Assembly (NCBI RefSeq): GCF_036365525.1
Contig: NC_090387.1
Coordinates: 88,577,691-88,641,690, forward strand
Direction: 5' to 3'
Source: Heterodontus francisci
Taxonomy: Eukaryota
Length of the DNA stretch: 64,000 bases
Both the position numbers and the translations under genes were made by a program. This document shows positions 1 to 64,000 of the stretch, piece by piece. The notes under the pieces are model-generated. The model ran no database searches. It saw only the letters and a program-made list of their open reading frames with translations, and had not been told where the DNA came from. How positions within the stretch are numbered: position 1 is the stretch's first letter; the number at the start of each line of letters is the position of its first letter.

Positions 1-600
1 TGTTCCCCAATATTTTTGGCAGGTAATTTATGCCCCCCCCCTTTTGTGGAGACAGAACCATAGTAGTATTTAATTGGTCTGCCATTTCTTTGATCCCCAT
101 TATAAGTTCCCCCGTTTCTGAATGTAAAAGACCCATATTTGTCTTTACTAATCTTTTTCTCTTCTTATATCTATAGAAGCTTTTTACAGTCAATTTTTAT
201 GTTCTCTGTCAGCTTACTTTCATACTCAATTTTCTCCAACTTAATCAATTCCGTTGTCCTCCTTGGCTGAAATCTAAACTGCTCCCAGTCCTCAGGTTGC
301 TCCTTGTCCTGGCCATTTTATATTACTTCTCCTTGGATCTAATACTATCTCTGATTTCTTTTCTAAGCCACGGTGGAGCGACCCTTCCTGTTTTATTTTT
401 GCGCCAGACAGGAATGAACAATTGTTTTAATTCAACCATATGCTCTTTAAATGTTTGCTATTGGCTATCCACGTTAACCCTTTAAGTAACGTTCCTCAAT
501 CTATCATAGCCAATTCGCACCTCACACCTTCATAGTTTCTTTTATTTAGATTCAAGACCCTAGTCTCGGAATCAACTCTCTCACTCTCCATCTTAATGAA
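1..600 (-). mobile_element. Degenerate CR1-type LINE ORF2 fragment
   Basis: Minus-strand translation gives DCKSFYRY...LVKTN.G.L...GELIMG..EMADQLN, homologous to the intact CR1 ORF at 4454-7138. Confidence 0.8.
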
Positions 601-1119
601 GGCTTCCAGCGGGTTTTTTTTTCCAGTTTTGTTAAGCTATTCATCAGTCTTGACTAATAACGTTGAGCAGATAAATTGAGATGGTAGTTTGAGAATTTAA
701 ATCAATGTTTTAAAAATGAAGAAATGATGCAAAATGAAAAACAACAACTGTTGCTGAGACAGTTGAATTGTTCTAATAAATCTAACTTATCCAATAATGT
801 CCTTTTGTTCCAACCCGGTCTATCATACATTTGGTCGCAGACCAAGCCAGAATGATTGAATTTCAACTGTCCTATGAAGTTGCCTAGAAAGTCATTCAAT
901 TGTACCAAGCTGCTCTCAGTGGTTCAAGAAGGTGTCCCATCAGCCCATCATGAATGAAAGCAAAATGTGCGCTGTACCATCAAGTCTACCTTTTCAAGCT
1001 TCCATGCCACCGCAGTTTGTTCGGCTAACTGCCAGAAGAGCTTGCAATTTTATGTTGTTTGAGGGAGCCAGCTTGTGACAGTGGACTGCAAGCTGGCCAC
1101 AAAGCATAAACGTTTCCAT

Positions 1120-3905
1120 ACGAGCATGCAAACAGACACATTAGGAGCAGGAGTAGGCCACTCAGCCCCTCGAGCCTTCTCCACTATTTAATAAGATCAT
1201 GGCAAACCTGATTATATCTTCAATTCCACATTCCCACCTACCCCCAATAACCTTTCACCCCCTTGATTATCAACAATCTATCTACCTCAGCCTTAAAAAT
1301 ATTCAAGACTCTGCGTCCACCACCTGTCGAAAAAGAGAGTTCCAAATACACACGACTGTCTTAGAGAGAGAGAAAAAAACTCCTCATCTCTGTTTTAAAT
1401 GGGTGACTCCTTTCTTTGAAAGTGACCCCAGAACAGAATTTTACACCCGCCAAAAGATTGAGCTGGTGGCGGGGTGAGGTGGGGTGCGGTGGGAGGGCAG
1501 AGGTGGTGTGTAAATAATTTACACTGGGCAGCGACAGTGAGAAACAGCCCGCACACCCCGGGCCAAGCAAGAGCCTTAGGTGCCTGCCAATATGGGGAAT
1601 TTACGGATAGCTGGCAGGTGGCTGAGGCCTCAGAAAAGCTGTCTGATAAAACTAGGCTGCCTTCTGGCGACCTGTAGGAGGCCCTCATGATAAAGCAAAC
1701 TGAGCCCCACCGACGGCCGCCCCCAATGCCCCAACCACCGCCACAGTTCAACACGCCTCCCACCCCCTAATTGACCTCCCCCCCCCCCCTGCCTTGCAAC
1801 GGCCAGACCGATTGCCCCCGTGAGGCTTCTAAAACGGACTTGTTTTCCGGTGCTCTCCGTCATCGTCATCCTTGAGCTGGGCTGCAGTCTCAGCAGTGGC
1901 CACTGCTCCCAGTAGCACTGCTGGTACTATGAGCTATCGGCTCGCTGATTAGCTGGCAGCGCCATTTGTCTCGTCTTCCTGCCTCAATGAGATGGAAGTC
2001 TCGCCCAACACCAATTAAGGGCCTGGGGACAGGAAAATCTCCACAGGCAGAATCTCCAACGAACCTTTTCAATCGATCGACGGCTCCCCTCGCCCCCCTC
2101 CCAACCAATACAAAATCCAGCCCCGAGTTATAGCTTCACCCACAAGAGGAAACATCTTTTCCACATCCACCCTGTCAAGACCCCTCAGAACCTTATATAT
2201 TTCAATCAAGTCGCATCTTACTCCGCTAAACTTCAGTGGATGCAAGCCTTGCCTCTCCAACCTGTCCTCACAAGGCAAACTGCCAATTCCAGGTATTAGT
2301 CTAGTAAACCTTCTCTGAACTACTTCCAACACATTCACATCCTTCCTTAAATAAGGAAACCAACATTGCATAAAATACTCCAAACATGGTCTCAACAGTG
2401 TCCTGCATAACTGGAGAATAACCTCCCCGCTTTTGTATTCAATTCCCTTCGCATTAAACAGTCATATTCTGTTAGCTTTCCTAATTACTTGCTGTACCTG
2501 CATAAGCACATTTTGTGATTCGTGCACTAGGACATCCAGATCCCTCTGCATCTCAGGGCTCTGAAATCTCTCACAATTTAGATAATATCTTCCTTTTTTA
2601 TTTTTCCTGCCAAAGTGGACAACATTACACTTTCCCACATTATACTCCATTTGCCAGGTCTTTGCTCACTCACTTAACCTATCCATATCTCTTTGTAACG
2701 TCCTTATGCCCTATTCACCAGTTACCTTCCTACCTTTGAGTCATCAGCAAACATAGCAACTATACCTTCAGCCTCTTCTTCCAAGCCATTTATATAAAGT
2801 GTGAAAAGTTGAGGCCTCAGCACTGATCCCTGCGGCACGTAACTCATTACATCTAACCAACCAAAAAAGGACCCAATTATGCCTACTTTCTGTTTCCTGA
2901 TAGCTAGCTAATCTTCTATCCCTGCCAAAATGTTGCCCAATACTCCATGAGAATTTATTTTCTGCAATAACCTTATCAAATGCCTTCTGGAAATCTAAGT
3001 AGAGTACATTCGCTGGCTCTCCTTTATCTACAGCACGTTACTTCTTCGAAGAATTCCAATAAATTGGTTAAACATAATTTCCCTTTCACAGATCCATGTT
3101 GACTTTGACTGATTACCGTGCCTTTTTCGAAGTATGCTGCTATAATGTCGTGAATAATAGCTTCTAACTTTTTCCTGATGGCAGCTGTTAAGCTAATGGG
3201 CCTTAGTTTCCTGCTTTCTGTCTCCATTTTGGAATAAAGAAGTTACATTGGCTATTTTCCAGTCTAATGGAACCTTCCCCGAATCTAGGGAATTTTGGAA
3301 AATTCAAAGCAGCGCATCAGCTATCTCACTAGACACCCCTTTTAAGACCCTGGGATGAAGTCCATCAGAACCCGAGGACCTATCAGCCTGAAGATTAAAA
3401 GTTAGCATGGTTCTACTTCCCTGACAATTGTAATTTTCTTGATTTTCTCCATCCCTTCCATTTCCTGATATACAGCTATTTCCGTTAAGTTACTTTTATC
3501 CTTTATAGTGAAGACCGATGCAAAACATTGCTCAATTCATCTGCCATCTCCTTATTTTCCCTTACTGAATCCCCAGACTCACTTTCGATAGGGACAACGC
3601 TCACTTTGTGAACACTTTCCTTTTAAAAAATATCTATAGAAGCTCTTACGATCTGTTTTAACTTTTCCAGACAGTTTTCTTGTGCTCTATATTTCCCTCC
3701 TTATTAATCTTTTATTTGTTCTTTGCCATTTTATTTTATTCTGTCCAATCGTTTGACCTGCCACCCATCTTTGCGCAATTATATGTTTTTTTTCTTTAAG
3801 TTTGATAATATCTTTAACTTTTTTAGTTAATCTCGGATGGTGGGTCCTCCTCTTGAAATTTTCTTTCACTTTGGAAGATAGCTATTTTGTGTATTCTGAA
3901 ATATT
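1120..3905 (-). mobile_element. Degenerate 5'-truncated CR1 LINE, interrupted by an insertion at about 1432-2123
   Basis: ORF fragments RPISLT...SQHG..KGKLCLTNLLEFFEEVT, MEYNVGKC.VVHFG and LEVVQRRFTRLIPG. 3' UTR near 1120-1200. Confidence 0.88.
1432..2123. mobile_element. Putative non-autonomous GC-rich element nested in CR1
   Basis: Abruptly interrupts CR1 homology. Ends CAGAATTTTAC and ACAAAATCCAGCCC are weak inverted repeats. No coding similarity. Confidence 0.4.
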
Positions 3906-4439
3906 CTGTCCTTTAGTTACTCGGGTCTGGTTGATGTCAGATTTAATCATCGGGCAATAAGTATATAACGTGTTGACTTTGAGCAGTGAAGAAAGAATGG
4001 TTGACAATAAGGAGCTGTACTTGCATATCCAACCCGACCGTTGTGACTGGAGATCACCCTCGTGTAATTTAATGCACAAGAATCAATGTAACGACTTTAA
4101 GCACGCCATTGCATGCTTAGTACAAAGGAACAAACAAAGTTGTGTCACCTGTTTAATAGTATAAATTCTTGTTTGCAATATTATGGCATTTTAATGTGTA
4201 TAGTTTTAAATAAACAATATATCTGACTTTTTTAAAATTGGTGCGAGCTTGTAAAGGCTTCAACCATTATTCTATATTTCAATCATTATAGAAAAGTTAT
4301 GCTTTTGACGGAACACTGACAATATAAGACTGAATCCAGAAATGCTTTAAGGAGATTCATTTGAGTACAATGTCTGGAATATTCGGTCGAATTTTGAAAC
4401 AAAGTAAACGGCACAAATAAAATGGTCTTACCCGATCCT

Positions 4440-7215
4440 GGGATCCTGATGTTGTGGCCATTTCGGAGACATGGGTAGAGCAGGGGCAGGAATGGATGTT
4501 GCAGGTTCCGGGATTTAGATGTTTCAGAAAGAACAGAGAAGAGGGTAAAAGAGGGGGGGGGGGGGGTGTGGCATTGTTAATCAAGGAAAGTATTACAGCG
4601 GCAGAAAGGACGTTTGAGGACTCGTCTACTGAGGTAGTATGGGCCGAGGTTAGAAACAGGAGAGGAGAGGTCACCCTGTTGGGAGTTTTCTATAGACCTC
4701 CGAATAGTTCCAGAGATGTAGAGGAAAGGATAGCGAAGATGATTCTCGACAGGAGCGAGAGTAACAGGGTAGTGGTTATGGGGGACTTTAACTTTCCAAA
4801 TATTGACTGGAAATACTATAGTTCGAGTACTTTAGATGGGTCTGTTTTTGTCCAGTGTGTGCAGGAGGGTTTTCTGACACAGTATGTGGACAGGCCAACC
4901 AGGGGCGATGCCACATTGGATTTGGTACTGGGTAATGAACCCGGCCAGGTGTTCGATTTAGATGTAGGTGAGCACTTTGGCGATAGTGATCACAATTCGG
5001 TTAGGTTTACCTTAGCGATGGGCAGGGACAGGTATATACCACAGGGCAAGAATTATAGCTGGGGGAAAGGAAATTATGACGCGATTAGGCAAGATTTAGG
5101 ATGTGTAGGATGGGGAAGGAAACTGCAGGGGATGGGCACAAACGAAATGTGGAGCTTATTCAAGGAGCAGCTAATGCGTGTCCTTGATAAGTATGTACCT
5201 GTCAGGCAGGGAGGAAGTTGTCGAGCAAGGGAGCCGTGGTTTACTCAAGAAGTTGAAGCGCTTGTCAAGAGGAAGAGGGCGGCTTATGTTAGGATGAGAC
5301 GTGAAGGCTCAGTTAGGGCGCTTGAGAGTTACAAGCTAGCCAGGAAGGATCTAAAGGGAGGGCTAAGAAGAGCAAGGAGAGGACACGAGAAGTCATTGGC
5401 GGATAGGATCAAAGAAAACCCTAAGGCTTTCTATAGGTATATCAGGAATAAACGAATGATAAGAGTTAGAACAGGGCCAATCAAGGATAGTAGTGGGAAG
5501 TTGTGTGCGGAATCAGAGGAGATAGGGGAAGCGTTAAATGAATATTTTTCGTCAGTATTTACAGTAGAGAAAGAAAATGTTGCCGAGGAGATTACTGAGA
5601 TACAGCCTACTAGGCTAGATGGGATTGAGATTCACAAGGAGGAGGTGTTAGCAATTTTGGAAAGAGTGAAAATAGATAAGTCCCCTGGGCCAGATGGGAT
5701 TTATCCTAGGATTCTCTGGGAAGCCAGGGAGGAGATTGCAGAGCCGTTGTTGTTGATCTTCAAGTCGTCATTGTCGACAGGAGTAGTGCCGGAGGACTGG
5801 AGGATAGCAAATGTTGTCCCCTTGTTCAAGAAGGGGAGTAGAGACAGCCCTGGTAATTATAGACCTGTGAGCCTTACTTCGGTTGTGGGTAAAATGTTGG
5901 AAAAGGTTATAAGAGACAGGATTTATAATCATCTTGAAAAGAATAAGTTCATTTGCGATAGTCAGCACGGTTTTGTGAAAGGTAGGTCGTGCCTCACAAA
6001 CCTTATTGAGTTTTTCGAGAAGGTGACCAAACAGGTGGATGAGGGTAAAGCCATGGATGTGGTGTATATGGATTTCAGTAAGGCGTTTGATAAGGTTCCC
6101 CACGGTAGGCTATTGCAGAAAATACGCAAGTATGGGGTTGAAGGTGATTTAGAGCTTTGGATCAGAAATTGGCTAGCTGAAAGAAGACAGAGGGTGGTGG
6201 TTGATGGCAAATGTTCATCCTGGAGTTTAGTTACTAGTGGTGTACCGCAAGGTTCTGTTTTGGGGCCATTGCTGTTTGTCATTTTTATAAACGACCTGGA
6301 TGAGGGTGTAGAAGGGTGGGTGAGTAAATTTGCGGATGACACGAAGGTCGGTGGAGTTGTGGATAGTGTCGAAGGGTGTTGTAGGGTACAGAGGGACATA
6401 GATAGGCTGCAGAGCTGGGCTGAGAGATGGCAAATGGAGTTTAATGCGGAGAAGTGTGAGGTGATTCACTTTGGAAGGAGTAACAGCAATGCAGAGTACT
6501 GGGCTAATGGGAAGATTCTTGGTAGTGTAGATGAGCAGAGAGATCTTGGTATCCAGGTACATAAATCCCTGAAAGTTGCTACCCAGGTTAATAGGGCTGT
6601 TAAGAAGGCATATGGTGTGTTAGCCTTTATTAGTAGGGGGATCGAGTTTCAGAGCCACGGGGTCATGATGCAGCTGTACAAAACTCTGGTGAGGCCGCAC
6701 CTGGAGTATTGCGTGCAGTTCTGGTCACCGCATTATAGGAAGGATGTCGAAGCTTTGGAAAGGGTGCAGAGGAGATTTACTAGGATGTTGCCTGGTATGG
6801 AAGGAAGGTCTTACGAGGAAAGGCTGAGGGACTTGGGGTTGTTTTCGTTAGAGAGAAGGAGGAGGAGAGGTGACTTAATAGAGACATACAAGATAATCAG
6901 AGGGTTAGATAGGGTGGATAGTGAGAGTCTTTTTCCTCGGATGAGGATGGCAAACACGAGGGGACATAGCTTTAAGTTGAGGGGTGAAAGATATAGGACA
7001 GATGTCAGAGGTAGTTTCTTTACGCAGAGAGTAGTAGGGGCGTGGAACGCCCTGCCTGCAACAGTAGTAGACTCGCCAACTTTAAGGGCATTTAAGTGGT
7101 CATTGGATAGACATATGGATGTAAATGGAATAGTGTAGGTCAGATGATCGGCGCAACATCGAGGGCCGAAGGGCCTGTACTGCGCTGTAATATTCTAATG
7201 TAATATTCTTCTAAT
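4440..7215 (+). mobile_element. Young 5'-truncated CR1-clade LINE with 6-bp TSD (GATCCT)
   Basis: Uninterrupted ORF2, short 3' UTR, TAATATTC-type tandem tail at about 7188-7215. GATCCT at 4434-4439 and 7216-7221. Confidence 0.96.
4454..7138 (+). CDS. CR1 ORF2: N-terminally truncated APE endonuclease plus reverse transcriptase (894 codons)
   Basis: ISETW, GDFN, LDLVL and SDHN endonuclease motifs. NYRPVSLTS, DFSKAFDKV, GVPQGSVLGP and SKFADDTK RT motifs. Confidence 0.95.
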   Translation: MAISETWVEQGQEWMLQVPGFRCFRKNREEGKRGGGGGVALLIKESITAAERTFEDSSTEVVWAEVRNRRGEVTLLGVFYRPPNSSRDVEERIAKMILDRSESNRVVVMGDFNFPNIDWKYYSSSTLDGSVFVQCVQEGFLTQYVDRPTRGDATLDLVLGNEPGQVFDLDVGEHFGDSDHNSVRFTLAMGRDRYIPQGKNYSWGKGNYDAIRQDLGCVGWGRKLQGMGTNEMWSLFKEQLMRVLDKYVPVRQGGSCRAREPWFTQEVEALVKRKRAAYVRMRREGSVRALESYKLARKDLKGGLRRARRGHEKSLADRIKENPKAFYRYIRNKRMIRVRTGPIKDSSGKLCAESEEIGEALNEYFSSVFTVEKENVAEEITEIQPTRLDGIEIHKEEVLAILERVKIDKSPGPDGIYPRILWEAREEIAEPLLLIFKSSLSTGVVPEDWRIANVVPLFKKGSRDSPGNYRPVSLTSVVGKMLEKVIRDRIYNHLEKNKFICDSQHGFVKGRSCLTNLIEFFEKVTKQVDEGKAMDVVYMDFSKAFDKVPHGRLLQKIRKYGVEGDLELWIRNWLAERRQRVVVDGKCSSWSLVTSGVPQGSVLGPLLFVIFINDLDEGVEGWVSKFADDTKVGGVVDSVEGCCRVQRDIDRLQSWAERWQMEFNAEKCEVIHFGRSNSNAEYWANGKILGSVDEQRDLGIQVHKSLKVATQVNRAVKKAYGVLAFISRGIEFQSHGVMMQLYKTLVRPHLEYCVQFWSPHYRKDVEALERVQRRFTRMLPGMEGRSYEERLRDLGLFSLERRRRRGDLIETYKIIRGLDRVDSESLFPRMRMANTRGHSFKLRGERYRTDVRGSFFTQRVVGAWNALPATVVDSPTLRAFKWSLDRHMDVNGIV

Positions 7216-7257
7216 GATCCTCCTGCTTAGCAGCATTTACTGATGTTCCCTTCCCAC
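7211..7257 (-). CDS. Gene A exon 5: cytoplasmic exon interrupted by CR1 insertion (GGKGTSVNAAKQEDH*)
   Basis: Strong acceptor TTTTATTTCTCATCAG. Frame runs into the antisense LINE tail and stops at TAG 7213-7211. The last 2 exon nt and the GTAAG donor lie at 4433-4427 on the far side of the LINE. Confidence 0.75.
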
Positions 7258-7784
7258 CTGATGAGAAATAAAATTAAATGAATCACCAAGAACTGCGTTA
7301 TATTTCCATTCAGCACAAACGCCAAGGAAAATAAATGCAAATCTGTTATATGCCAGCTATAATAGGATCATTGTTTTCACAATGTTACTCAAACTGTTAA
7401 AATAGGGCGCAATGATTGTATTATATTTCTTATGATGAAGCTGTGTGAACATCATTGCATGCATGAAATTCACTAATAGAGGGTTAGAACTGCAGCAATA
7501 CAGTTTAGCAAATTATAACGGACAATCTGCTAAGTTGCCGTTTTGATCAATAATTTAGAGTTGAAGCAATATGTATGCTAAACAGTATTTTCTCATCAAT
7601 CTGTTAGTTAAATTGTCCCATTCAGCATTTCGCCTCCCAAATGTTAACTGTAATTATTTTAGTTTATACTTGCATGTAAATTGTTTGCTTCAGGATCAAT
7701 ATTTCCATTAATTTCAAATTTAAATAATGTGTTATAATATGCTGTTAGAAGCTAACCTATTAGGAAAGTGTGGATGGTTCATAC

Positions 7785-7898
7785 CTTTGGATATAATAAA
7801 TAGAATCCCCTTCACAATCAAAATGGCTAATAGGAGAACTACAAGTGCACCACGGGCACATCCAGCTATGATAACACCATCAACTTTAGAGGCACAAT
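7785..7898 (-). CDS. Gene A exon 4: connecting peptide and transmembrane segment (DCASKVDGVIIAGCARGALVVLLLAILIVKGILFIISK)
   Basis: TCTCATAG acceptor, AAAG|GTATG donor, phase 1/1. Hydrophobic stretch that aligns with the gene B TM exon. Confidence 0.85.
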
Positions 7899-8785
7899 CT
7901 ATGAGATTGACATAAAATCAAAATTAGAAATAGGAATGTAAAACGGATATGCAAAGATCTAAATGCTATATACAATATATTATATTTACAGTACATAAAG
8001 CCTCAATAGATCCATTTCATTATCTCTCAATTTAGCTGATGTGTTTTCAGTCTGACACTAAGTTTGAGACACTGTAATCCGGAGAAATGGCAGCAATGAG
8101 AAATCAATATGATCAATTCCTTACCGAATAGTACTCGAATATGTATCTAGAATAAGTGTTCTACTACTTGAAACATTCGGAAAATAATAAATACGTTGTG
8201 TGTTTCATCGGATTAGCCTGTTGCTCAAACTCCGAAAAATGTTATAATGGGGCGTATTTACACATTCATTTGAAATTCTCTTCGCAGCAATGTTTCACTC
8301 AGGCCGTTTTCCATCTTTAAACATGTGCCACCAAATTAACTATCATTCCATGTTTGGTATAGCGTCGAGGGAGTTGCATACTGAAGAGCGGGGACTGAAC
8401 TTGGACTACTTGATGGCTGCAGGTGTGTGCAAAGCTTCACTTACTCTACTCCAACCTTCCAGTCCATATGAACCTTTCTGGTGTATTGAATGATCACTCA
8501 CCGTGCCCTCCCTTTGTTAATTGAAATGTTCAGGAGTTAATCTGAATTATGGGAAGTATTTTGAGCTAATGTCATCTATTGGCTAAGCTGCTTGTGTCCA
8601 ACCTACTTCTCATCCGATCCAAATAACCAAAAGAAATGGAAACTACACCCAAACAACCGGACCAGAGTTCGGCGTCGACAAAATAAAATGCAAACTCCTG
8701 CAGTAATCACCTCCCACAGATTCTTGTATATACCCATTTGTACGATGATCTCGCGATTAAATTACCTCATCTCATATAATGTTAC

Positions 8786-9094
8786 CTTCGTTAGAAACTG
8801 TGTAGCTGGCATTTGCTGGAATTAAGTTAGAAACGTGAAGTACTTGACAGGTGTAAACTGTGCTGCGATCGATTGCCTGTGACACTTTCAAGCAACTGAT
8901 AACTTCATAGAGTCCCTCCGGGGTCTTTGTCTGTTGTTCATTCGTTAATCCAGTCAAGAGTTCCATATCGTTTTTATGCCAGCTGAGGTTAAAGTCCTTC
9001 GGGTAGAAAGCAGATGTTCTGCACTGGAGACTCAGAGGAGCACATGTTACCCCTTCAGATGGTAGGGATAAGATTTTCAGCGGAGCTGGTGTAG
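8786..9094 (-). CDS. Gene A exon 3: C1-set Ig domain
   Basis: Open frame ATPAPLKIL...LSLQCRTSAFYPKDFNLSWHKN...EGLYEVIS...YTCQVLHVS carries the C1 hallmarks (C-x4-FYP, W, YxCxVxH). AAG acceptor and G|GTAAC donor, phase 1/1. Confidence 0.92.
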
Positions 9095-9917
9095 CTTAAT
9101 GGGTAAATGACATAATACAGGTAAAGCAAAACATTTTACTTCGAATCTATCTGGTCTTTGAGTTCATGAAATAACCAACACCTATTTCAAGCATGGCAGT
9201 TGCACTAATAATCATTATTTATACTGACCGGAGTTCAATTTTTGCTTTATTACACTGTAGCTAGAGATTCCTCTCGGCAGTATTGACATATCACCAGTCT
9301 GTCTAGCAAAACTGGCTTCAAGCATTGGGACTCCATCTATTAATCCGAGTATGCCAGAACCGTCATGCTGTTCTTAGGTTGTTGCAACAGTACAGTACGC
9401 GCTCTTTTGGTTCTTTGAGAACATTTCTTATTCAGGACAAAAAAGGATTGAATTGGAATCTTTGGACTAGGGCACTTGTTGCAACTTCTGCGTTTCGCCA
9501 GTTTCATCGCAGAGCGGTTCAGGAATTACACTTAGATCACAGAAACTAGAAACTCACCGTGTAAACGATGGAATAGAAATATGGTTCTTCTAACTGGTTA
9601 AATTACATTTGAAATGTACATAATTTTGCGAATAACTCGAACAATTTTCATCCTGTTACTCCGTGCTCAAATTGAAAACGTTCTTTACTTCTCAACCTTG
9701 CATTCACTTACCTTGACAAACATAAATTCAAATAACATTTACTTATATAGGTCAGTTGTTACACTTTGCAGAGTCGCTGGTACTAGACGTTTCCCACGTT
9801 GTTGAACACATATCTTTCTAAACAAGTAGGACACTGTACTATTTTACACACAATGTCTTTCCTTATTAAAATACATTGTTAAACGCATTCGACATTTTTA
9901 ATTGCAAGGGCACATAC

Positions 9918-10229
9918 CATATACAACCAGTTGCACACCAGTTGTTTCTCCAACTGTATGATACTGGTATTTGGTTACACAGTAATACGTTCCAGCGTCC
10001 GGGACAGTCACATTCAAGAGGTGAAGGTACGCGCCGCCTCTCTTTACACTGAAGAGTTTTCTGTTGTCCTCTTGCAGAAAGGTCTTATTACCGTCTCTCC
10101 ACCAATAAACGATCACGTTTGAATGGTTGAGATTAAAGGAGAAAGGACATCTCAAAATAACATTTGTACCTCTGAGCGCCTTCTTTTCTATAATATCAGG
10201 AGTCGCATTACCCGAGGTGCCCACAGCAA
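9918..10229 (-). CDS. Gene A exon 2: V-set Ig domain with joined J-like G strand
   Basis: TTTGTTGATAG acceptor and G|GTATG donor, phase 1/1. Protein has VILRC, VYWWRDG, LHLLNVTVPDAGTYYC and TVGETTGVQLVVY, i.e. the B-strand Cys, C-strand Trp and DxGxYYC motif. Confidence 0.93.
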
Positions 10230-10570
10230 CTATCAACAAAGGATGCGCACAACGGTTAAATCAACCATATACAAAGAAGATGATCTGCATCACCAAAATA
10301 CCATCCTACCTCCAGTCCATGGATAGATTAGCAATTTAGTCTACCTAACTATAAGAATTATGCTCCAGTTTCTTTATTTGTGCCCGCATTGAATTATCAT
10401 AAATTATCCCGTTTTTTCTCACTCACAGCTTTCTGTCGGGCAAGGAACATATGACACGAAAAGATCACGACATTAAAGCAGAAAAATTCCGATTTTCCGT
10501 CAAATATAATATAAAATTCATGTTTTTGCTTGACAAGGAACCGTTAATATGTAACAAAATAATAATATAC

Positions 10571-10625
10571 CTGGATACATAATGCCTAGAAAACATATGC
10601 CGCATAACACCCCATTCATAACCAT
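10571..10625 (-). CDS. Gene A exon 1: leader peptide (MVMNGVLCGICFLGIMYP-), phase-1 donor
   Basis: ATG at 10625-10623, 18 mostly hydrophobic codons plus G, then GTATAT donor. Same 55-nt length and phase as the gene B leader exon. Confidence 0.7.
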
Positions 10626-10965
10626 GTCGTCATTCACAATACGGCAGATCAGGCGTTGTGACTGAGAACGGAATGGAGAAAGAGTTGTAGAATAGATGCC
10701 TAATGTTATCCAATGCAGATCTGTGAGGTCAGGCAGCACATGACTGGTTAATTGCAGAGTGAAAAAATGTATGCCTTTTGGAGTAAGATCTACCGACTGG
10801 GCTGTGACCGGAAACAGCAAAAGGAACTAGGCGGCTGTCGCTGCAGCAAACTAGGAGGCAGAGGAGAGGGTGGTGGGGGTTGGTAATTTGTACATGCGAT
10901 ACCAAGTCCATAACTCATCGTTTGTTCAGCCGCCATTTTGTTTGCGCAGAATCTGTTTAATTAAT

Positions 10966-12146
10966 GGCTGCATTTGCTGACAACGCTACCTCTAGGTGGC
11001 GCTGCAACGGCACATGCGCAAATGCAGCATGTGCCACAAAAACGTCGCAGTCTGTGACTTCAGGCTCAAATAATCACACGAAGGCAACCAAGACTAAACA
11101 CATGGCAGCAAACAATAGCGAGAAGGAGAGAGTAAACGAGCGAGCGGCCCGGCCCGGAGTGGTGGGAGCAGAGCGGGCTGGGGAAAGAGTGGAGCGGCCG
11201 GAGAGAGCAGCGCGTGGGGGAGGGGGCGGGGGAGAGTTCAGTGGCCAAAAGAGCAGCGAGGTGGGGGTGGGGGCGGGGGAGCGGAGTGGCTGAAAGAGCG
11301 GAGCGGCCTAGTGAGCAGTGAGGTTGGGTGAGCGGAGCGCCCGATACAGCGGAGCAGCCTGAGAGAGCAGTGAGGGTTGGTGAGCAGAGCGGCCGAAAGA
11401 ACGGAGCGACTGGACAGAGCAGCGAGGCGGGGGTGGGGTGGGGAGTGGAGCAGCTGAAAGAATCACTTGATTCCTGAAAACGCATCTGGCCGCAGACGTC
11501 ATCAGGCTGCACCAATGTGTGCGGATGCGTAGACGGGCTCCTGCACTCAGCGCATGCACTGCGTTCCGACTTGCCAGGACTGGTTAGTGCATGTGCCGAT
11601 GACGTCATCGCATGACATGTGCATCTTTGGGAAACGCACCTAGTCAGCTTCTGCGCACGCGCTATACGCGTAACAGCAATGCAACGCCAACGGGTATTCA
11701 CACATGCGTCAAGCTCTGCTCACCTCTTTCAACCTCGCTGCTCTCTCCAGCCACTCCGCTACACCCCCCACCCCCCGTCCCAACCCTCACCCTCTTCCAG
11801 CCGCTCCACTCTTTCGGCCAGTCGGCTCCCCGACCCCCTCGCTTTTCTCGCCAGCCGCTCCACTCTTTTGGCCACTCCACTCTCCCTCGTTCCTGGCCCG
11901 CTACACTCCGCACCACCCCCTGGCCCCGGATTGCTTTCCCCACACCCCCCCCCCCCCTAACCCCAGGCCCCGGCCAGCTCGCTCGCTCTCTCCCTCTCAC
12001 CATTGTGTGCTGACATGTGTTTAGGTTAGGTTGCCTTTGTGTGATTGTTTGAGCAGCAGACTGTGGCCGTTTTAATGGCACATGTTGCATTTGTGCATGT
12101 GCCACTGCAGCGCTACCTCATGGTAGCGTTGTTAGCAAACGCAGCC
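10966..12146. mobile_element. About 1.18-kb foldback/MITE-like palindromic element
   Basis: 10966-11160 is the imperfect reverse complement of 11965-12146. The left arm carries GAGTGGAGCGG repeats and the right arm CCGCTCCACTC repeats. Confidence 0.75.
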
Positions 12147-12745
12147 TGCTCCAGTGAACATAAACGCAAGATCGAGGAACAGCATCACATTTACCGACTA
12201 GGCACAATACAGCCTGCCAGACTGAACACTGAGTTCAATAATTTCAGAGCTCGACGGGCCCCCCATTTTACTTTTATTTTTAGTTATTTTTTTCTTTTTT
12301 CTTTTGTTAATTTTTAAATATATTTTGTGTTTATTTTATTTTATTCATCTTAGTTTGTTCAGTTTGCTTTCCCACTGTTTTTTTCATGTTTGTACTTGTG
12401 GCTGTTCAATTTATAGTCCATTAACACCCTATCTGTACTAATGCTTTGTCTTTCAACACACCATTAACATATTGTTTGCCTTTGCTCCATGACCTTCTGA
12501 TCAGCTTTTCTGTGACCTTGTCTTATTAACACCTTCTCATTTGTTATCTTTTGCCCCACCCCTGCTTTACTTGCTTAGAACCTTTTACATTTCTAATATT
12601 TGCTCGTTCTGAAGAAGGATCACTGACCTGAAACGTTAACTCTGCTTCTCTCTCCACAGATGCTGCCAGACTTGCTGAGTATTTTCAGCATTTCTTGTTT
12701 TTATTTCAGATTTCCAGCATCCGCAGTATTTTTCTGTTATATTAC
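12147..12745 (+). mobile_element. Penelope-like element 3' fragment (GIY-YIG C-terminus plus 3' region)
   Basis: CSSEHKRKIEEQHHIYRLGTIQPARLNTEFNNF. Colinear with copies at 23460-24450 and 50245-51680. Confidence 0.85.
12606..12640 (+). ncRNA. Minimal type I hammerhead ribozyme motif
   Basis: GTT-CTGAAGA-AGGATCACTGACCT-GAAACGTT-AAC contains both core boxes, stem II and a palindromic stem III. Confidence 0.65.
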
Positions 12746-12749
12746 TGTA

Positions 12750-14545
12750 TTCAATGCCTTCACAGTTTACAAAATCTTCTCACAACTGCTTGTGCTTATT
12801 TAAAACAAACTAAAAATCCTCTTGTTTTATGGAATTATGGTAAGCAGGAAAAGAGTGAAGAGTTTTTGAACACTCAGAAGAAACTGCTTATTCTCATTTA
12901 CTCTATGATATTGAGGAATTTCAAAGTGGACTAGGAGTTTCCAAAATCTCGAATTTGCAGGACTAGACTAACACATTTCTCTATGAAATGTACTTCGCCA
13001 TTTTTGAAGAGAAAGCCAAATGAAACCTTGAAGGAAATTTAAAAAGCTTATCTCTGATCAAAGGCAATAGTTGATGATTTGTTCCACTGTCTGTGAAGGA
13101 CAAAGCAAAGCATTCATTGGCATGGGCCTGCCGAAGCAGGGAAAAGCTTTGTTTACAACATTCACATACATTGAGCTAAAGGAGTTGCCGTTTTGCCATA
13201 CGCTTCGACTGGTACAACCTCTATTCTTCTCATTGGAGGTTGAACAGCATATTCACTTCTTTAAAAAATTCCATTCGCAATTCATGAGTTTTTGACATGT
13301 TAATTGAAAATAAATGAAGTGAAGCAGAACCTATTAGTCAGCGTTTCTTATATGGGATGAAGCTCTATTGATGCCAAGATATTTTTCCTGGCGGTAGATT
13401 GTTTACCTCAAAGTTTAATAAGTAATGATCCTAGATTTGGAGGGAACATCGTTCTGCGAGGAGGTGATTTTCGACAGCTCCTACCTGTTATTTCTAGCGT
13501 ATCGAGAGGACAAATTATAGGAATTTGATTCTGATCATGGTGGAAGCAACACAATGTCAATTCAGTCCCATCATTCCACAGGTCACAGTATGTTTCTCTA
13601 ACATTTCACAGTGGCGCAGTGGTTAGCACCGAAGCCTCACAGCTCCAGCGACCTGGGTTCAATTGTGGGTACTGCCTGTGTGGAGTTTGCAAGTTCTCCC
13701 TGTGTCTGCGTGGGTTTTCTCCGGGTGCTCCGGTTTCCTCCCACAAGCCAAAAGACATGCAGGTTGATAGGTAAATTGGCCATTATAAATTGCCCCTAGT
13801 ATAGGTAGGTGGTAGGGAAATATAGGGACAGGTGGGGATGTGGTAGGAATATGGAATTAGTGCAGGTTTAGTATAAATGGTTGATGGTCGGCACAGACTC
13901 GGTGTGCTGAAGGGCCTGTTTCAGTGCTGTATCTCTAAACTAAACTAAACAAAAGCAATATATGGCCACAATTGTGGAAATTCAAAACTGAAAAATAAAT
14001 GTGAGAGTAACACCCAAACAAAAACTGTTTCAGATTGATTGTGTAAATTTAGGATGGAAAATTGTGAAAGGCAATTGAAACATCAGAGAACTGTTCTTTA
14101 TTCCGAGGAGTTAAATTGTTTTAATTTCCTATTTAGTTAAAGGATTTATGTATTTGATAAACTTTATTATTATAATGCTATTCTCTATGGTATAAAAGGA
14201 AATTTAGTTAGATGTGAGTACAAAGATTTTGGGAAAGTGCCATGTGGATTAAAAGTATACATTCGTGTTAACTCTATCGACAAAGAGGATGACAACTGTG
14301 TGTACCCCCAGAGTTTCTGCACAGTCTAATGGGCATACCAGTACAAAAGACCTGGACTCAAGGAAGGAGCACTTATAATGTTGCTACATAATTTGAATCC
14401 CAAGCAGACTTTCTCAAGGGACAGGTTTGAGAGTTTGGAAGCTGTTTCCTTCGCTGGTAGATTCTAAAATTGAAACAGCCAGAATTTAAGACAATAACAT
14501 TTTTATTCTTTGGATAATATTATTGAGGCTTTCAGTGGTAAAAAT
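12750..14545 (+). mobile_element. Helitron Rep/Hel fossil, PIF1-like helicase part 1 (frameshifted, SINE-interrupted)
   Basis: GPAEAGKSFVY (Walker A, about 13123), LIWDEA (about 13347), FGGNIVLRGGDFRQLLPVI (about 13436), LKEGALIMLLHNLNP (about 14357). Confidence 0.85.
13607..13950 (+). mobile_element. tRNA-derived V-SINE (HE1-like)
   Basis: A box TGGCGCAGTGG, B-box-like GGGTTCAATT, central GTGTGGAGTTTGC...GGTTTCCTCCCAC domain, CR1-like tail, (CTAAA)n end. Confidence 0.88.
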
Positions 14546-14549
14546 TGCT

Positions 14550-17295
14550 TTCCATTTCAGGGGAAAACTGTGACTCCAGGCACAGAGAAATGTGGTTGGC
14601 TGATAAACTGCCCTCTGTAATGGCCTAGCAAGCCACTGAGTTATATCATACCACAACAGGAAAGTCGAATAATAATAAAACTAGCTGAGTCATCCTAGAT
14701 GAATCTAGGGATAAGAGTCCATAAAGACACAGCTGCCTAGTCGACACTTCCAAGTCCTCCTCAATGGCATCTAGGGACTTGTACCAAAAATTTCGAGAGC
14801 TCTCCACAGGCAACTCAGATGACAGCCTGACATAGTCATACTCAACGAATTACTATCGTGCGTATGTTCTATCGCACCAGCAGGATAGATCCAGCAGAGG
14901 TCGTGGCAGATTGGCATATGGTTTGGGGAAATTGGCCCTGCGACCTCTTAGCATTAAATCCGGCTCCCATGTAGTCTGATGGTACAGGTTAAATATGGAC
15001 AAGAAAAACTGCTGCTGATTAGCAACTACTAGCCTCCCTCAGCTGATGCATCAGTGCTCATTCATGTTCAACCCCACTTAGAACAAATACTGAGATTAGC
15101 AAGGGCACAAATTGTATTTTGAGTGGAGGACATAAAATTCCATCATCAATAGTGGCTCTGTAGCACCACTACCAATCACACAGGCTGAATTCAGAAAGAT
15201 ATATCTACCAGACAGGGCCTGTGGGAGGGCGTGTGTGAACCAACACGTGGGGAAAACCCACTTGTACTCTCCCTCACCAATCTACCACGTGCAACTGCAT
15301 CTGCCCATGCCAGAATTTGTAGAAGAGACCACCACACACTCCTTTTTCAGACATAGTCCTGCGTTCACAATAAAGAACGTCAGCATTTGGTTGTGTGGCA
15401 CTACTGTCGTGCAAAATGGAGCAGACTTAGAATAGATATAGCAGCTAAAAGCTGGATATCCAGGAGACACTGTGGGTCATCATCAACAGCAGAATTGAAT
15501 TCACTCATAATCTGTAACCTCATGGGCCAGCACTCTACCATTACCATTAAGTTAGGAGGTGAACCCTGGTTCAATGAGAAGTGTACAAGAGAATGTCTAT
15601 AGTAGCAACTGGCATACCTAAAAATGAGGTATCAACCTGGTGAAGCTGCAACACAGGACTACATGCATGCTAAACAGAAGAAGCAGCATGTGATAGACAG
15701 AAATAAGTGGCCCTACAATCAATAGATCAGCTCAAAGCCCTGTCACATCTAAACTTATTTGATGGTGAAAAATTAAACAACGAGCAGCAAGAGGAGAACG
15801 CTCCACAAAAATCTTCATCTTCGATGATAGAGTAGTCCAGCACATAAGTGCAAAGGGCCAGGCTGAAGCATTTGCAACCATTTTCACCTGGAGCTGCCGT
15901 GTGGATGATCCATATCGGATCTTTCCTGAGATCTAAACCATCATTGTTGCCAGTCTTCAGGCAACTCTATTCACACCAGGTAATAATAAGAAGTAGTTGA
16001 AGGCACTGGATAAAGCAAAGGTTGTCGTGCCGGATAGCATGCCGGCTGTAGTACTGAAGACTTGTGCTGCAGAAGCAGCTCGACGTGAGCTAAATCGTTT
16101 CACTATAGCTATAACACAAGCATCTGCCCGAAAATATAGAAATTGCATAGGTATATCCTGCCCACAAAAAGCAGGAAAAATCTAATCAAAGCAGATACCG
16201 CCCTCTCAGTCTACTCTTAACCATCAGCAACGTAAAGGAAAGTGTCATCAACAGTGCAATCAAGCGACATTTACTCAGAAACAAACTACTCACTGATGCT
16301 ATGTTTGGATTCTGCCAGGGGCACCGTGGTCAAGACTTTATTACAAACTTCGTCCCAACATGGAAAAAGAGCTGCATTCCAGAGGCGAGGTGAAAGTGAC
16401 TGCCTCTGAGATCAAACGCAGTTAATTCCAGGAATGGCATCAAACAGCTCTAGCAAATTTTGAGTCAATGCAAATCAGGGAGAAAACGGTCCACTGCTTG
16501 GAGTCAAACCAAGCACTCAGGAATATGTCTATGGTTGTTGGAGGCGAGTCATTTCATACCAGGACATTATAGTAGCAGTCTATGCCTGTATGCAGCAAGC
16601 CCTGAATGACATTCAGAGTTGGTATGATAAATGACAAGTAACACTCACACCGCACCAGTGGCGACCAATGACCATCCCTTGCAAGCGAGAATCGAATAAT
16701 CTCCCCATGACATTCAACAGCATTCCATCGGGGAGGTTTCCAGCATCACCATCCTGGGGGTTAGCGTTGATCAGAAACGTAACTGGACCAGATATATAAA
16801 TACTGCAGCCAAATGAGCAGGGCAGACGTTCGCGATGCTGTGGCGAGTTATTCACCTCTTGACTCCCCAAAGCCGGTCCACCATCTACAAGACTCAAGTC
16901 AGGAATGTGATGTAATACTTAGCACTTACATGAATGAGTGCACTCAAGAAGCTCAGCATCATCAAGGCAAAGCAGCCCACTTAATCGGCACCCCATCTAC
17001 CACCAGCATTGCACAGTGACAGCAGTGTGTTCCACCTACAAGTTGCAGTTCAGTAACTCACCAAGCCTACTTCAATAGTACCTTGCAAGACGGCAACCTC
17101 TCTCAGCTATATGAGCAAGCCTCGCAGACGGATAAGAACAAAACCAAATAACACACCATCCTGACCTGCAACTATATAGTAGATTTACCTACACAGAATT
17201 GAGTGCAGAGGTTCAAGAAGGTGGCTTACTACAATCTTCTCAAGGGCAATTGGTTATGAATAATAAATGCTGGTCTTGCCAGTGACGCTCACCTC
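14550..17295 (+). mobile_element. Old non-LTR retrotransposon, second family (CR1/L2 superclade), heavily decayed
   Basis: Fragments EPWFNEKC, KALDKAK..PD.MPAVVLKTCA, R.LSLL and W..TL.P..W. Related copies at 20880-22190, 52580-58150 and 61920-62835. Confidence 0.75.
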
Positions 17296-17309
17296 TCAAA
17301 AACGTACAA

Positions 17310-17525
17310 GAAAGGTTCGCAATTAGGCTTTCATATCCTATGACTGTAAAAAAATTCACAAGGCCAGAATTTTGACAAAAATTGTATTTATATTCCGAAG
17401 CCTCTTTTTTACATGTGGGCGGCATTATGTAGATTTTGCGTGAGTGAGAAGTTTTGATTCTGTTAAAGTCTTTGGTGAAAAAATAACCAGAAATCCTGGG
17501 TTTAAAGATATACTGTTCCAATAAA
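17310..17525 (+). mobile_element. Helitron helicase fossil part 2 (C-terminal motifs)
   Basis: IRLSYPMTVK/SQGQNFDK.CIYIPKPLFTCGRHYV matches the PIF1/Helitron consensus AMTINKSQGQT...PVFSHGQLYVA.SRV. Confidence 0.8.
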
Positions 17526-19029
17526 TATATTAATTTCAACTTAATGTGTTGCAACACTCTGCTAGCTTGTTTTATTGCCGGCACTGATATGAAAGCCTAT
17601 GCAATTTTGGAAATGCAGCTGCTTGAGATGCATTTAGAGTATAAATCGCATGCCTGAACAAGGACTTAAATACCTACAGTTTACATAGTGAGGGATATTT
17701 AAAGAGATACATATGATTAATCCTTGACCTAGATTCGTTGGTTGTGACAAGGTGTGGGTCAAGTTGCAGGTTTGTAAACCCCCAGGCTCAAAGAAGCAGA
17801 AAAGTAAAACGATTCCATTACCCAAGATGCGACATAGAGATAAAGGAGGCATAAAAATCTTACGTGCAGAAGCGCAAAGCAGAGTAAGAGAAATGATTGA
17901 AGGGATCTATAAGTTCAGGTGGTCAAGAAGGAGAAGTATAAGGGGGAATGCATTTCTAACGAAAGATGTGAAGGTAGAAAAAAACAATAGAACAAGTTCC
18001 TGAGTAAGTAATGGCAAACGCTGGCTGAAGCCTAACGCAAGCCTTGCTATTGAAACGAAGACTGAGGGTAGGAAAGTAGTGAACGAGAAGGGACAAGGCG
18101 TGCTACCCCGTCCAGTATCCTTACAGTTAACATATGATCTTTTTGGAACTGCAAATTACAGCCTAAACCCTTAAATGTGTCGATCTCTGCTTTGTGACAT
18201 TTTCTCGTCAAGTCTGTGTCCCTTTCACAAAAGTAAAATTACAATTATTGCTGACGTTTTATATTCAGGTGTTTACTGTAGAACAATTTGTTTTTGGTGA
18301 AGTCTTTCAGTCCAACAATTGCGCGTTCAGATGTCCAAGCGATACAAAATAAAATGCAGGTTGTTTGAACTGAGAACTTAATTGAGGCGATTGAGTCATA
18401 AGCACGTGATTGCGAGAATGCCAAAAGCCCCAGTATAATAACTCGGTCAATAACAAGGATGCTATGGTTTGGAGTCTTTTTTTTTTTTGGATCTACTATA
18501 CAATGCGATGCTTGTTCAAACTGGTCCGTTTTAATTATTTTCTTTGCTCGTAGTTGGCTATGGCTACAACCTGAGTGTACTGCGCTGGAAGAGCTGAAAA
18601 TGTACAGTAGGTGGCACAGTGTGCAATATATTAACTATCTACGCTATGCTGCCAACTCAACCTATTGCAAGTTGGGCATAAGCTCAGCCTATTCTTCATA
18701 ATACTATGCAAAGCGAATCCTCTGGGGATAATTACATATTTTGTCAATGGTGCAAAAGAAATGGGAAAAGGTCTTCCGCTCATTATACATCTCACCATGC
18801 TTCTTTTGCAATGTATCATACATACTGTATCATTTCTAAATCTTAAAGTTAACTCATCTGTTTCTCTAATGTTGTCCTTTAACCTGTGTCCCGGCCATTT
18901 CCTCCACCATCAGGGGAAAATTGGTCTTTTTCCTGTGCTGCGAGTGTCAGTGATGTTATCTGAAAGCACGATACAAGATTGTACGCTGACAATACCGCCC
19001 TCTATATCACCATCACTTCTCTTAACACC

Positions 19030-19920
19030 TCCATACTCTCTGTTCTGTAAATGGTTTGTCCGACATCCAGTATCTGAAGAGCTGTAATTTTCTCCAAATA
19101 AATATTGGGAGGACTGAAACTATTGTGTTTGGTCCCAGCTACAAGGTCTGCCTCCTAGCTACAAATTCAATATTTCTCCCTGGCCAATGTCTGAGGCTGA
19201 GCCAGACATTTTCCAACCTTGCAATCCTATTCGACGATGAGTTGAGTTTCTATCACGGTAAACTCGCAATCAGAAAAGCCAGCTACTTCATCCTCCATCG
19301 CTTCACATGTCTCTGGCCCTGCATTAGCAAATCTGCTGCTGAAGACTTCATTTCTGCCTTGTTACATTTAAATCGACTGCTTTGATGCTATTCTAGCCAG
19401 CCTGCCTCATTGCACTCTCCAACAAAATGACTATATCCAAATATCTGCTCGCCTGCAACGAACTGCTGATAATTCCTGTTCGCCATCTCCCCTTTATTCA
19501 CTTACCTACATTGGCTTATGGACCAGCGGCAACCAGATTTTAAGATCCTCATCCTTGCTTTCAAATCCATCCATGGCCTCAGCTCTCTTTATCTCTGTAA
19601 CCTGCCTCATCTGCGGGATCTCTGGACTTCTCCAATATTGGCTGTTTGTAAATGAGCCATTTAAATTTCTCTACCTTTGCCGAACATTCTTCATGTGCCT
19701 AGAACATAAACCATGGAATGACCAGCCAACAGGTCCCCGCCTTTCCACCTCAAGCTCCTTCCTAATATAATACACTCCATAAAATCTATCCCTTTGGCCA
19801 AGCTTTTGCTCATGTGTTCTATTATTCCTTATTGGACTCGGTGTCAAATCCTGTGGATAGGTATCCTTCATTGTGTCTTGGGACTTTTCATTAATTTAAA
19901 GGAACTATATTCCTGGAAGT
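19030..19920 (+). mobile_element. L2 LINE 3' fragment
   Basis: LSDIQY...NFLQINIGRTETIVFG and LHWL...DFKILIL are typical L2 ORF2 C-terminal motifs. Confidence 0.75.
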
Positions 19921-19999
19921 TCTTGTTGCGACGCTGAATGGTGGTGTGATTGCACCACTTTCAAAATTTTGTACGTACCTACCTGGTGAAATTTCACCC

Positions 20000-20743
20000 C
20001 CTGCTATGTGAGGCAATAGAGACACTGTTTGTGCTTTCAGACGGTCCCTGATTTGGGGCTTGGGGATTCCACGTGGAAGTTAAACCCAGGTGAGACAAAA
20101 AAAATCTTCTGATTGAAAACAAACAGCTTTATTTTTCAAAAAAAACACGAAGGACTGGAAGGTGTTGGTTTCTCTTTCAAGAAAACTCTACAGAGTGTTA
20201 CGTCAGCCTAAAAGATCTGGGTGTGGTTTTCAAAGAAGGCTTTCAGAATCGTGACTATCAACAGTGGTTGTTGAGGGAAGCCTTACTGTGGACTGATCAT
20301 TGGTTGTCCATGATACTGCACCATCAGGACGGTAGTGGGCAAGGCCAAGGTTGGTCATGAGGTGGCAATACTGAATTCTTAAAGGAGTGATTGCATCACT
20401 CGCTATCAACTGAGCATAATTACTTATATATCTGCAACCTTGAGAGCAGCACTTTGCAACCTACTGGACCTTGTTGTTCTTTGGCTGATGAGACATTCCA
20501 GAGGATCTGTGAGAACTTTCCTTTATGCATTTGCTGGTGATCGTATGAAGTTTGAGATAGTTATATTGACCAGTATTTAAATATTAGTTCGTGCTGAAAT
20601 TATTTTATGTTTCGGTTGAATGTTAAAGTAAAATTTAGAAAAGTGAAATCTTGTCCGTTAGGATCTTAGCTTCTCCAAATTGGCGTCAACCGGTAGATTT
20701 GATTTTTTTTTTCTTGTTAGTGGTCTCCACGGGGTTCGAAACA
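20000..20743 (+). mobile_element. Possible solo LTR remnant
   Basis: Non-coding block ending ...GGGGTTCGAAACA with LTR-like composition. Boundaries uncertain. Confidence 0.25.
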
Positions 20744-20879
20744 ATTACCCCATTTCATGAAAAGCGTTTAGCTCCTCAATGAGGTATGTGAAGTAAAACC
20801 TTAATAATGCAGACCACCACCTCGCTTTCTTGTAGCCTTCTTTGTTCTGCAATCATTACTTTGAGGGTACCCTTCATCG

Positions 20880-22190
20880 TGTGGTGTGGCACGACAAGCA
20901 CGCTGAATCAGATAGCTTTCAAACAGATCTAGCGACTCAAGACTGGCCATCCATGAGGCACTGTGGGCCATCAGCAGCAGAAGAATAGTACTCAACCACA
21001 ATCTGTAAACTCACTGTACCATTACCATCAATCCAGAGGATCAACCCTAACTCAATGATGAGTGCATGAGGGCATGACAAAAGCAGCACCTGGCATATCT
21101 AAAATTGAGGTGTGAACGTGGTAAATCTGCGACACAAGATTACTTACATGCCAAATAGCGTAAGCAGCAAGCGATAGATAGAGCTAAGAGATCTCACAAC
21201 CAACAGATCAGATCTAAGCTCTGCAGTCCTGCAACGTCCAATTGTCAATAGTGGTGAACAATTAACTGGAGGAGGGGCTTCCACAAATATCCCCATCCTC
21301 AATGATGGGGGAGCCCAGCACATTAGAGCAAAAGTTAAGTCTGAAGTATTTGCAACAATCTTCAGCCAGAAATGCTGAATGGATGATCCATCCCAGTCTC
21401 CTCCTGAAGTCCGCAGTTTCACAGATGCCAATGTTCAGCCAATGCAATCCACTCCACCTGATCTAAAGAAACGACTGCAGACATGGGATACTGCAAATGC
21501 TTTGGGCCCTGACAACATTCCGACAATAGTACTGAAGACTTGTGCTCAAGTACTTGCTGTGCCCATAGCCAAGTTGATCCAGTGCAGCTACAGCGCTGGC
21601 ATCTACCTGGCAATGTGGAAACTTGGCCAGATATGCCCTGTACACACAAGGCAAGGCAAGGCAAATCCATCCCAGCCAATTGCCACCCCATCAGTCTACT
21701 CGTGATCATCAGTATAGCACTGGAATGGGTCACCAACAGTGTGATTAAGTGACAGTTGCTAGCAATAACCAGATCATTGACGCTCACTTTGGGTTCCACC
21801 AGGGACACTCAACTCCTGACGTCATTACAGCCTTGGTGAAAACATGGGCAAAGGAGCTGAATTCGAGAGAGAAGCTGAGAGTGACTGCCCTTGACATCAA
21901 TGGAGCATTTGACAGAGTATAGGATCAAGGAGCCCTAGGAAAACTGGAGTCAATGAGAATCAAGGGGAAAGCCCTGCGCTATTTGGAATCATATCTGGCA
22001 CGACGGAAGATGGTTGTGGCTGTTGGAGGTCAACCATCTCAGCCCAGGACATCATTGCAGGAGTTCCCCAGCGTAGTATCCTTGGCCCAGCCATATTCAA
22101 CTGCTTGGTCAAGGACCTTCCTTCCAATATAAGGTCAGAAGTTAGGATATTCGCAAATGAATGCAGCGTATTCAGCACCATCCACGACTT
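20880..22190 (+). mobile_element. Second-family non-LTR retrotransposon fragment (RT region)
   Basis: ALGPDNIPTIVLKTCA, HPISLL, ALDINGAFD and GVPQRSILGP..FN motifs. Confidence 0.82.
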
Positions 22191-22279
22191 CAAGGTTGTA
22201 GTAGTGTGGGGCATGGCATTAATCAGGAGATTAGAGAAGCATCTAGCGTCTGCACATAGACTAGTTATACCTCATGAGC

Positions 22280-23400
22280 AAAAATGCTGTGGAGGACGAG
22301 TTTCTGGAAGGTGTTAGGGATGGTTTTGTAGAGCAGTGTGTTGAGGAACCAACTAGGTAGCAGGCTATTGTAGATCCAGTATTATGTAATCAGAAAGGCC
22401 GAATTAATCATCTTTTTTGCAAAAGAACATTTAAGGATGAGTGTCCACATTATGATATAATTTTACATTATGTTTGAAAGTGAAGTAGTTAAATCTGAAG
22501 CCAGAGTGTTAACTTTGAACAACGGAAATTATGAAGGTATGAGGGTGTTGGAGAAATTTTTCTGAGCTTTGCTAATTATTACTTAACTTTGTAGAAGCAG
22601 AAAAGCAGGACACAGCTTGTAGCTAATCTAACCACAACCAACGGTCATAAATTGTAGACAGAGCAGCTAACCACAATCAGACGTTACGGCCAGATATGGT
22701 GTCTGGAGTGGGCATTGAATTAAGGAACTAGCTTGTTATTGTTGAAACTGATGTTTTGCTGACCTCGGACTCTGCATGGTGCACAGTCAAGTAGGCGGTC
22801 TTGTGATGATCTTGTGGGCGTTTATCTAATTGTGAAATTGTTAGCTCTGCCTCTGTTATACTATATAAATCCACGGTGATCTGTAGCTCTTTGGGAGTAG
22901 CACTGGACCGCCTTTAGGTAAGGTGTGCTACCCCATGATATCATGCAATAAAGTGTTTGATTCTCAACGTCTGAGTCCGGAGAATTTGTTCAACAATTGG
23001 GCACAATCTGGATTTTCTCCAACAGTGGGGCAAATTAGCTGAAGTGGTTTGGGAAAAAGAAACATTAAAAGGTATGACAGGACTTAGGCAATGGATAGAT
23101 TTTAAAGAAACATTACATAGTTTACAGCAACTATACATTTCATCAAAGCAGAAAAAACCCAAAAGTAAAGGCAGTCAACAATGGATAACAAAGGAAGTTA
23201 ACAATTGCATAAGATTGAAAGAAAGGTCAGATAAAGTTGCCAGAAATAGTATTAAACATGTCGATTGGGAGGATTTTGGAAGACAGCAAAGGAGTACGAA
23301 AAAACTGATAAATAAAGGGAGAATAGAATAAAATGTAAGCTAGCAAAATATATATATATATAAATTGATTAACTGGAAATATTAAGAAAAATATTTGTAG
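22280..23400 (+). mobile_element. CR1 fragment (endonuclease/linker) split by a solo LTR
   Basis: FLE..RDGFVEQ.VEEPTR, GNYEGMR and WITKEV motifs on either side of 22546-23024. Confidence 0.75.
22546..23024 (+). mobile_element. Solo LTR (479 bp)
   Basis: TGTTGGAGAAA...TTTCTCCAACA terminal inverted repeat, TATA box (TATATAAA at about 22862), AATAAA at 22947, TSD GAGGG/GTGGG with 1 mismatch. Confidence 0.8.
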
Positions 23401-23459
23401 ATGAGAGCTGTGTTACAGAAAAAAGAAAACATTTGAGTTAGCTATTTTCTCAAATTTTG

Positions 23460-24450
23460 GAAGGAAACAGCAGATGAGATATCGTTCCTTCCGTGACACC
23501 CTGGTCCACTCCTCCATTACCCCCACCATCTCATCCCCTTCCCATGGAACCTTCCCCTGCAATAGCAGGAGGTCTAATATCTGCACATTTACCTCCTCTT
23601 TCCTCACTATCGCAGGCACCAAACACTCCTTTCAGGTGAAGCAGCGATTTACTTGTACTTCTTTCAATGTAGTATACTGTATTCGCTGCTCGCAATGTGG
23701 TCTCATCTACATTGGGCAGACCAAACGCAGACTGGGTAACCACTTTGTGGATCACCTCCACTCAGTCCGCAAGCAGGACCCCGAGCTCCCAGTTGCTTGC
23801 TATTTCAACACTCCCCCCTGCTCTCATGCTCACATCTCTGTCCTGGGATTGCTGCAGTGTTCCGGTGAACATCAATGCAAGCTCGAGGAACAGCATCTCA
23901 TTTACTGATTAGGCACTTTACAACCTGCCGAAGTGGACATCGAGTTCAATAATTTCAGAGCATGACGGACTCCCCATTTTACTTTTATTTTCAGTTATTT
24001 TATTTATTTTTCCTTTATATATATATAGTTGTGTTTATGTTATTTTATTTCATCTTAGTTTGTTCAGTTTGCTTACCAACTGTCTTTTTCATGTTTGTAC
24101 TGGCAGCTGTTCAATTTACAGTCCATTAACGCCCTATCTGTACTAATGCTTTGTCTTTCAACACACCATTAACATATTGCTTGCCTTTGCTCCACGTCCT
24201 TCTGGTCAGCTATTCGATGACCTTGTCCTGTTAACACCTTCTCCTTTGTTATCTCTTGTCCCACCCACGCTTTAATGGGTAAGAACCTTTTACATTTCTA
24301 ATATTTGCTCGTTCTGAAGAAGGGTCACTTACCTGAAACGTTAAATCTGCTTCTCTCGCCACAGATACTGCCAGACCTGCTGAGTATTTCCAGCATTTCT
24401 TTTTTTTTTTCAGATTTGCAGCATCCACAGTATTTTGCTTTCATTATAGC
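23460..24450 (+). mobile_element. Penelope-like element fragment with GIY-YIG endonuclease
   Basis: ORF 23474-23908 FTCTSFNVVYCIRCSQCGLIYIGQTKRRL. Hammerhead motif at 24311-24345. Confidence 0.9.
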
Positions 24451-25359
24451 AGAAGATATATGTTGTTCAAAACTGGCATGCTGTTTAACTTCTGAGCAGC
24501 TGTTAAATAATGTACTAGAATTAGCTGTCTTCAGGCTGCATTAAAAAACACAATTTAGCCAGCCTTCTTGAAATGCAGGAACAAGATGAAATGACACACT
24601 GAGCTTCGTTGAGGGAATTGCGAGAACATGCGCTTGGTTGTAGTCTTCTGCTTTTCCTTTCAATTGCCTCCTTTTTCTGACTTTTTTGACAACTTAGCAG
24701 CACTTTATTTTTGTCTCCTTCCAGAAGATATCTCACACACACACGCACACACACATGGGCGAACAATTGTCACAGTCTTGTTTATTTGTTTTTTAATCTC
24801 TTCAGAAATATTGTGTGTGCCTTTCAGACTGTAAAACGAACAGTGCACCTTTAAGACAGAATGTGTCGGAGACTCCAGCTTGTTCATGATCAGATTCATA
24901 TATTTTAATTGGGGACTTTGTCCATGATGAGAATCATATTTAATTAGGCAGTACACATCTGGCATCAGAATCAGACTAATTTGGAGGGCTCACATTTGGA
25001 AACTTATTAATGGCACATCTCTGGGATAACATATAAATTGTTGTCTTGCATCTGGAATCACATTAATTGCTCTCGCTTCTGGGATCTTGTCAAATGGAAG
25101 CTCGATTTCTGGGATCCAAATCTAACACTAATTACGAAAACTAAAAGGAACAAGAATGTTTGTATAGTAAGGTGCAATTGATACTGTTGTAATGGCATTA
25201 GCGGTCGAAGCAGAGTGTTTGGGAAAGCGGAGTGTTTCACTCAGTGACTTGATAACGTTACTTAAGAATAAAGTATAAGAATTGGAGCAAAGGTTGGTGT
25301 TATAACTGAAATGAAGTTCCCGAAAAGTAGACATAATTGCCATAATAGCCCAACATCTG

Positions 25360-25443
25360 GAAGAAGAAGAAGAAGAAGAAGAAGAAAAAGAAGAAGAAGA
25401 AGAAGAAGAAGAAGAAGAAGAAGAAAAGAAGAAGAAGAAGAAG
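25360..25443 (+). repeat. (GAA)n microsatellite abutting a SINE 5' end
   Basis: About 84 bp of imperfect GAA repeats, directly visible. Confidence 0.95.
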
Positions 25444-25772
25444 GGTAGCACAGTGGCGCAGTGGTTTGCACTGCAGCCTCACAGCTCCAGCGACCCGGGT
25501 TCGATTCTGGATACTGCCTGTGTGGAGTTTGCAAGTTCTCCCTGTGACTGCGTGGGTTTTCGCTGGGTGCTCTGGTTTCCTCCCACAGCCAAAGATTTGC
25601 AGGTTGATTGGTAAATTGGCCATTATAAATTGCCCCTAGTATAGGTAGGTGGTAGGGGATGTGAGAGGGTAATGGGATTCATGTAGGATTAGTATAACTG
25701 GGTGGTTGATGGTCGGCACAGACTCAGTGGGCCGAAGGGCCTGTTTCAGTGCTGTATATCGAAATAAATAAA
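25444..25772 (+). mobile_element. V-SINE (HE1-like)
   Basis: Near-identical to 13607-13950. A and B boxes, (TAAA)n tail. Confidence 0.88.
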
Positions 25773-28319
25773 GAAGAAGAACAACAACAAGGGGAATACG
25801 AGGAATAAGAAGGTAGTAAGTCAAAGAGTGATCTAGTGTTATTGGCTAGGATTGAGTTAGAAATAAAACAAAACTTAAGGCTGAAAAATGATTAAGAAAA
25901 TATGAACTTCATACAGAAAGAGAAATGAGGGAATATGGGCTAAAATAGATGGTACTAAAAGAAAGGGTTAGTTTTGAATCCAGGGAAAATTCGGGAAGAA
26001 TCTGAATTCAGCTCAGGACCCAGTGAAAAGTTCTTGAAATTGATAAAGGCTCTTCCTACGTTCCAGGGAATGGACATGGCGGCATTTTTCACATCTTTTG
26101 GAAAATAGCCTAACAGATGAAATGGGCAACGGAAAGTTGGCCACTGCTTATGCAAATCAAGTTGGTAGGCAGAGCTCATGAATTGTATGCCATGCTTCCT
26201 GCAGAGGCTTCTGCAGATTATGAGATGGCAAATAAAATCTATTCTCGCTGCCTATGACATAGTCCCTGAAGCTTGCTGTCAGAGATTTCTGAATGCATGG
26301 AGATTGGCCAGTCAGATATAGATAGAATTTGAGAGGGAGAAACAAATTATTTTTGACCGTTGGTTATGTGCAAGAAAGACGGAAACCACATATGTGAAGC
26401 TTCGAGAATTGATTCACTTCGAATAGTATAAAAGACCCCATTCATTCAGCAGTGAGAACTCATGTGGATAACCTCAAAGTTTTGAAAACTAGGCAAGCTG
26501 CAGAAGTTGCTGATGATTTTGAGCTTGTGAATAAATTAACACCTTTTGTCTGTCACCACCATAAACCCAAATAGGAGTGAAAGTGGAAGAGTGAATGGAA
26601 GGCAAATAGAGAGGGACAAGGAGAAACAGGCTGGAAATGCCCCAATATCACCTCCTCAGGTCAGAAATGAAGGTGCTGAGGGTAGAAGTGAGGTTCACAA
26701 GCAAAAGTGTTATCATTGCAACAAAATGGGTCATCGTCGTTCAGAATGCTGGAAATTGTGAGGTAAACCCATAATCCTTGTTGGGAGCATAAAGCTAGTG
26801 CAGAGGGAAACATTCTGACTGAGAGCAAAGTAAACCAGGCTATAGCTTTAACAGCAGTTGTAAAACCGGATACCAAAACTAAAATGAGTGTCGAGATTAA
26901 AAATAATATAATCAAAAGTTAGCATGATTTTTTGTCAAAGGGGAGAGTAACTCCATATCCTCTAAGTGAGGCGCAAAAGCCTATCATTGTCCTTAGGATA
27001 GAGTAGCAGGCCAAACACTCTTGCTGGCGAATAAAATAATGTTTCCACAAGACAGCGCCTTAAACACTAAAGATTTAGTTAATGGAATTGGTTGGAAGTA
27101 TATACATGTACCTTTGTATAAAGTACGCCTAGAGAATGACTTAATACCTTGGACATTAACTGTAGGTATAGTCCACAGTTTGCCTGTAGAGGGAATTGGT
27201 CTATTCCTAGGAAATGATTTGGCTGGGCCAAAACTATCGGTTTCTCCTATTATTACAGAGGAACCAAGTGCAATTAAGGAAATGGAGCAATTACAAGAGC
27301 AAGTTCCAGGAATATTTCCTGTGTGTGCAGTTACCTGAGCAATGGCTAAATAGGATCTATTGTCGGAAGTAAAATGGGCACAACAAATGGGTAGCCAAGT
27401 ATCTGAACCCTTATTTGTGGATTTAGATAATCCAAATGAGATGTTTAACTGACCGTCTATCATTGCTGCACAGCAAGCTGATCCAGAGATATACTGAATG
27501 GCACAGAAGCTGAGGGGAAAAGGGGTTCTGTAAGTCTATTATATGGCAAACTGGGTTTTGAGGAGGAGATGGAGACAACCTAATAGACCTTCAGACGAAA
27601 ACTGGACAGTTGCTGAACAGTGAATGGCACCACCTAAATATTGCCAGAGATTATTAAGGTGAGCAAGTTACATTCATTTTGCAGGACATAGAGGAATTTG
27701 GAAGACCAAATCACGAATGAGCCAACATTATTACTAGCCAGGTCTTACAAATGATGTGAGACAATTTTGTAGGACATGCAATACATGCTAAGTAGTGGGA
27801 AAAACACAACCTATCATAAAACTGCCAACACTTGTTCGCATACCAGTGATTAAGAAGCCTTTTAGCAGGACATTAGTAGACTGTGTAGGACCCTTGTCAA
27901 AAACAAATGCGAGACATCAACACATACTTACTATCATGGATAAAGCTACTCGATTTCTAGAAGCCACTCCTTTGAGGACATATACTGCTGGAATATTAGT
28001 AGAAAAGTTCACCCAATTCTTTACGAGATATGGGTTGGCACTTGAAGTTCAATCAGATCGACTTTCTAATTTCATGTCTAAGATATTTCAAGACGCCATG
28101 GGCGATTTGGGGATTGAACAGTTGAAATCTTCGGCATATCAGTCTTAGTCACGGAGCTTTAGAGAGATTCCACCAAACTCTCAAAACAATGATTAGAACA
28201 TACTGTCACGAATATTCACATGACTGGGATATTGGACGAGACTTTATTTTATTTGACACCAGAGACTAACTGAATGAGTCTGCAGGCTTCAGTCTTTTCA
28301 AATTGCTGTTTTTTTGCCC

Positions 28320-28690
28320 ACTGTTTTGCCCACAAATTGCTGCCCACTGTTTTTTTCAGGTTGTTTTTCTTCAGGTTTGCACTTGCTGCTGTTCAGTATT
28401 CAGTGTATTCACACCTAATCTGTACTAATGCTTTGTCTTTCAACACACCATTAACATATTGTTTGCCTTTTCTCCGTGACCTTTTGGTCAGCTATGTGGC
28501 CTGGTCCAATCTGCACCTTCTCCTTTGTTATCTCTTGCCCCACCCCCACCTCACTTGTTTATAATCTGTGACTTTTCTAATATTTGTCAGTTCCGAAGAA
28601 GGGTCACTGACCTGAAACGTTAACTCTGCTTCTCTTTCCACAGATGCTGCCAGACCTGCTGAGTGATTCCGGCATTTCTTGTTTTTCTTT
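28320..28690 (+). mobile_element. Penelope-like 3' non-coding fragment inserted in the Gypsy integrase
   Basis: Homologous to 12370-12700. Hammerhead variant AGTT-CCGAAGA...GAAACGTT-AACT at 28589-28625. Confidence 0.8.
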
Positions 28691-30269
28691 CAAATTGCTT
28701 TATGGACATGAAGTAAGAGGTCTCCTAAAACCTATAAAATACCGATTCTTTGGAACAAAACAATGAATCCTCGATACTGGACTTTGCGTCTGTGTTCCAG
28801 GAAAAGCTCTTGAAAGCTTGTGGTGTGGCTCAGGATCACTTTAAACAATCGCAACATAATTTGAACAAATGGACATGCAAGAATGTAAAAGCCTGCGATT
28901 TGTAATCAGGGAATGAAGTATTAGTGTTGTTACCATTACAGGGAGACCCATTAAAAGCACAGTTCAGTAGCCCATATAAAGTGATAAAAAGAGTGGGTAA
29001 GGAAGATTACTTGATTGACACCCTTGATTGTCGAAGAAGGACCGGCTGTGTCACATCAATTCGTTAAACCAATATTATCACAGGGAGGAGGATAAGTCAG
29101 TACAAGTATGTCAGGTAATCAGGAGTGTTCAGAAGGAAAAACGGATAGTGAGGATGGGGCAGAAGCAGACCGAGACAATTCTCAGACTGAACCTCAAACC
29201 ATCAGGATAGCGAATACAGAATGGCTAGGCAAATTGGACAATATGCTTTTGAACTTAGAGGCAAAATAACGTGAAGACCTAACCAGGCTTTTCACAACAT
29301 TTAAAAGAGTTTGTGGGGATAATCCAGGATGTACATGCTTAGCCATAAATTATGTGGATATAGGGGGAACTGTTCCTTTAAAACAACATCCTTACTGCTT
29401 GAGTGCAGACAAACAGGCTCAAGTGAAAGTTGAGATCCAGTGCATGTTGAAAGACAATTTGAACGAACTTAATCAAAGTAGCTGGAGTTCACCAGTGGTT
29501 CTAAACCTCAACCTGACGGGTGAACCCGATTTTGTATCGACTATAGAAATGTCAATGCAGGAACAAAAGAAGACTCTGTACCAATTCCACGTTTAGAAGA
29601 CTACATTGAGAGAATGGGGCATCACTAAGTTTCTTACCAGCATTGACTTCTTAAAAGGAGATGGCAAGTAACTATGACTCCTCGAGCCAAAGAGATATCA
29701 GCTTTTCTAAAACCTTACTGTCATAATCAGCGCCGGGTGATGCCTTTCAGGCTAAAAAATGCCCAGCCAATTTTCAAAGATTAATGATTCCGCTGGTAGC
29801 CAGTCCTCTGAACACTGTGTTTTATACTCAATGGTATACTAATATACAGCAACGCTTGGTAAGAATACTTAAACCAGCTAAAAATTCTGTTCAAAAAGTT
29901 ACAAGTCATGGACTTAGTGATATATTTGGGGAAAAAAGTGAATTCGGAAAAGCAAGACTAACTTAGCTCGAACCATACTGGAGCAAGGACAGGTATTGTC
30001 AAAATTGCAGAGGTGCAAGCCTCCATGGAGTTCCCTAACCCTAAATCTAAATAGGAAATAATGAGGTTCTTAGGATGTGCGTTTTTTTTTTACTGGAAAT
30101 GTGTATGAAAGTATAGTACTGTGGATGCTCCGTCAACCGACTTTTGAAAAGCTAAAGGCAATACTAACCAATAAACCACTGTTGGCTGCTCCAAATTTCG
30201 CTAAACCCTTTAAAATATCGATCGATGCTTGCGACCTGCGGGTTGCTGCAGTCCTATTGCAAGATGATA

Positions 30270-32040
30270 GAAAACAGACTGTAAAAGCTTCTATAGGTAC
30301 GTAAAAAGGAACCATATGGCAAAGACTAATGTGGGTCTATTACAGGCAGAGTCGGGAGAGTTTGTAATGATGAATAGTGAAATGGCAGAGAAGCTGAATG
30401 ATTACTTTGTGTCTGTCGTCACTGAAGAAGATACAATAAATCTCCCAAAATTAGAGATGCAATCGATTAGGGGAAATGCGGAATTGAAGGAAATTGGTAT
30501 TAGTAAAAAGGTTGAATTGGAGAAATTAATGGGGCTGAAGGGCTGAAGGACGCTAAGTCCCCAGTCCCTGTTATTCTACATCCCAGAGTGTTGAAATAGG
30601 TAGCTATGGAGAAATTGGATGCATTGGTGATCATCTTACAAAATCTATAGATTCTGGAGCGGTTCCTGCAGATTGGAAGGGTGTAACTGTCACCCCACTA
30701 TTTAAGAAGGGAGAGAGAGAGAGAGAATAGGGAATTACAGACTTGTCAGCCATACATCAGTCCGTGAGAAAATGCTGGAATCTATTTTAAAGGACACTTG
30801 GACACTTGGATAATAATGATGTCATTTGGCAAAGGCAACATGTGTGCATGAATGGGAAATCAGGTTTGAAGAACCTGTTTTAGTTTTTTGAGGCTGTTAC
30901 TAACAGAATTGATAAAGAGGAATTGGTGGACGTGGTATATTTGGATATTCAGATGGTCTTTGATAAAGTACCCCACAGGAGACAGTTTAGCAAAATTAAA
31001 GCATCTGGGATAGGAGATAATATACTGACATGGATTAAGGACTGGTTAACAGACATAAAGCAGAGACTAGGAATAGACAGGTCATTCTCGCGTTGTCAAG
31101 CAGTGACGAGTTGGATACCGCACAGATCAGGACTTGTTCCTCATATGTTCACAATATATATCAATTATTTTGATGTGGGGACCAAATGTAATATTTCCAA
31201 GTTCACAGATGGATGCAAAATTAGGTGGGATTTTTTTTTGTGAGGAAGATACAAAGCAGCTTCAAGCATATTTGGGCAGATTTAGTGAATAGGTAAGAAC
31301 ATGGCAGATGGAATATAATGTCGAAAAATCTGAGGTTATCAACTTTAGTAGGAAGAACAAATGTGAAGAACATTTCTTAAAAGGTAAGAGATTAGAAAGT
31401 TTAGATGTAGAAAGCTGCCCTTGTCAATAGCTAACATGCAGGTGCTGCAAGCAATTAAGAAGGCTAAAGGTATTTCGGACCGCAGCTGGTGTACTTTGTG
31501 CAGTTCTGGTCCCCTTACCTTCGGAAGGATATTATTGCCATAGAGGCAGTGTAACAAAGATATACCAGTCTTGCTCCCAGGATGGTGGGACTGCCCTATG
31601 AAGAGAGATTGGGGAAACTGTGCCTGTATCCTGTAGAGCTTCCAAGAATGAGAGGTGATCACATTGAAACCTACAAAATACTTAAAGTGATAGACAGGGT
31701 AAATACAGCTAAAATGTTTCCCCTGGTTGGGGAATCGTGAATCAGGGGTCACAAGTTCAAAATATGGGGGAAACCACTTACGGCAGACATTAGGAGAAAT
31801 TTCTTTACTCGGTGTGTTGTGAATCTTTGGAATTCTCTGCCCCAGAGGGCTGTGGAAGCTCAGTCATTGAGTATGTTTAAAGCAGAGATTGACAGATGTC
31901 TAAAGACAAATGAAATAAGGGCATATGGGAGTAGTGTGGAAAAAAAGGCATTGAAGTAGCTGATCAGGCATGATCATATTGAATGGCAGGGCAGGCTGGA
32001 TGGACTAAATGGCCTACTCCTTCTCCTATGTTGCTATGAC
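30270..32040 (+). mobile_element. Degenerate CR1 LINE inserted in the Gypsy RNase H
   Basis: KTNVGLLQAESGE, VDVVYLDIQMVFDKVPH and ISKFTD motifs, with 3' UTR. RNase H homology resumes after 32040. Confidence 0.87.
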
Positions 32041-33519
32041 GAATCAGGCAAAGAGAAGTCAGTAGTTTTTTTCCCCAGGAAACTACATTATCATCAAAAC
32101 AATGTGTTCCACTTTTGGAAAAGAAACATTGGGAATTTTACTGGCTGTCAGACGTTTTGAGGTATATATCTACCAGGACTATAAAGAAGTAATAATGTAC
32201 ACTGACCATAACCCATTAATTTTCATGAAAAAATACTTAATGCTAGAATCTTTCGATGGAGTCTTTTGTTACAGCCTTATCATTGAAGGGTTTTGCATAA
32301 GTTGGGGGAAAATAATGTTATCGCATACACTTTGCCACGGATTGAAATATGTTAACTGATATAGATGACAATGGAATAAAGAAAATGCTGTAAATTATAA
32401 GGCGAGTGAATGGTGCATAAATGCGGGAGAAAAACGTTCGTGCCTTTCCAATTTCTATATGTTTTCGTATTGTAATGAAACGCATTTCGGAAATGGCATT
32501 TCATTTCGCCAAGGTGTGCCTTCAACACTGTAAAAAGAACGGTGCACCATTAAGACAGAAGGATCCGGAGACTCGGACTGCCAGATTGCATTCCGGTTGC
32601 CAAGCAACAACAGCAGTAGGAGAGCACATGTGATTCAACGTTGCCGTTTGCCTTTCTAAACTAGCTGGCCTTTTGCTTTTAGCAAAGAGATTTCTGAGAT
32701 TTGAACTGAAGAAGCTGTGATATTTCTCTCTCAAAATGTTACAAATCTTCAAGCCGAATTAATTCCCTAAGACAAACAAGAAAAGCTTTTCTTTCTTAAC
32801 AAAGTATAGGTATTTGCTATGTTCATCACTGAAGGACAGATTAATGCTACAACAGCTGAACTGCTACATTCCTATCTTTAAAGGACCTTTTTTGTCCCAT
32901 CGGACCACTGTGATGACTTCAAGCAACCTTGGCCTGTTTCTACATTGGAAGACCACATTCATCAGGAATGCAACATGCAAAGACTTTATTTTTAAAAATA
33001 TTTATTGTCATCGGCCAGCTACTTAAAAACCGAATTGCAGTTAATTTTAGTATAAGCATGCCAATGCGAGAGTTAGATTTTTTAATAAAAAGTTATAAGG
33101 TCTTTAAACATAGGTTTATCTTAGTAGTGTTTAAGAGTTTAGTTGTTAAAAAAGTTAATTTGTTGTTGCCTAAAGATACCTGGTTTGGTCCGCTTCATTC
33201 AGAGGATTTTAGAGTGTTCTGTTTGACTGCTTTACCGATTTGGAAAGCTTAAAGAAATATGCCACAATCTGTGGAGCAACGGGACTGAATTAACAGTGCA
33301 TTGCTCCCGCCACGGTTGTAACACAACCAAACTGCTTGATAGTTCTCTCCCCACCCAAATGTTACCTGTTGCTACTGGGCTTGTCCAATTAAAGGAGTGC
33401 TTGTCAATTTCCTGCCCCTGTTGCCATGGGTTCTGCTCAAAGCCTAGCCAGAGCCAGATGAGAAACAGCAACACTGTTGCCATTCGGCCGTCACTGTCCC
33501 CTGAATTTTAAAAAAAAAC

Positions 33520-36500
33520 ATTTATTTAGCTTAACATTAAATGCCTCTTTAAAAATATTTTTAAGAAAACAGATTCTCTTTCTTACACCACCACCCTCGG
33601 AGGAACAAAACACCATTTGTAAATGTGTTTAATTACAAATTGTGGGAAAAATAAAATAAAACACATTTTTATTCTCGTACTCATTCACTTTCTTCTGCAT
33701 CTGCAATAACATGATTTTTACCTGCAATGTGGATAATCTTTAAATAATTAGGTTGTAACTGTAAACTCCAGAATAGTATGACATTCTGATTTTTAAATTT
33801 CTACAAAAAAACGTTTAGGGGGTTATGATCGGTCTATACCAGTGTCTCTCTGTAGTCGTGGTGGATGTAGACTTCAAAATGTTTCAGAGCCATTAATATA
33901 CCTAAGTCTTCTAATTTTCCACTGTGGAATATATTTCCTGATATTGATTTAGGTTTTTGGAGAAGTATCCCACTGGACGTTTTATTCCTGATTCATCCTC
34001 TTGCAACAGTACTGCACCGAACCCCAGGCCACTAGCATCAATTGCTACCTTGAAGGGCTTAGAGAAATTAGGAGCAGCCAACACTGGTTAATTATTCAAA
34101 ATGCCGTTCAGCCTTTCAAAGGATGCTTGGCACTCCCCTGATCACACAACCTCCGTTTACTTTTTCTGTAGTAAATTTGTCAGTGATACAGCTACGGTAC
34201 TGAAATTTGGTACAAACATTCGGTAAAACCATACATTCGCAGAAACTTCATGATTTCTCGCTTAGTCTTTGGGGTAGGGAACTCCACCAATGCTTGTATT
34301 TTTATGGTTCTTGGTAACACATGTCTTTGTCCTATTATATGCCCGAGAATTCACTTTTGGCAAGATTTATCACAAAGTGATCTGATTGTAATTTTTTGAA
34401 AATAGTTTCTACATGTTCCAAATGCTTCTTCTAAGTGTCACTATAGACCAGCACATCATCAAGGGAAACTGCAGAGTTAGGACCACTGGCTACCACTTGG
34501 TTCATTAGTCTTTGAAAGACTACTGGATCATGCTTTGTACCCCGAATGACATCACTTAGCGTTGTAAAAGACCGTCTGGTGTGAGCAAAGCTGATATTTC
34601 TTTAACTCGGGGTGTTAAAGAAACTTGCCAGTATCCCTCTACCAAATCTATTTTTGTAAGAGACTTGGCACTGCCCACTCTGCCAATACAGTCTTCCAAG
34701 TGAGGCAAAGTACAAAAACTGCTGTGAGTGTGGGGTTGTGAATAAGAAACCTGAGAGTCATAAGGAATTCTTGTTGAAAAGAAAAGTAACTCGTTATCCC
34801 TGAAGTGAAGAAGATAAATCTCTAGTTATACGTAGGGCTAAGGGAGCCAGCCAAACCACTTTTTGCTGGGGAAAGGCATAACATTTCCACATGAGAGCGG
34901 CTTGAACGCTACGTTTTGCGTGACTGGTATTGCTGGGGAGTATATGTCCACACTTTTGTATCGAGTACATCTAGAGTGTGACCTAATTGGGATTGGGCCG
35001 GAGCATTAACTTTTCTGTAGTCTATGCAAGTCTGGTTGAATCAGGTTTAGGCAATAAACTACTGGTGAACTCCAGTTGTTTTGACTTGGATCTCTTCGGT
35101 GGTTCTCCAGCATGTATTGGATTTCTGTTTTTACTAGAGCCTGTTTCTCTGGACTTAAGTGGTAAGGATGTTGTTTTATAGGAACGGATTCCCCTATATC
35201 CACGACATGCGAGGCTGAGGATATACATCCTGGCTTATCCCTGCAGAGTCTTCCAAATGCTGTGAGTAGCCTTGTTAGGTCTTCTCGTTGGTTTGAATTT
35301 AAATGCAAATCTCCCTAGCAAATCAGTAATAGCTAACTGAATAGTAGGAGGTTCACTTTGAGAATTGTCTAGGCCCCCTTCTATCGCATCCTCACGCTGT
35401 TTCATCCTTCACTGTTCCTTCAACCTGGCATACCTTTGTTTGCTTATCCTCCTCATGGCGACATTGTTTTAACATATTGACATGACACAGCTGATTTTTT
35501 TTCTGCTGATCTAGGGTGGCAATCAAATAATTTAACTCACCAATTCTCTGGAGCACTTTATAATGGCACTGAACCATCCTTTCATCTTCTGGATCCCCAT
35601 ATGTTCTGCGAGAGGAATGCTGTGTGTTAAACTTAATAGTTCCCGGTGATACCTTGGCGGTGAAACTAGCTGACAAACAACTGTCTAGTCTTCGTCTAGA
35701 GATCTCTGAGGAAGTCTCCACTTCCTCATTAGAAACACATTTTCAATATAATAACCTTCTGGAGGTCTTTATGCTTTAGCTTCTGTTAGAGCTCTTTGTG
35801 CCTCCTTCTTCAACTGTAGGTCAGCTTGCCGAGCTGTGATCAGAGAAGACGTGTTAAATATTTAATTTAGATTACCTAACTGTCCAAAGAGAGTTTCAAA
35901 TATTCAGATTTTTGGCTCCAACAATGGAACTTGTTTAACCATTGCTCGGGTTATGACACAAGGAAAGATTCCCGGAACCTTTTCCTGCAACAGTTCTGTC
36001 CCTTAAAGTTCACTTGGTTTTTCCTTAGCTGCTGGTAAAGCTATTACTTTCGCTCCAGGCAAATCATTCCCCGGGAGTAGATCAGCTCAATCTACTGGCA
36101 AGCTATGGACAACTCCCACAGTTGCCGTTCCAGACATTAGGTCACACTCTAGATGTACTCGATACAAAGGTGTGGACATATACTCCACAGCAATACCATT
36201 CACGAAAAACAGAGCGTTCAATCCGCTCTCTGGTGAAAATGTTATGCCTTTCCCCAGCAAAACGTGGTTTGGCTGGCTCCCTTAGCCCTACGTATAACTA
36301 TAGATTTATCTTCCTCACTTCAGGGATAACGAGTTACTTTTCCTTTCAACAAGAATTCCTTATGACTTTTAGGTTTCTTATTCACAACCCCTACACTCAG
36401 CATTTTTAGTACTTTGCCTCACAGCTACACTCAGATCAACAGCCATCAGGCTGTGCTCTTGATCAGGGTCCCTTTCACTGCATTGGCTTTGTGCACCCGA

Positions 36501-38200
36501 TATTTCCTATGGGTTTACCTCACAACTTCCAGCATTCTGCTGGAAGATACCCAAACCTGTGGCAATGGCAACATTTAGGCTTGCAGACCTCACTTCTACC
36601 CTCAGCAGCTTCCTTTCAGGTGTGAGGAAGAGATCCACGGGCATTCCCAGCTGTCCCTTCTTGCCCCTGACTACTTGCCTTCATTTCACTCTTCCACCTT
36701 CTAATCTTCACGGGTATTTGGGGGGGATGGATAAAATGTTTGGCATTATACACAAGCTTATAATCATCAGCAATTTCTACTGCATGTCTGGCCGTTGAAA
36801 GCTTCTCGTTCTCTACATGAGTTCTTACTACTGGAGGGAGTAATTTTTAAAGTCTTCCAGGAGAGTGAGGTGTCTAATTTTCTCATGTGTCGCTTCCATA
36901 TTTAGTGCCCGTATCCAACAATAAAAAATAGTTTCTTTTACCCGCTCAAATTCTGCCTAGCCACTCTCCAAAGGTTTTGAAACGTCTGATGGTAAGCTTC
37001 AGGGACTAACTCATAAGCAGCAAGAATAACATTTTTGCAATCTCATAATCTGCAGAAGCCTTTTCAGAAAGCAGAGAAAAAACCTCATGAGCTCTGCCCA
37101 TTAGCTTGCTTTGCATAATCAGTGTCCAGCTTTCCTTTGGCCACTTCATCTGTTTGGCTATCTTTCCAAAAATAATTAAAATGCATGTACGTCCCTTTCC
37201 CCAAACTTAGGGAGACACTGTATAAATTTAAACAGCTGTTCGCTGGATCCTGATCTGGACTCAGATTCGTCATGGCCAGACGTTTCATTGGAGTTAAGTC
37301 CACCCTTAGTCTTAGCTCCATTTTTAAAAATTCACATCTCCTTTCTTTCTCTCGTTCAGGTTCTGATTGAAATTCAAGCGTAAGTCTTTTCAATGGTCTC
37401 GCTGTTTCTTTTTCATTGTCAGGTTCTAGCTGCTTCATCTTTAACTGAATTTTAGCCAATTACCCTCTGATTTGCTTTCACCTTCTTCCAATTTCAAATG
37501 TTGGGCTATTATTTCAATTATATCTACATTTACAATTCTAACAGCAGTTGTGCTGCCAAATCCTTTCATTTAGCCTTGGTTAAATTTTGCAAATCACTGG
37601 GGGATATCTCCTCCTTCCCCAGAAATGGTTCAGCAACTGCTACAGACAGTCCAGTGATGTATATTTTACTCTATTACACAAGAAATCCGGTTCTTTTTCT
37701 TTCCGTTTTCCGATTATAGTTATCCCAGTTCCAATTGTAGGACATCAGCATTAACTTTATCCCAGAAAAATAGAGCCCCCAATTAAATATATTATGACCA
37801 ATGTGGGAGGAGTGCACTGTTAATTCATTCCAACTTCTTCACAGGACACAACATACTGTTGAACGTTTTCCCACATGTTGAAACAGACAATCAGATGCAC
37901 TATTTTTCCCCAGAATAGAACACACTAACGAGGTTTTTTTAACGAACAACAAAAAAGGTTAACTAGCAATGAAGTAAAACAATGTCATATAGATCTTTTT
38001 TTTAATGAAACTCCAACATTACATTTTTAAAAAAATACATCACTTTAGTCCCTTCACTCTCTCACACACACGCACACATATTTAAAACGGTTGACTGGAA
38101 AAATAATTTTAAAACACTGATTTTTAGATCAGAGCTCTGTTACAGACAACAACAAAAAACACCATTGGATTTGCTACTTGCTCATTTTTTGAAGTGGTTG
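33520..38200 (-). mobile_element. Second Gmr1-like Gypsy element, internally deleted, convergent with the first
   Basis: LTR 3' end at about 37795-37860 homologous to 33260-33322, PBS-like TGGGGGCTC at about 37782-37774, decayed CCHC at about 36530-36572, PIKQHPY...WSSPVV, and RNase [16 protein letters not shown]. Confidence 0.82.
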
Positions 38201-39224
38201 TTTTCACTTGCCGTGGTATTCATGCAGATTATCCTGATGAGTACAAGACAAAAAGCTTCGACAAAATGTTTTTATTTTCAGCAATACTCAAGTTCTGCAC
38301 TACCAAACGACTATTATCGACTGTGTTCACTTAATAACAAGAAACGTTCCCATATGGATGAAATAGGGGAAGTTCAACATTCCAGATTATATTTTGGAAG
38401 CAGAAGCACAAAGCATGGATTCGGCGTGTATTCGTAGTCTACATACTTTTACCAATCATCGGTTAAAATGATACAAAAGAGCAAAATAAATAGCCGCGAT
38501 ATACGCTACACTTGGTTTATGGTGGGTTTGCAGACATCTCCGAAGCTGCCACGGGAGGTCTGGTGCTTATCATTACATATTTGACCTTCGTGGAAGAGTC
38601 TGTCACTCTAGAATTGGCCTTTATAGCCACTCCAGGCGCTGCTTCACAAACCACTGACCACCTCCAGGCGCTTACCCATTGTCTCTCGAGACAAGGAGGC
38701 CAAAGAAGTGCTTTAAGTATTTCACTGATACTCGAAATATCTCTTATGCTTCATCTGAAATGATGTAGGGCACTGAGGAAGAAGATTTTCGCAGTTCTCA
38801 TAATGTCAAGCCATATTTTCAGCGAACTATGAAGAGAAAGCATACACTGATGAGAAACGACCAAGATTAGGTATTCTCGCCGTTATCCGCTGTTTTCCTT
38901 GACTCCCAACTGGAAATTTCATAGAAATTCCATCGGTCGAGCACCGAAATCTCGAATTACCGCACTCGTCTATGAACCTTTCTTCGAAGCTTTTCTTAGG
39001 TCAGGAGGTCCAGAGGCGAAGACAGGTGAGCATAAAATTCAGATTGCGAGCTGCGGCTACTTCTGGCTCCTGTACAATTTTTTCAACAAACCACATGGAA
39101 GGTACGTCTTCTGAACCGAGAAAATGGATGTCACGCTTCATTGTGACCTATTGCATACTCCCGCCTCTCAGCGTTCTTATAAGCTATTAGCCAGTTCATC
39201 GCTGCGAAAACAAATTGATTCAGA

Positions 39225-39279
39225 ATGTTGGCGAGTGTAGTATTTCATTGCCTCGCTGTTCTGGTTGGCATTCTCACAG
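39225..39279 (+). CDS. Gene B exon 1: leader peptide (MLASVVFHCLAVLVGILT-)
   Basis: ATG at 39225, 18 hydrophobic codons plus G, CAG|GTACC donor, phase 1. Confidence 0.85.
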
Positions 39280-39451
39280 GTACCCATTCCTTCGATTCCT
39301 TGCGTTCTCATTGACCGAGTAGTTGTTTTATTGTGCTTTCATGCGACATGATTTATTGCCCTTTGGACACATTGACTGATTGAATCATCGCGCTCTTTTC
39401 TCCTGCAGTGTCACCCCTCACTGATTCGGTTTTGATTTTCTTTTCCTATAG

Positions 39452-39772
39452 GCTTCGGCGAAACTTCAGTCAAAGTGACTCAGCTCCCTGAGAGCACAAG
39501 CAGAAACACGGGTACAAACGTTTCCTTTCATTGCACGCTCCCCTTCTCTCAAGATGGTCCACGTGTAAACATATACTGGTGGAAGGAGGGTGCTAATCAA
39601 TATCTAAGCGCGGAACAAGATGACAGAAAAGTAATCGGCTTCAAGACTAAATTCAGCGGCTTCCATCAGATTAGTAATGTGAGTGTCGAGGACGCAGGCA
39701 TATATTATTGCACTGTCGCCCATCGAGACAAAATCGTTGGAAACGGCACAGGTTCCAACTTAGTTGTCTGGG
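39452..39772 (+). CDS. Gene B exon 2: V-set Ig domain with germline-joined J-like motif (GNGTGSNLVV)
   Basis: Polypyrimidine TTTTCCTATAG acceptor and G|GTAAG donor. Protein has VTQLP, VSFHC, IYWWKEG, ISNVSVEDAGIYYC and VGNGT. Confidence 0.95.
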
Positions 39773-40809
39773 GTAAGTAGAAAAAATAACGGCGAATGAG
39801 ATCCCAGCAACAGAGGTATTATTCGGTAGTGCGTTTAAAAGTTCACATTACAAATAAGTTTCCAATCTTTTCATATGTATACATTCTTATTTGACAGTTG
39901 ATGGCTACATTTCATATTTTATTATGCATTGCAATATTTCAATAATATTAATTATGATGAGCAGTATCCGATAATAGATTTACTAAAATTACACAGTTGT
40001 CCTATAGGAAACAGGCATTAGAGTTAAAATTGCAGGATCAGTAAAGCACGTGAAAAACTCAACTTCATTACTTACGAGAGTGGGTCTGCTAGCCTGCACA
40101 CATATTTCATCTTACATGATGGCTTATTTGTTTACTTGCTTACGGAGGCATGAACTTTTCTATTGAGATTCAGATTTGCGCACTTATAGTTTAATACTTG
40201 GTATGTTAAGATCTTTGAAAGCCCATATTATTAACAAGTAACGTCTGTTTAAGCCTCCCACTCTATACTTGCATCATGTAATTGACTTGCAGTAAGCAAC
40301 AAATCATACTAAACCTTCGTGCCCAAGCCACTCTCTCATGGATACATTATACTTTCTAAGCAATTGTTATACTGTGCGAAATGAGATTGGTCAGCAGCGC
40401 TTTCGCATAGCAAGTGAAAAGCAGTCGGAAGCCTGATTTGCAATCCACTTAATGTTATTTCGCATTAGAAAATCAAATAATGCGAGTGTAAAACGGGCGG
40501 CCCATTTACTATTACCCGTTCTTCGTCTGGAGGTAAGTTAAAATTACTGCCGATATTATGTTGACCTTTATGACGAATTTACTTGAGATGCAGCTACCAA
40601 GGGCGCATAATGAAAATCCATACCCAATCCACACCACCGCGATTCCACCACCCCCCTTCACCCCACACGCCCCCTCCATCCCCGCACCACCCCCCCCCCC
40701 CCCCCACCCCCCACCTCCACATGGTAGTGCCGGGAATGTTATCAGCAAAACGTTGGTTTTCTAACTTTGCATGATGTTCAAGTAACGTTGTTTTCCTCCA
40801 TTTACCTAG

Positions 40810-41121
40810 TTCCGCCAACTCCACTGAGAATTAAGTCTCAGCAAGATCAAAATGATTCATTTGCATCTCTAGTTGTTTTGTGCGTAACATCTCCATTTTA
40901 CCCGAAGAATATCAGCTTTACTTGGTATAAGGATGGCAGAAAAATTGCATCAAGGATAAATAACATTATTGAACTCAAGACCGATGGATTATATGAAGCT
41001 TCTAGCCGGTTGCAAGAGGCGCAGAGTGTCCGGACTGGAACTGTTTATACTTGCTCAGTCTCTCACAGTACCCTCCATATTTCAGCCACGGCCACTCACA
41101 TTGTCACCTATACAAACACAG
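40810..41121 (+). CDS. Gene B exon 3: C1-set Ig domain
   Basis: VPPTPLRI...VVLCVTSPFYPKNISFTWYKDG...TDGLYEASSRL...YTCSVSHSTL. TAG acceptor, CAG|GTAAG donor, phase 1/1. Confidence 0.95.
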
Positions 41122-41214
41122 GTAAGACTTCGGAAAGAATCTTACAGTACATTTGGTCTGGCGTGCCAGTGCGGATTCTTTGGAAGTGGTGAGTAATTTA
41201 GTCCCACCACATAG

Positions 41215-42500
41215 CTTATTTCACATAACTCTGCAAATTAGTCCTCTTCAAGCAGATGTTCAACTGCCTGTTTTGAAAGATTCCACGTAAACAGCTCCCA
41301 CCAATATTTCAGGTAGATCGCTTTGCACCTTCACAACCCCCCATGAGTAAATAGTTCTCCTCAATTTCACTTTAGTTCTTTTTCCTAATAATTTCAAATC
41401 TATGACTGCGGGTTACGGAACCATTTTTCAGACGAAATAGTTTCTCCCTGCTCATTCCATGAAAAGGCCTGTTAATTTTGAGCACTTTTATTAGATAGCC
41501 CCTTAACCTTCTTTGCTTTAATGAGAAAATCTCAGCTTCTCCACTCTCCAAATAATTGAATACCCTCATCCCTTTCCCTATACCTTCTGCAAGGCCTTGA
41601 CGTCCTTACTAAACTGTGTGATCCAGAATTGTGCATAATCCTGACGCTGAATTTAACGCTGATTTGCAAAGTTTTATCATGACTTCCTTGATTTTTTTAA
41701 ATTCAATTTATGCACCAAGTCAATTAATCCAATGAGGTCCCTTAACCACCTACCAACTTGGCTTGTTACTTTCAAAGACTTGTAAATATGCGCCCCTAGG
41801 TCCTGTTGCTTTTCCATGCGAATCAAAATAGTATTCATATTATGCAGCCTATCCGTATAGTATAACCCAAAGTGCACACTTCATACTTATTCGCATTAAA
41901 CTACACCTATAATGCGTCTGTCCATTTCGCCAATTTGTCTATGTCCTTCTGTAGTCTACGACTGTCTTCCAGACTATTTAAAACGTCACTATCACTAACT
42001 TGTATCATCCACAAAATTCGAAGTTGTCCTGCCGATATACAAGCCCAGATTATTTATGTATATCGATTGAAGCATCTGTCCTAATACTGATGCCTGGGAG
42101 ATACCACTGCATGCTTTTATCCTGTCAGAAAAGAAAAAAAAATCTATTCAGCACTATTATCTGTAACTATCACTTAGCTAGTTACGTATCCAAGGCCCCA
42201 TCTTTCATTAAATCCTACATGTTTCTATTTGTCGTATAAGCTGCTACGAAATGTTTTATCAAATTCCCTTTAGAAGTCCATATATCTTCAGAATTGCATT
42301 CGCCAATCGTCTCTGTTACTTCATCAAATAATTCTATTAGGCTGATCAGATACTGTTTACGTTTTACATATCTGTGCTGCACGTCCCTTATTAACCACAC
42401 TACTCCGAGTGGATACAATTTTTGACCTTGACAATGGTCTCCAGTAGTTTTCCCTCCAGCGACAATTTTACTTACTGAACTGCAATTACCATGTCTAAGC
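41215..42500 (-). mobile_element. Old CR1 fragment (gene B intron 3)
   Basis: FSLKQRRLRGYLIKVLK, DLGAHIYKSLKV and LIELFDEVT fragments. Confidence 0.75.
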
Positions 42501-43148
42501 AACTGAAATACGTTGCAAATAATCAATTTGTTGTGATTCCGCCCCTTATCATTCGTTTACTGCTACTCATTATCCGTGGAGTTCATCCAGTTCTTCTGCT
42601 GCAAGTCCTCAACAACTGTTGATTCATATATTCTGCCCCAGTGTATGCAAAACAGACGCGCGTTGGCATGCATCCTGCAGTAGCTCACATCGTATGGTTC
42701 CCAGTCTCAACATGTCGCGGATGGACCACCGTGTCCTGCATTCCATAAACTGTGCTATAATCTGCAGCAAGCTGTCATTTTAGCAATTAGTGTTAGCTGC
42801 CTTATAAATCAGCAAACTAAACATGATTATACTTAATTCGGTGGTAATAAAAAAAGTGTAAACCAGTCTATTTTATGCTAACAAGGTACAAATAGCCGTC
42901 TAATACCGAAGCCTAGTTTCAATAAGAAACAAGAATACAATGGCATTTGAGATTAAGTCAAAATAGTGTAAATTAGCGTTTCTTTACACATGAAAAACCA
43001 TCGCTCCACATTTTTATGTAGTTTAATAAAAGCGTAAACCAAAATAAGTGATTGAAAAGGTTGAAAGTTCCCTATCTTTTAAGGCATGGTCTCATTGAAT
43101 TGAACAGTGTACAATTTCAGATTAATATATTTTATTTAACTGTTGCAG

Positions 43149-43259
43149 GTGGTGAGCTCACCCGCTGCCAACTGATTTCTGCAGCTAGATGGGGCGGGTT
43201 GGTATTACTGGTGCTGGGTCTCCTCATTGCAAAGCAATGTATCTCAAAGATAAATAAAG
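43149..43259 (+). CDS. Gene B exon 4: connecting peptide and transmembrane segment (GGELTRCQLISAARWGGLVLLVLGLLIAKQCISKINK)
   Basis: TGTTGCAG acceptor, AAAG|GTAGG donor, phase 1/1. Hydrophobic segment homologous to gene A exon 4. Confidence 0.88.
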
Positions 43260-43394
43260 GTAGGAAATTGTAAGTTTGTGTTCAGGCTTATGTTACTTGA
43301 ACAGAGGTGAGACAGAAAGCCAAACAGTCTCACATTGGTATTCCTTGACCAAGATGGGCTTACAAGATTTACATTCTTTAATCAAGTCAGAGTT

Positions 43395-43700
43395 TGTTTA
43401 CTTAGAGATACAGCATTGAAACAGGCCCTTCGGCCAACCGAGTCTGTGTTGACCAACAACCACCCATTTATGCTAATCCTACATTGATCCCATATTCCCT
43501 ACCACATCCCCTACCTACACTCGGGGCAATTTACAATGGCCAATTTACCTATCAGCATGCAAGTCCTCGGCTGTGGGAGGAAACCGGAGTACCCAGCGGT
43601 AACCCACGCGGTCACAGGGAGAACTTGCAAACTCCACGCAGGCAGTACCCAGAACTGAACACGGGTCGTTAGAGCTGTGAGACTGCGGTGCTAACCACTG
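43395..43700 (-). mobile_element. V-SINE (HE1-like)
   Basis: Reverse complement of the SINE at 13607-13950. Confidence 0.85.
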
Positions 43701-44356
43701 TTAAGCTTAACTAAGATTTGCAAAGTTAATAATTAACAACGGCCATAGGTTTCATTTTACTAAAGAAAGTTCAATTTCCAAACAGAAAGAGGAAGAACTT
43801 CCTGTTACATGTTGAGACATGGTTGGTTGTTTACAACTGAACGGTTCCAACAATAGTTAGTTAGTTTACCCACAGTAACAGTGCGATTGCTGAAGATAAA
43901 GTTTATTCTGAGTTTTAAGATATACGGGTTCCTTCACATTCACCCCAACCATCTGCATTTACATAGATTGAAACATCTGATTTATTGAATATGGTTTCCA
44001 TCACGACCGGTGTTGGGGTAGATTCAAATTTCTAAAATGGTGTGCTATTTTCCAAGGTCCTTCAGCCACCGGCTGAGATTGGAACGCCAATGAGGCTTTA
44101 TTACGAAATCTATTTTCATTTCCTGAGATTTTACAGCATTAGGGGGAATACACGTAAAATTATGGGAAGTGCCCAAGGGACTTTCCAGTTAGACTCTTGG
44201 TGGCCGACCGGCATCTGAACAATTCCGCTCCTATTTTCAGAAGTTGGTCGGAAACCAAGCAGTCCCTTAAGAGGTGATATCTAGATTATGTTGTAATTTA
44301 CATTGAGCCTACCATAAACTGATCATCGTAAATTCTTGAACTTCATACATTACGAG

Positions 44357-44400
44357 AAGTGCAGAACGATGGCGAAAGATGCGACTATCCTGAGCAGAAG
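44357..44400 (+). CDS. Gene B putative exon 5: 44-nt cytoplasmic exon (EVQNDGERCDYPEQK)
   Basis: Open, phase 1 to 0, AAG|GTATG donor. Same length and phases as the reconstructed gene A exon 5. Acceptor is weak (tandem GAG/AAG). Confidence 0.5.
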
Positions 44401-44999
44401 GTATGATTCCACAATTTATTCCACATTACTTGAATATAGATATAGCCATAAAAGAACTGCAATTTATTTAATACAATCATTATCATGTTTTATTCTATTG
44501 ATGTAAAGGTTAATACAAAATAGGACAGACTGAATTTGGGGTCAGGCAACAGTAAACATTTTTGTCATTGTGTCAGAGACAACTGAATTGTAACTGCCGT
44601 TTTCCAGTTATGATCATACTAATTAAAAGTTACCACACAGCGTACAGTGTTTTGGTGTGTTGTCAATTAGCTAATTCTGGAATAAATACAGAACACACAA
44701 TTTCAAATCCTAACATGCTAGTTTGCTCTTTTTAAAATCAATTTTCAAAATCTATTAGCAGAATATGGTAGTTATGAAAGTGACTATGAAGCTGTCAGAT
44801 TGTCGGAAAATCCATAGTGGTTTGCTAATGCCTCTCGGGGAAGGAAACCTGCCGTCATTAACTGGTCCGTTTTTTCTGTGACTCCAATCCACACTAATGT
44901 GGTTGGCTCATAAAGTCTACGTGGGGTCTCCTCACAGCTCTACCAAAACGTTTCTTGGGCAACCAGAAATAGGACATACTAATTGCTGTTGCCAGCTGT

Positions 45000-45950
45000 A
45001 ACCAACATAACTGCGGTGCATTTGCGATCGATGCCTTGGTTTATGAAGCCCAAGATCCCATATGCTTTCCTAACCACTCTCTCAATATATATTTCCACAT
45101 TCAAAGATCAATGTACATGCACTGGCGGCCCCCTGTTACTGCACAGTCGTTAGAACTGCGCCATTAATTCTACATTTCTTCACCTTTCTGGTAAAATGCA
45201 TCACCTCATATTCGTTTGTATCAAATTCCATCTGTCAGTTGTCTGCATATTCTGGTACCTTATCTATGTCCTGTTGTAAACGGTTCCAATCATCCCGATG
45301 TTTGCCACATTTGGTATCATTGGCACATTTTGAAATTCTATTCCGTAGAATAAGCAGGAATCAATTAGGCAAGGGAATTGTACCTTACTTTCGTTACGTA
45401 GGTATTGCAGTGCAAAACGGCATTGGTGAGGCCAAAACTGCGGTATTGTGTACAGTTTTGGACTCCTTCCCAAAAGAAGGAGAGCGTTGCCATAGAGGGA
45501 GTGCTACAAAATGTCACTATACTGGTTCCTGGAATTAAGAGATGATTCTTATAGGAGTGAGTGAGTAGACGAATGTGAAGTGATCTAATTGAAGCATATA
45601 AACGTATAAAGTTTGTTTTTAAAGGAAGTAAGAAATTTGATCCAAAACAAAAAGATTTCAGTGGCTGGGCAATCTCGAACATGGGGTCACATTCTGAGGA
45701 TAAGGATTCGGTGACTCAGGACTGAGATGAGAATTGTTTTCTAGCAAATGGTTTGAATCATCGGAATTCTCTACCCCAGAGAGCTTAGGATGCTGAAACG
45801 TTGGTTGCATTCAAAGAATATGCCAACGGATTTTCGGGTATTAAGGGAGCTAAAGAGCATTGTTCGAGTGTGGGAATGTGGAGTTGAGGTAACAAATCAG
45901 TCATGATTTTAATGAATGCCAGAGCAGGCTCGAAGGTACCAATGACTTAC
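45000..45950. mobile_element. Two old CR1 fragments in opposite orientation (minus about 45000-45340, plus about 45390-45950)
   Basis: QMEFDT...EVMHF on the minus strand. LVRPKLRYCVQFWTP and 3' UTR on the plus strand. Confidence 0.65.
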
Positions 45951-46128
45951 ATTTTTTCTTTTTTTTTCGTTTTTTTTAATATTCTTCAGTAAGTAGGTTT
46001 TCCAGAATGTTTGCTCGACATTTGGTCTCCACTTATATACTTAATTAAAATTTGTCTCCGTCCATGGGTCGTCAGGGTTTAACTTACAGTCAAAGAAAGA
46101 GAGATGAGCATTTATATAAATAGGAAGG

Positions 46129-46185
<57 letters not shown>
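46129..46185 (+). repeat. (TAGA)n microsatellite, about 14 units
   Basis: Directly visible. Confidence 0.97.
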
Positions 46186-46499
46186 TGTTATCGACGTAGT
46201 TATTGTGACATTATGGATAAATTAAACGCTGGAAGTGGGATCTTATGTAATCTAGGAAGTGACTGTCAAACTTTAATATGATTTCTTGTGCTCCATGTTC
46301 TGATCATTGCAGAATTTTATTTGCTGTTTACTTGCCTGGACAGTGAAAGTGATCTGACTGCTGTGACTCCCAAATACCTTCCTGTCGCCCTGTCCTAAAT
46401 CAAGTCCATCTCGTTACTTACAACACACAGTCTCAAAGTATGTGGAAAAACTCAACGTTGTAAAATAATCCACATGCCTTCACTATATTTTTGCCGCAA

Positions 46500-48500
46500 C
46501 AGAACATACGAATATACGTACGAACATTCGAATTAGGTGCAGCAATAGTCCACTCGGCCCCTCAAGCCTGCTCAGCCATTCAATAAGTTGATGGCTAACC
46601 TGGTTACTCCATATTATCACGCGATAGCCTGTCACCAAATTCCTTATCGATGATCTATCTACTTTCTATTGACATAGCTCTGCAATGTCTCACGAGGTAG
46701 ATAATATGTTTCTTTGTTATTCTTCCTGCCAAAATAGATAACTTCCCATTTTCCCACATTATACTCGATCTGCCATTTGTTTGCCCACTCACTTAACCTA
46801 TCTATATCTCTTTGTAGCCTCCTTATGTCCTCTGCACAACCTGCTTTCCTAAACATCTTTGTGGTATCATCAAATTTAGCAACCAAACCTTCGGTCCCTT
46901 CATCTAAGACATATATAAGCACAGCTGCCTGTGGCACACCACTCGTTACATCTTGCCAACCATAAAATGAACCATCTATGCGTACTGCCTGCTCCCTGTT
47001 AGCTAGCCAATCTTCTACTTCCATCCATTAGTTTTTTTTTAGTTTAGAAATACAGCACTGAAACAGGCCCTTCGGCCCACCGAGTCTGTGCAGATCATCA
47101 ACCACCCATTTATACTAATCCTACACTAATTCCATATTCCTACCACATCCCCACCTGTTCCTATATTTCCCTACCACCTACCTATACTAGGGGCAATTTA
47201 TAATGGCCAATTTATCTATCAACCTGCAAGTCTTTGGCATGTGGGAGGAAACCGGAGCACCCGGAGGAAACCCACGCAGACACAGGGAGAACTTGCAAAC
47301 TCCACACAGGCAGTACCCAGAATTGAACCCGGGTCGCTGGAGCTGTGAGGCTGCGGTGCTAACCACTGTGCCACTGTGTAAGATTAGTGTAAATGGGTGG
47401 TTCAAGGTCGGCACAGACTCGGTGGGCCGAAGGGCCTGTTTCAGTGCTGTATCTCTAAATAAATAAAAAATAAATAAATTAGTTTTATATTTTGCAATGC
47501 AGTTTGATATGGCACCTTATCAAATGCCTTCTGGAAATCTACGTACAATACATCCACCGGTTCCCCTTCATTCACAGCACATGTAACTCCCTCAAAGAAC
47601 TCCAATAATCAGGTTAAACATGATTTCCCTTTCACAAAGCCATGTTGACTCTGGTTGATTACCTTCATTTTTTCTAAGTGCTCTGCTCTCACATTTTCAA
47701 TAATAGCTTCCAACATTTTCCTTCACAAAGATGTTAAGCTAACAGGCCTGCAGTTTATTGGTTTCTGCCTCCCTCTCTTTTTGAATAAAGGAGTTGCATT
47801 CACTATTTTCCAGACAAGTGGAACCTGCCCCGAATGTAAGGAATTCTGAAAAATTAAAACGAACGCATCAACTGTCTGACTAGCCACTTCTTTCAACACC
47901 TTAGGGTGAAGTCCATCAGGACCCGGGGACTTGTCAGCTCGCAACTCCAAGAATTTGTTCAGTATACTTTCCTGGTGATTGTAATTTACTTGAGTTCCTC
48001 CGTCCCTTTCATTTCCTGACTTACAGACAATTCTGGAATGTTACTTGTATCCTTTATAGTGAAGACCGATTCATCTGCCATCTCCATATTAACCATTATT
48101 AATCCCTCAGACTCACTTTCTGAAGGACCAACGTTCACGTTGTTAATTGTTTTCTTTTTTTTAATATCTATAGAAACTCTTACGATCTGTCTTTATATTT
48201 CTAGCTAGCTTTCTCTCGTACTAAAATGTTACCTGCCTCATCGATCTTTTAGCCAATCTTTGCTGTTCTTTTTTAAATTCTGTCCAATCTTCTGACCTGC
48301 CCCATTTTTGCGTAATTTTATGTTATTTTCTTTAAATTTGATACTATCTTTAACTGTTTTAGTTAACCACGGATGGTGGATCCCACCCCCTACCGCCCCA
48401 CCCCCCCCCCCGCAACCACCACCAACCACCCCCCACCCCCTTCCCACCCTTGAAGCTTTACTTTCTCGTTGAAATACATCCACTCTCTGTAGTCTGCGGT
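46500..48500 (-). mobile_element. Degenerate CR1 LINE with nested SINE
   Basis: DKSPGPDGLHPKVLKEVA, RPVSLTS and VTSGVPQ...VAKFDDTTK motifs. Confidence 0.86.
47030..47480 (-). mobile_element. V-SINE (47040-47376, minus) plus inverted second tail (about 47375-47478, plus)
   Basis: Full SINE on the minus strand followed at once by a plus-strand copy of its last 85 or so nt. Confidence 0.87.
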
Positions 48501-49204
48501 GTAACTTCAGTTATATAAATATTACCAGCAGCATATTTCTTTGAACATACAAGTTCTATCAAGTTCTATCAATGGACAACAGTGAAGAACTTTGATTTTT
48601 TATTTTCTTTATTCTCTTGACCTATAAATTTCATGGATTTTCCGGAAATTCTGTGAGATATCCGTGGAACACTCACAGAACCAACTTAAATAGCATTTGC
48701 AGCCTATTGCAGTGTTTCTACAGGATTTATGGTTGTCACCCAGCGAAGTGAAATCGGGAGACCGGTTGTAGCTCTATGGAATTTGCAGATTGTTTACAGT
48801 CTTTCACGCTTGGGCGTTAAGCAATGATTGAGCGGAGCAGAAAAACTGAACATTTAGATCGCTCCACCCGAGAAAGTATCATTGCATTCACTTTACTGTT
48901 TGGAAAATGGGTCGATTTTTTCAATCCCGTTCAACGCTGATGATTAATTTTCAGGCCCGAAAGACTATAACCTTCCCTCAAACTGCCCTGAATGTTTTTG
49001 TTAATAAGACTGATTCAGCCTCCTGAGCGCTGATGGCGCAGAGATAATGCGCAGACAGTGATGTTCTGGCCTGCAGTGACTGATATTTCAATCATTTCTT
49101 TAATGATTTGACTCTGGTTTTCTGGCCAAGTCTCATCCTTATGCACAGAAAGCACCGAACCACGGTATCTGCTCTAACAAAATTTACATATTTGTGTCTT
49201 GCAG

Positions 49205-49311
49205 TCAATCAGAGAGCAGCCGATGTGACGGCACCTTATGCTGCACCAGATACGACCAATTTCTGGAAAGCTCCAAGACCAAAGCCTCAAGAAAAGATCG
49301 TGTATGCCAAG
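49205..49311 (+). CDS. Gene B cytoplasmic exon (VNQRAADVTAPYAAPDTTNFWKAPRPKPQEKIVYAK)
   Basis: TTTGTGTCTTGCAG acceptor, with an alternative in-frame CAG acceptor giving a start at 49213, and AAG|GTAGG donor. Contains two Tyr motifs. Confidence 0.72.
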
Positions 49312-49523
49312 GTAGGTTGGAGATACATGCCTAACGGAAAATGAATAATTTCAATTCACACGTTATGCAGTTTAGTATATGAAACGTCCTAAATGCTAAA
49401 ATAGTAATCTGTTGCATTTAACGCTAATTCTGCGAGGCTCTATCTATTCCAATAACTACTTAACAGTGGACTACAGTCAGATAAAACATGCAACTAATGA
49501 TATTCGCAAAATTGATTTCACAG

Positions 49524-49652
49524 ACCAACCAAAGGTCACCGGGTAATAAACTGACCCAAGCTGCTCTTGATATGACAGGCTTAAAGGGAACAGCAACGCC
49601 TAATTGTAACGACACCAGCACGGAGTTTGCTCAGGTTCGGATGGAAAAGTAA
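49524..49652 (+). CDS. Gene B terminal exon (TNQRSPGNKLTQAALDMTGLKGTATPNCNDTSTEFAQVRMEK*)
   Basis: TTTCACAG acceptor, phase 0, open to TAA 49650-49652. Resembles the ITIM/ITSM-bearing end of SIRP-type tails. Confidence 0.75.
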   Translation, partial: TNQRSPGNKLTQAALDMTGLKGTATPNCNDTSTEFAQVRMEK

Positions 49653-49739
49653 AGAACAGACGTTCTTAATACGCAACGAAATGCCATGTAATATTGCTGT
49701 CCAAAGCGGTGTAGATTTTTCGTGCAAATATGTACTACA

Positions 49740-50097
49740 GGCCCATTAACCCAACATCAATAATTTTGGCAGACAATGTTAATACAGCAAAATCCCACAA
49801 TAGTTAAAATGTCTGATTTGGTAGCCGTTTCAGTGATATTGGTTTAGTGGTAAATATTAGCCAAGGCACCATGTGAATTTCGCTGCTATTCCGCAAATAG
49901 TGTCATGGGATAATTTACCTTGAGAGTCCCGGTGGAATTGGAATAAATGTCTCATCCGAAAGACTGTACATCTGACAATGCAACATTCCACGGTGTTACA
50001 TTGGCATGTTAGCCTAGATTATGAGGTCAAATCTTTGAATGGTCATTGAATTATGAACCTTATGACTCGAAGAGAACAATGTTACTACTGAGCCAAA
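49740..50097 (-). mobile_element. Old Deu-SINE (SacSINE1-like) downstream of the gene B stop codon
   Basis: Minus strand begins TGGCTCAGTAGTAAC (A box) and includes ATAATCTAGGCTAAC and GTCTTTCGGATGAGAC, as recalled for the SacSINE1 consensus. Confidence 0.6.
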
Positions 50098-50244
50098 CGG
50101 GGCACTGGTGAAGAAGATCAAGCACTAGCACATAAGACGAACGTGGTTAGTTTAGAAACACGCTGTGATCTATGAAACCTTAAGTAGTACAAATATCGAA
50201 AATGCAGAATTGAAAATTAATTCAGGAAATAGTACAAGAATGTT

Positions 50245-51680
50245 ATAACAAAAGCAAAATAATGCAGATGATGGAAATCTGAAATAAAAACAAAAAGTGC
50301 TGGAACTGCTCAGCATGTCTAGCAGCATCTGTGGAGAGCGAAGCAAAGTTAACGTTTCAGGTCAGTGACCTTACATCACGACCGGCTAAGGTTAGAAATG
50401 TAGTAAGTTTTAAGCAAATAAAGAAGGGATGGGGCAAAAGAGAACAAAAGGGCAGGTGTTTACAGGGCAGAGGGTTACAGACACTAACTGACAAGGAGGT
50501 CATGGGACAAAGGCAAAGAGTGTGTCAATGGTAAAGTGAAAGACAAAGCGTTAGTTCAGAGAGGGTGTTAAATGACAGAATAATGGACAGCTCTCGACAA
50601 AAGCACAAACATGATAAAAAACAGTGGGCTGGCATATGGTTAAAAAAAATGAGTGGTTAAACAAACTGAAATAAAATAAAAGTAAAAAAAGGTCTGAAAT
50701 TAATGAACTCAGTGTTCTGTCTGGTTGGCTGTAGCGTGCCCAAACGGTAAATGAGATGTTGTTGCTGGAGCTTGCATTCATATTCACTGGAACACTGCAG
50801 CACGCCCAGGACAGAGATGTGGGCATGAGAGCAGGTTCGAGGAGGTGTTGAAATGGCAAGCGACAGGAGCTCAGGGTCATGTTTCTGGACTGAGTGGAGG
50901 CAAGCCACATAGCGGTCACCCAATCTGCGTTTGGTTTCCCCAATGTAGAGGTGGACCACATTGTGAGCAGCGAATACAGTATACTAAATTAAAAGAAGTA
51001 CAAGTAAATCGCTGCTTCACCTGGAACAGGTGTTTGGGGCCTTGGATAGTGAGGAGAGAGGAGATAAAAGGGCCAGTGTTACACTTCCTGTGATTGTATG
51101 ACAAGGTGCCATGGGAAGGAGACGTGATGTCGGGGGTAATGGAGGAGTGGACCATGGTGTTGCGGAGGGAACAGTCCCTTCAGAATGCTGACAGGGGAGG
51201 GGAGGGGAAGGATCTGGTGGCGGGATCACGATGGATGTAGCCAAAACGGCAGAAGATGATCCTTTGGAATTGGAAGCTGGTGGGGATGAATGTGAGGACA
51301 AGGGGAACCCTGTCGTGGTTCTGGGAGGGAGGGGAAGGGGTGAGCGCAGAGGTACGGGAACGGACATGTTTGAGGGGGCGGGGTGGGGGAATCCCCCGCT
51401 TGAGGAAAAAGGAAAACGTAACAGAAGTGCACTTGTGGAAGGTAGCATCATCAGAGCAGATTTGTGGGATGTGGAGAAACTGGTTGAATGGAATGGAGTC
51501 CTTACAAGAGGCAGGGTGTGAAGACGTGTAGTTCAGGTAGCCGTGGGAGCTGGTGGCCTTACAATGAATATTAGTAAACAATCTAATCCTAGAGATGGAG
51601 TCAGAGAAGTCAAGGAAGGGAAGTGTCAGAGATGGACCATGCAAAGGTAAGAGAAGGGTGGAAATTTGAAGCTAAGTTGG
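50245..51680 (-). mobile_element. Penelope-like element (RT C-terminus, GIY-YIG, 3' region)
   Basis: LPFLD...YLNYTSSHPASCKDSIPF.QFL, and FTCTSFNLVYCIRCSQC/LYIGETKRRLGDR. Confidence 0.9.
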
Positions 51681-52559
51681 AAGACAAAATTATTTTTTAT
51701 GTGTTTGCTTATATTGTGCCCTACAGTACTACTTACTGGAATTTCTCTTGAATTCTGCATTCACTCCAACTGTCGTTTTTAATCGTTTATGGATACATGA
51801 GTATAGAATTTAGAAGTAAGTCAAAGAAGTATTCACAGAAGACAAAACATAACTAAACAAATTTTTTAAAAAAGTCCCTTTAAAAATGGAAATAAAATAA
51901 TCCGGTATTTGGAAGTGTTTTACTTTTATTCAGTGGCTGGAAATTTTCTGTAAATTGGGATACAGAATCAAAACATTTAGGTGTACTGTAAATGTTTGTC
52001 CGTGGTCAAATGGGGAAATTGGGTAATTGGGGTGACGAACATCAGGTGGACCAATAGTCTTTTCTGGCCCTTGAATTTTCTTTATGTTTCTATTCTCCAT
52101 CTACTTATTTTCCATTGTTTCACGGTAATTCAAGTGTTAATATCCTGACTTGAATGTGTATTGACATGATGGAATAGACGTATAGACCGTTTTGTCGTAT
52201 TTTGTCGGTTTGTATTATTCATAAATCTTTTGGTAATATTGTTCCATTGCAATAAAGGCTATCACATTCTTCCCTGCTACCTCTTCACGTAAGCTGAGAG
52301 TTATAGTTTTTATGAACATAAATGCATACAAAAATCCTTTTGTTTGCTGAAATGTCAGTTGATCCTGGCTCTGTGATATGCATTCGGCCACACAAACAGG
52401 GAAATGAATTTAGCATCCAACATCTTACAAAGCCTGTGGACATTCATTGTTGGCTGGATTTTTGAATCTAGAATTTCTTCATTCGTCAATACTAAAACCA
52501 TGAAGTAAACGGGAAAACGTAGAGACGGAAATGGGTCCTACACATTATGTTTTATACTT

Positions 52560-55500
52560 TAATGGGATATGAACGTCAGTTGGAAATCCCCAACTGCTCT
52601 TGAGTAGGTTGTGGGAGCCGCCTTCTTGAATCATTGCAGTACACCTGGTATAGTTGCAACCCCTATGCTGTTAGGAAGGGATTTCCAGGTTTCTGAGCCA
52701 GAGACAGTGAAGGAATGGCGATATTATTCCAAATCAGTATGGTGTGTAGCTTGGAAGGGAATTAGAAGTAGTGGTTTATCCAGGGGTCTTCTGGCCATGG
52801 CCTTCGAGATACGGGAGTTTGTGGGTTTGGAAGGTTCTGTCGAAAGAGGTTTAGCGAGTTGCTGCAATGCATCTTGTATAGGTTACACACTGCTGCAATT
52901 GTATGCCAGGGTGGAGGGAGTGAATGTTTCATATTGTGGATGGTGTGCTGTTCAAGTGGGCTGCCTTGCCTTGGATGATGTCGAGCTTGTTGAATGTTGT
53001 TGGAGATGCAAAATGGGGTATTCCATCACACTTCTGACGTGCTGTGTAGATGGTGGACCGGTTTTGGGAAGTCAGGAGTTGAGTTACTTGCCACAGAATT
53101 CTCAGACTCTGAGCTGCTCTTGCACCCACAATATTCGTATGGCTGGTCCAGTTGCGTTTCCGGTTCATGGTAACACGGCATGTTAATGGCAGACGATTCA
53201 TCAATACTAATGCTGCTGAATATCAAGGGAAAATGATTAGATTTTCTTTAGTTGCAGATGGTTATTGCTTGGCACTAGTATGGTACGAATGTTAGTTGCC
53301 ATTTATTAGCCCATGCCTGATTGTTGTCCAGGTATTGCTGCATGTGCACCTGCACTGTTCCATATATGAAGAGTCCGGAATTGTACTGAACACTGCAGAC
53401 ATCAACAAGCATTCCTACTTCTGACTTGATGGTGGAAGGAACATCATTAATGACGCTGCTTAAGATCGCTGAGTCCAGTCCAGTACCCTGAAAAACTGCT
53501 GCATTGATATCCTGGGGCTTAGATATTTCGCTCACAACAACCTCATCCCTGTTTCTTTGTGCTAGGTATGGCTCCAGCCAGTGGAGAGTTTTCCACTGAT
53601 TCCCATTGAATTCATTTTTGCTAGGGCTTCCTGATTCCACACTTGGTTGGCCAAATGTTGGCTTGACGCTAATGGCAGTTACTCTCTCCACACCTCTGGA
53701 ATTCAGCTCTTTGGCCCATGTTTCAATCAAGGCTATAATGAGGTCTAGAGCGGAGTGACCCTGGAAGAACCCAAACTGAACATCAATGAGCAGGTTTTTG
53801 CAATGTGAGTGTTGCGTGATAGCACTGTCGAAACCATGTTGCATCATTTTGCTGATTATCGAGAATAGACGATCAGGGTAGTGATTGGTAGCCAGATTGG
53901 ATTTGTCGTTCTTCTTGAGGGCAGGACATACATGGGTACTTTTCTACAACGTCAGGGAGATGCCAGTGTTATAGGTGTACTGGAATGGCTTGGCCAGGGG
54001 CGCAGTTAATTCTGAAAAACTAATCTTCAGTACGACTGCTGTGTTACCTTTGTTCTATCCAGTGCCTTCAGCCGTTTATGTTTATCACTAGAAGTAAATC
54101 GAATTGCCTGAAGACTGTCAACTGTGATATTTGGGAGCTTAGGAAGAGGCCGAGATGGAGCATCCACTGGGCGCTTCCGGCTGAAGACGGTTCAAAGGAT
54201 TCAGCCTTGTGTTTTTTCACTGACTTTCTGGGCTCTTCCATCTTTGAGGAGTTGTGGAGCATTTTCCACCAGTTAGCTGCTTAGTTGTCCACCACCTTTA
54301 GTAACTGGCAGAACTGCAATACAATTATATGATCCCTTGGTTCAGGGACCGCTTATTTCTGTTCATCGCCTGTTTAGCATGCATGTTATCTTGTGTTGTA
54401 GCCTGGTTGTACGTTGGCACTTCATTTTTAGCAATGCCAGATGCTGCTCCTTGTATGCTCTCCTGCACTCCTCATTGAACCAGGAGTAATTCTGTGGCTT
54501 TATGGATAACAGTAGAGTGAGAAATATGACGGGCTGTGGTTGAGTACAAGTTAGTTTCCGTCTTTGGCTTATAGCACCTCATAGTTGCCCTGTTTTGAGC
54601 TGCTAAATCTGTTCTGAATTGATGCCATTTTACTGGGTGGTACTGCACACAACGTGATGGATGGTATTCTTTGCGAGATTTTGACTCAACAAGGACTATG
54701 CAGTGGTCACTTCGACAAAAGCTGTCATCGACAGATGCGTCTGGAACAGGTAGATTGGTGAGGTCGTGGTGAAGCAGGTTTTTCCCTTTATTTGACCTCT
54801 CAGCAGCTGCCACACGCCCAGCGTGACAATGATGCCCTAGAGGCCGTGGCCAGCTCGGTCTGCAATGGTGTTACAGAGCCATTCTTGGGGATGGGCATCG
54901 ATGTCCTCCACCCAGAGTACATTATGTGCTTTTGCCAAGTTGTGTTCAACATGGAGGAGTGTAGATTCATCAGCTTTGGGAAGCATTACATTGCAATCAA
55001 CAGGTGATTTCCTTGCTCATGTTCGACTTGATGCCATGAAGTTTCATGGGGTCCAGAGACAAAATTGAGGCCTCCCAGGGGCCTTCTCTCCCGACTACAT
55101 CACACCACTGTGCTGTCACTCTGGTGGGTCACTCCTGCCGGCGGGATAAAGAACAAAGAACAAAGAACAGTACAGCACAGGAACAGGCCATTCGGCCCTC
55201 CAAGACTGCGCGGATCTTGATGCCTGCCTAAACTAACACCTTCTGCACTTCCGGGGCCCATATCACTCTATTCCCTTCCTATTCATGGATTTGTCAAGAT
55301 GTCCCTTAAACATCGCTATCGTATCTGCTTCCACCACCTCCCCTGGCAGCAAGTTCCAGGCACTCACCACCCTCTGTGTAAAGAAACTTGCCTCGCACAT
55401 CCCCTCTGAACTTTGCCGCTTGCACCTTTAACCTATGTCCCCTAGTAACTGACTCTTCCACCCTGAGAAAAAGCTTCTGACTATCCACTCTGTCCATGCC

Positions 55501-58155
55501 ACTTATAACTTTGTAAACCTCTATCATGTCGCCCCTTCGTCGGTTCCAGTGAAAATAATCCGAGTTTTTCCAACCTCTCCTCAGAGCTAATGCCCTCCAG
55601 ACCAGGCAACATCCTGGTAAACCTCCTCTGTACCCTCTCCAAAACCTCCACGTCCTTCTGGTAGTGTGGCGACCAGAATTGCACGCAATATTGTAAGTGT
55701 GGCCTAACTAAGGTTCTGTACAGCTGCAACATGACTTGCCAATTTTTATACTCTATGCCCCGTCCGATGAAGGCAAGCATGCCATATACCTTCTTGACTA
55801 CCTTATCCACCTGCGTTGCCACTTTCATTGACCTGTGGACCTGTACGCCCAGATCTCTCTGCCTGTCAATACTACTAAGGGTTCTGCCATTTACTGTATA
55901 CCTCCCACCTGCATTAGACCTTCCAAAATGTATTACCTCACATTTGTCCGGATTAAACTCCATCTGCCATTTCTCCGCCCAAGTCTCCAACCGATCTATA
56001 TCCTGCTGTATCCTCTGACAATCCTCATCATTATCCACAACTCCACCAACCTTTGTGTCATCCGCAAACTTACTAATCAGACCAGCTACATTTTCCTCCA
56101 AATCATTTATATATACTACAAACAGCAAGGGTCCCAGCACTGATCCCTACAGAACACCACTAGTCGCATTTCTCCATTCAGAAAAACACTCATCCACTGA
56201 TACCCTCTGTCTTCTATGACTGAGCCAGTTCTATATCCATCTTGCCAGCTCACCTCTGATCCCGTGTGACTTCATCTTTTGCACCAGTCTGCCATGCAGG
56301 ACCTTGTCAAAGGCTTTACTAAAGTCCATATAGATAACATCCACTGCCCTTGCTTCATCAATCATCTTCGTCACTTCCTCAAAAAACTCAATCAAATTAG
56401 TAAGATACGACCTCCCCTTCACAAAACCATGCTGTCACTTGCTAATAAGTTTGTTTGTTTCCAAATGGGAGTTAATCCTGTCCCGAATAATCCTCTCTAA
56501 TAGTTTCCCTAACACTGACGTAAGGCTCACCGGCCTATAATTTCCTGGATTATTCTTGCCACCATTATTAAACAAAGGAACAACATTGGCTATTCTCCAG
56601 TCCTCTGGGACCTCACCTGTAGCCAATGAGGATGCAACGATTTATGTCAAGGCCCTGGCAATTTCCTCCTTTGCCTCCCTCAGTATTCTGGGGTAGATCC
56701 CATCAGGCCCTGGGGACTTATCTACCTTAATGCTTTGCAAGACACCCAACACCTCCTCCTTTTTGATAATGAGATGACTGAGACTATCTGCACTCCCTTC
56801 CCTAGGCTCATCATCCACCAAGTCCTTCTCTTTGGTGAATACTGATGCAAAGTACTCATTTAACACCACGCCCATTTCCTCTGGCTCCACACATAGATCC
56901 CCGTCTCTGTCCTTGAGTGGGCCAACCCTTTCCTTGGATAATCTCTTGCTCTTCATTTATGTATAAAAAGCCTTGGGACTTTCCTTAATCCTGTTTGCCA
57001 ATGACTTTTCATGACTCCTTCTAGCCCTCCTAACTCCTTGCTTAAGTTCATTCCTACTGTCTTTGTATTCCTCAAGTGCTTCATCTGTTCCTAGCCTTCC
57101 AGCCCTTACAAATGCTTCCTTTTTCTTTTTGACTAGGCTCACAATATCCCGTGTTATCCAAGCTTCCCGAAACTTGCCAAACTTGTCTTTCTTCCTCACA
57201 GGAACATGCTGGTCCTGGATTCTAATCAGCTGATGTTTGAATGACTCCCACATGTCAGATGTTGATTTATCCTCAAACAGCCGCCCCCAATCTAAATTCT
57301 TCAGGTCCTGCCTAATATTGTTACAATTAGCCTTCCCTCAATTTAGCACCTTCACCCGAGGACTACTCTTATCCTTATCCACAAGTACCTTAAAACTTAT
57401 GGAATTATGGTCACTGCTCCCGAAATGCTCCCCTACTGAAACTTCGACCACCTGGCCGAGCTCATTCCTCAATACCACGTCCAGAATGGCCCCATCCAAT
57501 AGTTGGAGTATCTACATACTGTTTCAAGAAGCCCTCCTGGATGCTCCTCACAAATTCTGCCCCATCCAAGCCCCTAGCACATGGTATGGCGCTGGAGGTG
57601 TCTGAGACTTTTGCAGCAAAGTATGATTCAGTGAGTATGAATATGCCAAGCTGTTTCTTTACAATTCTGTGGACAACTCTCCCAACTTTGGCAAAAGTTC
57701 CCAGATGTTAGTAAAGAAGAATAAGCAGGATGGAATGGAAAGCGTATGCCACTGTGGCATCTGGTGCCAAGGTCAATATCAGGTGGTCTGTGTGGTTTTA
57801 TTGTTCCTCGACCTTTCATCAGCAGTTTGGTACAACTGAATGTTTTGCCAGGCCAAATTAGAGGGAAGTTAAGAGGCAATCACATTGCTGTGTGTCAGGA
57901 GTCACGTCTATGCCAGGCCGGGTACATACAACAGATTTCCTTCCCTAAAGGACATTAGCAAACCAGTCGTTTATTTTTTTTTTGACAATCCAGCAGTTTC
58001 ATGACCACCATTACTGAGACTAGTTTTTAATTCCAGATTTATTAATTAATTGAATTTAAGTTCAGTAGCTGCCGTGGTGCGAGTTGAACTCATGGCCTCC
58101 AAGCATTGGTTGGGGCCTCTGGATTACCAGTACATGAACATTACCACTATCCCGG
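52560..58155 (-). mobile_element. Long decayed second-family LINE, split by a CR1 at 55147-57580
   Basis: QFGFFQGHSALDLI, WANKWQLTF, RSDHCIVLVE and 5' region at 57590-58150. Confidence 0.75.
55147..57580 (-). mobile_element. Moderately young CR1 LINE (a few stops and frameshifts)
   Basis: Consecutive ORFs 57253-55481 homologous to 4454-7138 (ISKFADDTK). (TTCTTTG)n tail. Confidence 0.93.
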
Positions 58156-58929
58156 CTTCTCCCATCATTCCATTTGATCCACACAAAAGGGTACACAAAT
58201 TAAAAGAGAAACCCATAGGTTAGTGCTTTTAATTATCTTTCATTTTTCTAAACAAAACCTCCATTAAAACATATAACATTCATTCCAGTATCTCATGCAG
58301 AGACTGTGTTGGTTGGTTTATCGAACAATTGTGAGATAAATTTGCCTCCTTGCCCAAGGTAACAAAGTCTTGACGATTCCACAAAGTTGCTGACAGAAAT
58401 GCCCTGATTGGTTGTTGTAATGGCATCTAACCATTCCCTGCGATGTTATCCATTGATAGCATGATCACTGGCTTAAAAGTGTAAACTTCTAGTACTGGCG
58501 AGGTACTACCATGAAACGCGTCCGAGATGCATTGCATGGTGCAATATGTTGTTTGATGAGTTGCGGTTAAAAAGTGCGCAATATTGTAACATTACAAAGG
58601 CTGATCCAGCGGTCGGGCATGCCAATCTAGGGTCCGCAGTGCTTGATGTTTTCATCAAATAAGTTTAAAAGGCAGCGGAACAGACATTATGGGCTTCAAA
58701 TTTTCTGGTCAGCATCCCCTACGGCCACTCTTCAACCCCTGGAGCACTGAAAGAGATAAATTAGCCCCCGCGTGCATTTCAGGAGAAAACTCCGTGCAGG
58801 GCTCTAACTATGGTTGCAGGTTTATCCTGCAGGACGTAGTTTTGGTTTGACGAGATAGTTTCAAATTTTCAAGAGAGGTCAGATAGAACACCACGAAGTA
58901 GGAGAACGATTGCCTTTATCCAGAGCCTT

Positions 58930-59445
58930 TTTAAGACATCATGACTTTGCATGCAACGAAATGCACACGAAACATCATTGTTGTCACGGAGAAATCACAA
59001 CGGCCAATGTAAACACAGCAAGGTCCCACAAACAGTGATTCAATAATCTCCTTCAGTGATATTGACTGAGGAAGATAGGGGAAAAAACTGCATTTATACC
59101 TCGTCTTACATGACACCACTATGTTCCAAAGCTCTTTACTGCCAATAAAACACTTTTGAAGTGTGGTCACTGCATTTGTGTAGGAAACCCGACAGCCAAT
59201 TTGTGCTCAGCACAGTCTCACAAGGGCAATGATATTATAACCAAAAAATCAGTTTTTTGTGGAATTGGCTGAGGAAGCAGGTTATCCCTTTATTCAGTAG
59301 TGTTATGAAATATTTGCAACCACCTATCATGCCATGCCCTGCTCTGGCTCAATCCTCCATCCTGAAGATCGCATTTGTTAAAAATAGCAAACATTCAGAC
59401 TGCGCTGGAATGTCCGCCAGATTTTGGGCTCACATTTGTGGTTAC
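58930..59445 (-). mobile_element. Old Deu-SINE-like fragments (tandem)
   Basis: Similar to 49740-50097. Internal partial duplication of the tail. Confidence 0.45.
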
Positions 59446-59464
59446 AGATTTTAATAATCTAATT

Positions 59465-60465
59465 ATTGAAAGTTTATGGCATAGAAAGAGGCCACTTCGT
59501 CCGTCGTGTCTGTGCCAGCCAAAGAAAAACGATCCACCCATTCGAATGCCACCTTCCAGCATTTGGTCTGATAGCTCTGCAGACTACGGCACTTGAGGTG
59601 CATATCCAGACTCCTTTTGAATGAGGTTTCTGCCTCAACTACCCTTTCTGGCAGTGAGTTCCAGACTCCCAAAACACTTTGGGCGAAAAGAAAAAGTTTC
59701 CTCATCTCCCCTATAGTTTTTCTACCAATAACTTTAAATCTATTCCCCTGGTCACTGACTTCTCTGCCAAGGTAAACAAAGCCCTTCGCCTCCACTCTAT
59801 CCAATGCCCTCTCAATTTAATGCATTTCAATCAGAACCACCACCCCCCCCCCCCCCCGCCCACCTTCTCTGTTTCAAGGAGAACAATGTCAGCCTAGCCA
59901 ATCTTTCCACATAGATGCATTTTCCCAGTCCCGTAAATTTCCTCTGTACCCTCTCTAGTGCAATTGCATCCTTTCAGCAATGAGTACTCAAGTTGTGGCC
60001 TAACCAATGAGTTATACAGTTCCAGCATTACATCCTTGCTCATGTACTGTATACCTCGGCTAATAAAGGAAAGAATTACATATGTCTTTCTAACCACATT
60101 ATCGACCTGTCCTGCTACCTTCAGGGACATTCACTTCAAGATCCTTCATTTTCTCGACACTTCTCAGTATTTCCCATCAATCCTGTATTCCTTTGCCTTG
60201 TTTGACCTCCCCGAATGCATCACCTCATATTTCTCCAGGTTGAATTTCATTTGCCATTTTATTTTTGCCCATCTGACCAGACCATCAATATCATTCTGCA
60301 GACTGCAGCTATCCTCCTTGCTATCGACCACATGTCCAATATTGGTGTCCTCTGCAAGCTCCTTGATCAAGCTCCCCCCGCCCCCCGCCCACATTTACGT
60401 CCAAAACGTTAATATATACCACAAAAAGCAGGGGGCCCAGTACTAAGTCCTGCGGAACGCCACGA
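59465..60465 (-). mobile_element. CR1 3' fragment
   Basis: ELAEDTNIG, KWQMKFNLEKYEVMH, LVRPQLEY and VLGVWNSLPERVVEA. Confidence 0.85.
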
Positions 60466-61919
60466 CTATTGATCAAATGCGATGTTTTGCGTCACCAGCA
60501 CATACCAGAACTCTTTCGTCTTCATGTGTAGGTGGCTGTTATTATGTAGATTAATGGGATACATTAAATGTTTGTTTTCTGCTTTTGATGGCTTTGTTTT
60601 ACATCTGCACTCCGGGAAATGTCTCATTCTCCTCATGATCCTGCCATGGTGATTTGTACGTCCATTAGAATCTCAGAGGGGTAGTGGGAAGCACGGCTAA
60701 GATACTGTTCAAAAGACGCCACATTTGACAAATCAGCAGAACCAGTATAGCAGTAGATATGATGAATAAAGACGTTATGTTAAAGTGTTGAGCAGGATAA
60801 GTGTCCAATTACACAGAGAAAGTGAAACCTATCTATTAAGTTAGTTTGACACGAACAGTTATGCACGCGCCAGGCCGCAGAGTTTTATGGCTCTGAAAGA
60901 ACCTTTTGTCAACCGTGAGTGTTTATTATAGGAAAAGTTTTATACTTAGAAGGTTTATGGAGTTTTACCGAAGAAATATATAACTTAAAATCGATACTTT
61001 TCTAAATAGTGAACGACATCCCACAAAAATTGTTTCCATCAGTTCAGTCCAGATATAAACATTGCACCTTCTCTCAGTTAACAAATCCAGTCCCTGTGTA
61101 TAAAAACCTGGCAGTGCGTTTCAGTCATTTTTCCAAACCAAGCTTCTTTTCGGTGATCTGATCATCTATCACATATCAAAATATTGGCATTCTTCTGATT
61201 GTTCATTCGTTAAGATGCTGTACGTGCGCATTTGCATTTATGTGGGCTTTTTCCCCACCTTCTTTGAGCAATTCTCAAAATTATTTTTTTCCGCAATCTT
61301 TGACGCTCAGCACCCTGCACCCGGGGTGAGAAGGGTTTGTCATGGTTCTGGAAGGATGGTTGCATGCGTTTCTGCTCAGGGTTATTGGTCTAAATTTGTG
61401 TGCGACTTCATTAGGGAATGCTTATATCTGAAACGTACTGCAGCTAGCGGTAACATAAAAGTCATCATTCTAAAGTGCCCTCTAAAGATACATGACTGAA
61501 GAGCAATAGTTGTCTCTCATCTACCGGCGTGCAAGAGTTAAATAGCGTCTGTTTTCCTGATCGCGTGCACAGCATGACACGACATAATCTGACGTTTTAA
61601 CAAAACTGTGATACGGTTTCTATTGACCGGAAAGGTGTTGTCCAACCGTTATCATCTTATCGCTGTTTGCGAGTACATGATGAAGCGATTCTGTTCAGCT
61701 CTCGAAAAACAACATTGAATGTATTGCAACATAACGGAAACAAGACATTTGGTTAGCAAATCTGTTTGCACACCGCCTTTCACTATAAGCTTGATAACTC
61801 ATTTATGTAAATTCACTGGGATAAGCTTTATTGTGACCGACAGCGAGTTTGTCATTTTAATGGCGAACAGACAATTGAACTATTAGATCTGCTCAATGGC
61901 AGCGTCCGATTCAAAGGAA

Positions 61920-62835
61920 TGAGGGGGTCCTGGGGGGTGATCATTGTCCAGAAACTGAAGTGGACCAGCCACATAAATGCTGTGGCTACAAGAGCAGGTC
62001 AGAGGTTAGGGATTCTGCGGCGTGTAACTCACCTCCAGGTTCCCCAATGCCTGTCCACCATCTACAAGGCACAGGTCCGGAATGTGATGGAATACCCTCT
62101 ACTTTCTGGATGGGTGTAGCTTCAACAACACTCAAGAAGCTCGACACAATCCAGGACAAAGCAGCCCCCTTTATTGTTACCCGAGATACCAGTTTCAACA
62201 TTCACTCCCTCCACGGTCTTTCTTGAAGGACATGCGTGAACCAAATGTTTTTTCCACCATCCGTGAGTTTCAGGGACTCCATCTGGTAATTGAATTAGTA
62301 AATTTGAATTCCTCAGTTGCTTCCGAACATTTGACCTCGTGCGTCCGGGTCGTTCGTTCAGGCATTTGGATTACTATACCTGTGGCTCGTCTATTATGCA
62401 CTATTTTGCTTTTTGGAGACTAAACATAGATTGGGTGACCATCTCCGTTTAGTCCGCAAGTGTGCCGCACAGTTGAAGCAGTGTGCAGCATCCACAAGAT
62501 GCACTGCAGCAACTCACCAAGGCTCCTTTGCACAGCACCTTCCAAACCCGTGACCTCTACCACTTAGAAAGACAAGGGCAGCAGATGCACAGGAAGACCA
62601 CCACCTGCAAGTTCCCCTCCAAGTCACACACCCTCCTGATTTGGAACTATATTGCCGCTACTGCACTCACCCTGGGTCAAAATCCTGGAACTCCCTTCCT
62701 AATAGCACTGTTCGTGTACTACGAAGGACTACAGCGGATCAAGATTGCAGCTCACCACCACCTTCTTAAGGACAATAAGGGGCGGGCAAAAGATGCTGGC
62801 AGAGACAGCGACGCCTGCATACCTCAAACGAATAA
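61920..62835 (+). mobile_element. Second-family LINE 3' fragment containing an inverted templated insertion
   Basis: KLKWTSHIN...LSTIYKAQVRNVMEY, with AATAAA-type tail at about 62831. Confidence 0.8.
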
Positions 62836-62849
62836 ATAAATAAGAAAGT

Positions 62850-63300
62850 TGTTAAGCAAATATGGAGGCGGGGAAACGGGGAAGGGATGAAGCAACAAAA
62901 GGAAAGGATTTTAATAAGGTGGAAGGCAGGAGTGTCAAACGACAAAAGGGTGCAAGGAAAAGTGGAAGTGGCTACAGGACAAGGGAAGTAACAAAATAGA
63001 TCCATTGGAACATTAAATGACAACAATAGAGTCATTAATAGCAGCTGCTGTCTGGAAAAAAAACCGTAGTAGTGCTTATGATCTGAAATTATTCGGCTCA
63101 ATGTTGTGTATGAAATGCTGGAAAATACATAAGCAACAAAAGGTGAAGTCCCTCCACTTCATCGGAACAGTGTAGAAGGCCGTGAACAGTGAGGTTGGAG
63201 TGGGAGTGGGAGGGAGAATTAAAATGACAAGGGGCCAAAATCGCAGGGCCATACTTGCGGACTGAACGGAGATGGTCACCCAATCTATGTTTAGTCTCCA
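62850..63300 (-). mobile_element. Old Penelope-like fragment
   Basis: ETKHRLGDHLRSVRK...CHFNSPSHSHS on the minus strand. Confidence 0.6.
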
Positions 63301-63749
63301 AAAAGCAAAATAGTGCATAATAGACGAGCATAAAGCTTATGCCACAGGAATAGTAACCCAAATGCCTGAACGAACGACCCAGACACACGAGGTCAAATAT
63401 TCGGAAGCAACTGAGGAATTCAAATTTCCTAATTCAATTACCAGATGGAGTCCCTGCAACTCACGGATGGTGGAAAAAACATTTGGTTCACGCATGTCTT
63501 TCAAGGAAGACCGTCTACCATCCTTACCCAGTCTGACTTATCTGCGACACCAGATCTGCTGCAATGCGGATGACTCTAAACCACCTTCTGCATTGGCCGT
63601 GCAAACTAAGTAGGTGCAGTATAGTGCTATAATATCCCTATAATGAGTCAGATGGATCATTCAGCATTGAACAAGACACTGGAAAAAAAAAGAAAAAAAG
63701 GACCAGAAGTAGACCATTTGTCCCTTAGAGCCTGCTTCGCCATTCATTA

Positions 63750-64000
63750 CGATTTATTTTTTTATTTTATTTAGAGATGCAGCACTGAAACAGGCCCTTT
63801 GGCCCACCGAGTCTGTGCCGACCATCAACCTCCCATTTATACTAATCCTACACTAATCCCATATTCCTACCACATCCCCACCTGTCCCTGTATTCTCCTA
63901 CCACCTACCTATACTAGGGGCAATTTATAATGGCCAATTTACCTATCAACCTGCAAGTCTTTTGGTGGTGGGAGGAAACCGGAGTACCCGACGAAAACCC
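63750..64000 (-). mobile_element. V-SINE, truncated by the window end
   Basis: Reverse complement of the SINE 3' two-thirds. Confidence 0.88.

Follow-up and report, generated by a model that had tools for sequence, protein, structure and literature searches.

The question raised by this locus is what a receptor gene loses when a LINE lands in the exon that opens its cytoplasmic tail. The window analysed (C17:88577691-88641690, the whole stretch of 64,000 nucleotides, from a 6.0-Gb genome) carries on its minus strand gene A, which encodes a shark Ig receptor of V-C1-TM type and has a LINE in its first cytoplasmic exon (Table 1). According to the original prediction, this insertion is recent and possibly polymorphic, and it truncates the tail or triggers NMD.

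Gene A and its relatives

The V exon of gene A matches the NCBI protein XP_067905013.1 (P0001, Heterodontus francisci) at 100%. The 834 coding nt 5′ of the insert contain neither stops nor frameshifts, in keeping with the earlier description of the ectodomain and TM segment as intact. V-exon matches numbered at least 43 of the 72 candidates scored, all of them on C17, the nearest being paralog C (94%), followed by E (63%) and D (62%); paralogs C (L002) and D (L003) lie 140 and 225 kb from gene A, respectively. Shark relatives bear the automatic database names ‘PTPNS1-like’, ‘NCR3LG1-like’ and ‘tapasin-related-like’, and PDB sequence matches include UrIg2 and SIRP-alpha. An ortholog search with the C1-TM-tail region of gene A returned only A and C.

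Table 1. Positions of gene A, the inserted LINE and the decayed downstream exons (window coordinates except for the last row)
Feature	Position	Strand	Basis or remark
Leader exon, gene A	10571..10625	-	Leader-to-V splice in gene-A-specific contig, run X5
V-set exon with J-like end, gene A	9918..10229	-	Domain and exon reading
C1-set exon, gene A	8786..9094	-	Domain and exon reading
TM exon, gene A	7785..7898	-	A-specific Arg (GCARGALVV)
44-nt cytoplasmic exon, gene A, first 42 nt	7216..7257	-	Acceptor before 7257
Right target-site copy GATCCT	7216..7221	+	Duplication
LINE-supplied TAG after codon 278	7211..7213	-	His replaces Arg
5′-truncated CR1-type LINE, 2,776 bp	4440..7215	+	Antisense to gene A
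LINE 3′ UTR: hairpin and irregular (ATTCTA)n-type tail with 13-nt slippage duplication	7139..7215	+
Open frame, 905 codons stop to stop, Exo_endo_phos and RVT_1	4421..7138	+	First few codons from flank
AATAAA, candidate poly(A) signal	6626..6631	-	Consensus match only; ~580 nt after new stop
Left target-site copy GATCCT	4434..4439	+	Last 3 nt also match LINE family (5′ microhomology)
Last 2 nt of 44-nt exon and stranded GTAAG donor	4427..4433	-	GT at 4431-4430
Gene A copies of two ITIM exons (6, 7)	C17:88566573-88566214		11 kb outside window; compared with paralog C

The insertion in the cytoplasmic exon

The coordinates given in the original prediction all hold, and removal of 4440-7215 together with one GATCCT copy rebuilt, as had been claimed, a 44-nt exon of phase 1 to 0 (GGKGTSVNAAKQEDR) followed by the GTAAG donor at 4431. 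The exon of gene B proposed as its equal in length (44357-44400) is indeed 44 nt long with AG/GT ends, although gene B was rejected as the best model of the empty site because paralogs C and D are far closer. These were the two paralogous loci returned when the genome was searched with the flanks, and each has an unbroken 44-nt exon ending CGG/GTAAG; in paralog C this exon continues directly into the intron that corresponds to the sequence after window position 4433. The predicted join of 4433 to 7216 at an empty site is seen, then, in paralogs, in favour of the original prediction. With the empty site in homologous loci, the 6-bp target-site duplication (GATCCT) and the tail at the 3′ junction, all the marks of a non-LTR insertion are present. 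A further GATCCT at 4442-4447 was considered as a second target duplication and rejected: the 14 letters upstream of the probe agree in 20 of 30 family copies, with GGGATCCT at their end, so that 4442-4447 is internal LINE sequence and the CCT at 4437-4439 is a 3-nt microhomology between target and LINE.

With the LINE present the spliced frame codes for 278 aa, ends QEDH-TAG and has a tail of 15 residues, the NCBI model XP_067905013.1 having the same C-terminal end; the expected product of about 278 aa was thus recovered, and the donor is stranded beyond the LINE as described. DNA contigs of run X1 (3801-4466 and 7175-7608), treated as the same sample, bridge both junctions with 0 differences, although this run may come from the assembly's own sample and is not fully independent. 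They are unbranched at both junctions, where depth is 6.5 and 9.8 vs about 9-11 on the unique flank, which favours homozygosity of the insertion in the X1 individual. No empty allele was seen in this one informative individual among the contig joints listed, contigs being apt to drop rare variants, and an empty-allele joint of low depth may lie among the rest; two runs from other individuals, X8 (capture) and X9 (RAD), cover the unique junction flanks at about 1x or not at all. The suggestion of polymorphism found no support in X1. Loose contig ends of other LINE copies start before 4437. The LINE insertion in the cytoplasmic exon of gene A is confirmed as real.

Class and age of the LINE

The gene A LINE lacks the 5′ UTR and ORF1 and, as a longer copy shows, roughly the first 25 residues of its endonuclease domain, and it would be unable to make a full ORF2 protein alone. 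In CR1-clade LINEs a single ORF encodes both the endonuclease and the RT (PMC8665684), and PMC8665684 and PMC4316615 give a 3′ hairpin with a microsatellite as CR1 marks; a shark LINE, HER1, is listed as the partner of the HE1 SINE (PMC3747384). The hairpin of the present element is modest (z -2.14; 9 of 200 shuffles fold equally well), and it is followed by an irregular version of the (ATTCTA)n-type tails found on family copies. The RT half has mostly 50-57% identity with RT proteins of birds and turtles, none of the best named matches being labelled CR1. Avian and turtle CR1 elements resemble it in having endonuclease and RT in one ORF, a 3′ hairpin with microsatellite and 5′ truncation, whereas the tail of amniote CR1 is the octamer ATTCTRTG and that of the gene A LINE the hexamer (ATTCTA)n. 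Because the amniote octamer is absent the element was filed as CR1-type only, a placement made from domains, 3′ end and RT identity.

Two short LINE probes had 1,901 and 4,519 exact matches in the genome, and by sequence comparison the family is very young and abundant, ‘young’ being a relative term that does not imply polymorphic. The gene A LINE was compared with 30 copies for its 5′ half and 30 for its 3′ half, the latter with per-site counts taken only from copies more than 97% identical. At four sites it is unlike every copy that covers them and at 5761 unlike most, and its G run is longer; the variant at 6322 is common to 26 copies, 6 of which were examined. Copies L110 and L111, which are 99.83% identical to the gene A LINE, also carry the 5041 and 5761 variants. 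A count of four private substitutions was rejected since two of them, along with the minority 5761 variant, occur in L110/L111; the count is two in ~2,760 bp, or 0.07% (95% range 0.009-0.26%). At a rate of 7e-10 per site per generation, given for the epaulette shark in the available part of PMC10587355, the age would be 0.1-3.7 million generations, and far fewer if the substitutions are RT errors or changes in the source copy. The low private count and the near-identity of the closest copies bear out the claim of a recent insertion.

Gene A and paralog C as a putative pair

In paralog C (P0002, 357 aa) two more exons follow, which encode two ITIMs, LTYLAL and LVYAAV. At the level of sequence the two genes carry the marks of paired receptors: they are clustered, their V exons are 94% identical, C has the two ITIMs, and A has none but has a TM Arg at a position occupied by Gly in paralog C and Ala in paralog D. 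With its short tail and its Arg, gene A looks like the partner of the ITIM-bearing paralog C, and its role may be an activating one.

Divergence between A and C is 3.5% in V and 9.0% in introns 1-2; it reaches 14.1% across introns 3-4 and 17% where intron 5 begins (Fisher p 8e-5 for introns 1-2 vs 3-4), and the TM exons are 13% different. Homogenisation, as read from this contrast, appears confined to the ligand-binding part; in paired receptors it is strongest over the ectodomain, according to the text available for PMC3210942. Gene conversion could hide decay in the gene A ectodomain. The dN/dS values for the pair (V 0.51, C1 1.03, TM 0.43; V+C1+TM 0.62) are weak evidence of constraint on gene A. 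Derived changes in V and C1 are split evenly between A and C (6 against 7), and some of those in the C1 domain of gene A alter conserved positions, with the loss of an NGT sequon and the gain of a Cys.

For a survey of the family, 156 proteins were reduced to 91 of at most 500 aa, 85 with the C1 motif and finally 60 with a TM segment. ITIM-like motifs are absent from 10 of the 13 members with a TM Arg vs 17 of the 47 without it (p 0.012, uncorrected for kinship, the rows being related, with A and C among them and some models perhaps cut short). The Arg of gene A, at +31 after the C1 motif, is about three residues deeper than in the other 12 Arg-bearing members (25-30). Activating receptors of one class associate with Fc-gamma or CD3-zeta by means of an Arg that lies near the membrane (PMC4258407), and the H. 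francisci genome contains an exon for a zeta-type adaptor TM with an Asp. Prediction of a complex between the gene A TM and tail and two zeta-type adaptor TM copies scored 0.02, a value that speaks neither for nor against such binding.

Transcription and mRNA fate

In run X5, whose RNA nature is only guessed, spliced joints were found at 10571-10229 and 9918-9094. Records 16 (leader-V, depth 10) and 12 (C1, depth 19) match gene A exactly, and records 11 and 15 (depth 39-42) belong to paralog C by the A-C differences. This run thus shows transcription of gene A and splicing of its 5′ part, with the guess as to its nature kept in mind. Over 7355-8776 of gene A, on the TM exon side, X5 has no depth, and the same holds for the 44-nt exon; this hole may be a filter effect and is no proof in itself.

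On the strand of gene A the LINE offers donor-like sites at 6814, 5997 and 5877 as well as the candidate poly(A) signal, and two fates of the mRNA may be envisaged. The antisense LINE could serve as terminal exon through its AATAAA, giving a stable mRNA, or splicing could proceed onward to exon 7, in which case the new stop would invite NMD; under the exon-junction rule of NMD a LINE-derived terminal exon escapes and onward splicing invites decay.

Of the alternatives to a membrane receptor with a shortened tail, the one that survives best, although we think it rather unlikely, is that gene A has ceased to produce a membrane receptor at all. It would be either a transcribed pseudogene or the source of a secreted V-C1 protein, made by reading into intron 3 and stopping after NEGNII, and the LINE would be irrelevant or a final knock-out through NMD. 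X5 does contain gene-A leader-V and C1 contigs and some of intron 2 with nothing from 7355-8776, the C1 frame meets a stop a few codons into the intron, the dN/dS of C1 is ~1, and activating partners of paired receptors, which have arisen repeatedly, are often short-lived (accessible sections of PMC4258407). Against this, the hole in X5 has the possible technical cause just mentioned, neither the TM exon nor its splice sites are damaged even though this exon has not been homogenised with C, TM dN/dS is 0.43, and the 834 coding nt are free of lesions where the tail has five (P ~6e-4, rising to 0.08 when the count is limited to the TM and 44-nt exons).

The ITIM exons of gene A and what the LINE removed

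The gene A copies of the two ITIM exons carry five lesions: the acceptor of exon 6 is changed from CCAG to GTGG, exon 6 has two in-frame TAA codons, the first ITIM has a 1-nt deletion, and a TAA stands directly after the second ITIM. Gene A and paralog C differ here at 36/236 nt (15%), which per lineage is ~100 times the divergence of the LINE (29 times if the latter is taken at its upper bound), and the probability of at least five changes of any kind in this stretch since the insertion is at most 6e-4. Exon 6 has a dN/dS of 1.76, and at the end of exon 7 there are 8 non-synonymous or nonsense changes vs 1 synonymous, which is compatible with no constraint. Because the five lesions and the 15% divergence far exceed the age of the LINE, the inhibitory tail must, on this dating, have died first, the ITIM exons having been broken long before the insertion.

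Exon 6 is of phase 0-0, so that its skipping with use of the intact exon 7 acceptor adds 14 residues without tyrosine, and this would be the pre-insertion mRNA expected from the dead exon 6 acceptor. Use of a cryptic AG in exon 6 would instead add 8 residues and read-through 24. The LINE probably removed about 14 motif-free residues and not a working inhibitory tail. As the inhibitory tail was already gone, the protein would have been changed little (R278H and the loss of these residues). The claim that the LINE truncates the tail therefore stands as regards the shortening itself but loses much of its weight, since the downstream exons already held five disabling changes.

One pre-insertion isoform would have been different. 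A new CAG lies 5 nt into exon 7; combined with the 1-nt deletion and with skipping of exon 6 it would restore the frame and yield TDYLAL and LVYTMV, and a residual ITIM isoform may have been made through this +5 acceptor before the LINE arrived. That the LINE cost gene A a working signalling tail of this kind, with one ITIM (LVYTMV) and a TxYxxL motif kept, seems to us unlikely, and a shade more so than the loss of the membrane receptor. The two changes sum to 6 nt, an exact restoration of frame, and the new TAA comes right behind the motif, but the canonical CAG upstream has been preserved, immediately behind the pyrimidine tract, and the would-be coding end of exon 7, with its 8 to 1 changes, looks like neutral sequence.

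Discussion

The account that we prefer, and consider probable as a whole, is that a young LINE entered an exon of gene A when the inhibitory tail had long been lost, that the protein changed little, that any main effect would be on the mRNA, and that A is the partner of C. By this account target-primed reverse transcription would have placed a CR1-type LINE in antisense orientation three bases ahead of the first cytoplasmic exon's donor, the element being cut short at its 5′ end where the 3-nt microhomology lies; its antisense tail now supplies the stop that ends the 278-aa product and its 15-residue tail. A bolder version, to which we give about as little credence as to the loss of a working signalling tail, makes gene A an activating partner that arose independently, through a new TM Arg, lost ITIM exons and a homogenised V, with the LINE co-opted as a terminal exon whose stop and poly(A) signal fix the short tail. 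A misjoining of this high-copy LINE into the exon during assembly is very improbable: the family has thousands of near-identical copies, but the target-site duplication is clean, with microhomology, and short-read contigs, from a sample that is possibly that of the assembly, span both junctions without a difference.

Insertion of a LINE into a member of an immune gene family is a known kind of event, and recurrent structural variation in immune genes is described in the accessible part of PMC13320814. The present event is an ordinary one: a young LINE has landed in an exon of a gene that belongs to a large, fast-changing immune gene family. It is useful as a dated marker, the ITIM exons of gene A having died far earlier. 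More interesting than the insertion itself is its by-product, the A/C pair, which appears to show, here in a cartilaginous fish, the hallmarks of the turnover from inhibitory to activating receptors seen in mammalian KIR and Ly49. If the LINE gives a working 3′ end to an expressed activating receptor, gene A would be a clear example of a switch from inhibitory to activating receptor brought to completion by a retrotransposon. A literature search of partial coverage found no report of a shark ITIM/paired V-C1 family, H. francisci CR1s, paired receptors made by retrotransposons or this insertion.

Among known genes, UrIg, the NKp30-type non-rearranging VJ-C1 genes (PMC10751288, in the text accessible) and SIRP-like receptors share with the gene A family an unsplit V exon with a J-like end followed by a C1-set domain, a likeness drawn from automatic names and sequence matches; the gene A family differs from them in having one C1 domain, a TM segment and an ITIM or short tail. 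The A/C pair differs from KIR, Ly49, PIR and NKG2/KLRC in its V-C1 architecture, in belonging to a shark and in that the stop of A now comes from a LINE. It is like these systems, as far as they are described in the available portions of PMC3210942 and PMC4258407, in that neighbouring paralogs have near-identical ligand-binding domains, one partner has two ITIMs and the other a TM Arg without a tyrosine motif, and the short-tailed partner gathers disabling events.

The LINE copy and other repeats

In the young CR1-type LINE within gene A's 44-nt exon, the G run exceeds that of most copies by 6 nt without disturbing the LINE reading frame. L110 and L111, two LINE copies 12.7 kb from each other, differ from the window's copy in the same four ways and probably arose when a single insertion of the same sub-lineage was duplicated locally. 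The window is also filled with what are presumably SINE-like pieces, fragments of gypsy-like integrase and several CR1-type copies that are older and no longer intact.

Location of the features discussed
Feature	Position	Strand
LINE G run	window 4549-4562	+
L110, L111	G000:C16:97.62 and 97.63 Mb	
Older CR1-type copies (presumed)	window 55306-57337 and other places	-
Integrase fragments (presumed)	window about 27000-29600	
P0001 residues 1-134	window about 10626 upward	-
Paralog D ITIM exons (L027-L028)	G000:C17:88821622-88823013	
44-nt-like exon	G000:C17:88848557	
Tyrosine-motif exon pair	G000:C17:88874008-88874376	
Paralog E	C17:88.897 Mb	
Gene B stretches	window 43150-43260, 49206-49312, 49525-49650	+
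Gene B's neighbour	C17:88.516-88.534 Mb	

Gene A and its paralogs

The NCBI model of gene A (P0001, XP_067905013.1) has 134 extra N-terminal residues before the signal peptide; these are absent from the model of paralog C and are probably a prediction artefact. In paralog D the two ITIM exons occur in two identically translating copies 1,018 bp apart; either they were duplicated in tandem recently or the assembly has duplicated them. Between paralogs D and E lie a 44-nt-like exon and an extra pair of tyrosine-motif exons; no V or C1 exon was found in that interval. Paralog E gave no TM match within the stretch covered.

Gene B and its neighbour

The TM arginine is also present in gene B (ISAARWGGLV), the last tail exon of which has lost both family-motif tyrosines (KLTQAAL, TEFAQV); its penultimate exon may still encode IVYAK. 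The neighbouring gene lacks the arginine and keeps the tyrosine motifs, and the two are possibly a second pair.

Follow-up and report, generated by a model that had tools for sequence, protein, structure and literature searches.

Mammalian SIRPs are "don't-eat-me" receptors that occur as inhibitory SIRP-alpha and as SIRP-beta, which activates via DAP12. Their combination of a V(J) domain with C1-set domains has led to the proposal that they are related to the precursor of the antigen receptors. NKp30 (NCR3), homologues of which exist in shark, has a single-exon VJ-type V domain and a transmembrane (TM) Arg that couples to CD3-zeta/FcR-gamma. A single-exon VJ domain followed by C1-set sequence is also encoded by the elasmobranch genes UrIg, which is made in the liver, and UrIg2. 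UrIg is a non-rearranging VJ-C1 gene with three C domains and a secreted product, while UrIg2 has 9-11 C domains (PMC12227049). The chicken PRARP genes (Fu et al. 2019, J Immunol; cited in PMC10751288) may also be counted among the closest known systems. A paper on the structure of SIRP-alpha stated in 2009 that SIRP genes had not been identified in any organism that predates adaptive immunity (PMC2785349).

The 64,000-nt stretch of the Heterodontus francisci genome analysed here (the window) contains two intact divergent genes, A and B, between positions 7211 and 49652 (Table 1). The rest of its content is transposons, and tblastn found no additional V or C1 exon in the window. Both genes follow one exon plan, comprising a 55-nt leader, a V-set, a single C1-set, a TM and a 44-nt cytoplasmic exon. 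All Ig exons are in phase 1 and have canonical AG/GT borders. The genes are paralogues, 38% identical in V and 37% in C1. The divergent paralogue pair of the original prediction is present in the sequence with all the exon sizes and features listed for it; two extra cytoplasmic exons in B and a LINE interrupting the 44-nt exon of A are added here to the earlier gene models.

Table 1. Features of genes A and B and of the inserted LINE (positions in the window).
Feature	Positions	Strand	Length (nt)	Description
Gene A, two upstream exons of the RefSeq model	15404-15541 + 13171-13260	-		Located by tblastn of P0089
Gene A, leader	10571-10625	-	55	MVMNGVLCGICFLGIMYP; phase 1 donor; read directly
Gene A, V-set exon	9918-10229	-	312	Pfam V-set, E 4.4e-8
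Gene A, C1-set exon	8786-9094	-	309	Pfam C1-set, E 4.2e-12
Gene A, stalk/TM exon	7785-7898	-	114	Stalk Cys; embedded Arg (AGCARGAL)
Gene A, cytoplasmic exon a	7214-7257	-	44	Followed by TAG at 7211-7213
CR1-type LINE	4440-7215	+		Intact 894-aa endonuclease/reverse-transcriptase ORF
Gene A, last 2 nt of exon a and orphaned GT donor	4430-4433	-		GG/GTAAGA; junction read
Gene B, leader	39225-39279	+	55	100% identical to the leader of B' (P0205)
Gene B, V-set exon	39452-39772	+	321	Pfam V-set, E 1.2e-10
Gene B, C1-set exon	40810-41121	+	312	Pfam C1-set, E 9.2e-13
Gene B, stalk/TM exon	43149-43259	+	111	Stalk Cys; embedded Arg (ISAARWGG)
Gene B, cytoplasmic exon a	44357-44400	+	44	EVQNDGERCDYPEQK; 14/14 residues as in B'
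Gene B, cytoplasmic exon b	49213-49314	+		Tyrosine motifs 1 and 2; tblastn with relatives P0006/P0158/P0176
Gene B, last exon	49524-49652	+		Remnants of tyrosine motifs 3 and 4; earlier stop

Gene A corresponds to RefSeq XP_067905013.1 (P0089), modelled as coding, and its V and C1 exons are 99% and 100% identical to this protein. The RefSeq model stretches the leader exon upstream to 10802 and adds two exons further upstream, which are probably 5' UTR read as protein; the product of A' (P0098), the closer paralogue of A, begins at the MVMNG... methionine, and 17 of the 18 leader residues of A are identical to its N-terminus. Among the RefSeq proteins found, there was no entry for gene B.

Both V exons run into a GT donor and carry the J-like strand internally, with no separate J. 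This strand reads GTGSNLVV in B and, in a degenerate form that has lost the first Gly, TTGVQLVV in A (family consensus NGTGSxLxV). The YWW[RK]xG motif is represented by VYWWRDG in A and IYWWKEG in B; a stalk Cys is present in both genes, and the TM Arg lies in the context CARGAL (A) or AARWGG (B). All these motifs had been predicted, and only the J-like strand of A departs from the pattern. True C1-set domains, such as d2 and d3 of SIRP-alpha, are recognized by (F/Y)(F/Y/H)P, a Cys and a Trp separated by 13 residues, and xVxH after the F-strand Cys (PMC2785349). The C1 exons of A and B contain FYP, a Cys-Trp gap of 13 residues, and CQVLH and CSVSH, respectively. Up to 400 bp from each V exon there is no CACAGTG or CACTGTG, and a scan allowing up to three nonamer mismatches found no heptamer-spacer-nonamer in the whole window, in agreement with the earlier description of non-rearranging V(J)-C1-TM genes. 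As the window contains no RSS and the genes have no J segment apart from V, they fall outside the rearranging antigen receptors (TCR, Ig). They share the V-J-C1 order, phase-1 exons and membrane-proximal Cys with TCR and Ig light chains, and basic TM residues with TCR chains.

Relatives of A and B are present across sharks, rays and chimaera, in at least 15 chondrichthyan species. The proposal of an uncharacterised cartilaginous-fish family holds in that no published description of it was found in the literature searched, but RefSeq already contains models, and gene A and dozens of relatives bear the automatic names SIRP-alpha-like or SIRP-beta-1-like. The sole non-chondrichthyan match to the family was a rodent SIRP-alpha (E 1.5e-11), with whose tail all four tyrosines of the family tails align by BLAST in the same order and with equal spacing. 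In tail-only alignments against SIRP-alpha, five of six family tails gave z scores of 6-10, and none of 2000 shuffles reached the score; the match of the A' tail was weak (z 2.6). The four-tyrosine tail in SIRP-alpha order is present in B' and other relatives, while B retains remnants of it and A is truncated. A family profile matched the SIRP-alpha ectodomain in the PDB contiguously over V and C1 (111 bits, rank 4). The V-domain searches did not rank SIRP above other V-sets and Foldseek did not single it out, so that it is chiefly the tail, together with the overall architecture, that links the family to SIRP. SIRP had been named at first as a mere comparison; judged by a tail that matches SIRP-alpha tyrosine for tyrosine, A and B are SIRP-family relatives and not a new antigen-receptor-like class.

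In members of the family, as in mammalian SIRPs, a V-set domain that is germline-joined and contains a J-like strand precedes true C1-set sequence and a single-pass TM segment. The family's inhibitory members share the four-tyrosine tail of SIRP-alpha, and both groups include paired members that combine nearly identical ectodomains with a basic TM residue and a short tail. The shark genes have one C1 domain where mammalian SIRPs have two; the three-domain V-C1-C1 ectodomain is absent from A and B, with one C1 exon each, and most relatives are also V-C1. The basic TM residue, a central Lys in SIRP, is here an Arg that lies in the outer third of the helix, and the shark family has expanded greatly, and in a lineage-specific manner, into several old lineages. 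In trees of both V and C1, an A-type clade (13 rows, 100/100) and a B-type group (99/94) were recovered, each with sharks and rays. NKp30 resembles the shark genes in its single-exon VJ-type V domain and TM Arg; unlike the shark family, it has neither a C1 domain nor a four-tyrosine tail, its one VJ domain being joined directly to stalk and TM, and the C1-set exon in both A and B places them outside NKp30.

The closer paralogues of the two window genes, A' and B', are located outside the window on the same chromosome. Both are devoid of the TM Arg and retain ITIM-type tyrosines. Their accessions are consecutive (XP_067905931 for A'; XP_067905932/933 for B'), so they are probably neighbours. 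Gene A is 94% identical to A' in V, 86% in C1 and 81% in TM. Gene B is 100% identical to B' in the leader and exon a, 97.2% in V, 99% in C1, and 83% in both the TM and the last exon. Against this ectodomain identity of 86-99%, Arg occurs in A and B but in neither A' nor B': AGCARGAL in A corresponds to AGCAGGAL in A', with Gly at this position, and ISAARWGG in B to ISSAAWGG in B', with Ala.

The tail of gene A is cut off because the CR1 LINE inserted near the end of the 44-nt exon. Its ORF contains the Pfam domains RVT_1 (E 6e-36) and Exo_endo_phos (E 5e-14), and copies of a 6-bp target duplication lie on either side of the element (4434-4439 and 7216-7221). The insertion site is 2 nt short of the 3' end of exon a, which has kept 42 of its 44 original nucleotides (7216-7257); the end of the LINE supplies a His codon and the TAG stop, and the RefSeq protein terminates in ...AAKQEDH. 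Excision of the LINE in silico restores a 44-nt exon that ends with ...GAT CGG at the donor, as in A' (...ADR). In gene B, two tyrosines and one motif leucine are substituted. Motif 1 is APYAAP, compared with APYAEL in relatives, motif 2 is IVYAK/T, and motifs 3 and 4 are LTQAAL and TEFAQV, compared with LTYAAL and TEYAQV in B'. The stop comes earlier, B' reaching 14 residues past it. Isoform X1 of B' skips exon b, so that the use of this exon in gene B is a prediction only.

A spliced RNA contig confirms the junctions of the V, C1, TM and a exons of gene B: V to C1 from 39771 to 40809 (runs X1 and X2), C1 to TM from 41118 to 43146, and the TM exon to 44358 in exon a. RNA support for the predicted exon borders was thus obtained, but the letters at every diagnostic site are those of B'; at 43187-43189 the contig has GCA (Ala) in place of the AGA (Arg) of the window. 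Genes A and B may themselves be expressed.

The presence of the paralogue differences in the TM segment and tail indicates that the window most likely holds the activating-type copy of a duplicated two-gene module. We consider it probable that A and B are SIRP-like chondrichthyan receptors and that this copy of the module turned from inhibitory to activating. The ancestral form would have had a tail of the SIRP-alpha type, whose four tyrosines include ITIM and ITSM-like motifs, and would have signalled inhibition through SH2 phosphatases. The module would consist of one A-type and one B-type gene, with A'/B' probably as its second copy elsewhere on this chromosome. Both genes of the window copy would have lost inhibitory signalling, A through the LINE insertion and B through the earlier stop and the substitutions Tyr to Gln, Tyr to Phe and Leu to Pro, which affect three of its four tyrosine motifs, and both would have gained the Arg inside the TM helix; this direction of change is presumed. 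By analogy with SIRP-beta and SIRP-alpha, A and B would most likely function as activating counterparts whose ligand-binding ectodomain is nearly the same as that of the inhibitory partner, and their Arg may couple to an ITAM adaptor of the FcR-gamma, CD3-zeta or DAP12 kind. The sequence features of an activating SIRP member, namely a basic TM residue, a short tail and an ectodomain close to that of an inhibitory partner, are all found here. The presence of inhibitory-type and activating-type forms in the family suggests a paired-receptor system, as had been proposed, with the difference that each predicted functional pair consists of a window gene and its closer paralogue, A and A' or B and B', and not of the neighbours A and B.

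The same changes could be neutral damage in decaying, non-functional duplicates of inhibitory A'/B', the near-identity of the ectodomains reflecting recent duplication or gene conversion and not selection. The intact ORF of the LINE implies a young insertion, and gene A could simply be a recently broken inhibitory gene; the broken motifs and premature stop of gene B, its absence among the RefSeq proteins found and the B' letters of the RNA contigs also point this way. We nevertheless regard decay as unlikely, since all 12 exons of A and B have open frames and canonical splice sites, gene A is modelled as coding, and the changes cluster in the TM segment and tail (17-19% of residues), as compared with 1-3% in the B ectodomain. 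The embedded Arg was gained independently in A and B, in B by two base changes in one codon, and in other species, too, both lineages show the combination of Arg and short tail. Convergent use of ITIMs would account for the SIRP-like tail if the genes instead belonged with UrIg/UrIg2 or another antigen-receptor-precursor lineage. In the PDB, both C1 exons have their best sequence match in UrIg2 (9dmx; E 1e-19 and 3.5e-17), a score inflated by summing three C domains (best single domain 32.7 bits, i-E 6e-7), and the UrIg genes are likewise elasmobranch and non-rearranging. This relationship is very improbable: the agreement of the four tail tyrosines with SIRP-alpha in order and spacing goes beyond motif usage, UrIg and UrIg2 have more C domains and UrIg is secreted, neither has been described with an ITIM tail or paired forms, and in A and B a single C1 exon is followed by a TM exon.

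A further explanation, quite unlikely in our estimation, is that an A-type and a B-type chain associate, by way of C1 domains and stalk Cys, into a germline TCR-like heterodimer whose signalling mode was switched jointly; pairing of the chains would then be the reason why the genes are kept as neighbours. A-type and B-type genes adjoin in the window and, by accession order, at two other places in this genome (5931 with 5932-37, and 6071-74 with 6077-86), both window genes have the stalk Cys and TM Arg while A' and B' both lack the Arg, and the usual partner of a C1-set domain is another C1-type domain (PMC2785349). Against it, mammalian SIRPs are not obligate heterodimers, copy numbers in Heterodontus francisci are unequal (at least five B-type, about three A-type), and the 5' ends of A and B are separated by at least 23-28 kb with transposons between them, so that no shared, bidirectional promoter is present. 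The co-regulated two-chain receptor of the original prediction finds no positive evidence here. Highly doubtful, too, is a disulfide-linked germline V-C1 heterodimer of A and B existing as a module in inhibitory (A'/B', with ITIM) and activating (A/B, with two TM Arg) versions; if true, it would be a non-rearranging structural analogue of the TCR.

If A and B are activating-type SIRP relatives, the oldest living jawed vertebrates possess a large family of SIRP-like receptors that has the minimal V-C1 layout of a TCR or light chain and in which old lineages and the inhibitory/activating pairing known from mammals had already evolved. The locus would offer a natural example of conversion from inhibitory to activating type by two routes in neighbouring genes, transposon truncation of the tail and point loss of tyrosines, both accompanied by an Arg in the membrane helix. 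Its value lies in comparative immunology, with no new principle. Arg-bearing short-tailed forms occur in both lineages and in several species. Among 80 family proteins, with relatedness ignored, an embedded TM Arg is associated with a short tail and the lack of an ITIM (odds ratio 3.6, p 0.03); when Arg was tested against ITIM loss in a phylogenetically independent way, statistical power was too low (median p 0.25). The median tail in these 80 proteins is 33 residues with the embedded Arg and 80 without it.

The window holds two divergent V-C1-TM genes, A and B, whose exons, read in the sequence, are exactly those of the original prediction, with further cytoplasmic exons now added to B. Every exon border is canonical in both genes and the Ig exons are in phase 1. 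According to Pfam, the N-terminal exons are of the V-set and the second exons of the C1-set; both C1 exons carry FYP, 13 residues from the B-strand Cys to the C-strand Trp, and xVxH past the F-strand Cys, the C1-set hallmarks as defined in the SIRP-alpha structure paper (PMC2785349). A and B share 38% identity in V and 37% in C1, and no further V or C1 exons are present elsewhere in the 64-kb window. The V exons continue via a J-like strand into a GT donor, with the pattern GxGxxLxV in B and the same pattern minus its first Gly in A. The V exons had been predicted to lack a bordering RSS; indeed, a scan of the whole window found none, and there is no heptamer close to either V exon.

Exons of the divergent genes A and B (window positions)
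Gene	Feature	Coordinates	Strand	Evidence
A	Leader	10571-10625	minus	sequence read
A	V	9918-10229	minus	sequence read; Pfam V-set
A	C1	8786-9094	minus	sequence read; Pfam C1-set
A	Stalk/TM	7785-7898	minus	sequence read
A	44-nt cytoplasmic exon, then TAG	7214-7257	minus	sequence read
B	Leader	39225-39279	plus	sequence read
B	V	39452-39772	plus	sequence read; Pfam V-set
B	C1	40810-41121	plus	sequence read; Pfam C1-set
B	Stalk/TM	43149-43259	plus	sequence read
B	44-nt cytoplasmic exon	44357-44400	plus	sequence read
B	Further cytoplasmic exons, added to the earlier model	49213-49314, 49524-49652	plus	tblastn with relatives

Gene A corresponds to Heterodontus francisci RefSeq protein XP_067905013.1, with C1 and TM 100% identical. 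Its RefSeq model has extra upstream exons at 13171-13260 and 15404-15541, so that the 5' ends of A and B lie about 23-28 kb apart, with transposons between them. Together with 10626-10802 (all minus strand), these exons give gene A a 152-residue N-terminal extension. A', the closer same-species paralogue of A, starts at a Met downstream of this extension, which is probably 5' UTR translated as protein; the annotated start of XP_067905013.1 is likely wrong. The first intron of the RefSeq model includes a segment (10964-12105) of 52% GC, against about 41% nearby, in which Pro/Ser/Arg-rich ORFs of the two strands overlap and a 52-bp tandem repeat occupies 11267-11435. A CpG island, what remains of a promoter, and a repeat are all possible readings of this segment. 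No RefSeq protein corresponding to gene B was found. Gene B was searched and compared exon by exon, and its closer paralogue B' (P0205) took its place in analyses of a complete chain.

The consecutive accession numbers of A' (XP_067905931) and B' (XP_067905932/933) suggest that they are neighbours, in which case they would constitute a second A/B module; numbering likewise suggests a third A-type/B-type neighbourhood (XP_067906071-74 with 6077-86). A and A' are 94% identical in V, 86% in C1 and 81% in TM, where A reads AGCARGAL (Arg) and A' AGCAGGAL (Gly). The tail of A' is full-length, unlike that of A, whose 44-nt exon is broken by a CR1-type LINE at 4440-7215 (plus strand). This element carries an intact 894-aa endonuclease/reverse-transcriptase ORF and is bordered by a 6-bp target-site duplication; it has the look of a young element, possibly one still active. 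Together with the GTAAGA donor, the final 2 nt of the exon now stand at 4430-4433, and the present terminal His codon and TAG are LINE-derived. Excision of the LINE in silico makes the exon 44 nt again, ending ...EDR, where A' ends ...ADR. B and B' are identical (100%) in the leader and cytoplasmic exon a, 97.2% identical in V and 99% in C1, as against 83% both in TM (SAARW in B, SSAAW in B') and in the last exon. In the latter, B' retains LTYAAL and TEYAQV where B reads LTQAAL and TEFAQV, and B stops early, the exon of B' being 14 residues longer. In exon b, B has APYAAP versus APYAEL in relatives.

Phylogenetic analysis of the V domain places A within a 13-member clade of sharks and rays (100/100), and groups B with sequences of catshark, Mustelus, stingray and skate, a group separated from all others at 99/94. 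The C1 tree agrees, with the A clade recovered 13/13 and B in a starred six-row set. A-type and B-type thus represent two separate lineages of old standing, and both include members with Arg and members with ITIMs. In no B-type relative is the TM position of the Arg in B occupied by Arg, and most A-type relatives lack it at that of A; in the A-type proteins P0168 of Stegostoma and P0166 of Hemiscyllium, Arg is one residue off. Because relatives mostly lack Arg at the same positions, the TM Arg looks derived in B and is probably derived in A. An embedded TM Arg tends to go with the absence of ITIMs and with short tails (odds ratio 3.6, p 0.03, median tail 33 versus 80 residues) in an automated Fisher test that ignores kinship and assigns some juxtamembrane Arg residues wrongly. 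For TM Arg against ITIM loss, an underpowered comparison of phylogenetically independent pairs gave 3.6 pairs in the same direction and 0.5 in the opposite one (median p 0.25).

With the V exon of B as query, 1.8 billion representative proteins were searched, yielding 74 relatives at E < 1e-10. Family members are carried by Scyliorhinus, Mustelus, Heptranchias, Stegostoma, Chiloscyllium, Hemiscyllium, Rhincodon, Cetorhinus, Pristis, Hemitrygon, Hypanus, Mobula, Narcine, Amblyraja, Leucoraja and Callorhinchus. Their common automatic names are [quoted passage not shown] (a synonym of SIRP-alpha-like) and "SIRP beta-1-like," with stray Ig lambda-like, tapasin-related and class II beta-like assignments. 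The sole match outside chondrichthyans is rodent SIRP-alpha (E 1.5e-11). In BLAST alignments of full-length members to this protein, V aligns to d1 and C1 to d2/d3, and the four cytoplasmic tyrosines align with order and spacing kept. Tail-only alignment gave z of 6-10 for five of six family tails, a score reached by 0 of 2000 composition-preserving shuffles; the A' tail aligns more weakly (z 2.6). A 38-member family profile matches the SIRP-alpha ectodomain 2wng over contiguous V and C1 with 111 bits, ranking fourth in PDB below multi-C-domain chains. In the literature searched (PRARP, VJ-C1, SIRP and shark), no description of the family was found. In a B-type protein of Amblyraja radiata (P0003, XP_032892405.1), C1 is duplicated almost exactly, giving V-C1-C1; either this shows a path by which the three-domain layout of SIRPs could arise, or the gene model is at fault.

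Single-exon PDB searches rank UrIg2 and Ig heavy chains first, owing to summing of scores over multiple domains. The score with which UrIg2 (9dmx) tops the single-C1-exon searches is a sum over three domains. UrIg has three C domains and UrIg2 at least nine (PMC12227049), whereas A and B have a single C1. That the family belongs with UrIg and acquired its tail by convergence is thus considered highly improbable. Given the tail, profile and BLAST matches and the inflation of UrIg2 scores, the family is read from sequence as related to the SIRPs, its ectodomain consisting of two domains, V and C1. The AlphaFold model for A' has ectodomain pLDDT > 90, and Foldseek matched it in PDB to generic V-C two-domain proteins (ICOS-L, light chains, BTN, PD-L1), leaving families undiscriminated.

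A SIRP-alpha/SIRP-beta-like paired-receptor system is the most economical explanation. In A', B' and most of the family, inhibition would run through SH2 phosphatases recruited by the tyrosine tail, and A and B, with ectodomains nearly unchanged, have lost the tail and gained a membrane-embedded Arg. Such an Arg combined with a lost tail is characteristic of receptors working with ITAM adaptors. The two genes lost the tail in different ways, A through insertion of a LINE and B through point changes. The Arg lies in the outer third of the helix, a position more like that in FcR-gamma/CD3-zeta-coupled receptors than that of the central Lys of SIRP-beta. Neutral decay of a duplicated module is an unlikely origin for A and B, although particularly plausible for A because its LINE is young. 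An A-B heterodimer is more doubtful still and found no support. Complex prediction of the A ectodomain (residues 153-364 of its RefSeq protein, P0089) with that of B' (P0205, 19-236), standing in for B, scored 0.25 against a mark of 0.34, a result that weighs on neither side of the question of binding.

Transcription was assessed in three RNA runs of one sample. A 604-nt contig from run X1 is spliced from 39771 to 40809, 41118 to 43146 and 43260 to 44358, and the V-C1 joint is also present in run X2, so that the exon plan is confirmed in an mRNA of B-like type. The contig has the letters of B' at all diagnostic sites, among them 43187-43189, where GCA (Ala) stands in place of AGA (Arg), and it differs from the window at 12 positions in the 115 nt of the TM exon. 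Therefore, B' is expressed, and the RNA match is B', not B. At 39633, a site that does not separate the proteins, a second variant with the window base makes up about 2/3 of the depth.

In the V-C1 intron of B, a long C-rich homopolymer-like tract occupies 40640-40720, and 40676-40723 was skipped as a repeat. A short element in the intron between TM and exon a of B, at 43400-43800, has a depth of about 1-3 x 10^5 in all three runs; this repeat is either strongly transcribed or present in very many copies. Several decayed copies of ORF fragments with a GIY-YIG-like motif (…CSQCGLIYIGQTKRRLG…) are spread over the window, at 12045-12317 and 23474-23908 on the plus strand and 50657-50959 and 63098-63388 on the minus strand; such fragments are typical of Penelope-like retroelements.

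What the first reader, a model, noticed from the sequence alone, without database searches (positions are those of the whole stretch)
49205..49652. Gene B tail looks like a SIRP-alpha four-tyrosine tail with every inhibitory motif broken
Seen: four motif positions over two exons, APYAAP, IVYAK|T, LTQAALDM and TEFAQV-RMEK*. Known: SIRP-alpha has ITYADL, TEYASI, LTYADLDM and SEYASV near its C-terminus. Here motifs 3 and 4 lack the Tyr (CAA at 49557-59; TTT at 49626-28, one change from TAT), and motifs 1 and 2 lack the +3 hydrophobic residue, yet the frame stays open and the TM carries an Arg. Inference: an inhibitory receptor converted towards an activating or decoy form, as is known for KIR and Ly49 evolution.
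Basis: partly seen in the sequence, partly recalled or inferred. Interest (0 to 1): 0.78.

Follow-up and report, generated by a model that had tools for sequence, protein, structure and literature searches.

The report
Shark SIRP-like receptor copy lacking inhibitory tyrosines
A horn-shark immune receptor gene has almost the same outer part as a sister gene that carries "switch-off" tyrosine motifs, but has lost those tyrosines and gained a membrane arginine, as activating or decoy partners of paired receptors do, though nothing yet shows that it is expressed.

Summary
The window is horn shark (Heterodontus francisci). Gene B belongs to a large shark, ray and chimaera V-C1-TM family that NCBI names SIRP-alpha-like.

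The paralogue P0188 is 223 of 227 residues identical in leader, V and C1. It carries LTYAALDM and TEYAQV and has Ala where gene B has the membrane Arg. Tyr stands at these two columns in 29 of 29 and 28 of 29 aligned family units.

Three corrections:
- Motif 2 (VYAQT-type) is the family norm, not a break.
- Motif 1 (YAAPDTTN) is shared with a Mustelus protein.
After it, the 107-nt exon A is out of frame. Gene B also stops 13 codons earlier than P0188.

Neighbouring gene A shows the same change against its paralogue P0098.

My best reading is the ITIM-less, Arg-bearing partner of a paired receptor (0.55). The main rival is a decaying pseudogene (0.3): RNA-like contigs showed only the paralogue's transcript.

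The scan already noted similar pairs elsewhere in this genome.

The parts
39225..39279 (+). Gene B leader exon (MLASVVFHCLAVLVGILT + 1 nt), donor GT at 39280-81
   Evidence: tblastn of P0188/P0162 gives 19/19 identity; sequence read.
39452..39772 (+). Gene B V-set (VJ-type) exon, phase 1/1
   Evidence: Pfam V-set E=1.2e-10. 103 of 106 residues identical to P0188. The 3 differences are residues seen in 26, 19 and 17 of 180 aligned family V domains.
40810..41121 (+). Gene B C1-set exon, phase 1/1
   Evidence: Pfam C1-set E=9e-13. 102 of 103 residues identical to P0188. Best solved match is UrIg2, 9dmx.
43149..43259 (+). Gene B transmembrane exon; Arg codon AGA at 43187-89; donor GT at 43260-61
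   Evidence: ISAARWGG against P0188 ISSAAWGG. 30 of 36 residues identical. None of the 21 aligned family TM segments has Arg at this column.
44357..44400 (+).
   Evidence: tblastn of P0188 residues 266-281; splice sites read; 14 of 14 residues identical.
49205..49311 (+). Tail exon A (motifs APYAAP and IVYAK), 107 nt; a second AG lies at 49211-12
   Evidence: Exon A is 36 codons in paralogue isoform P0191. In phase 0 from 49205 it reads SIREQPM*.
49524..49652 (+). Tail exon B: LTQAALDM (CAA 49557-59), TEFAQV (TTT 49626-28), stop TAA 49650-52
   Evidence: A contig of run X1 (the paralogue's mRNA) starts matching at 49522 and reads TAC, TAC and CCA at these three codons.
49653..49688 (+). Relic of the former C-terminus after the new stop (RTDVLNTQRNAM against P0188 RADVLYKQQNAM); a third Tyr is replaced by Asn
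   Evidence: tblastn alignment; counted.
7783..7899 (-). Gene A transmembrane exon with Arg (AGCARGALVV), the parallel case in the same block
   Evidence: P0089 matches 100%. Paralogue P0098 has AGCAGGALVV and a 96-residue tail with LTYLAL and LVYAAV.
4427..7257 (+). CR1-type LINE (894-aa ORF at 4454-7138) that cuts gene A's cytoplasmic exon
Evidence: ORF. The last exon of P0089 maps to 7279-7214 and ends inside this element.

Best explanation
Gene B is the non-inhibitory partner of a paired-receptor couple in the chondrichthyan SIRP-like V-C1 family.

Shown:
- It has intact leader, V, C1 and TM exons with canonical splice sites.
- Its outer part is 98% identical to that of paralogue P0188.
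- P0188's tail carries an ITIM (LTYAAL) followed 23 residues later by an ITSM-like TEYAQV. This is the layout and spacing of the SIRP-alpha ITYADL...TEYASI unit.
- In gene B both tyrosines, and a third one further on, are replaced.
- A stop comes 13 codons early.
- An Arg sits 6 residues into the 20-residue membrane helix.

Inferred:
- The product reaches the surface and binds the same ligand as P0188.
- It cannot recruit SHP-type phosphatases.
- Through the Arg it either pairs with an acidic-TM ITAM adaptor (activating) or signals nothing (decoy).
- The near-identity of the outer part against about 14% nucleotide divergence in exon B and the 3'UTR points to gene conversion of the ectodomain, as is known for other paired receptors.
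For: Paralogue comparison: differences are 4 of 227 in leader+V+C1 against 13 of 78 in TM+exon B, Fisher p=8e-6.

Tyr conservation: 29/29 and 28/29 at the two columns.

Targeting of Tyr: all 3 Tyr of the paralogue's exon-B region are among the 12 of 55 changed positions, hypergeometric p=0.008. For the coding part alone it is 2 Tyr among 7 of 42, p=0.024.

TM Arg: absent at that column in all 21 aligned TM segments.

Family-wide link between an embedded basic residue and no ITIM: p=0.0003 with the looser rule.

Gene A in the same block shows Gly to Arg in the TM plus a tail cut by a LINE, against ITIM-bearing P0098.

The ectodomain substitutions are all residues common in the family.

Every splice model gives a tail without an ITIM/ITSM consensus.

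SIRP-alpha's ectodomain (2wng) ranks 4th of 10,889 PDB matches to the family profile.

Literature, passages seen: SIRP-alpha motifs in PMC5413580 and PMC5589908; shark SHP-1/2 SH2 conservation and the ITIM/ITSM consensus in PMC12151841; cd247 expressed in bamboo shark in PMC11372145.
Against: No gene-B-type contig was seen in runs X1-X3. At 49557 the whole depth (57.6) belongs to the paralogue's contig. Contigs show presence and not absence, and the runs are only guessed to be RNA.

No protein among the 206 fetched matches gene B's exons at 100%, and the 90% cluster of P0162/P0188 has only those two members. Public annotation may therefore treat gene B as a pseudogene.

Exon A carries a 1-nt length defect.

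In 49552-49652, silent and replacement differences are both frequent: 5 silent-only codons and 7 replacement codons in 101 nt. That fits relaxed constraint as well as selection.

The Tyr test is post hoc, and with about 29 family units a p of 0.01-0.02 is weak.

A stricter TM rule gave p=0.067.

A 2014 screen found no FcR gamma chain in sharks (PMC4016189, passage), so the adaptor is unknown.
Confidence: 0.55

Rival explanations
1. Gene B is an unexpressed or decaying duplicate (pseudogene). Loss of the tyrosines, the early stop, the 1-nt defect in exon A and the TM Arg are neutral damage, and the intact outer part merely reflects recent gene conversion from P0188.
For: No gene-B-type transcript appears in X1-X3 while the paralogue's mRNA is there at depth 57.6. 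No matching protein is in the collections searched. Exon A is 107 nt where the paralogue has 108. Exon B's divergence (15 of 101 nt) is about that of the 3'UTR (80 differences in 580 nt over both).
Against: There is no stop, frameshift or splice-site loss in the leader, V, C1, TM, small exon or exon B. All four ectodomain changes are family-typical residues. The changes hit all three Tyr (p=0.008). A basic residue in the TM arose in both genes of the block, and gene A is annotated as coding (P0089).
Confidence: 0.3
2. Gene B still signals through tyrosines: exon A (APYAAP, IVYAKT) or the small exon (DYPEQ) is used as a non-ITIM docking site, making it a modified and not a silenced receptor.
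For: The RTVYAQT-type motif is conserved across the family without being an ITIM. Exon A is in frame if the TM exon joins it directly or if the AG at 49211-12 is used. A contig of depth 21.4 covers exon A-like sequence in X1.
Against: That contig differs at 49247 (Leu codon in place of Pro), so it may come from the paralogue. Both annotated paralogue isoforms skip exon A. With the canonical acceptor after the small exon the frame gives SIREQPM*.
Confidence: 0.08
3. Gene B and P0188 are haplotype or assembly versions of one locus and not two genes.
For: The ectodomains are 98% identical. The DNA of the P0188 locus could not be fetched.
Against: P0089 (a 100% match to gene A in the window) and its paralogue P0098, whose accession number is adjacent to P0188's, are both in the same RefSeq set on a record of the same length. 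Exon B plus 3'UTR differ at 80 positions with 5 gaps in 580 nt.
Confidence: 0.03

Closest known systems
Mammalian SIRP-alpha / SIRP-beta paired receptors
   Same: An N-terminal V(J)-type domain is followed by a C1-set domain. The inhibitory member has paired tyrosine motifs: family LTYAALDM...TEYAQV against ITYADL...TEYASI and LTYADL, with Tyr-to-Tyr spacing of 23 against 24 residues (counted from the peptide printed in PMC5589908). The partner has a basic TM residue and no ITIM. SIRP-alpha 2wng ranks 4th of 10,889 PDB matches and SIRP-gamma 8th. NCBI names many members SHPS-1-like.
   Different: There is one C1 domain, not two. Gene B has Arg near the outer third of the helix, where SIRP-beta has Lys (the SIRP-beta detail is recalled). 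Gene B keeps a long Tyr-less tail, not a short one. A profile search of 5.8e9 proteins returned only chondrichthyan proteins (36 hits of 8000 candidates scored), so orthology to tetrapod SIRPs is not shown. CD47 binding is unknown.
KIR2DL/KIR2DS, Ly49 and Siglec-5/Siglec-14 type inhibitory-to-activating conversions (recalled knowledge)
   Same: A duplicate of an inhibitory receptor loses its ITIMs, gains a charged TM residue and keeps a near-identical ligand-binding part. In Siglec-5/14 this identity is maintained by gene conversion.
   Different: Different Ig domain types and lineage. Here the tyrosines are substituted one by one with a late stop, where those cases have an early truncation. 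Adaptor pairing is untested.
PD-1 / BTLA ITIM+ITSM tandem
   Same: A (S/I/V/L)xYxx(I/V/L) motif is followed by TxYxx(V/I); TEYAQV resembles PD-1's (T/V)EYATI. SHP-1/2 SH2 domains are conserved in sharks (PMC12151841 passages).
   Different: PD-1 has a single V domain and no C1, and no activating twin.
UrIg2 (shark non-rearranging VJ-C1 gene, PDB 9dmx)
   Same: It is the best solved-structure match of gene B's C1 exon (E=1.3e-19), and it is also a non-rearranging VJ-C1 gene of elasmobranchs (PMC12227049 abstract).
   Different: The solved UrIg2 chain is V-C1-C2-C3. The terms SIRP, ITIM, tyrosine and 'cytoplasmic tail' do not occur in that paper.

Membership tests
SIRP family (SIRP-alpha-like) | N-terminal V-set domain with built-in J-like GxGT motif | tested here: met
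   Pfam V-set E=1.2e-10; VGNGTGSNLVV at the exon end.
SIRP family (SIRP-alpha-like) | Two membrane-proximal C1-set domains (V-C1-C1) | tested here: not met
   Only one C1 exon (40810-41121) lies between the V and TM exons. P0188 and the other family members are also V-C1.
SIRP family (SIRP-alpha-like) | Ectodomain closer to SIRPs than to other surface receptors | tested here: inconclusive
   With the family profile, 2wng ranks 4th and 4i2x 8th of 10,889, but IgA, UrIg2 and an entry named CT3 rank higher. With single exons SIRP is not in the top 60.
SIRP family (SIRP-alpha-like) | Cytoplasmic tail with paired ITIM-type tyrosines that recruit SHP-1/2 | tested here: not met
   Gene B has Q and F at the two Tyr columns. 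The motifs are present in P0188 and in 29/29 and 28/29 family units. SHP binding is not testable with these tools.
SIRP family (SIRP-alpha-like) | Orthology or synteny with tetrapod SIRP genes; CD47 binding | not tested
   The profile search found only chondrichthyan proteins. No eukaryotic genome context tool was open.
Paired receptor, activating/decoy partner | Ligand-binding part nearly identical to an inhibitory partner | tested here: met
   223 of 227 residues identical to P0188 in leader+V+C1.
Paired receptor, activating/decoy partner | Basic residue inside the transmembrane helix | tested here: met
   Arg is 6th of the 20 uncharged residues LISAARWGGLVLLVLGLLIA. The 14 residues after it are too few to span a membrane alone.
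Paired receptor, activating/decoy partner | No ITIM/ITSM in the tail | tested here: met
   None of APYAAP, IVYAKT, LTQAAL or TEFAQV fits (S/I/V/L)xYxx(I/V/L) or TxYxx(V/I). The other splice models end in DQPKVTG* or SIREQPM* (consensus from PMC12151841).
Paired receptor, activating/decoy partner | Association with an ITAM adaptor; activating signal | not testable with these tools
   cd247 is expressed in bamboo shark (PMC11372145). No FcR gamma was found in sharks in 2014 (PMC4016189).
Paired receptor, activating/decoy partner | Expressed, correctly spliced mRNA | tested here: inconclusive
   Only the paralogue's contig was seen over exon B in X1, and nothing in X2 or X3.
Pseudogene | Disabling lesion (stop, frameshift or lost splice site) in an obligatory exon | tested here: inconclusive
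   There is none in the leader, V, C1, TM, small exon or exon B acceptor. There is a 1-nt length defect in the optional exon A and a stop 13 codons early.

The most novel reading that the evidence does not exclude
A whole two-gene inhibitory block (the ancestors of P0098 and P0188) was duplicated in the horn shark lineage. Both copies in this window were then turned into Arg-bearing, ITIM-less receptors by different routes. Gene A took a Gly-to-Arg change plus a LINE insertion that cuts the tail. Gene B took an Ala-to-Arg change, one-by-one replacement of three tyrosines and a new stop, while its outer part was kept in step with the inhibitory twin by gene conversion. This would be pathogen-driven paired-receptor evolution caught in progress in the oldest jawed-vertebrate lineage. 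It would also place the SIRP-type double-tyrosine tail at the base of jawed vertebrates.
Probability: 0.3. Interest if true: 0.6.

Novelty: new member of a known kind. Interest (0 to 1): 0.45.

Why it matters
Paired inhibitory and activating receptors are thought to arise when pathogens exploit an inhibitory receptor and the host answers with a look-alike that does not inhibit. Most worked examples are mammalian.

Here a shark family shows the same logic, with the intermediate steps still readable: the tail exons remain, the tyrosines are swapped out one at a time, the stop is late, and a second gene in the same block has made the same move by another route.

My searches found no paper describing this family (the library holds open-access papers only). 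It offers matched natural pairs (gene B with P0188, gene A with P0098) for testing two things: whether SHP recruitment by ITIM+ITSM tails, and adaptor pairing through a membrane arginine, already worked in cartilaginous fish.

Tried and rejected
- PDB search with the V exon alone: the top hits were designed 'Pizza' propellers matching 38 residues repeatedly. I set these aside as spurious repeat summation.
- Literature: 'signal regulatory protein' + 'cartilaginous fish' + ITIM gave 0 papers. SIRP/shark/ITIM/'paired receptors' gave no paper on sharks among the 15 listed of 77. The UrIg papers do not mention SIRP or ITIM.
- Family profile search for bony-vertebrate SIRPs: only chondrichthyan proteins came back. 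The third allowed protein search (tail region only) was not spent, because shared 5-residue words with tetrapod tails looked unlikely.
- A direct statistical alignment of the shark tail with a tetrapod SIRP-alpha tail was not run. I held only motif strings and one peptide printed in papers, so the comparison is by motif and spacing only.
- I suspected that the Leu-to-His change in the V domain was a sign of decay. I rejected this: His occurs in 17 of 180 aligned family V domains. One search used wrong column mapping and is void.
- A strict rule for 'embedded basic residue' found only 5 of 68 gene groups, p=0.067. A looser, still mechanical rule gave 15 of 77, p=0.0003. Both are reported.
- Sequencing runs: only three small runs of one sample were offered, none on record as RNA. 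I take them as RNA-like for two reasons. First, non-repeat intron bins have zero depth. Second, the 656-nt contig stops matching at the exon B acceptor with 73 letters lying elsewhere. The joints I wanted (44400 to 49524, 49311 to 49524) were not among the 15 joints shown of 85, so exon use in gene B stays open.
- dN/dS across the whole gene and mapping of a gene-conversion tract were not possible without the paralogue's DNA.
- Supplementary files were not opened. The SHP alignments of PMC12151841 are in its supplement and I saw only the text that describes them.

Full report
**What is there.** The window is vertebrate DNA with shark-type repeats. Gene A on the minus strand matches the Heterodontus francisci protein P0089 (XP_067905013.1) at about 100% per exon, so the window is horn shark.

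Gene B lies on the plus strand. I read its exons from the sequence and from alignments of related proteins:
- leader, 39225-39279
- V-set exon, 39452-39772
- C1-set exon, 40810-41121
- transmembrane exon, 43149-43259
- a 44-nt cytoplasmic exon, 44357-44400
- exon A, 49205-49311
- exon B, 49524-49652

All have AG/GT borders. Pfam calls V-set and C1-set. I searched the model exon by exon and left the joined step out.

**The family.** phmmer with the V exon against 1.84 billion representatives gave 279 hits at E<=0.001. The close ones are V-C1-TM-tail proteins of sharks, rays and chimaeras. NCBI mostly names them 'tyrosine-protein phosphatase non-receptor type substrate 1-like', that is SIRP-alpha-like, with a scatter of other automatic names.

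Their tails follow the consensus xxYAxLxx ... ERTxYAQTKQ ... KLTYAAL ... TEYA. With the family profile, human SIRP-alpha ectodomain 2wng ranks 4th and SIRP-gamma 8th of 10,889 PDB matches. With the C1 exon alone the best solved match is shark UrIg2.

Papers confirm ITYADL, LTYADL and TEYASI in SIRP-alpha (PMC5413580 passage) and the peptide ITYADL...TEYASI (PMC5589908 passage). Its Tyr-to-Tyr spacing is 24 residues, against 23 in exon B. The family differs from SIRPs in having one C1 domain. A profile search returned chondrichthyan proteins only. I therefore call it SIRP-like and not a proven SIRP orthologue.

**The decisive comparison.** P0188 (XP_067905932.1, same chromosome record) is gene B's closest relative. 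Identity per exon is as follows:

| Part | Identical residues |
|---|---|
| Leader | 18/18 |
| V | 103/106 |
| C1 | 102/103 |
| Small exon | 14/14 |
| TM exon | 30/36 |
| Exon B | 35/42 |

The contrast of 4/227 against 13/78 differences gives Fisher p=8e-6.

P0188 reads ISSAAWGG, LTYAALDM, TEYAQV and runs 13 residues past gene B's stop, with a further Tyr (VLY) where gene B's relic reads VLN. Among the 29 family units that passed inclusion (from 26 proteins; 76 weak domain hits in all among 193 proteins), Tyr stands at the first column in 29 and at the second in 28, with one His. None of 21 aligned TM segments has Arg at gene B's column.

- Motif 2 is not broken. RTVYAQT, without a +3 hydrophobic residue, is the family norm.
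- Motif 1's YAAPDTTN also stands in Mustelus P0169, which keeps both later Tyr.
- The 44-nt exon was missed. It ends in phase 0. Exon A is 36 codons in paralogue isoform P0191 but 107 nt here. After the small exon it therefore reads SIREQPM*, unless the AG at 49211-12 is used.
- Both annotated isoforms of the paralogue skip exon A. X1 joins the small exon to exon B. X2 joins the TM exon to exon B out of frame (DQPQVTG*; gene B would give DQPKVTG*).

Under every model the product lacks an ITIM or ITSM. The consensus is from PMC12151841.

**Reads.** Only three small runs of one sample were offered. Laid on 44300-50299, they cover repeats and exons but not the plain intron bins. One 656-nt contig of X1 (depth 57.6) matches 49522-50101 with 80 differences and 5 gaps. 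Its first 73 letters lie elsewhere, as expected of a spliced mRNA.

The 15 differences listed in 49552-49652 translate exactly into P0188's residues: TAC, TAC, and CCA in place of the stop. So the paralogue is expressed, and its exon B plus 3'UTR differ from gene B by about 14%. At 49557 there was no other depth, so no gene-B transcript was seen. A contig of depth 21.4 covers exon A with a Leu codon at 49246-48.

**Is it decay or a changed function?**

For function:
- There are no lesions in the obligatory exons.
- The four ectodomain changes are family-typical residues.
- All three Tyr are among the changed positions (p=0.008, or 0.024 for the coding part; post hoc).
- In the family an embedded basic residue goes with no ITIM-like motif (12/15 against 17/62, p=0.0003; a stricter rule gave p=0.067).
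- Gene A shows the same pair of changes against P0098: AGCARGALVV against AGCAGGALVV, and a tail cut by a CR1 element where P0098 has LTYLAL and LVYAAV.

For decay:
- No transcript was seen.
- No matching protein is among the 206 fetched, and only two members are in the P0162/P0188 cluster.
- Exon A has the length defect.
- Exon B has diverged about as much as the UTR, with 5 silent-only and 7 replacement codons in 101 nt.

**Mechanism.** P0188-type members most likely recruit SHP-type phosphatases through the ITIM+ITSM pair. Shark SHP SH2 domains are conserved (PMC12151841). This step is inferred.

Gene B cannot do so. Its Arg lies 6 residues into a 20-residue helix, the depth at which family members with short tails carry theirs. 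That fits pairing with a zeta/gamma-type adaptor. cd247 is expressed in bamboo shark (PMC11372145), but no FcR gamma was found in sharks in 2014 (PMC4016189). All of this is inferred.

**Verdict.** This is a new member of a known kind (paired immune receptors) in an unstudied shark family. Earlier notes of this scan describe like pairs elsewhere in this genome. They agree with my reading but are not independent evidence.

Noticed in passing
window 7214-15541 (- strand), with 4427-7257: Gene A (P0089) is a second V-C1 receptor. Its TM has Arg where paralogue P0098 has Gly, and its cytoplasmic exon runs into a CR1-type LINE with an intact 894-aa ORF (4454-7138). It repeats the ITIM-less, Arg-bearing pattern of gene B.
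   Followed up: partly
window 10572-15541 (- strand): The annotated P0089 model starts with three extra upstream exons (15541-15404, 13260-13171, 10802-10572), while paralogue P0098 starts at MVMNG (about 10625). The long N-terminal extension looks like an annotation artefact.
   Followed up: no
window 49205-49311, position 49247: An X1 contig (depth 21.4) over exon A reads T for C at 49247, turning YAAP into YAAL. Some expressed copy, probably the paralogue, has an intact YxxL at motif 1.
   Followed up: partly
window 46659-47950 (- strand) and 46900-47500: Reverse-transcriptase fragments lie in gene B's long intron. Contig depth there reaches over a million in all three runs, which marks a highly abundant repeat.
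   Followed up: no
window 43484-43672 and 47203-47466: There are two copies of a SINE-like element whose translation reads ...GNPR.HRENLQTP.RQYPELN.GR... It is also picked up by the odd C-terminus of Scyliorhinus P0001, at 13679-13747, 25521-25586 and 47241-47306.
   Followed up: no
window 10700-12100; 11267-11435: A G+C-rich stretch (GC 0.52) with a 52-bp tandem repeat lies just upstream of gene A's V exon region. A (GAA)28 run stands at 25360-25443.
   Followed up: no
P0190/P0023, P0002, P0028 (other family members): An older lineage has Arg two residues earlier in the helix (LLISRCAWGG) and short tails. It is shared by horn shark and a stingray, so activating-type members arose more than once in the family.
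   Followed up: partly
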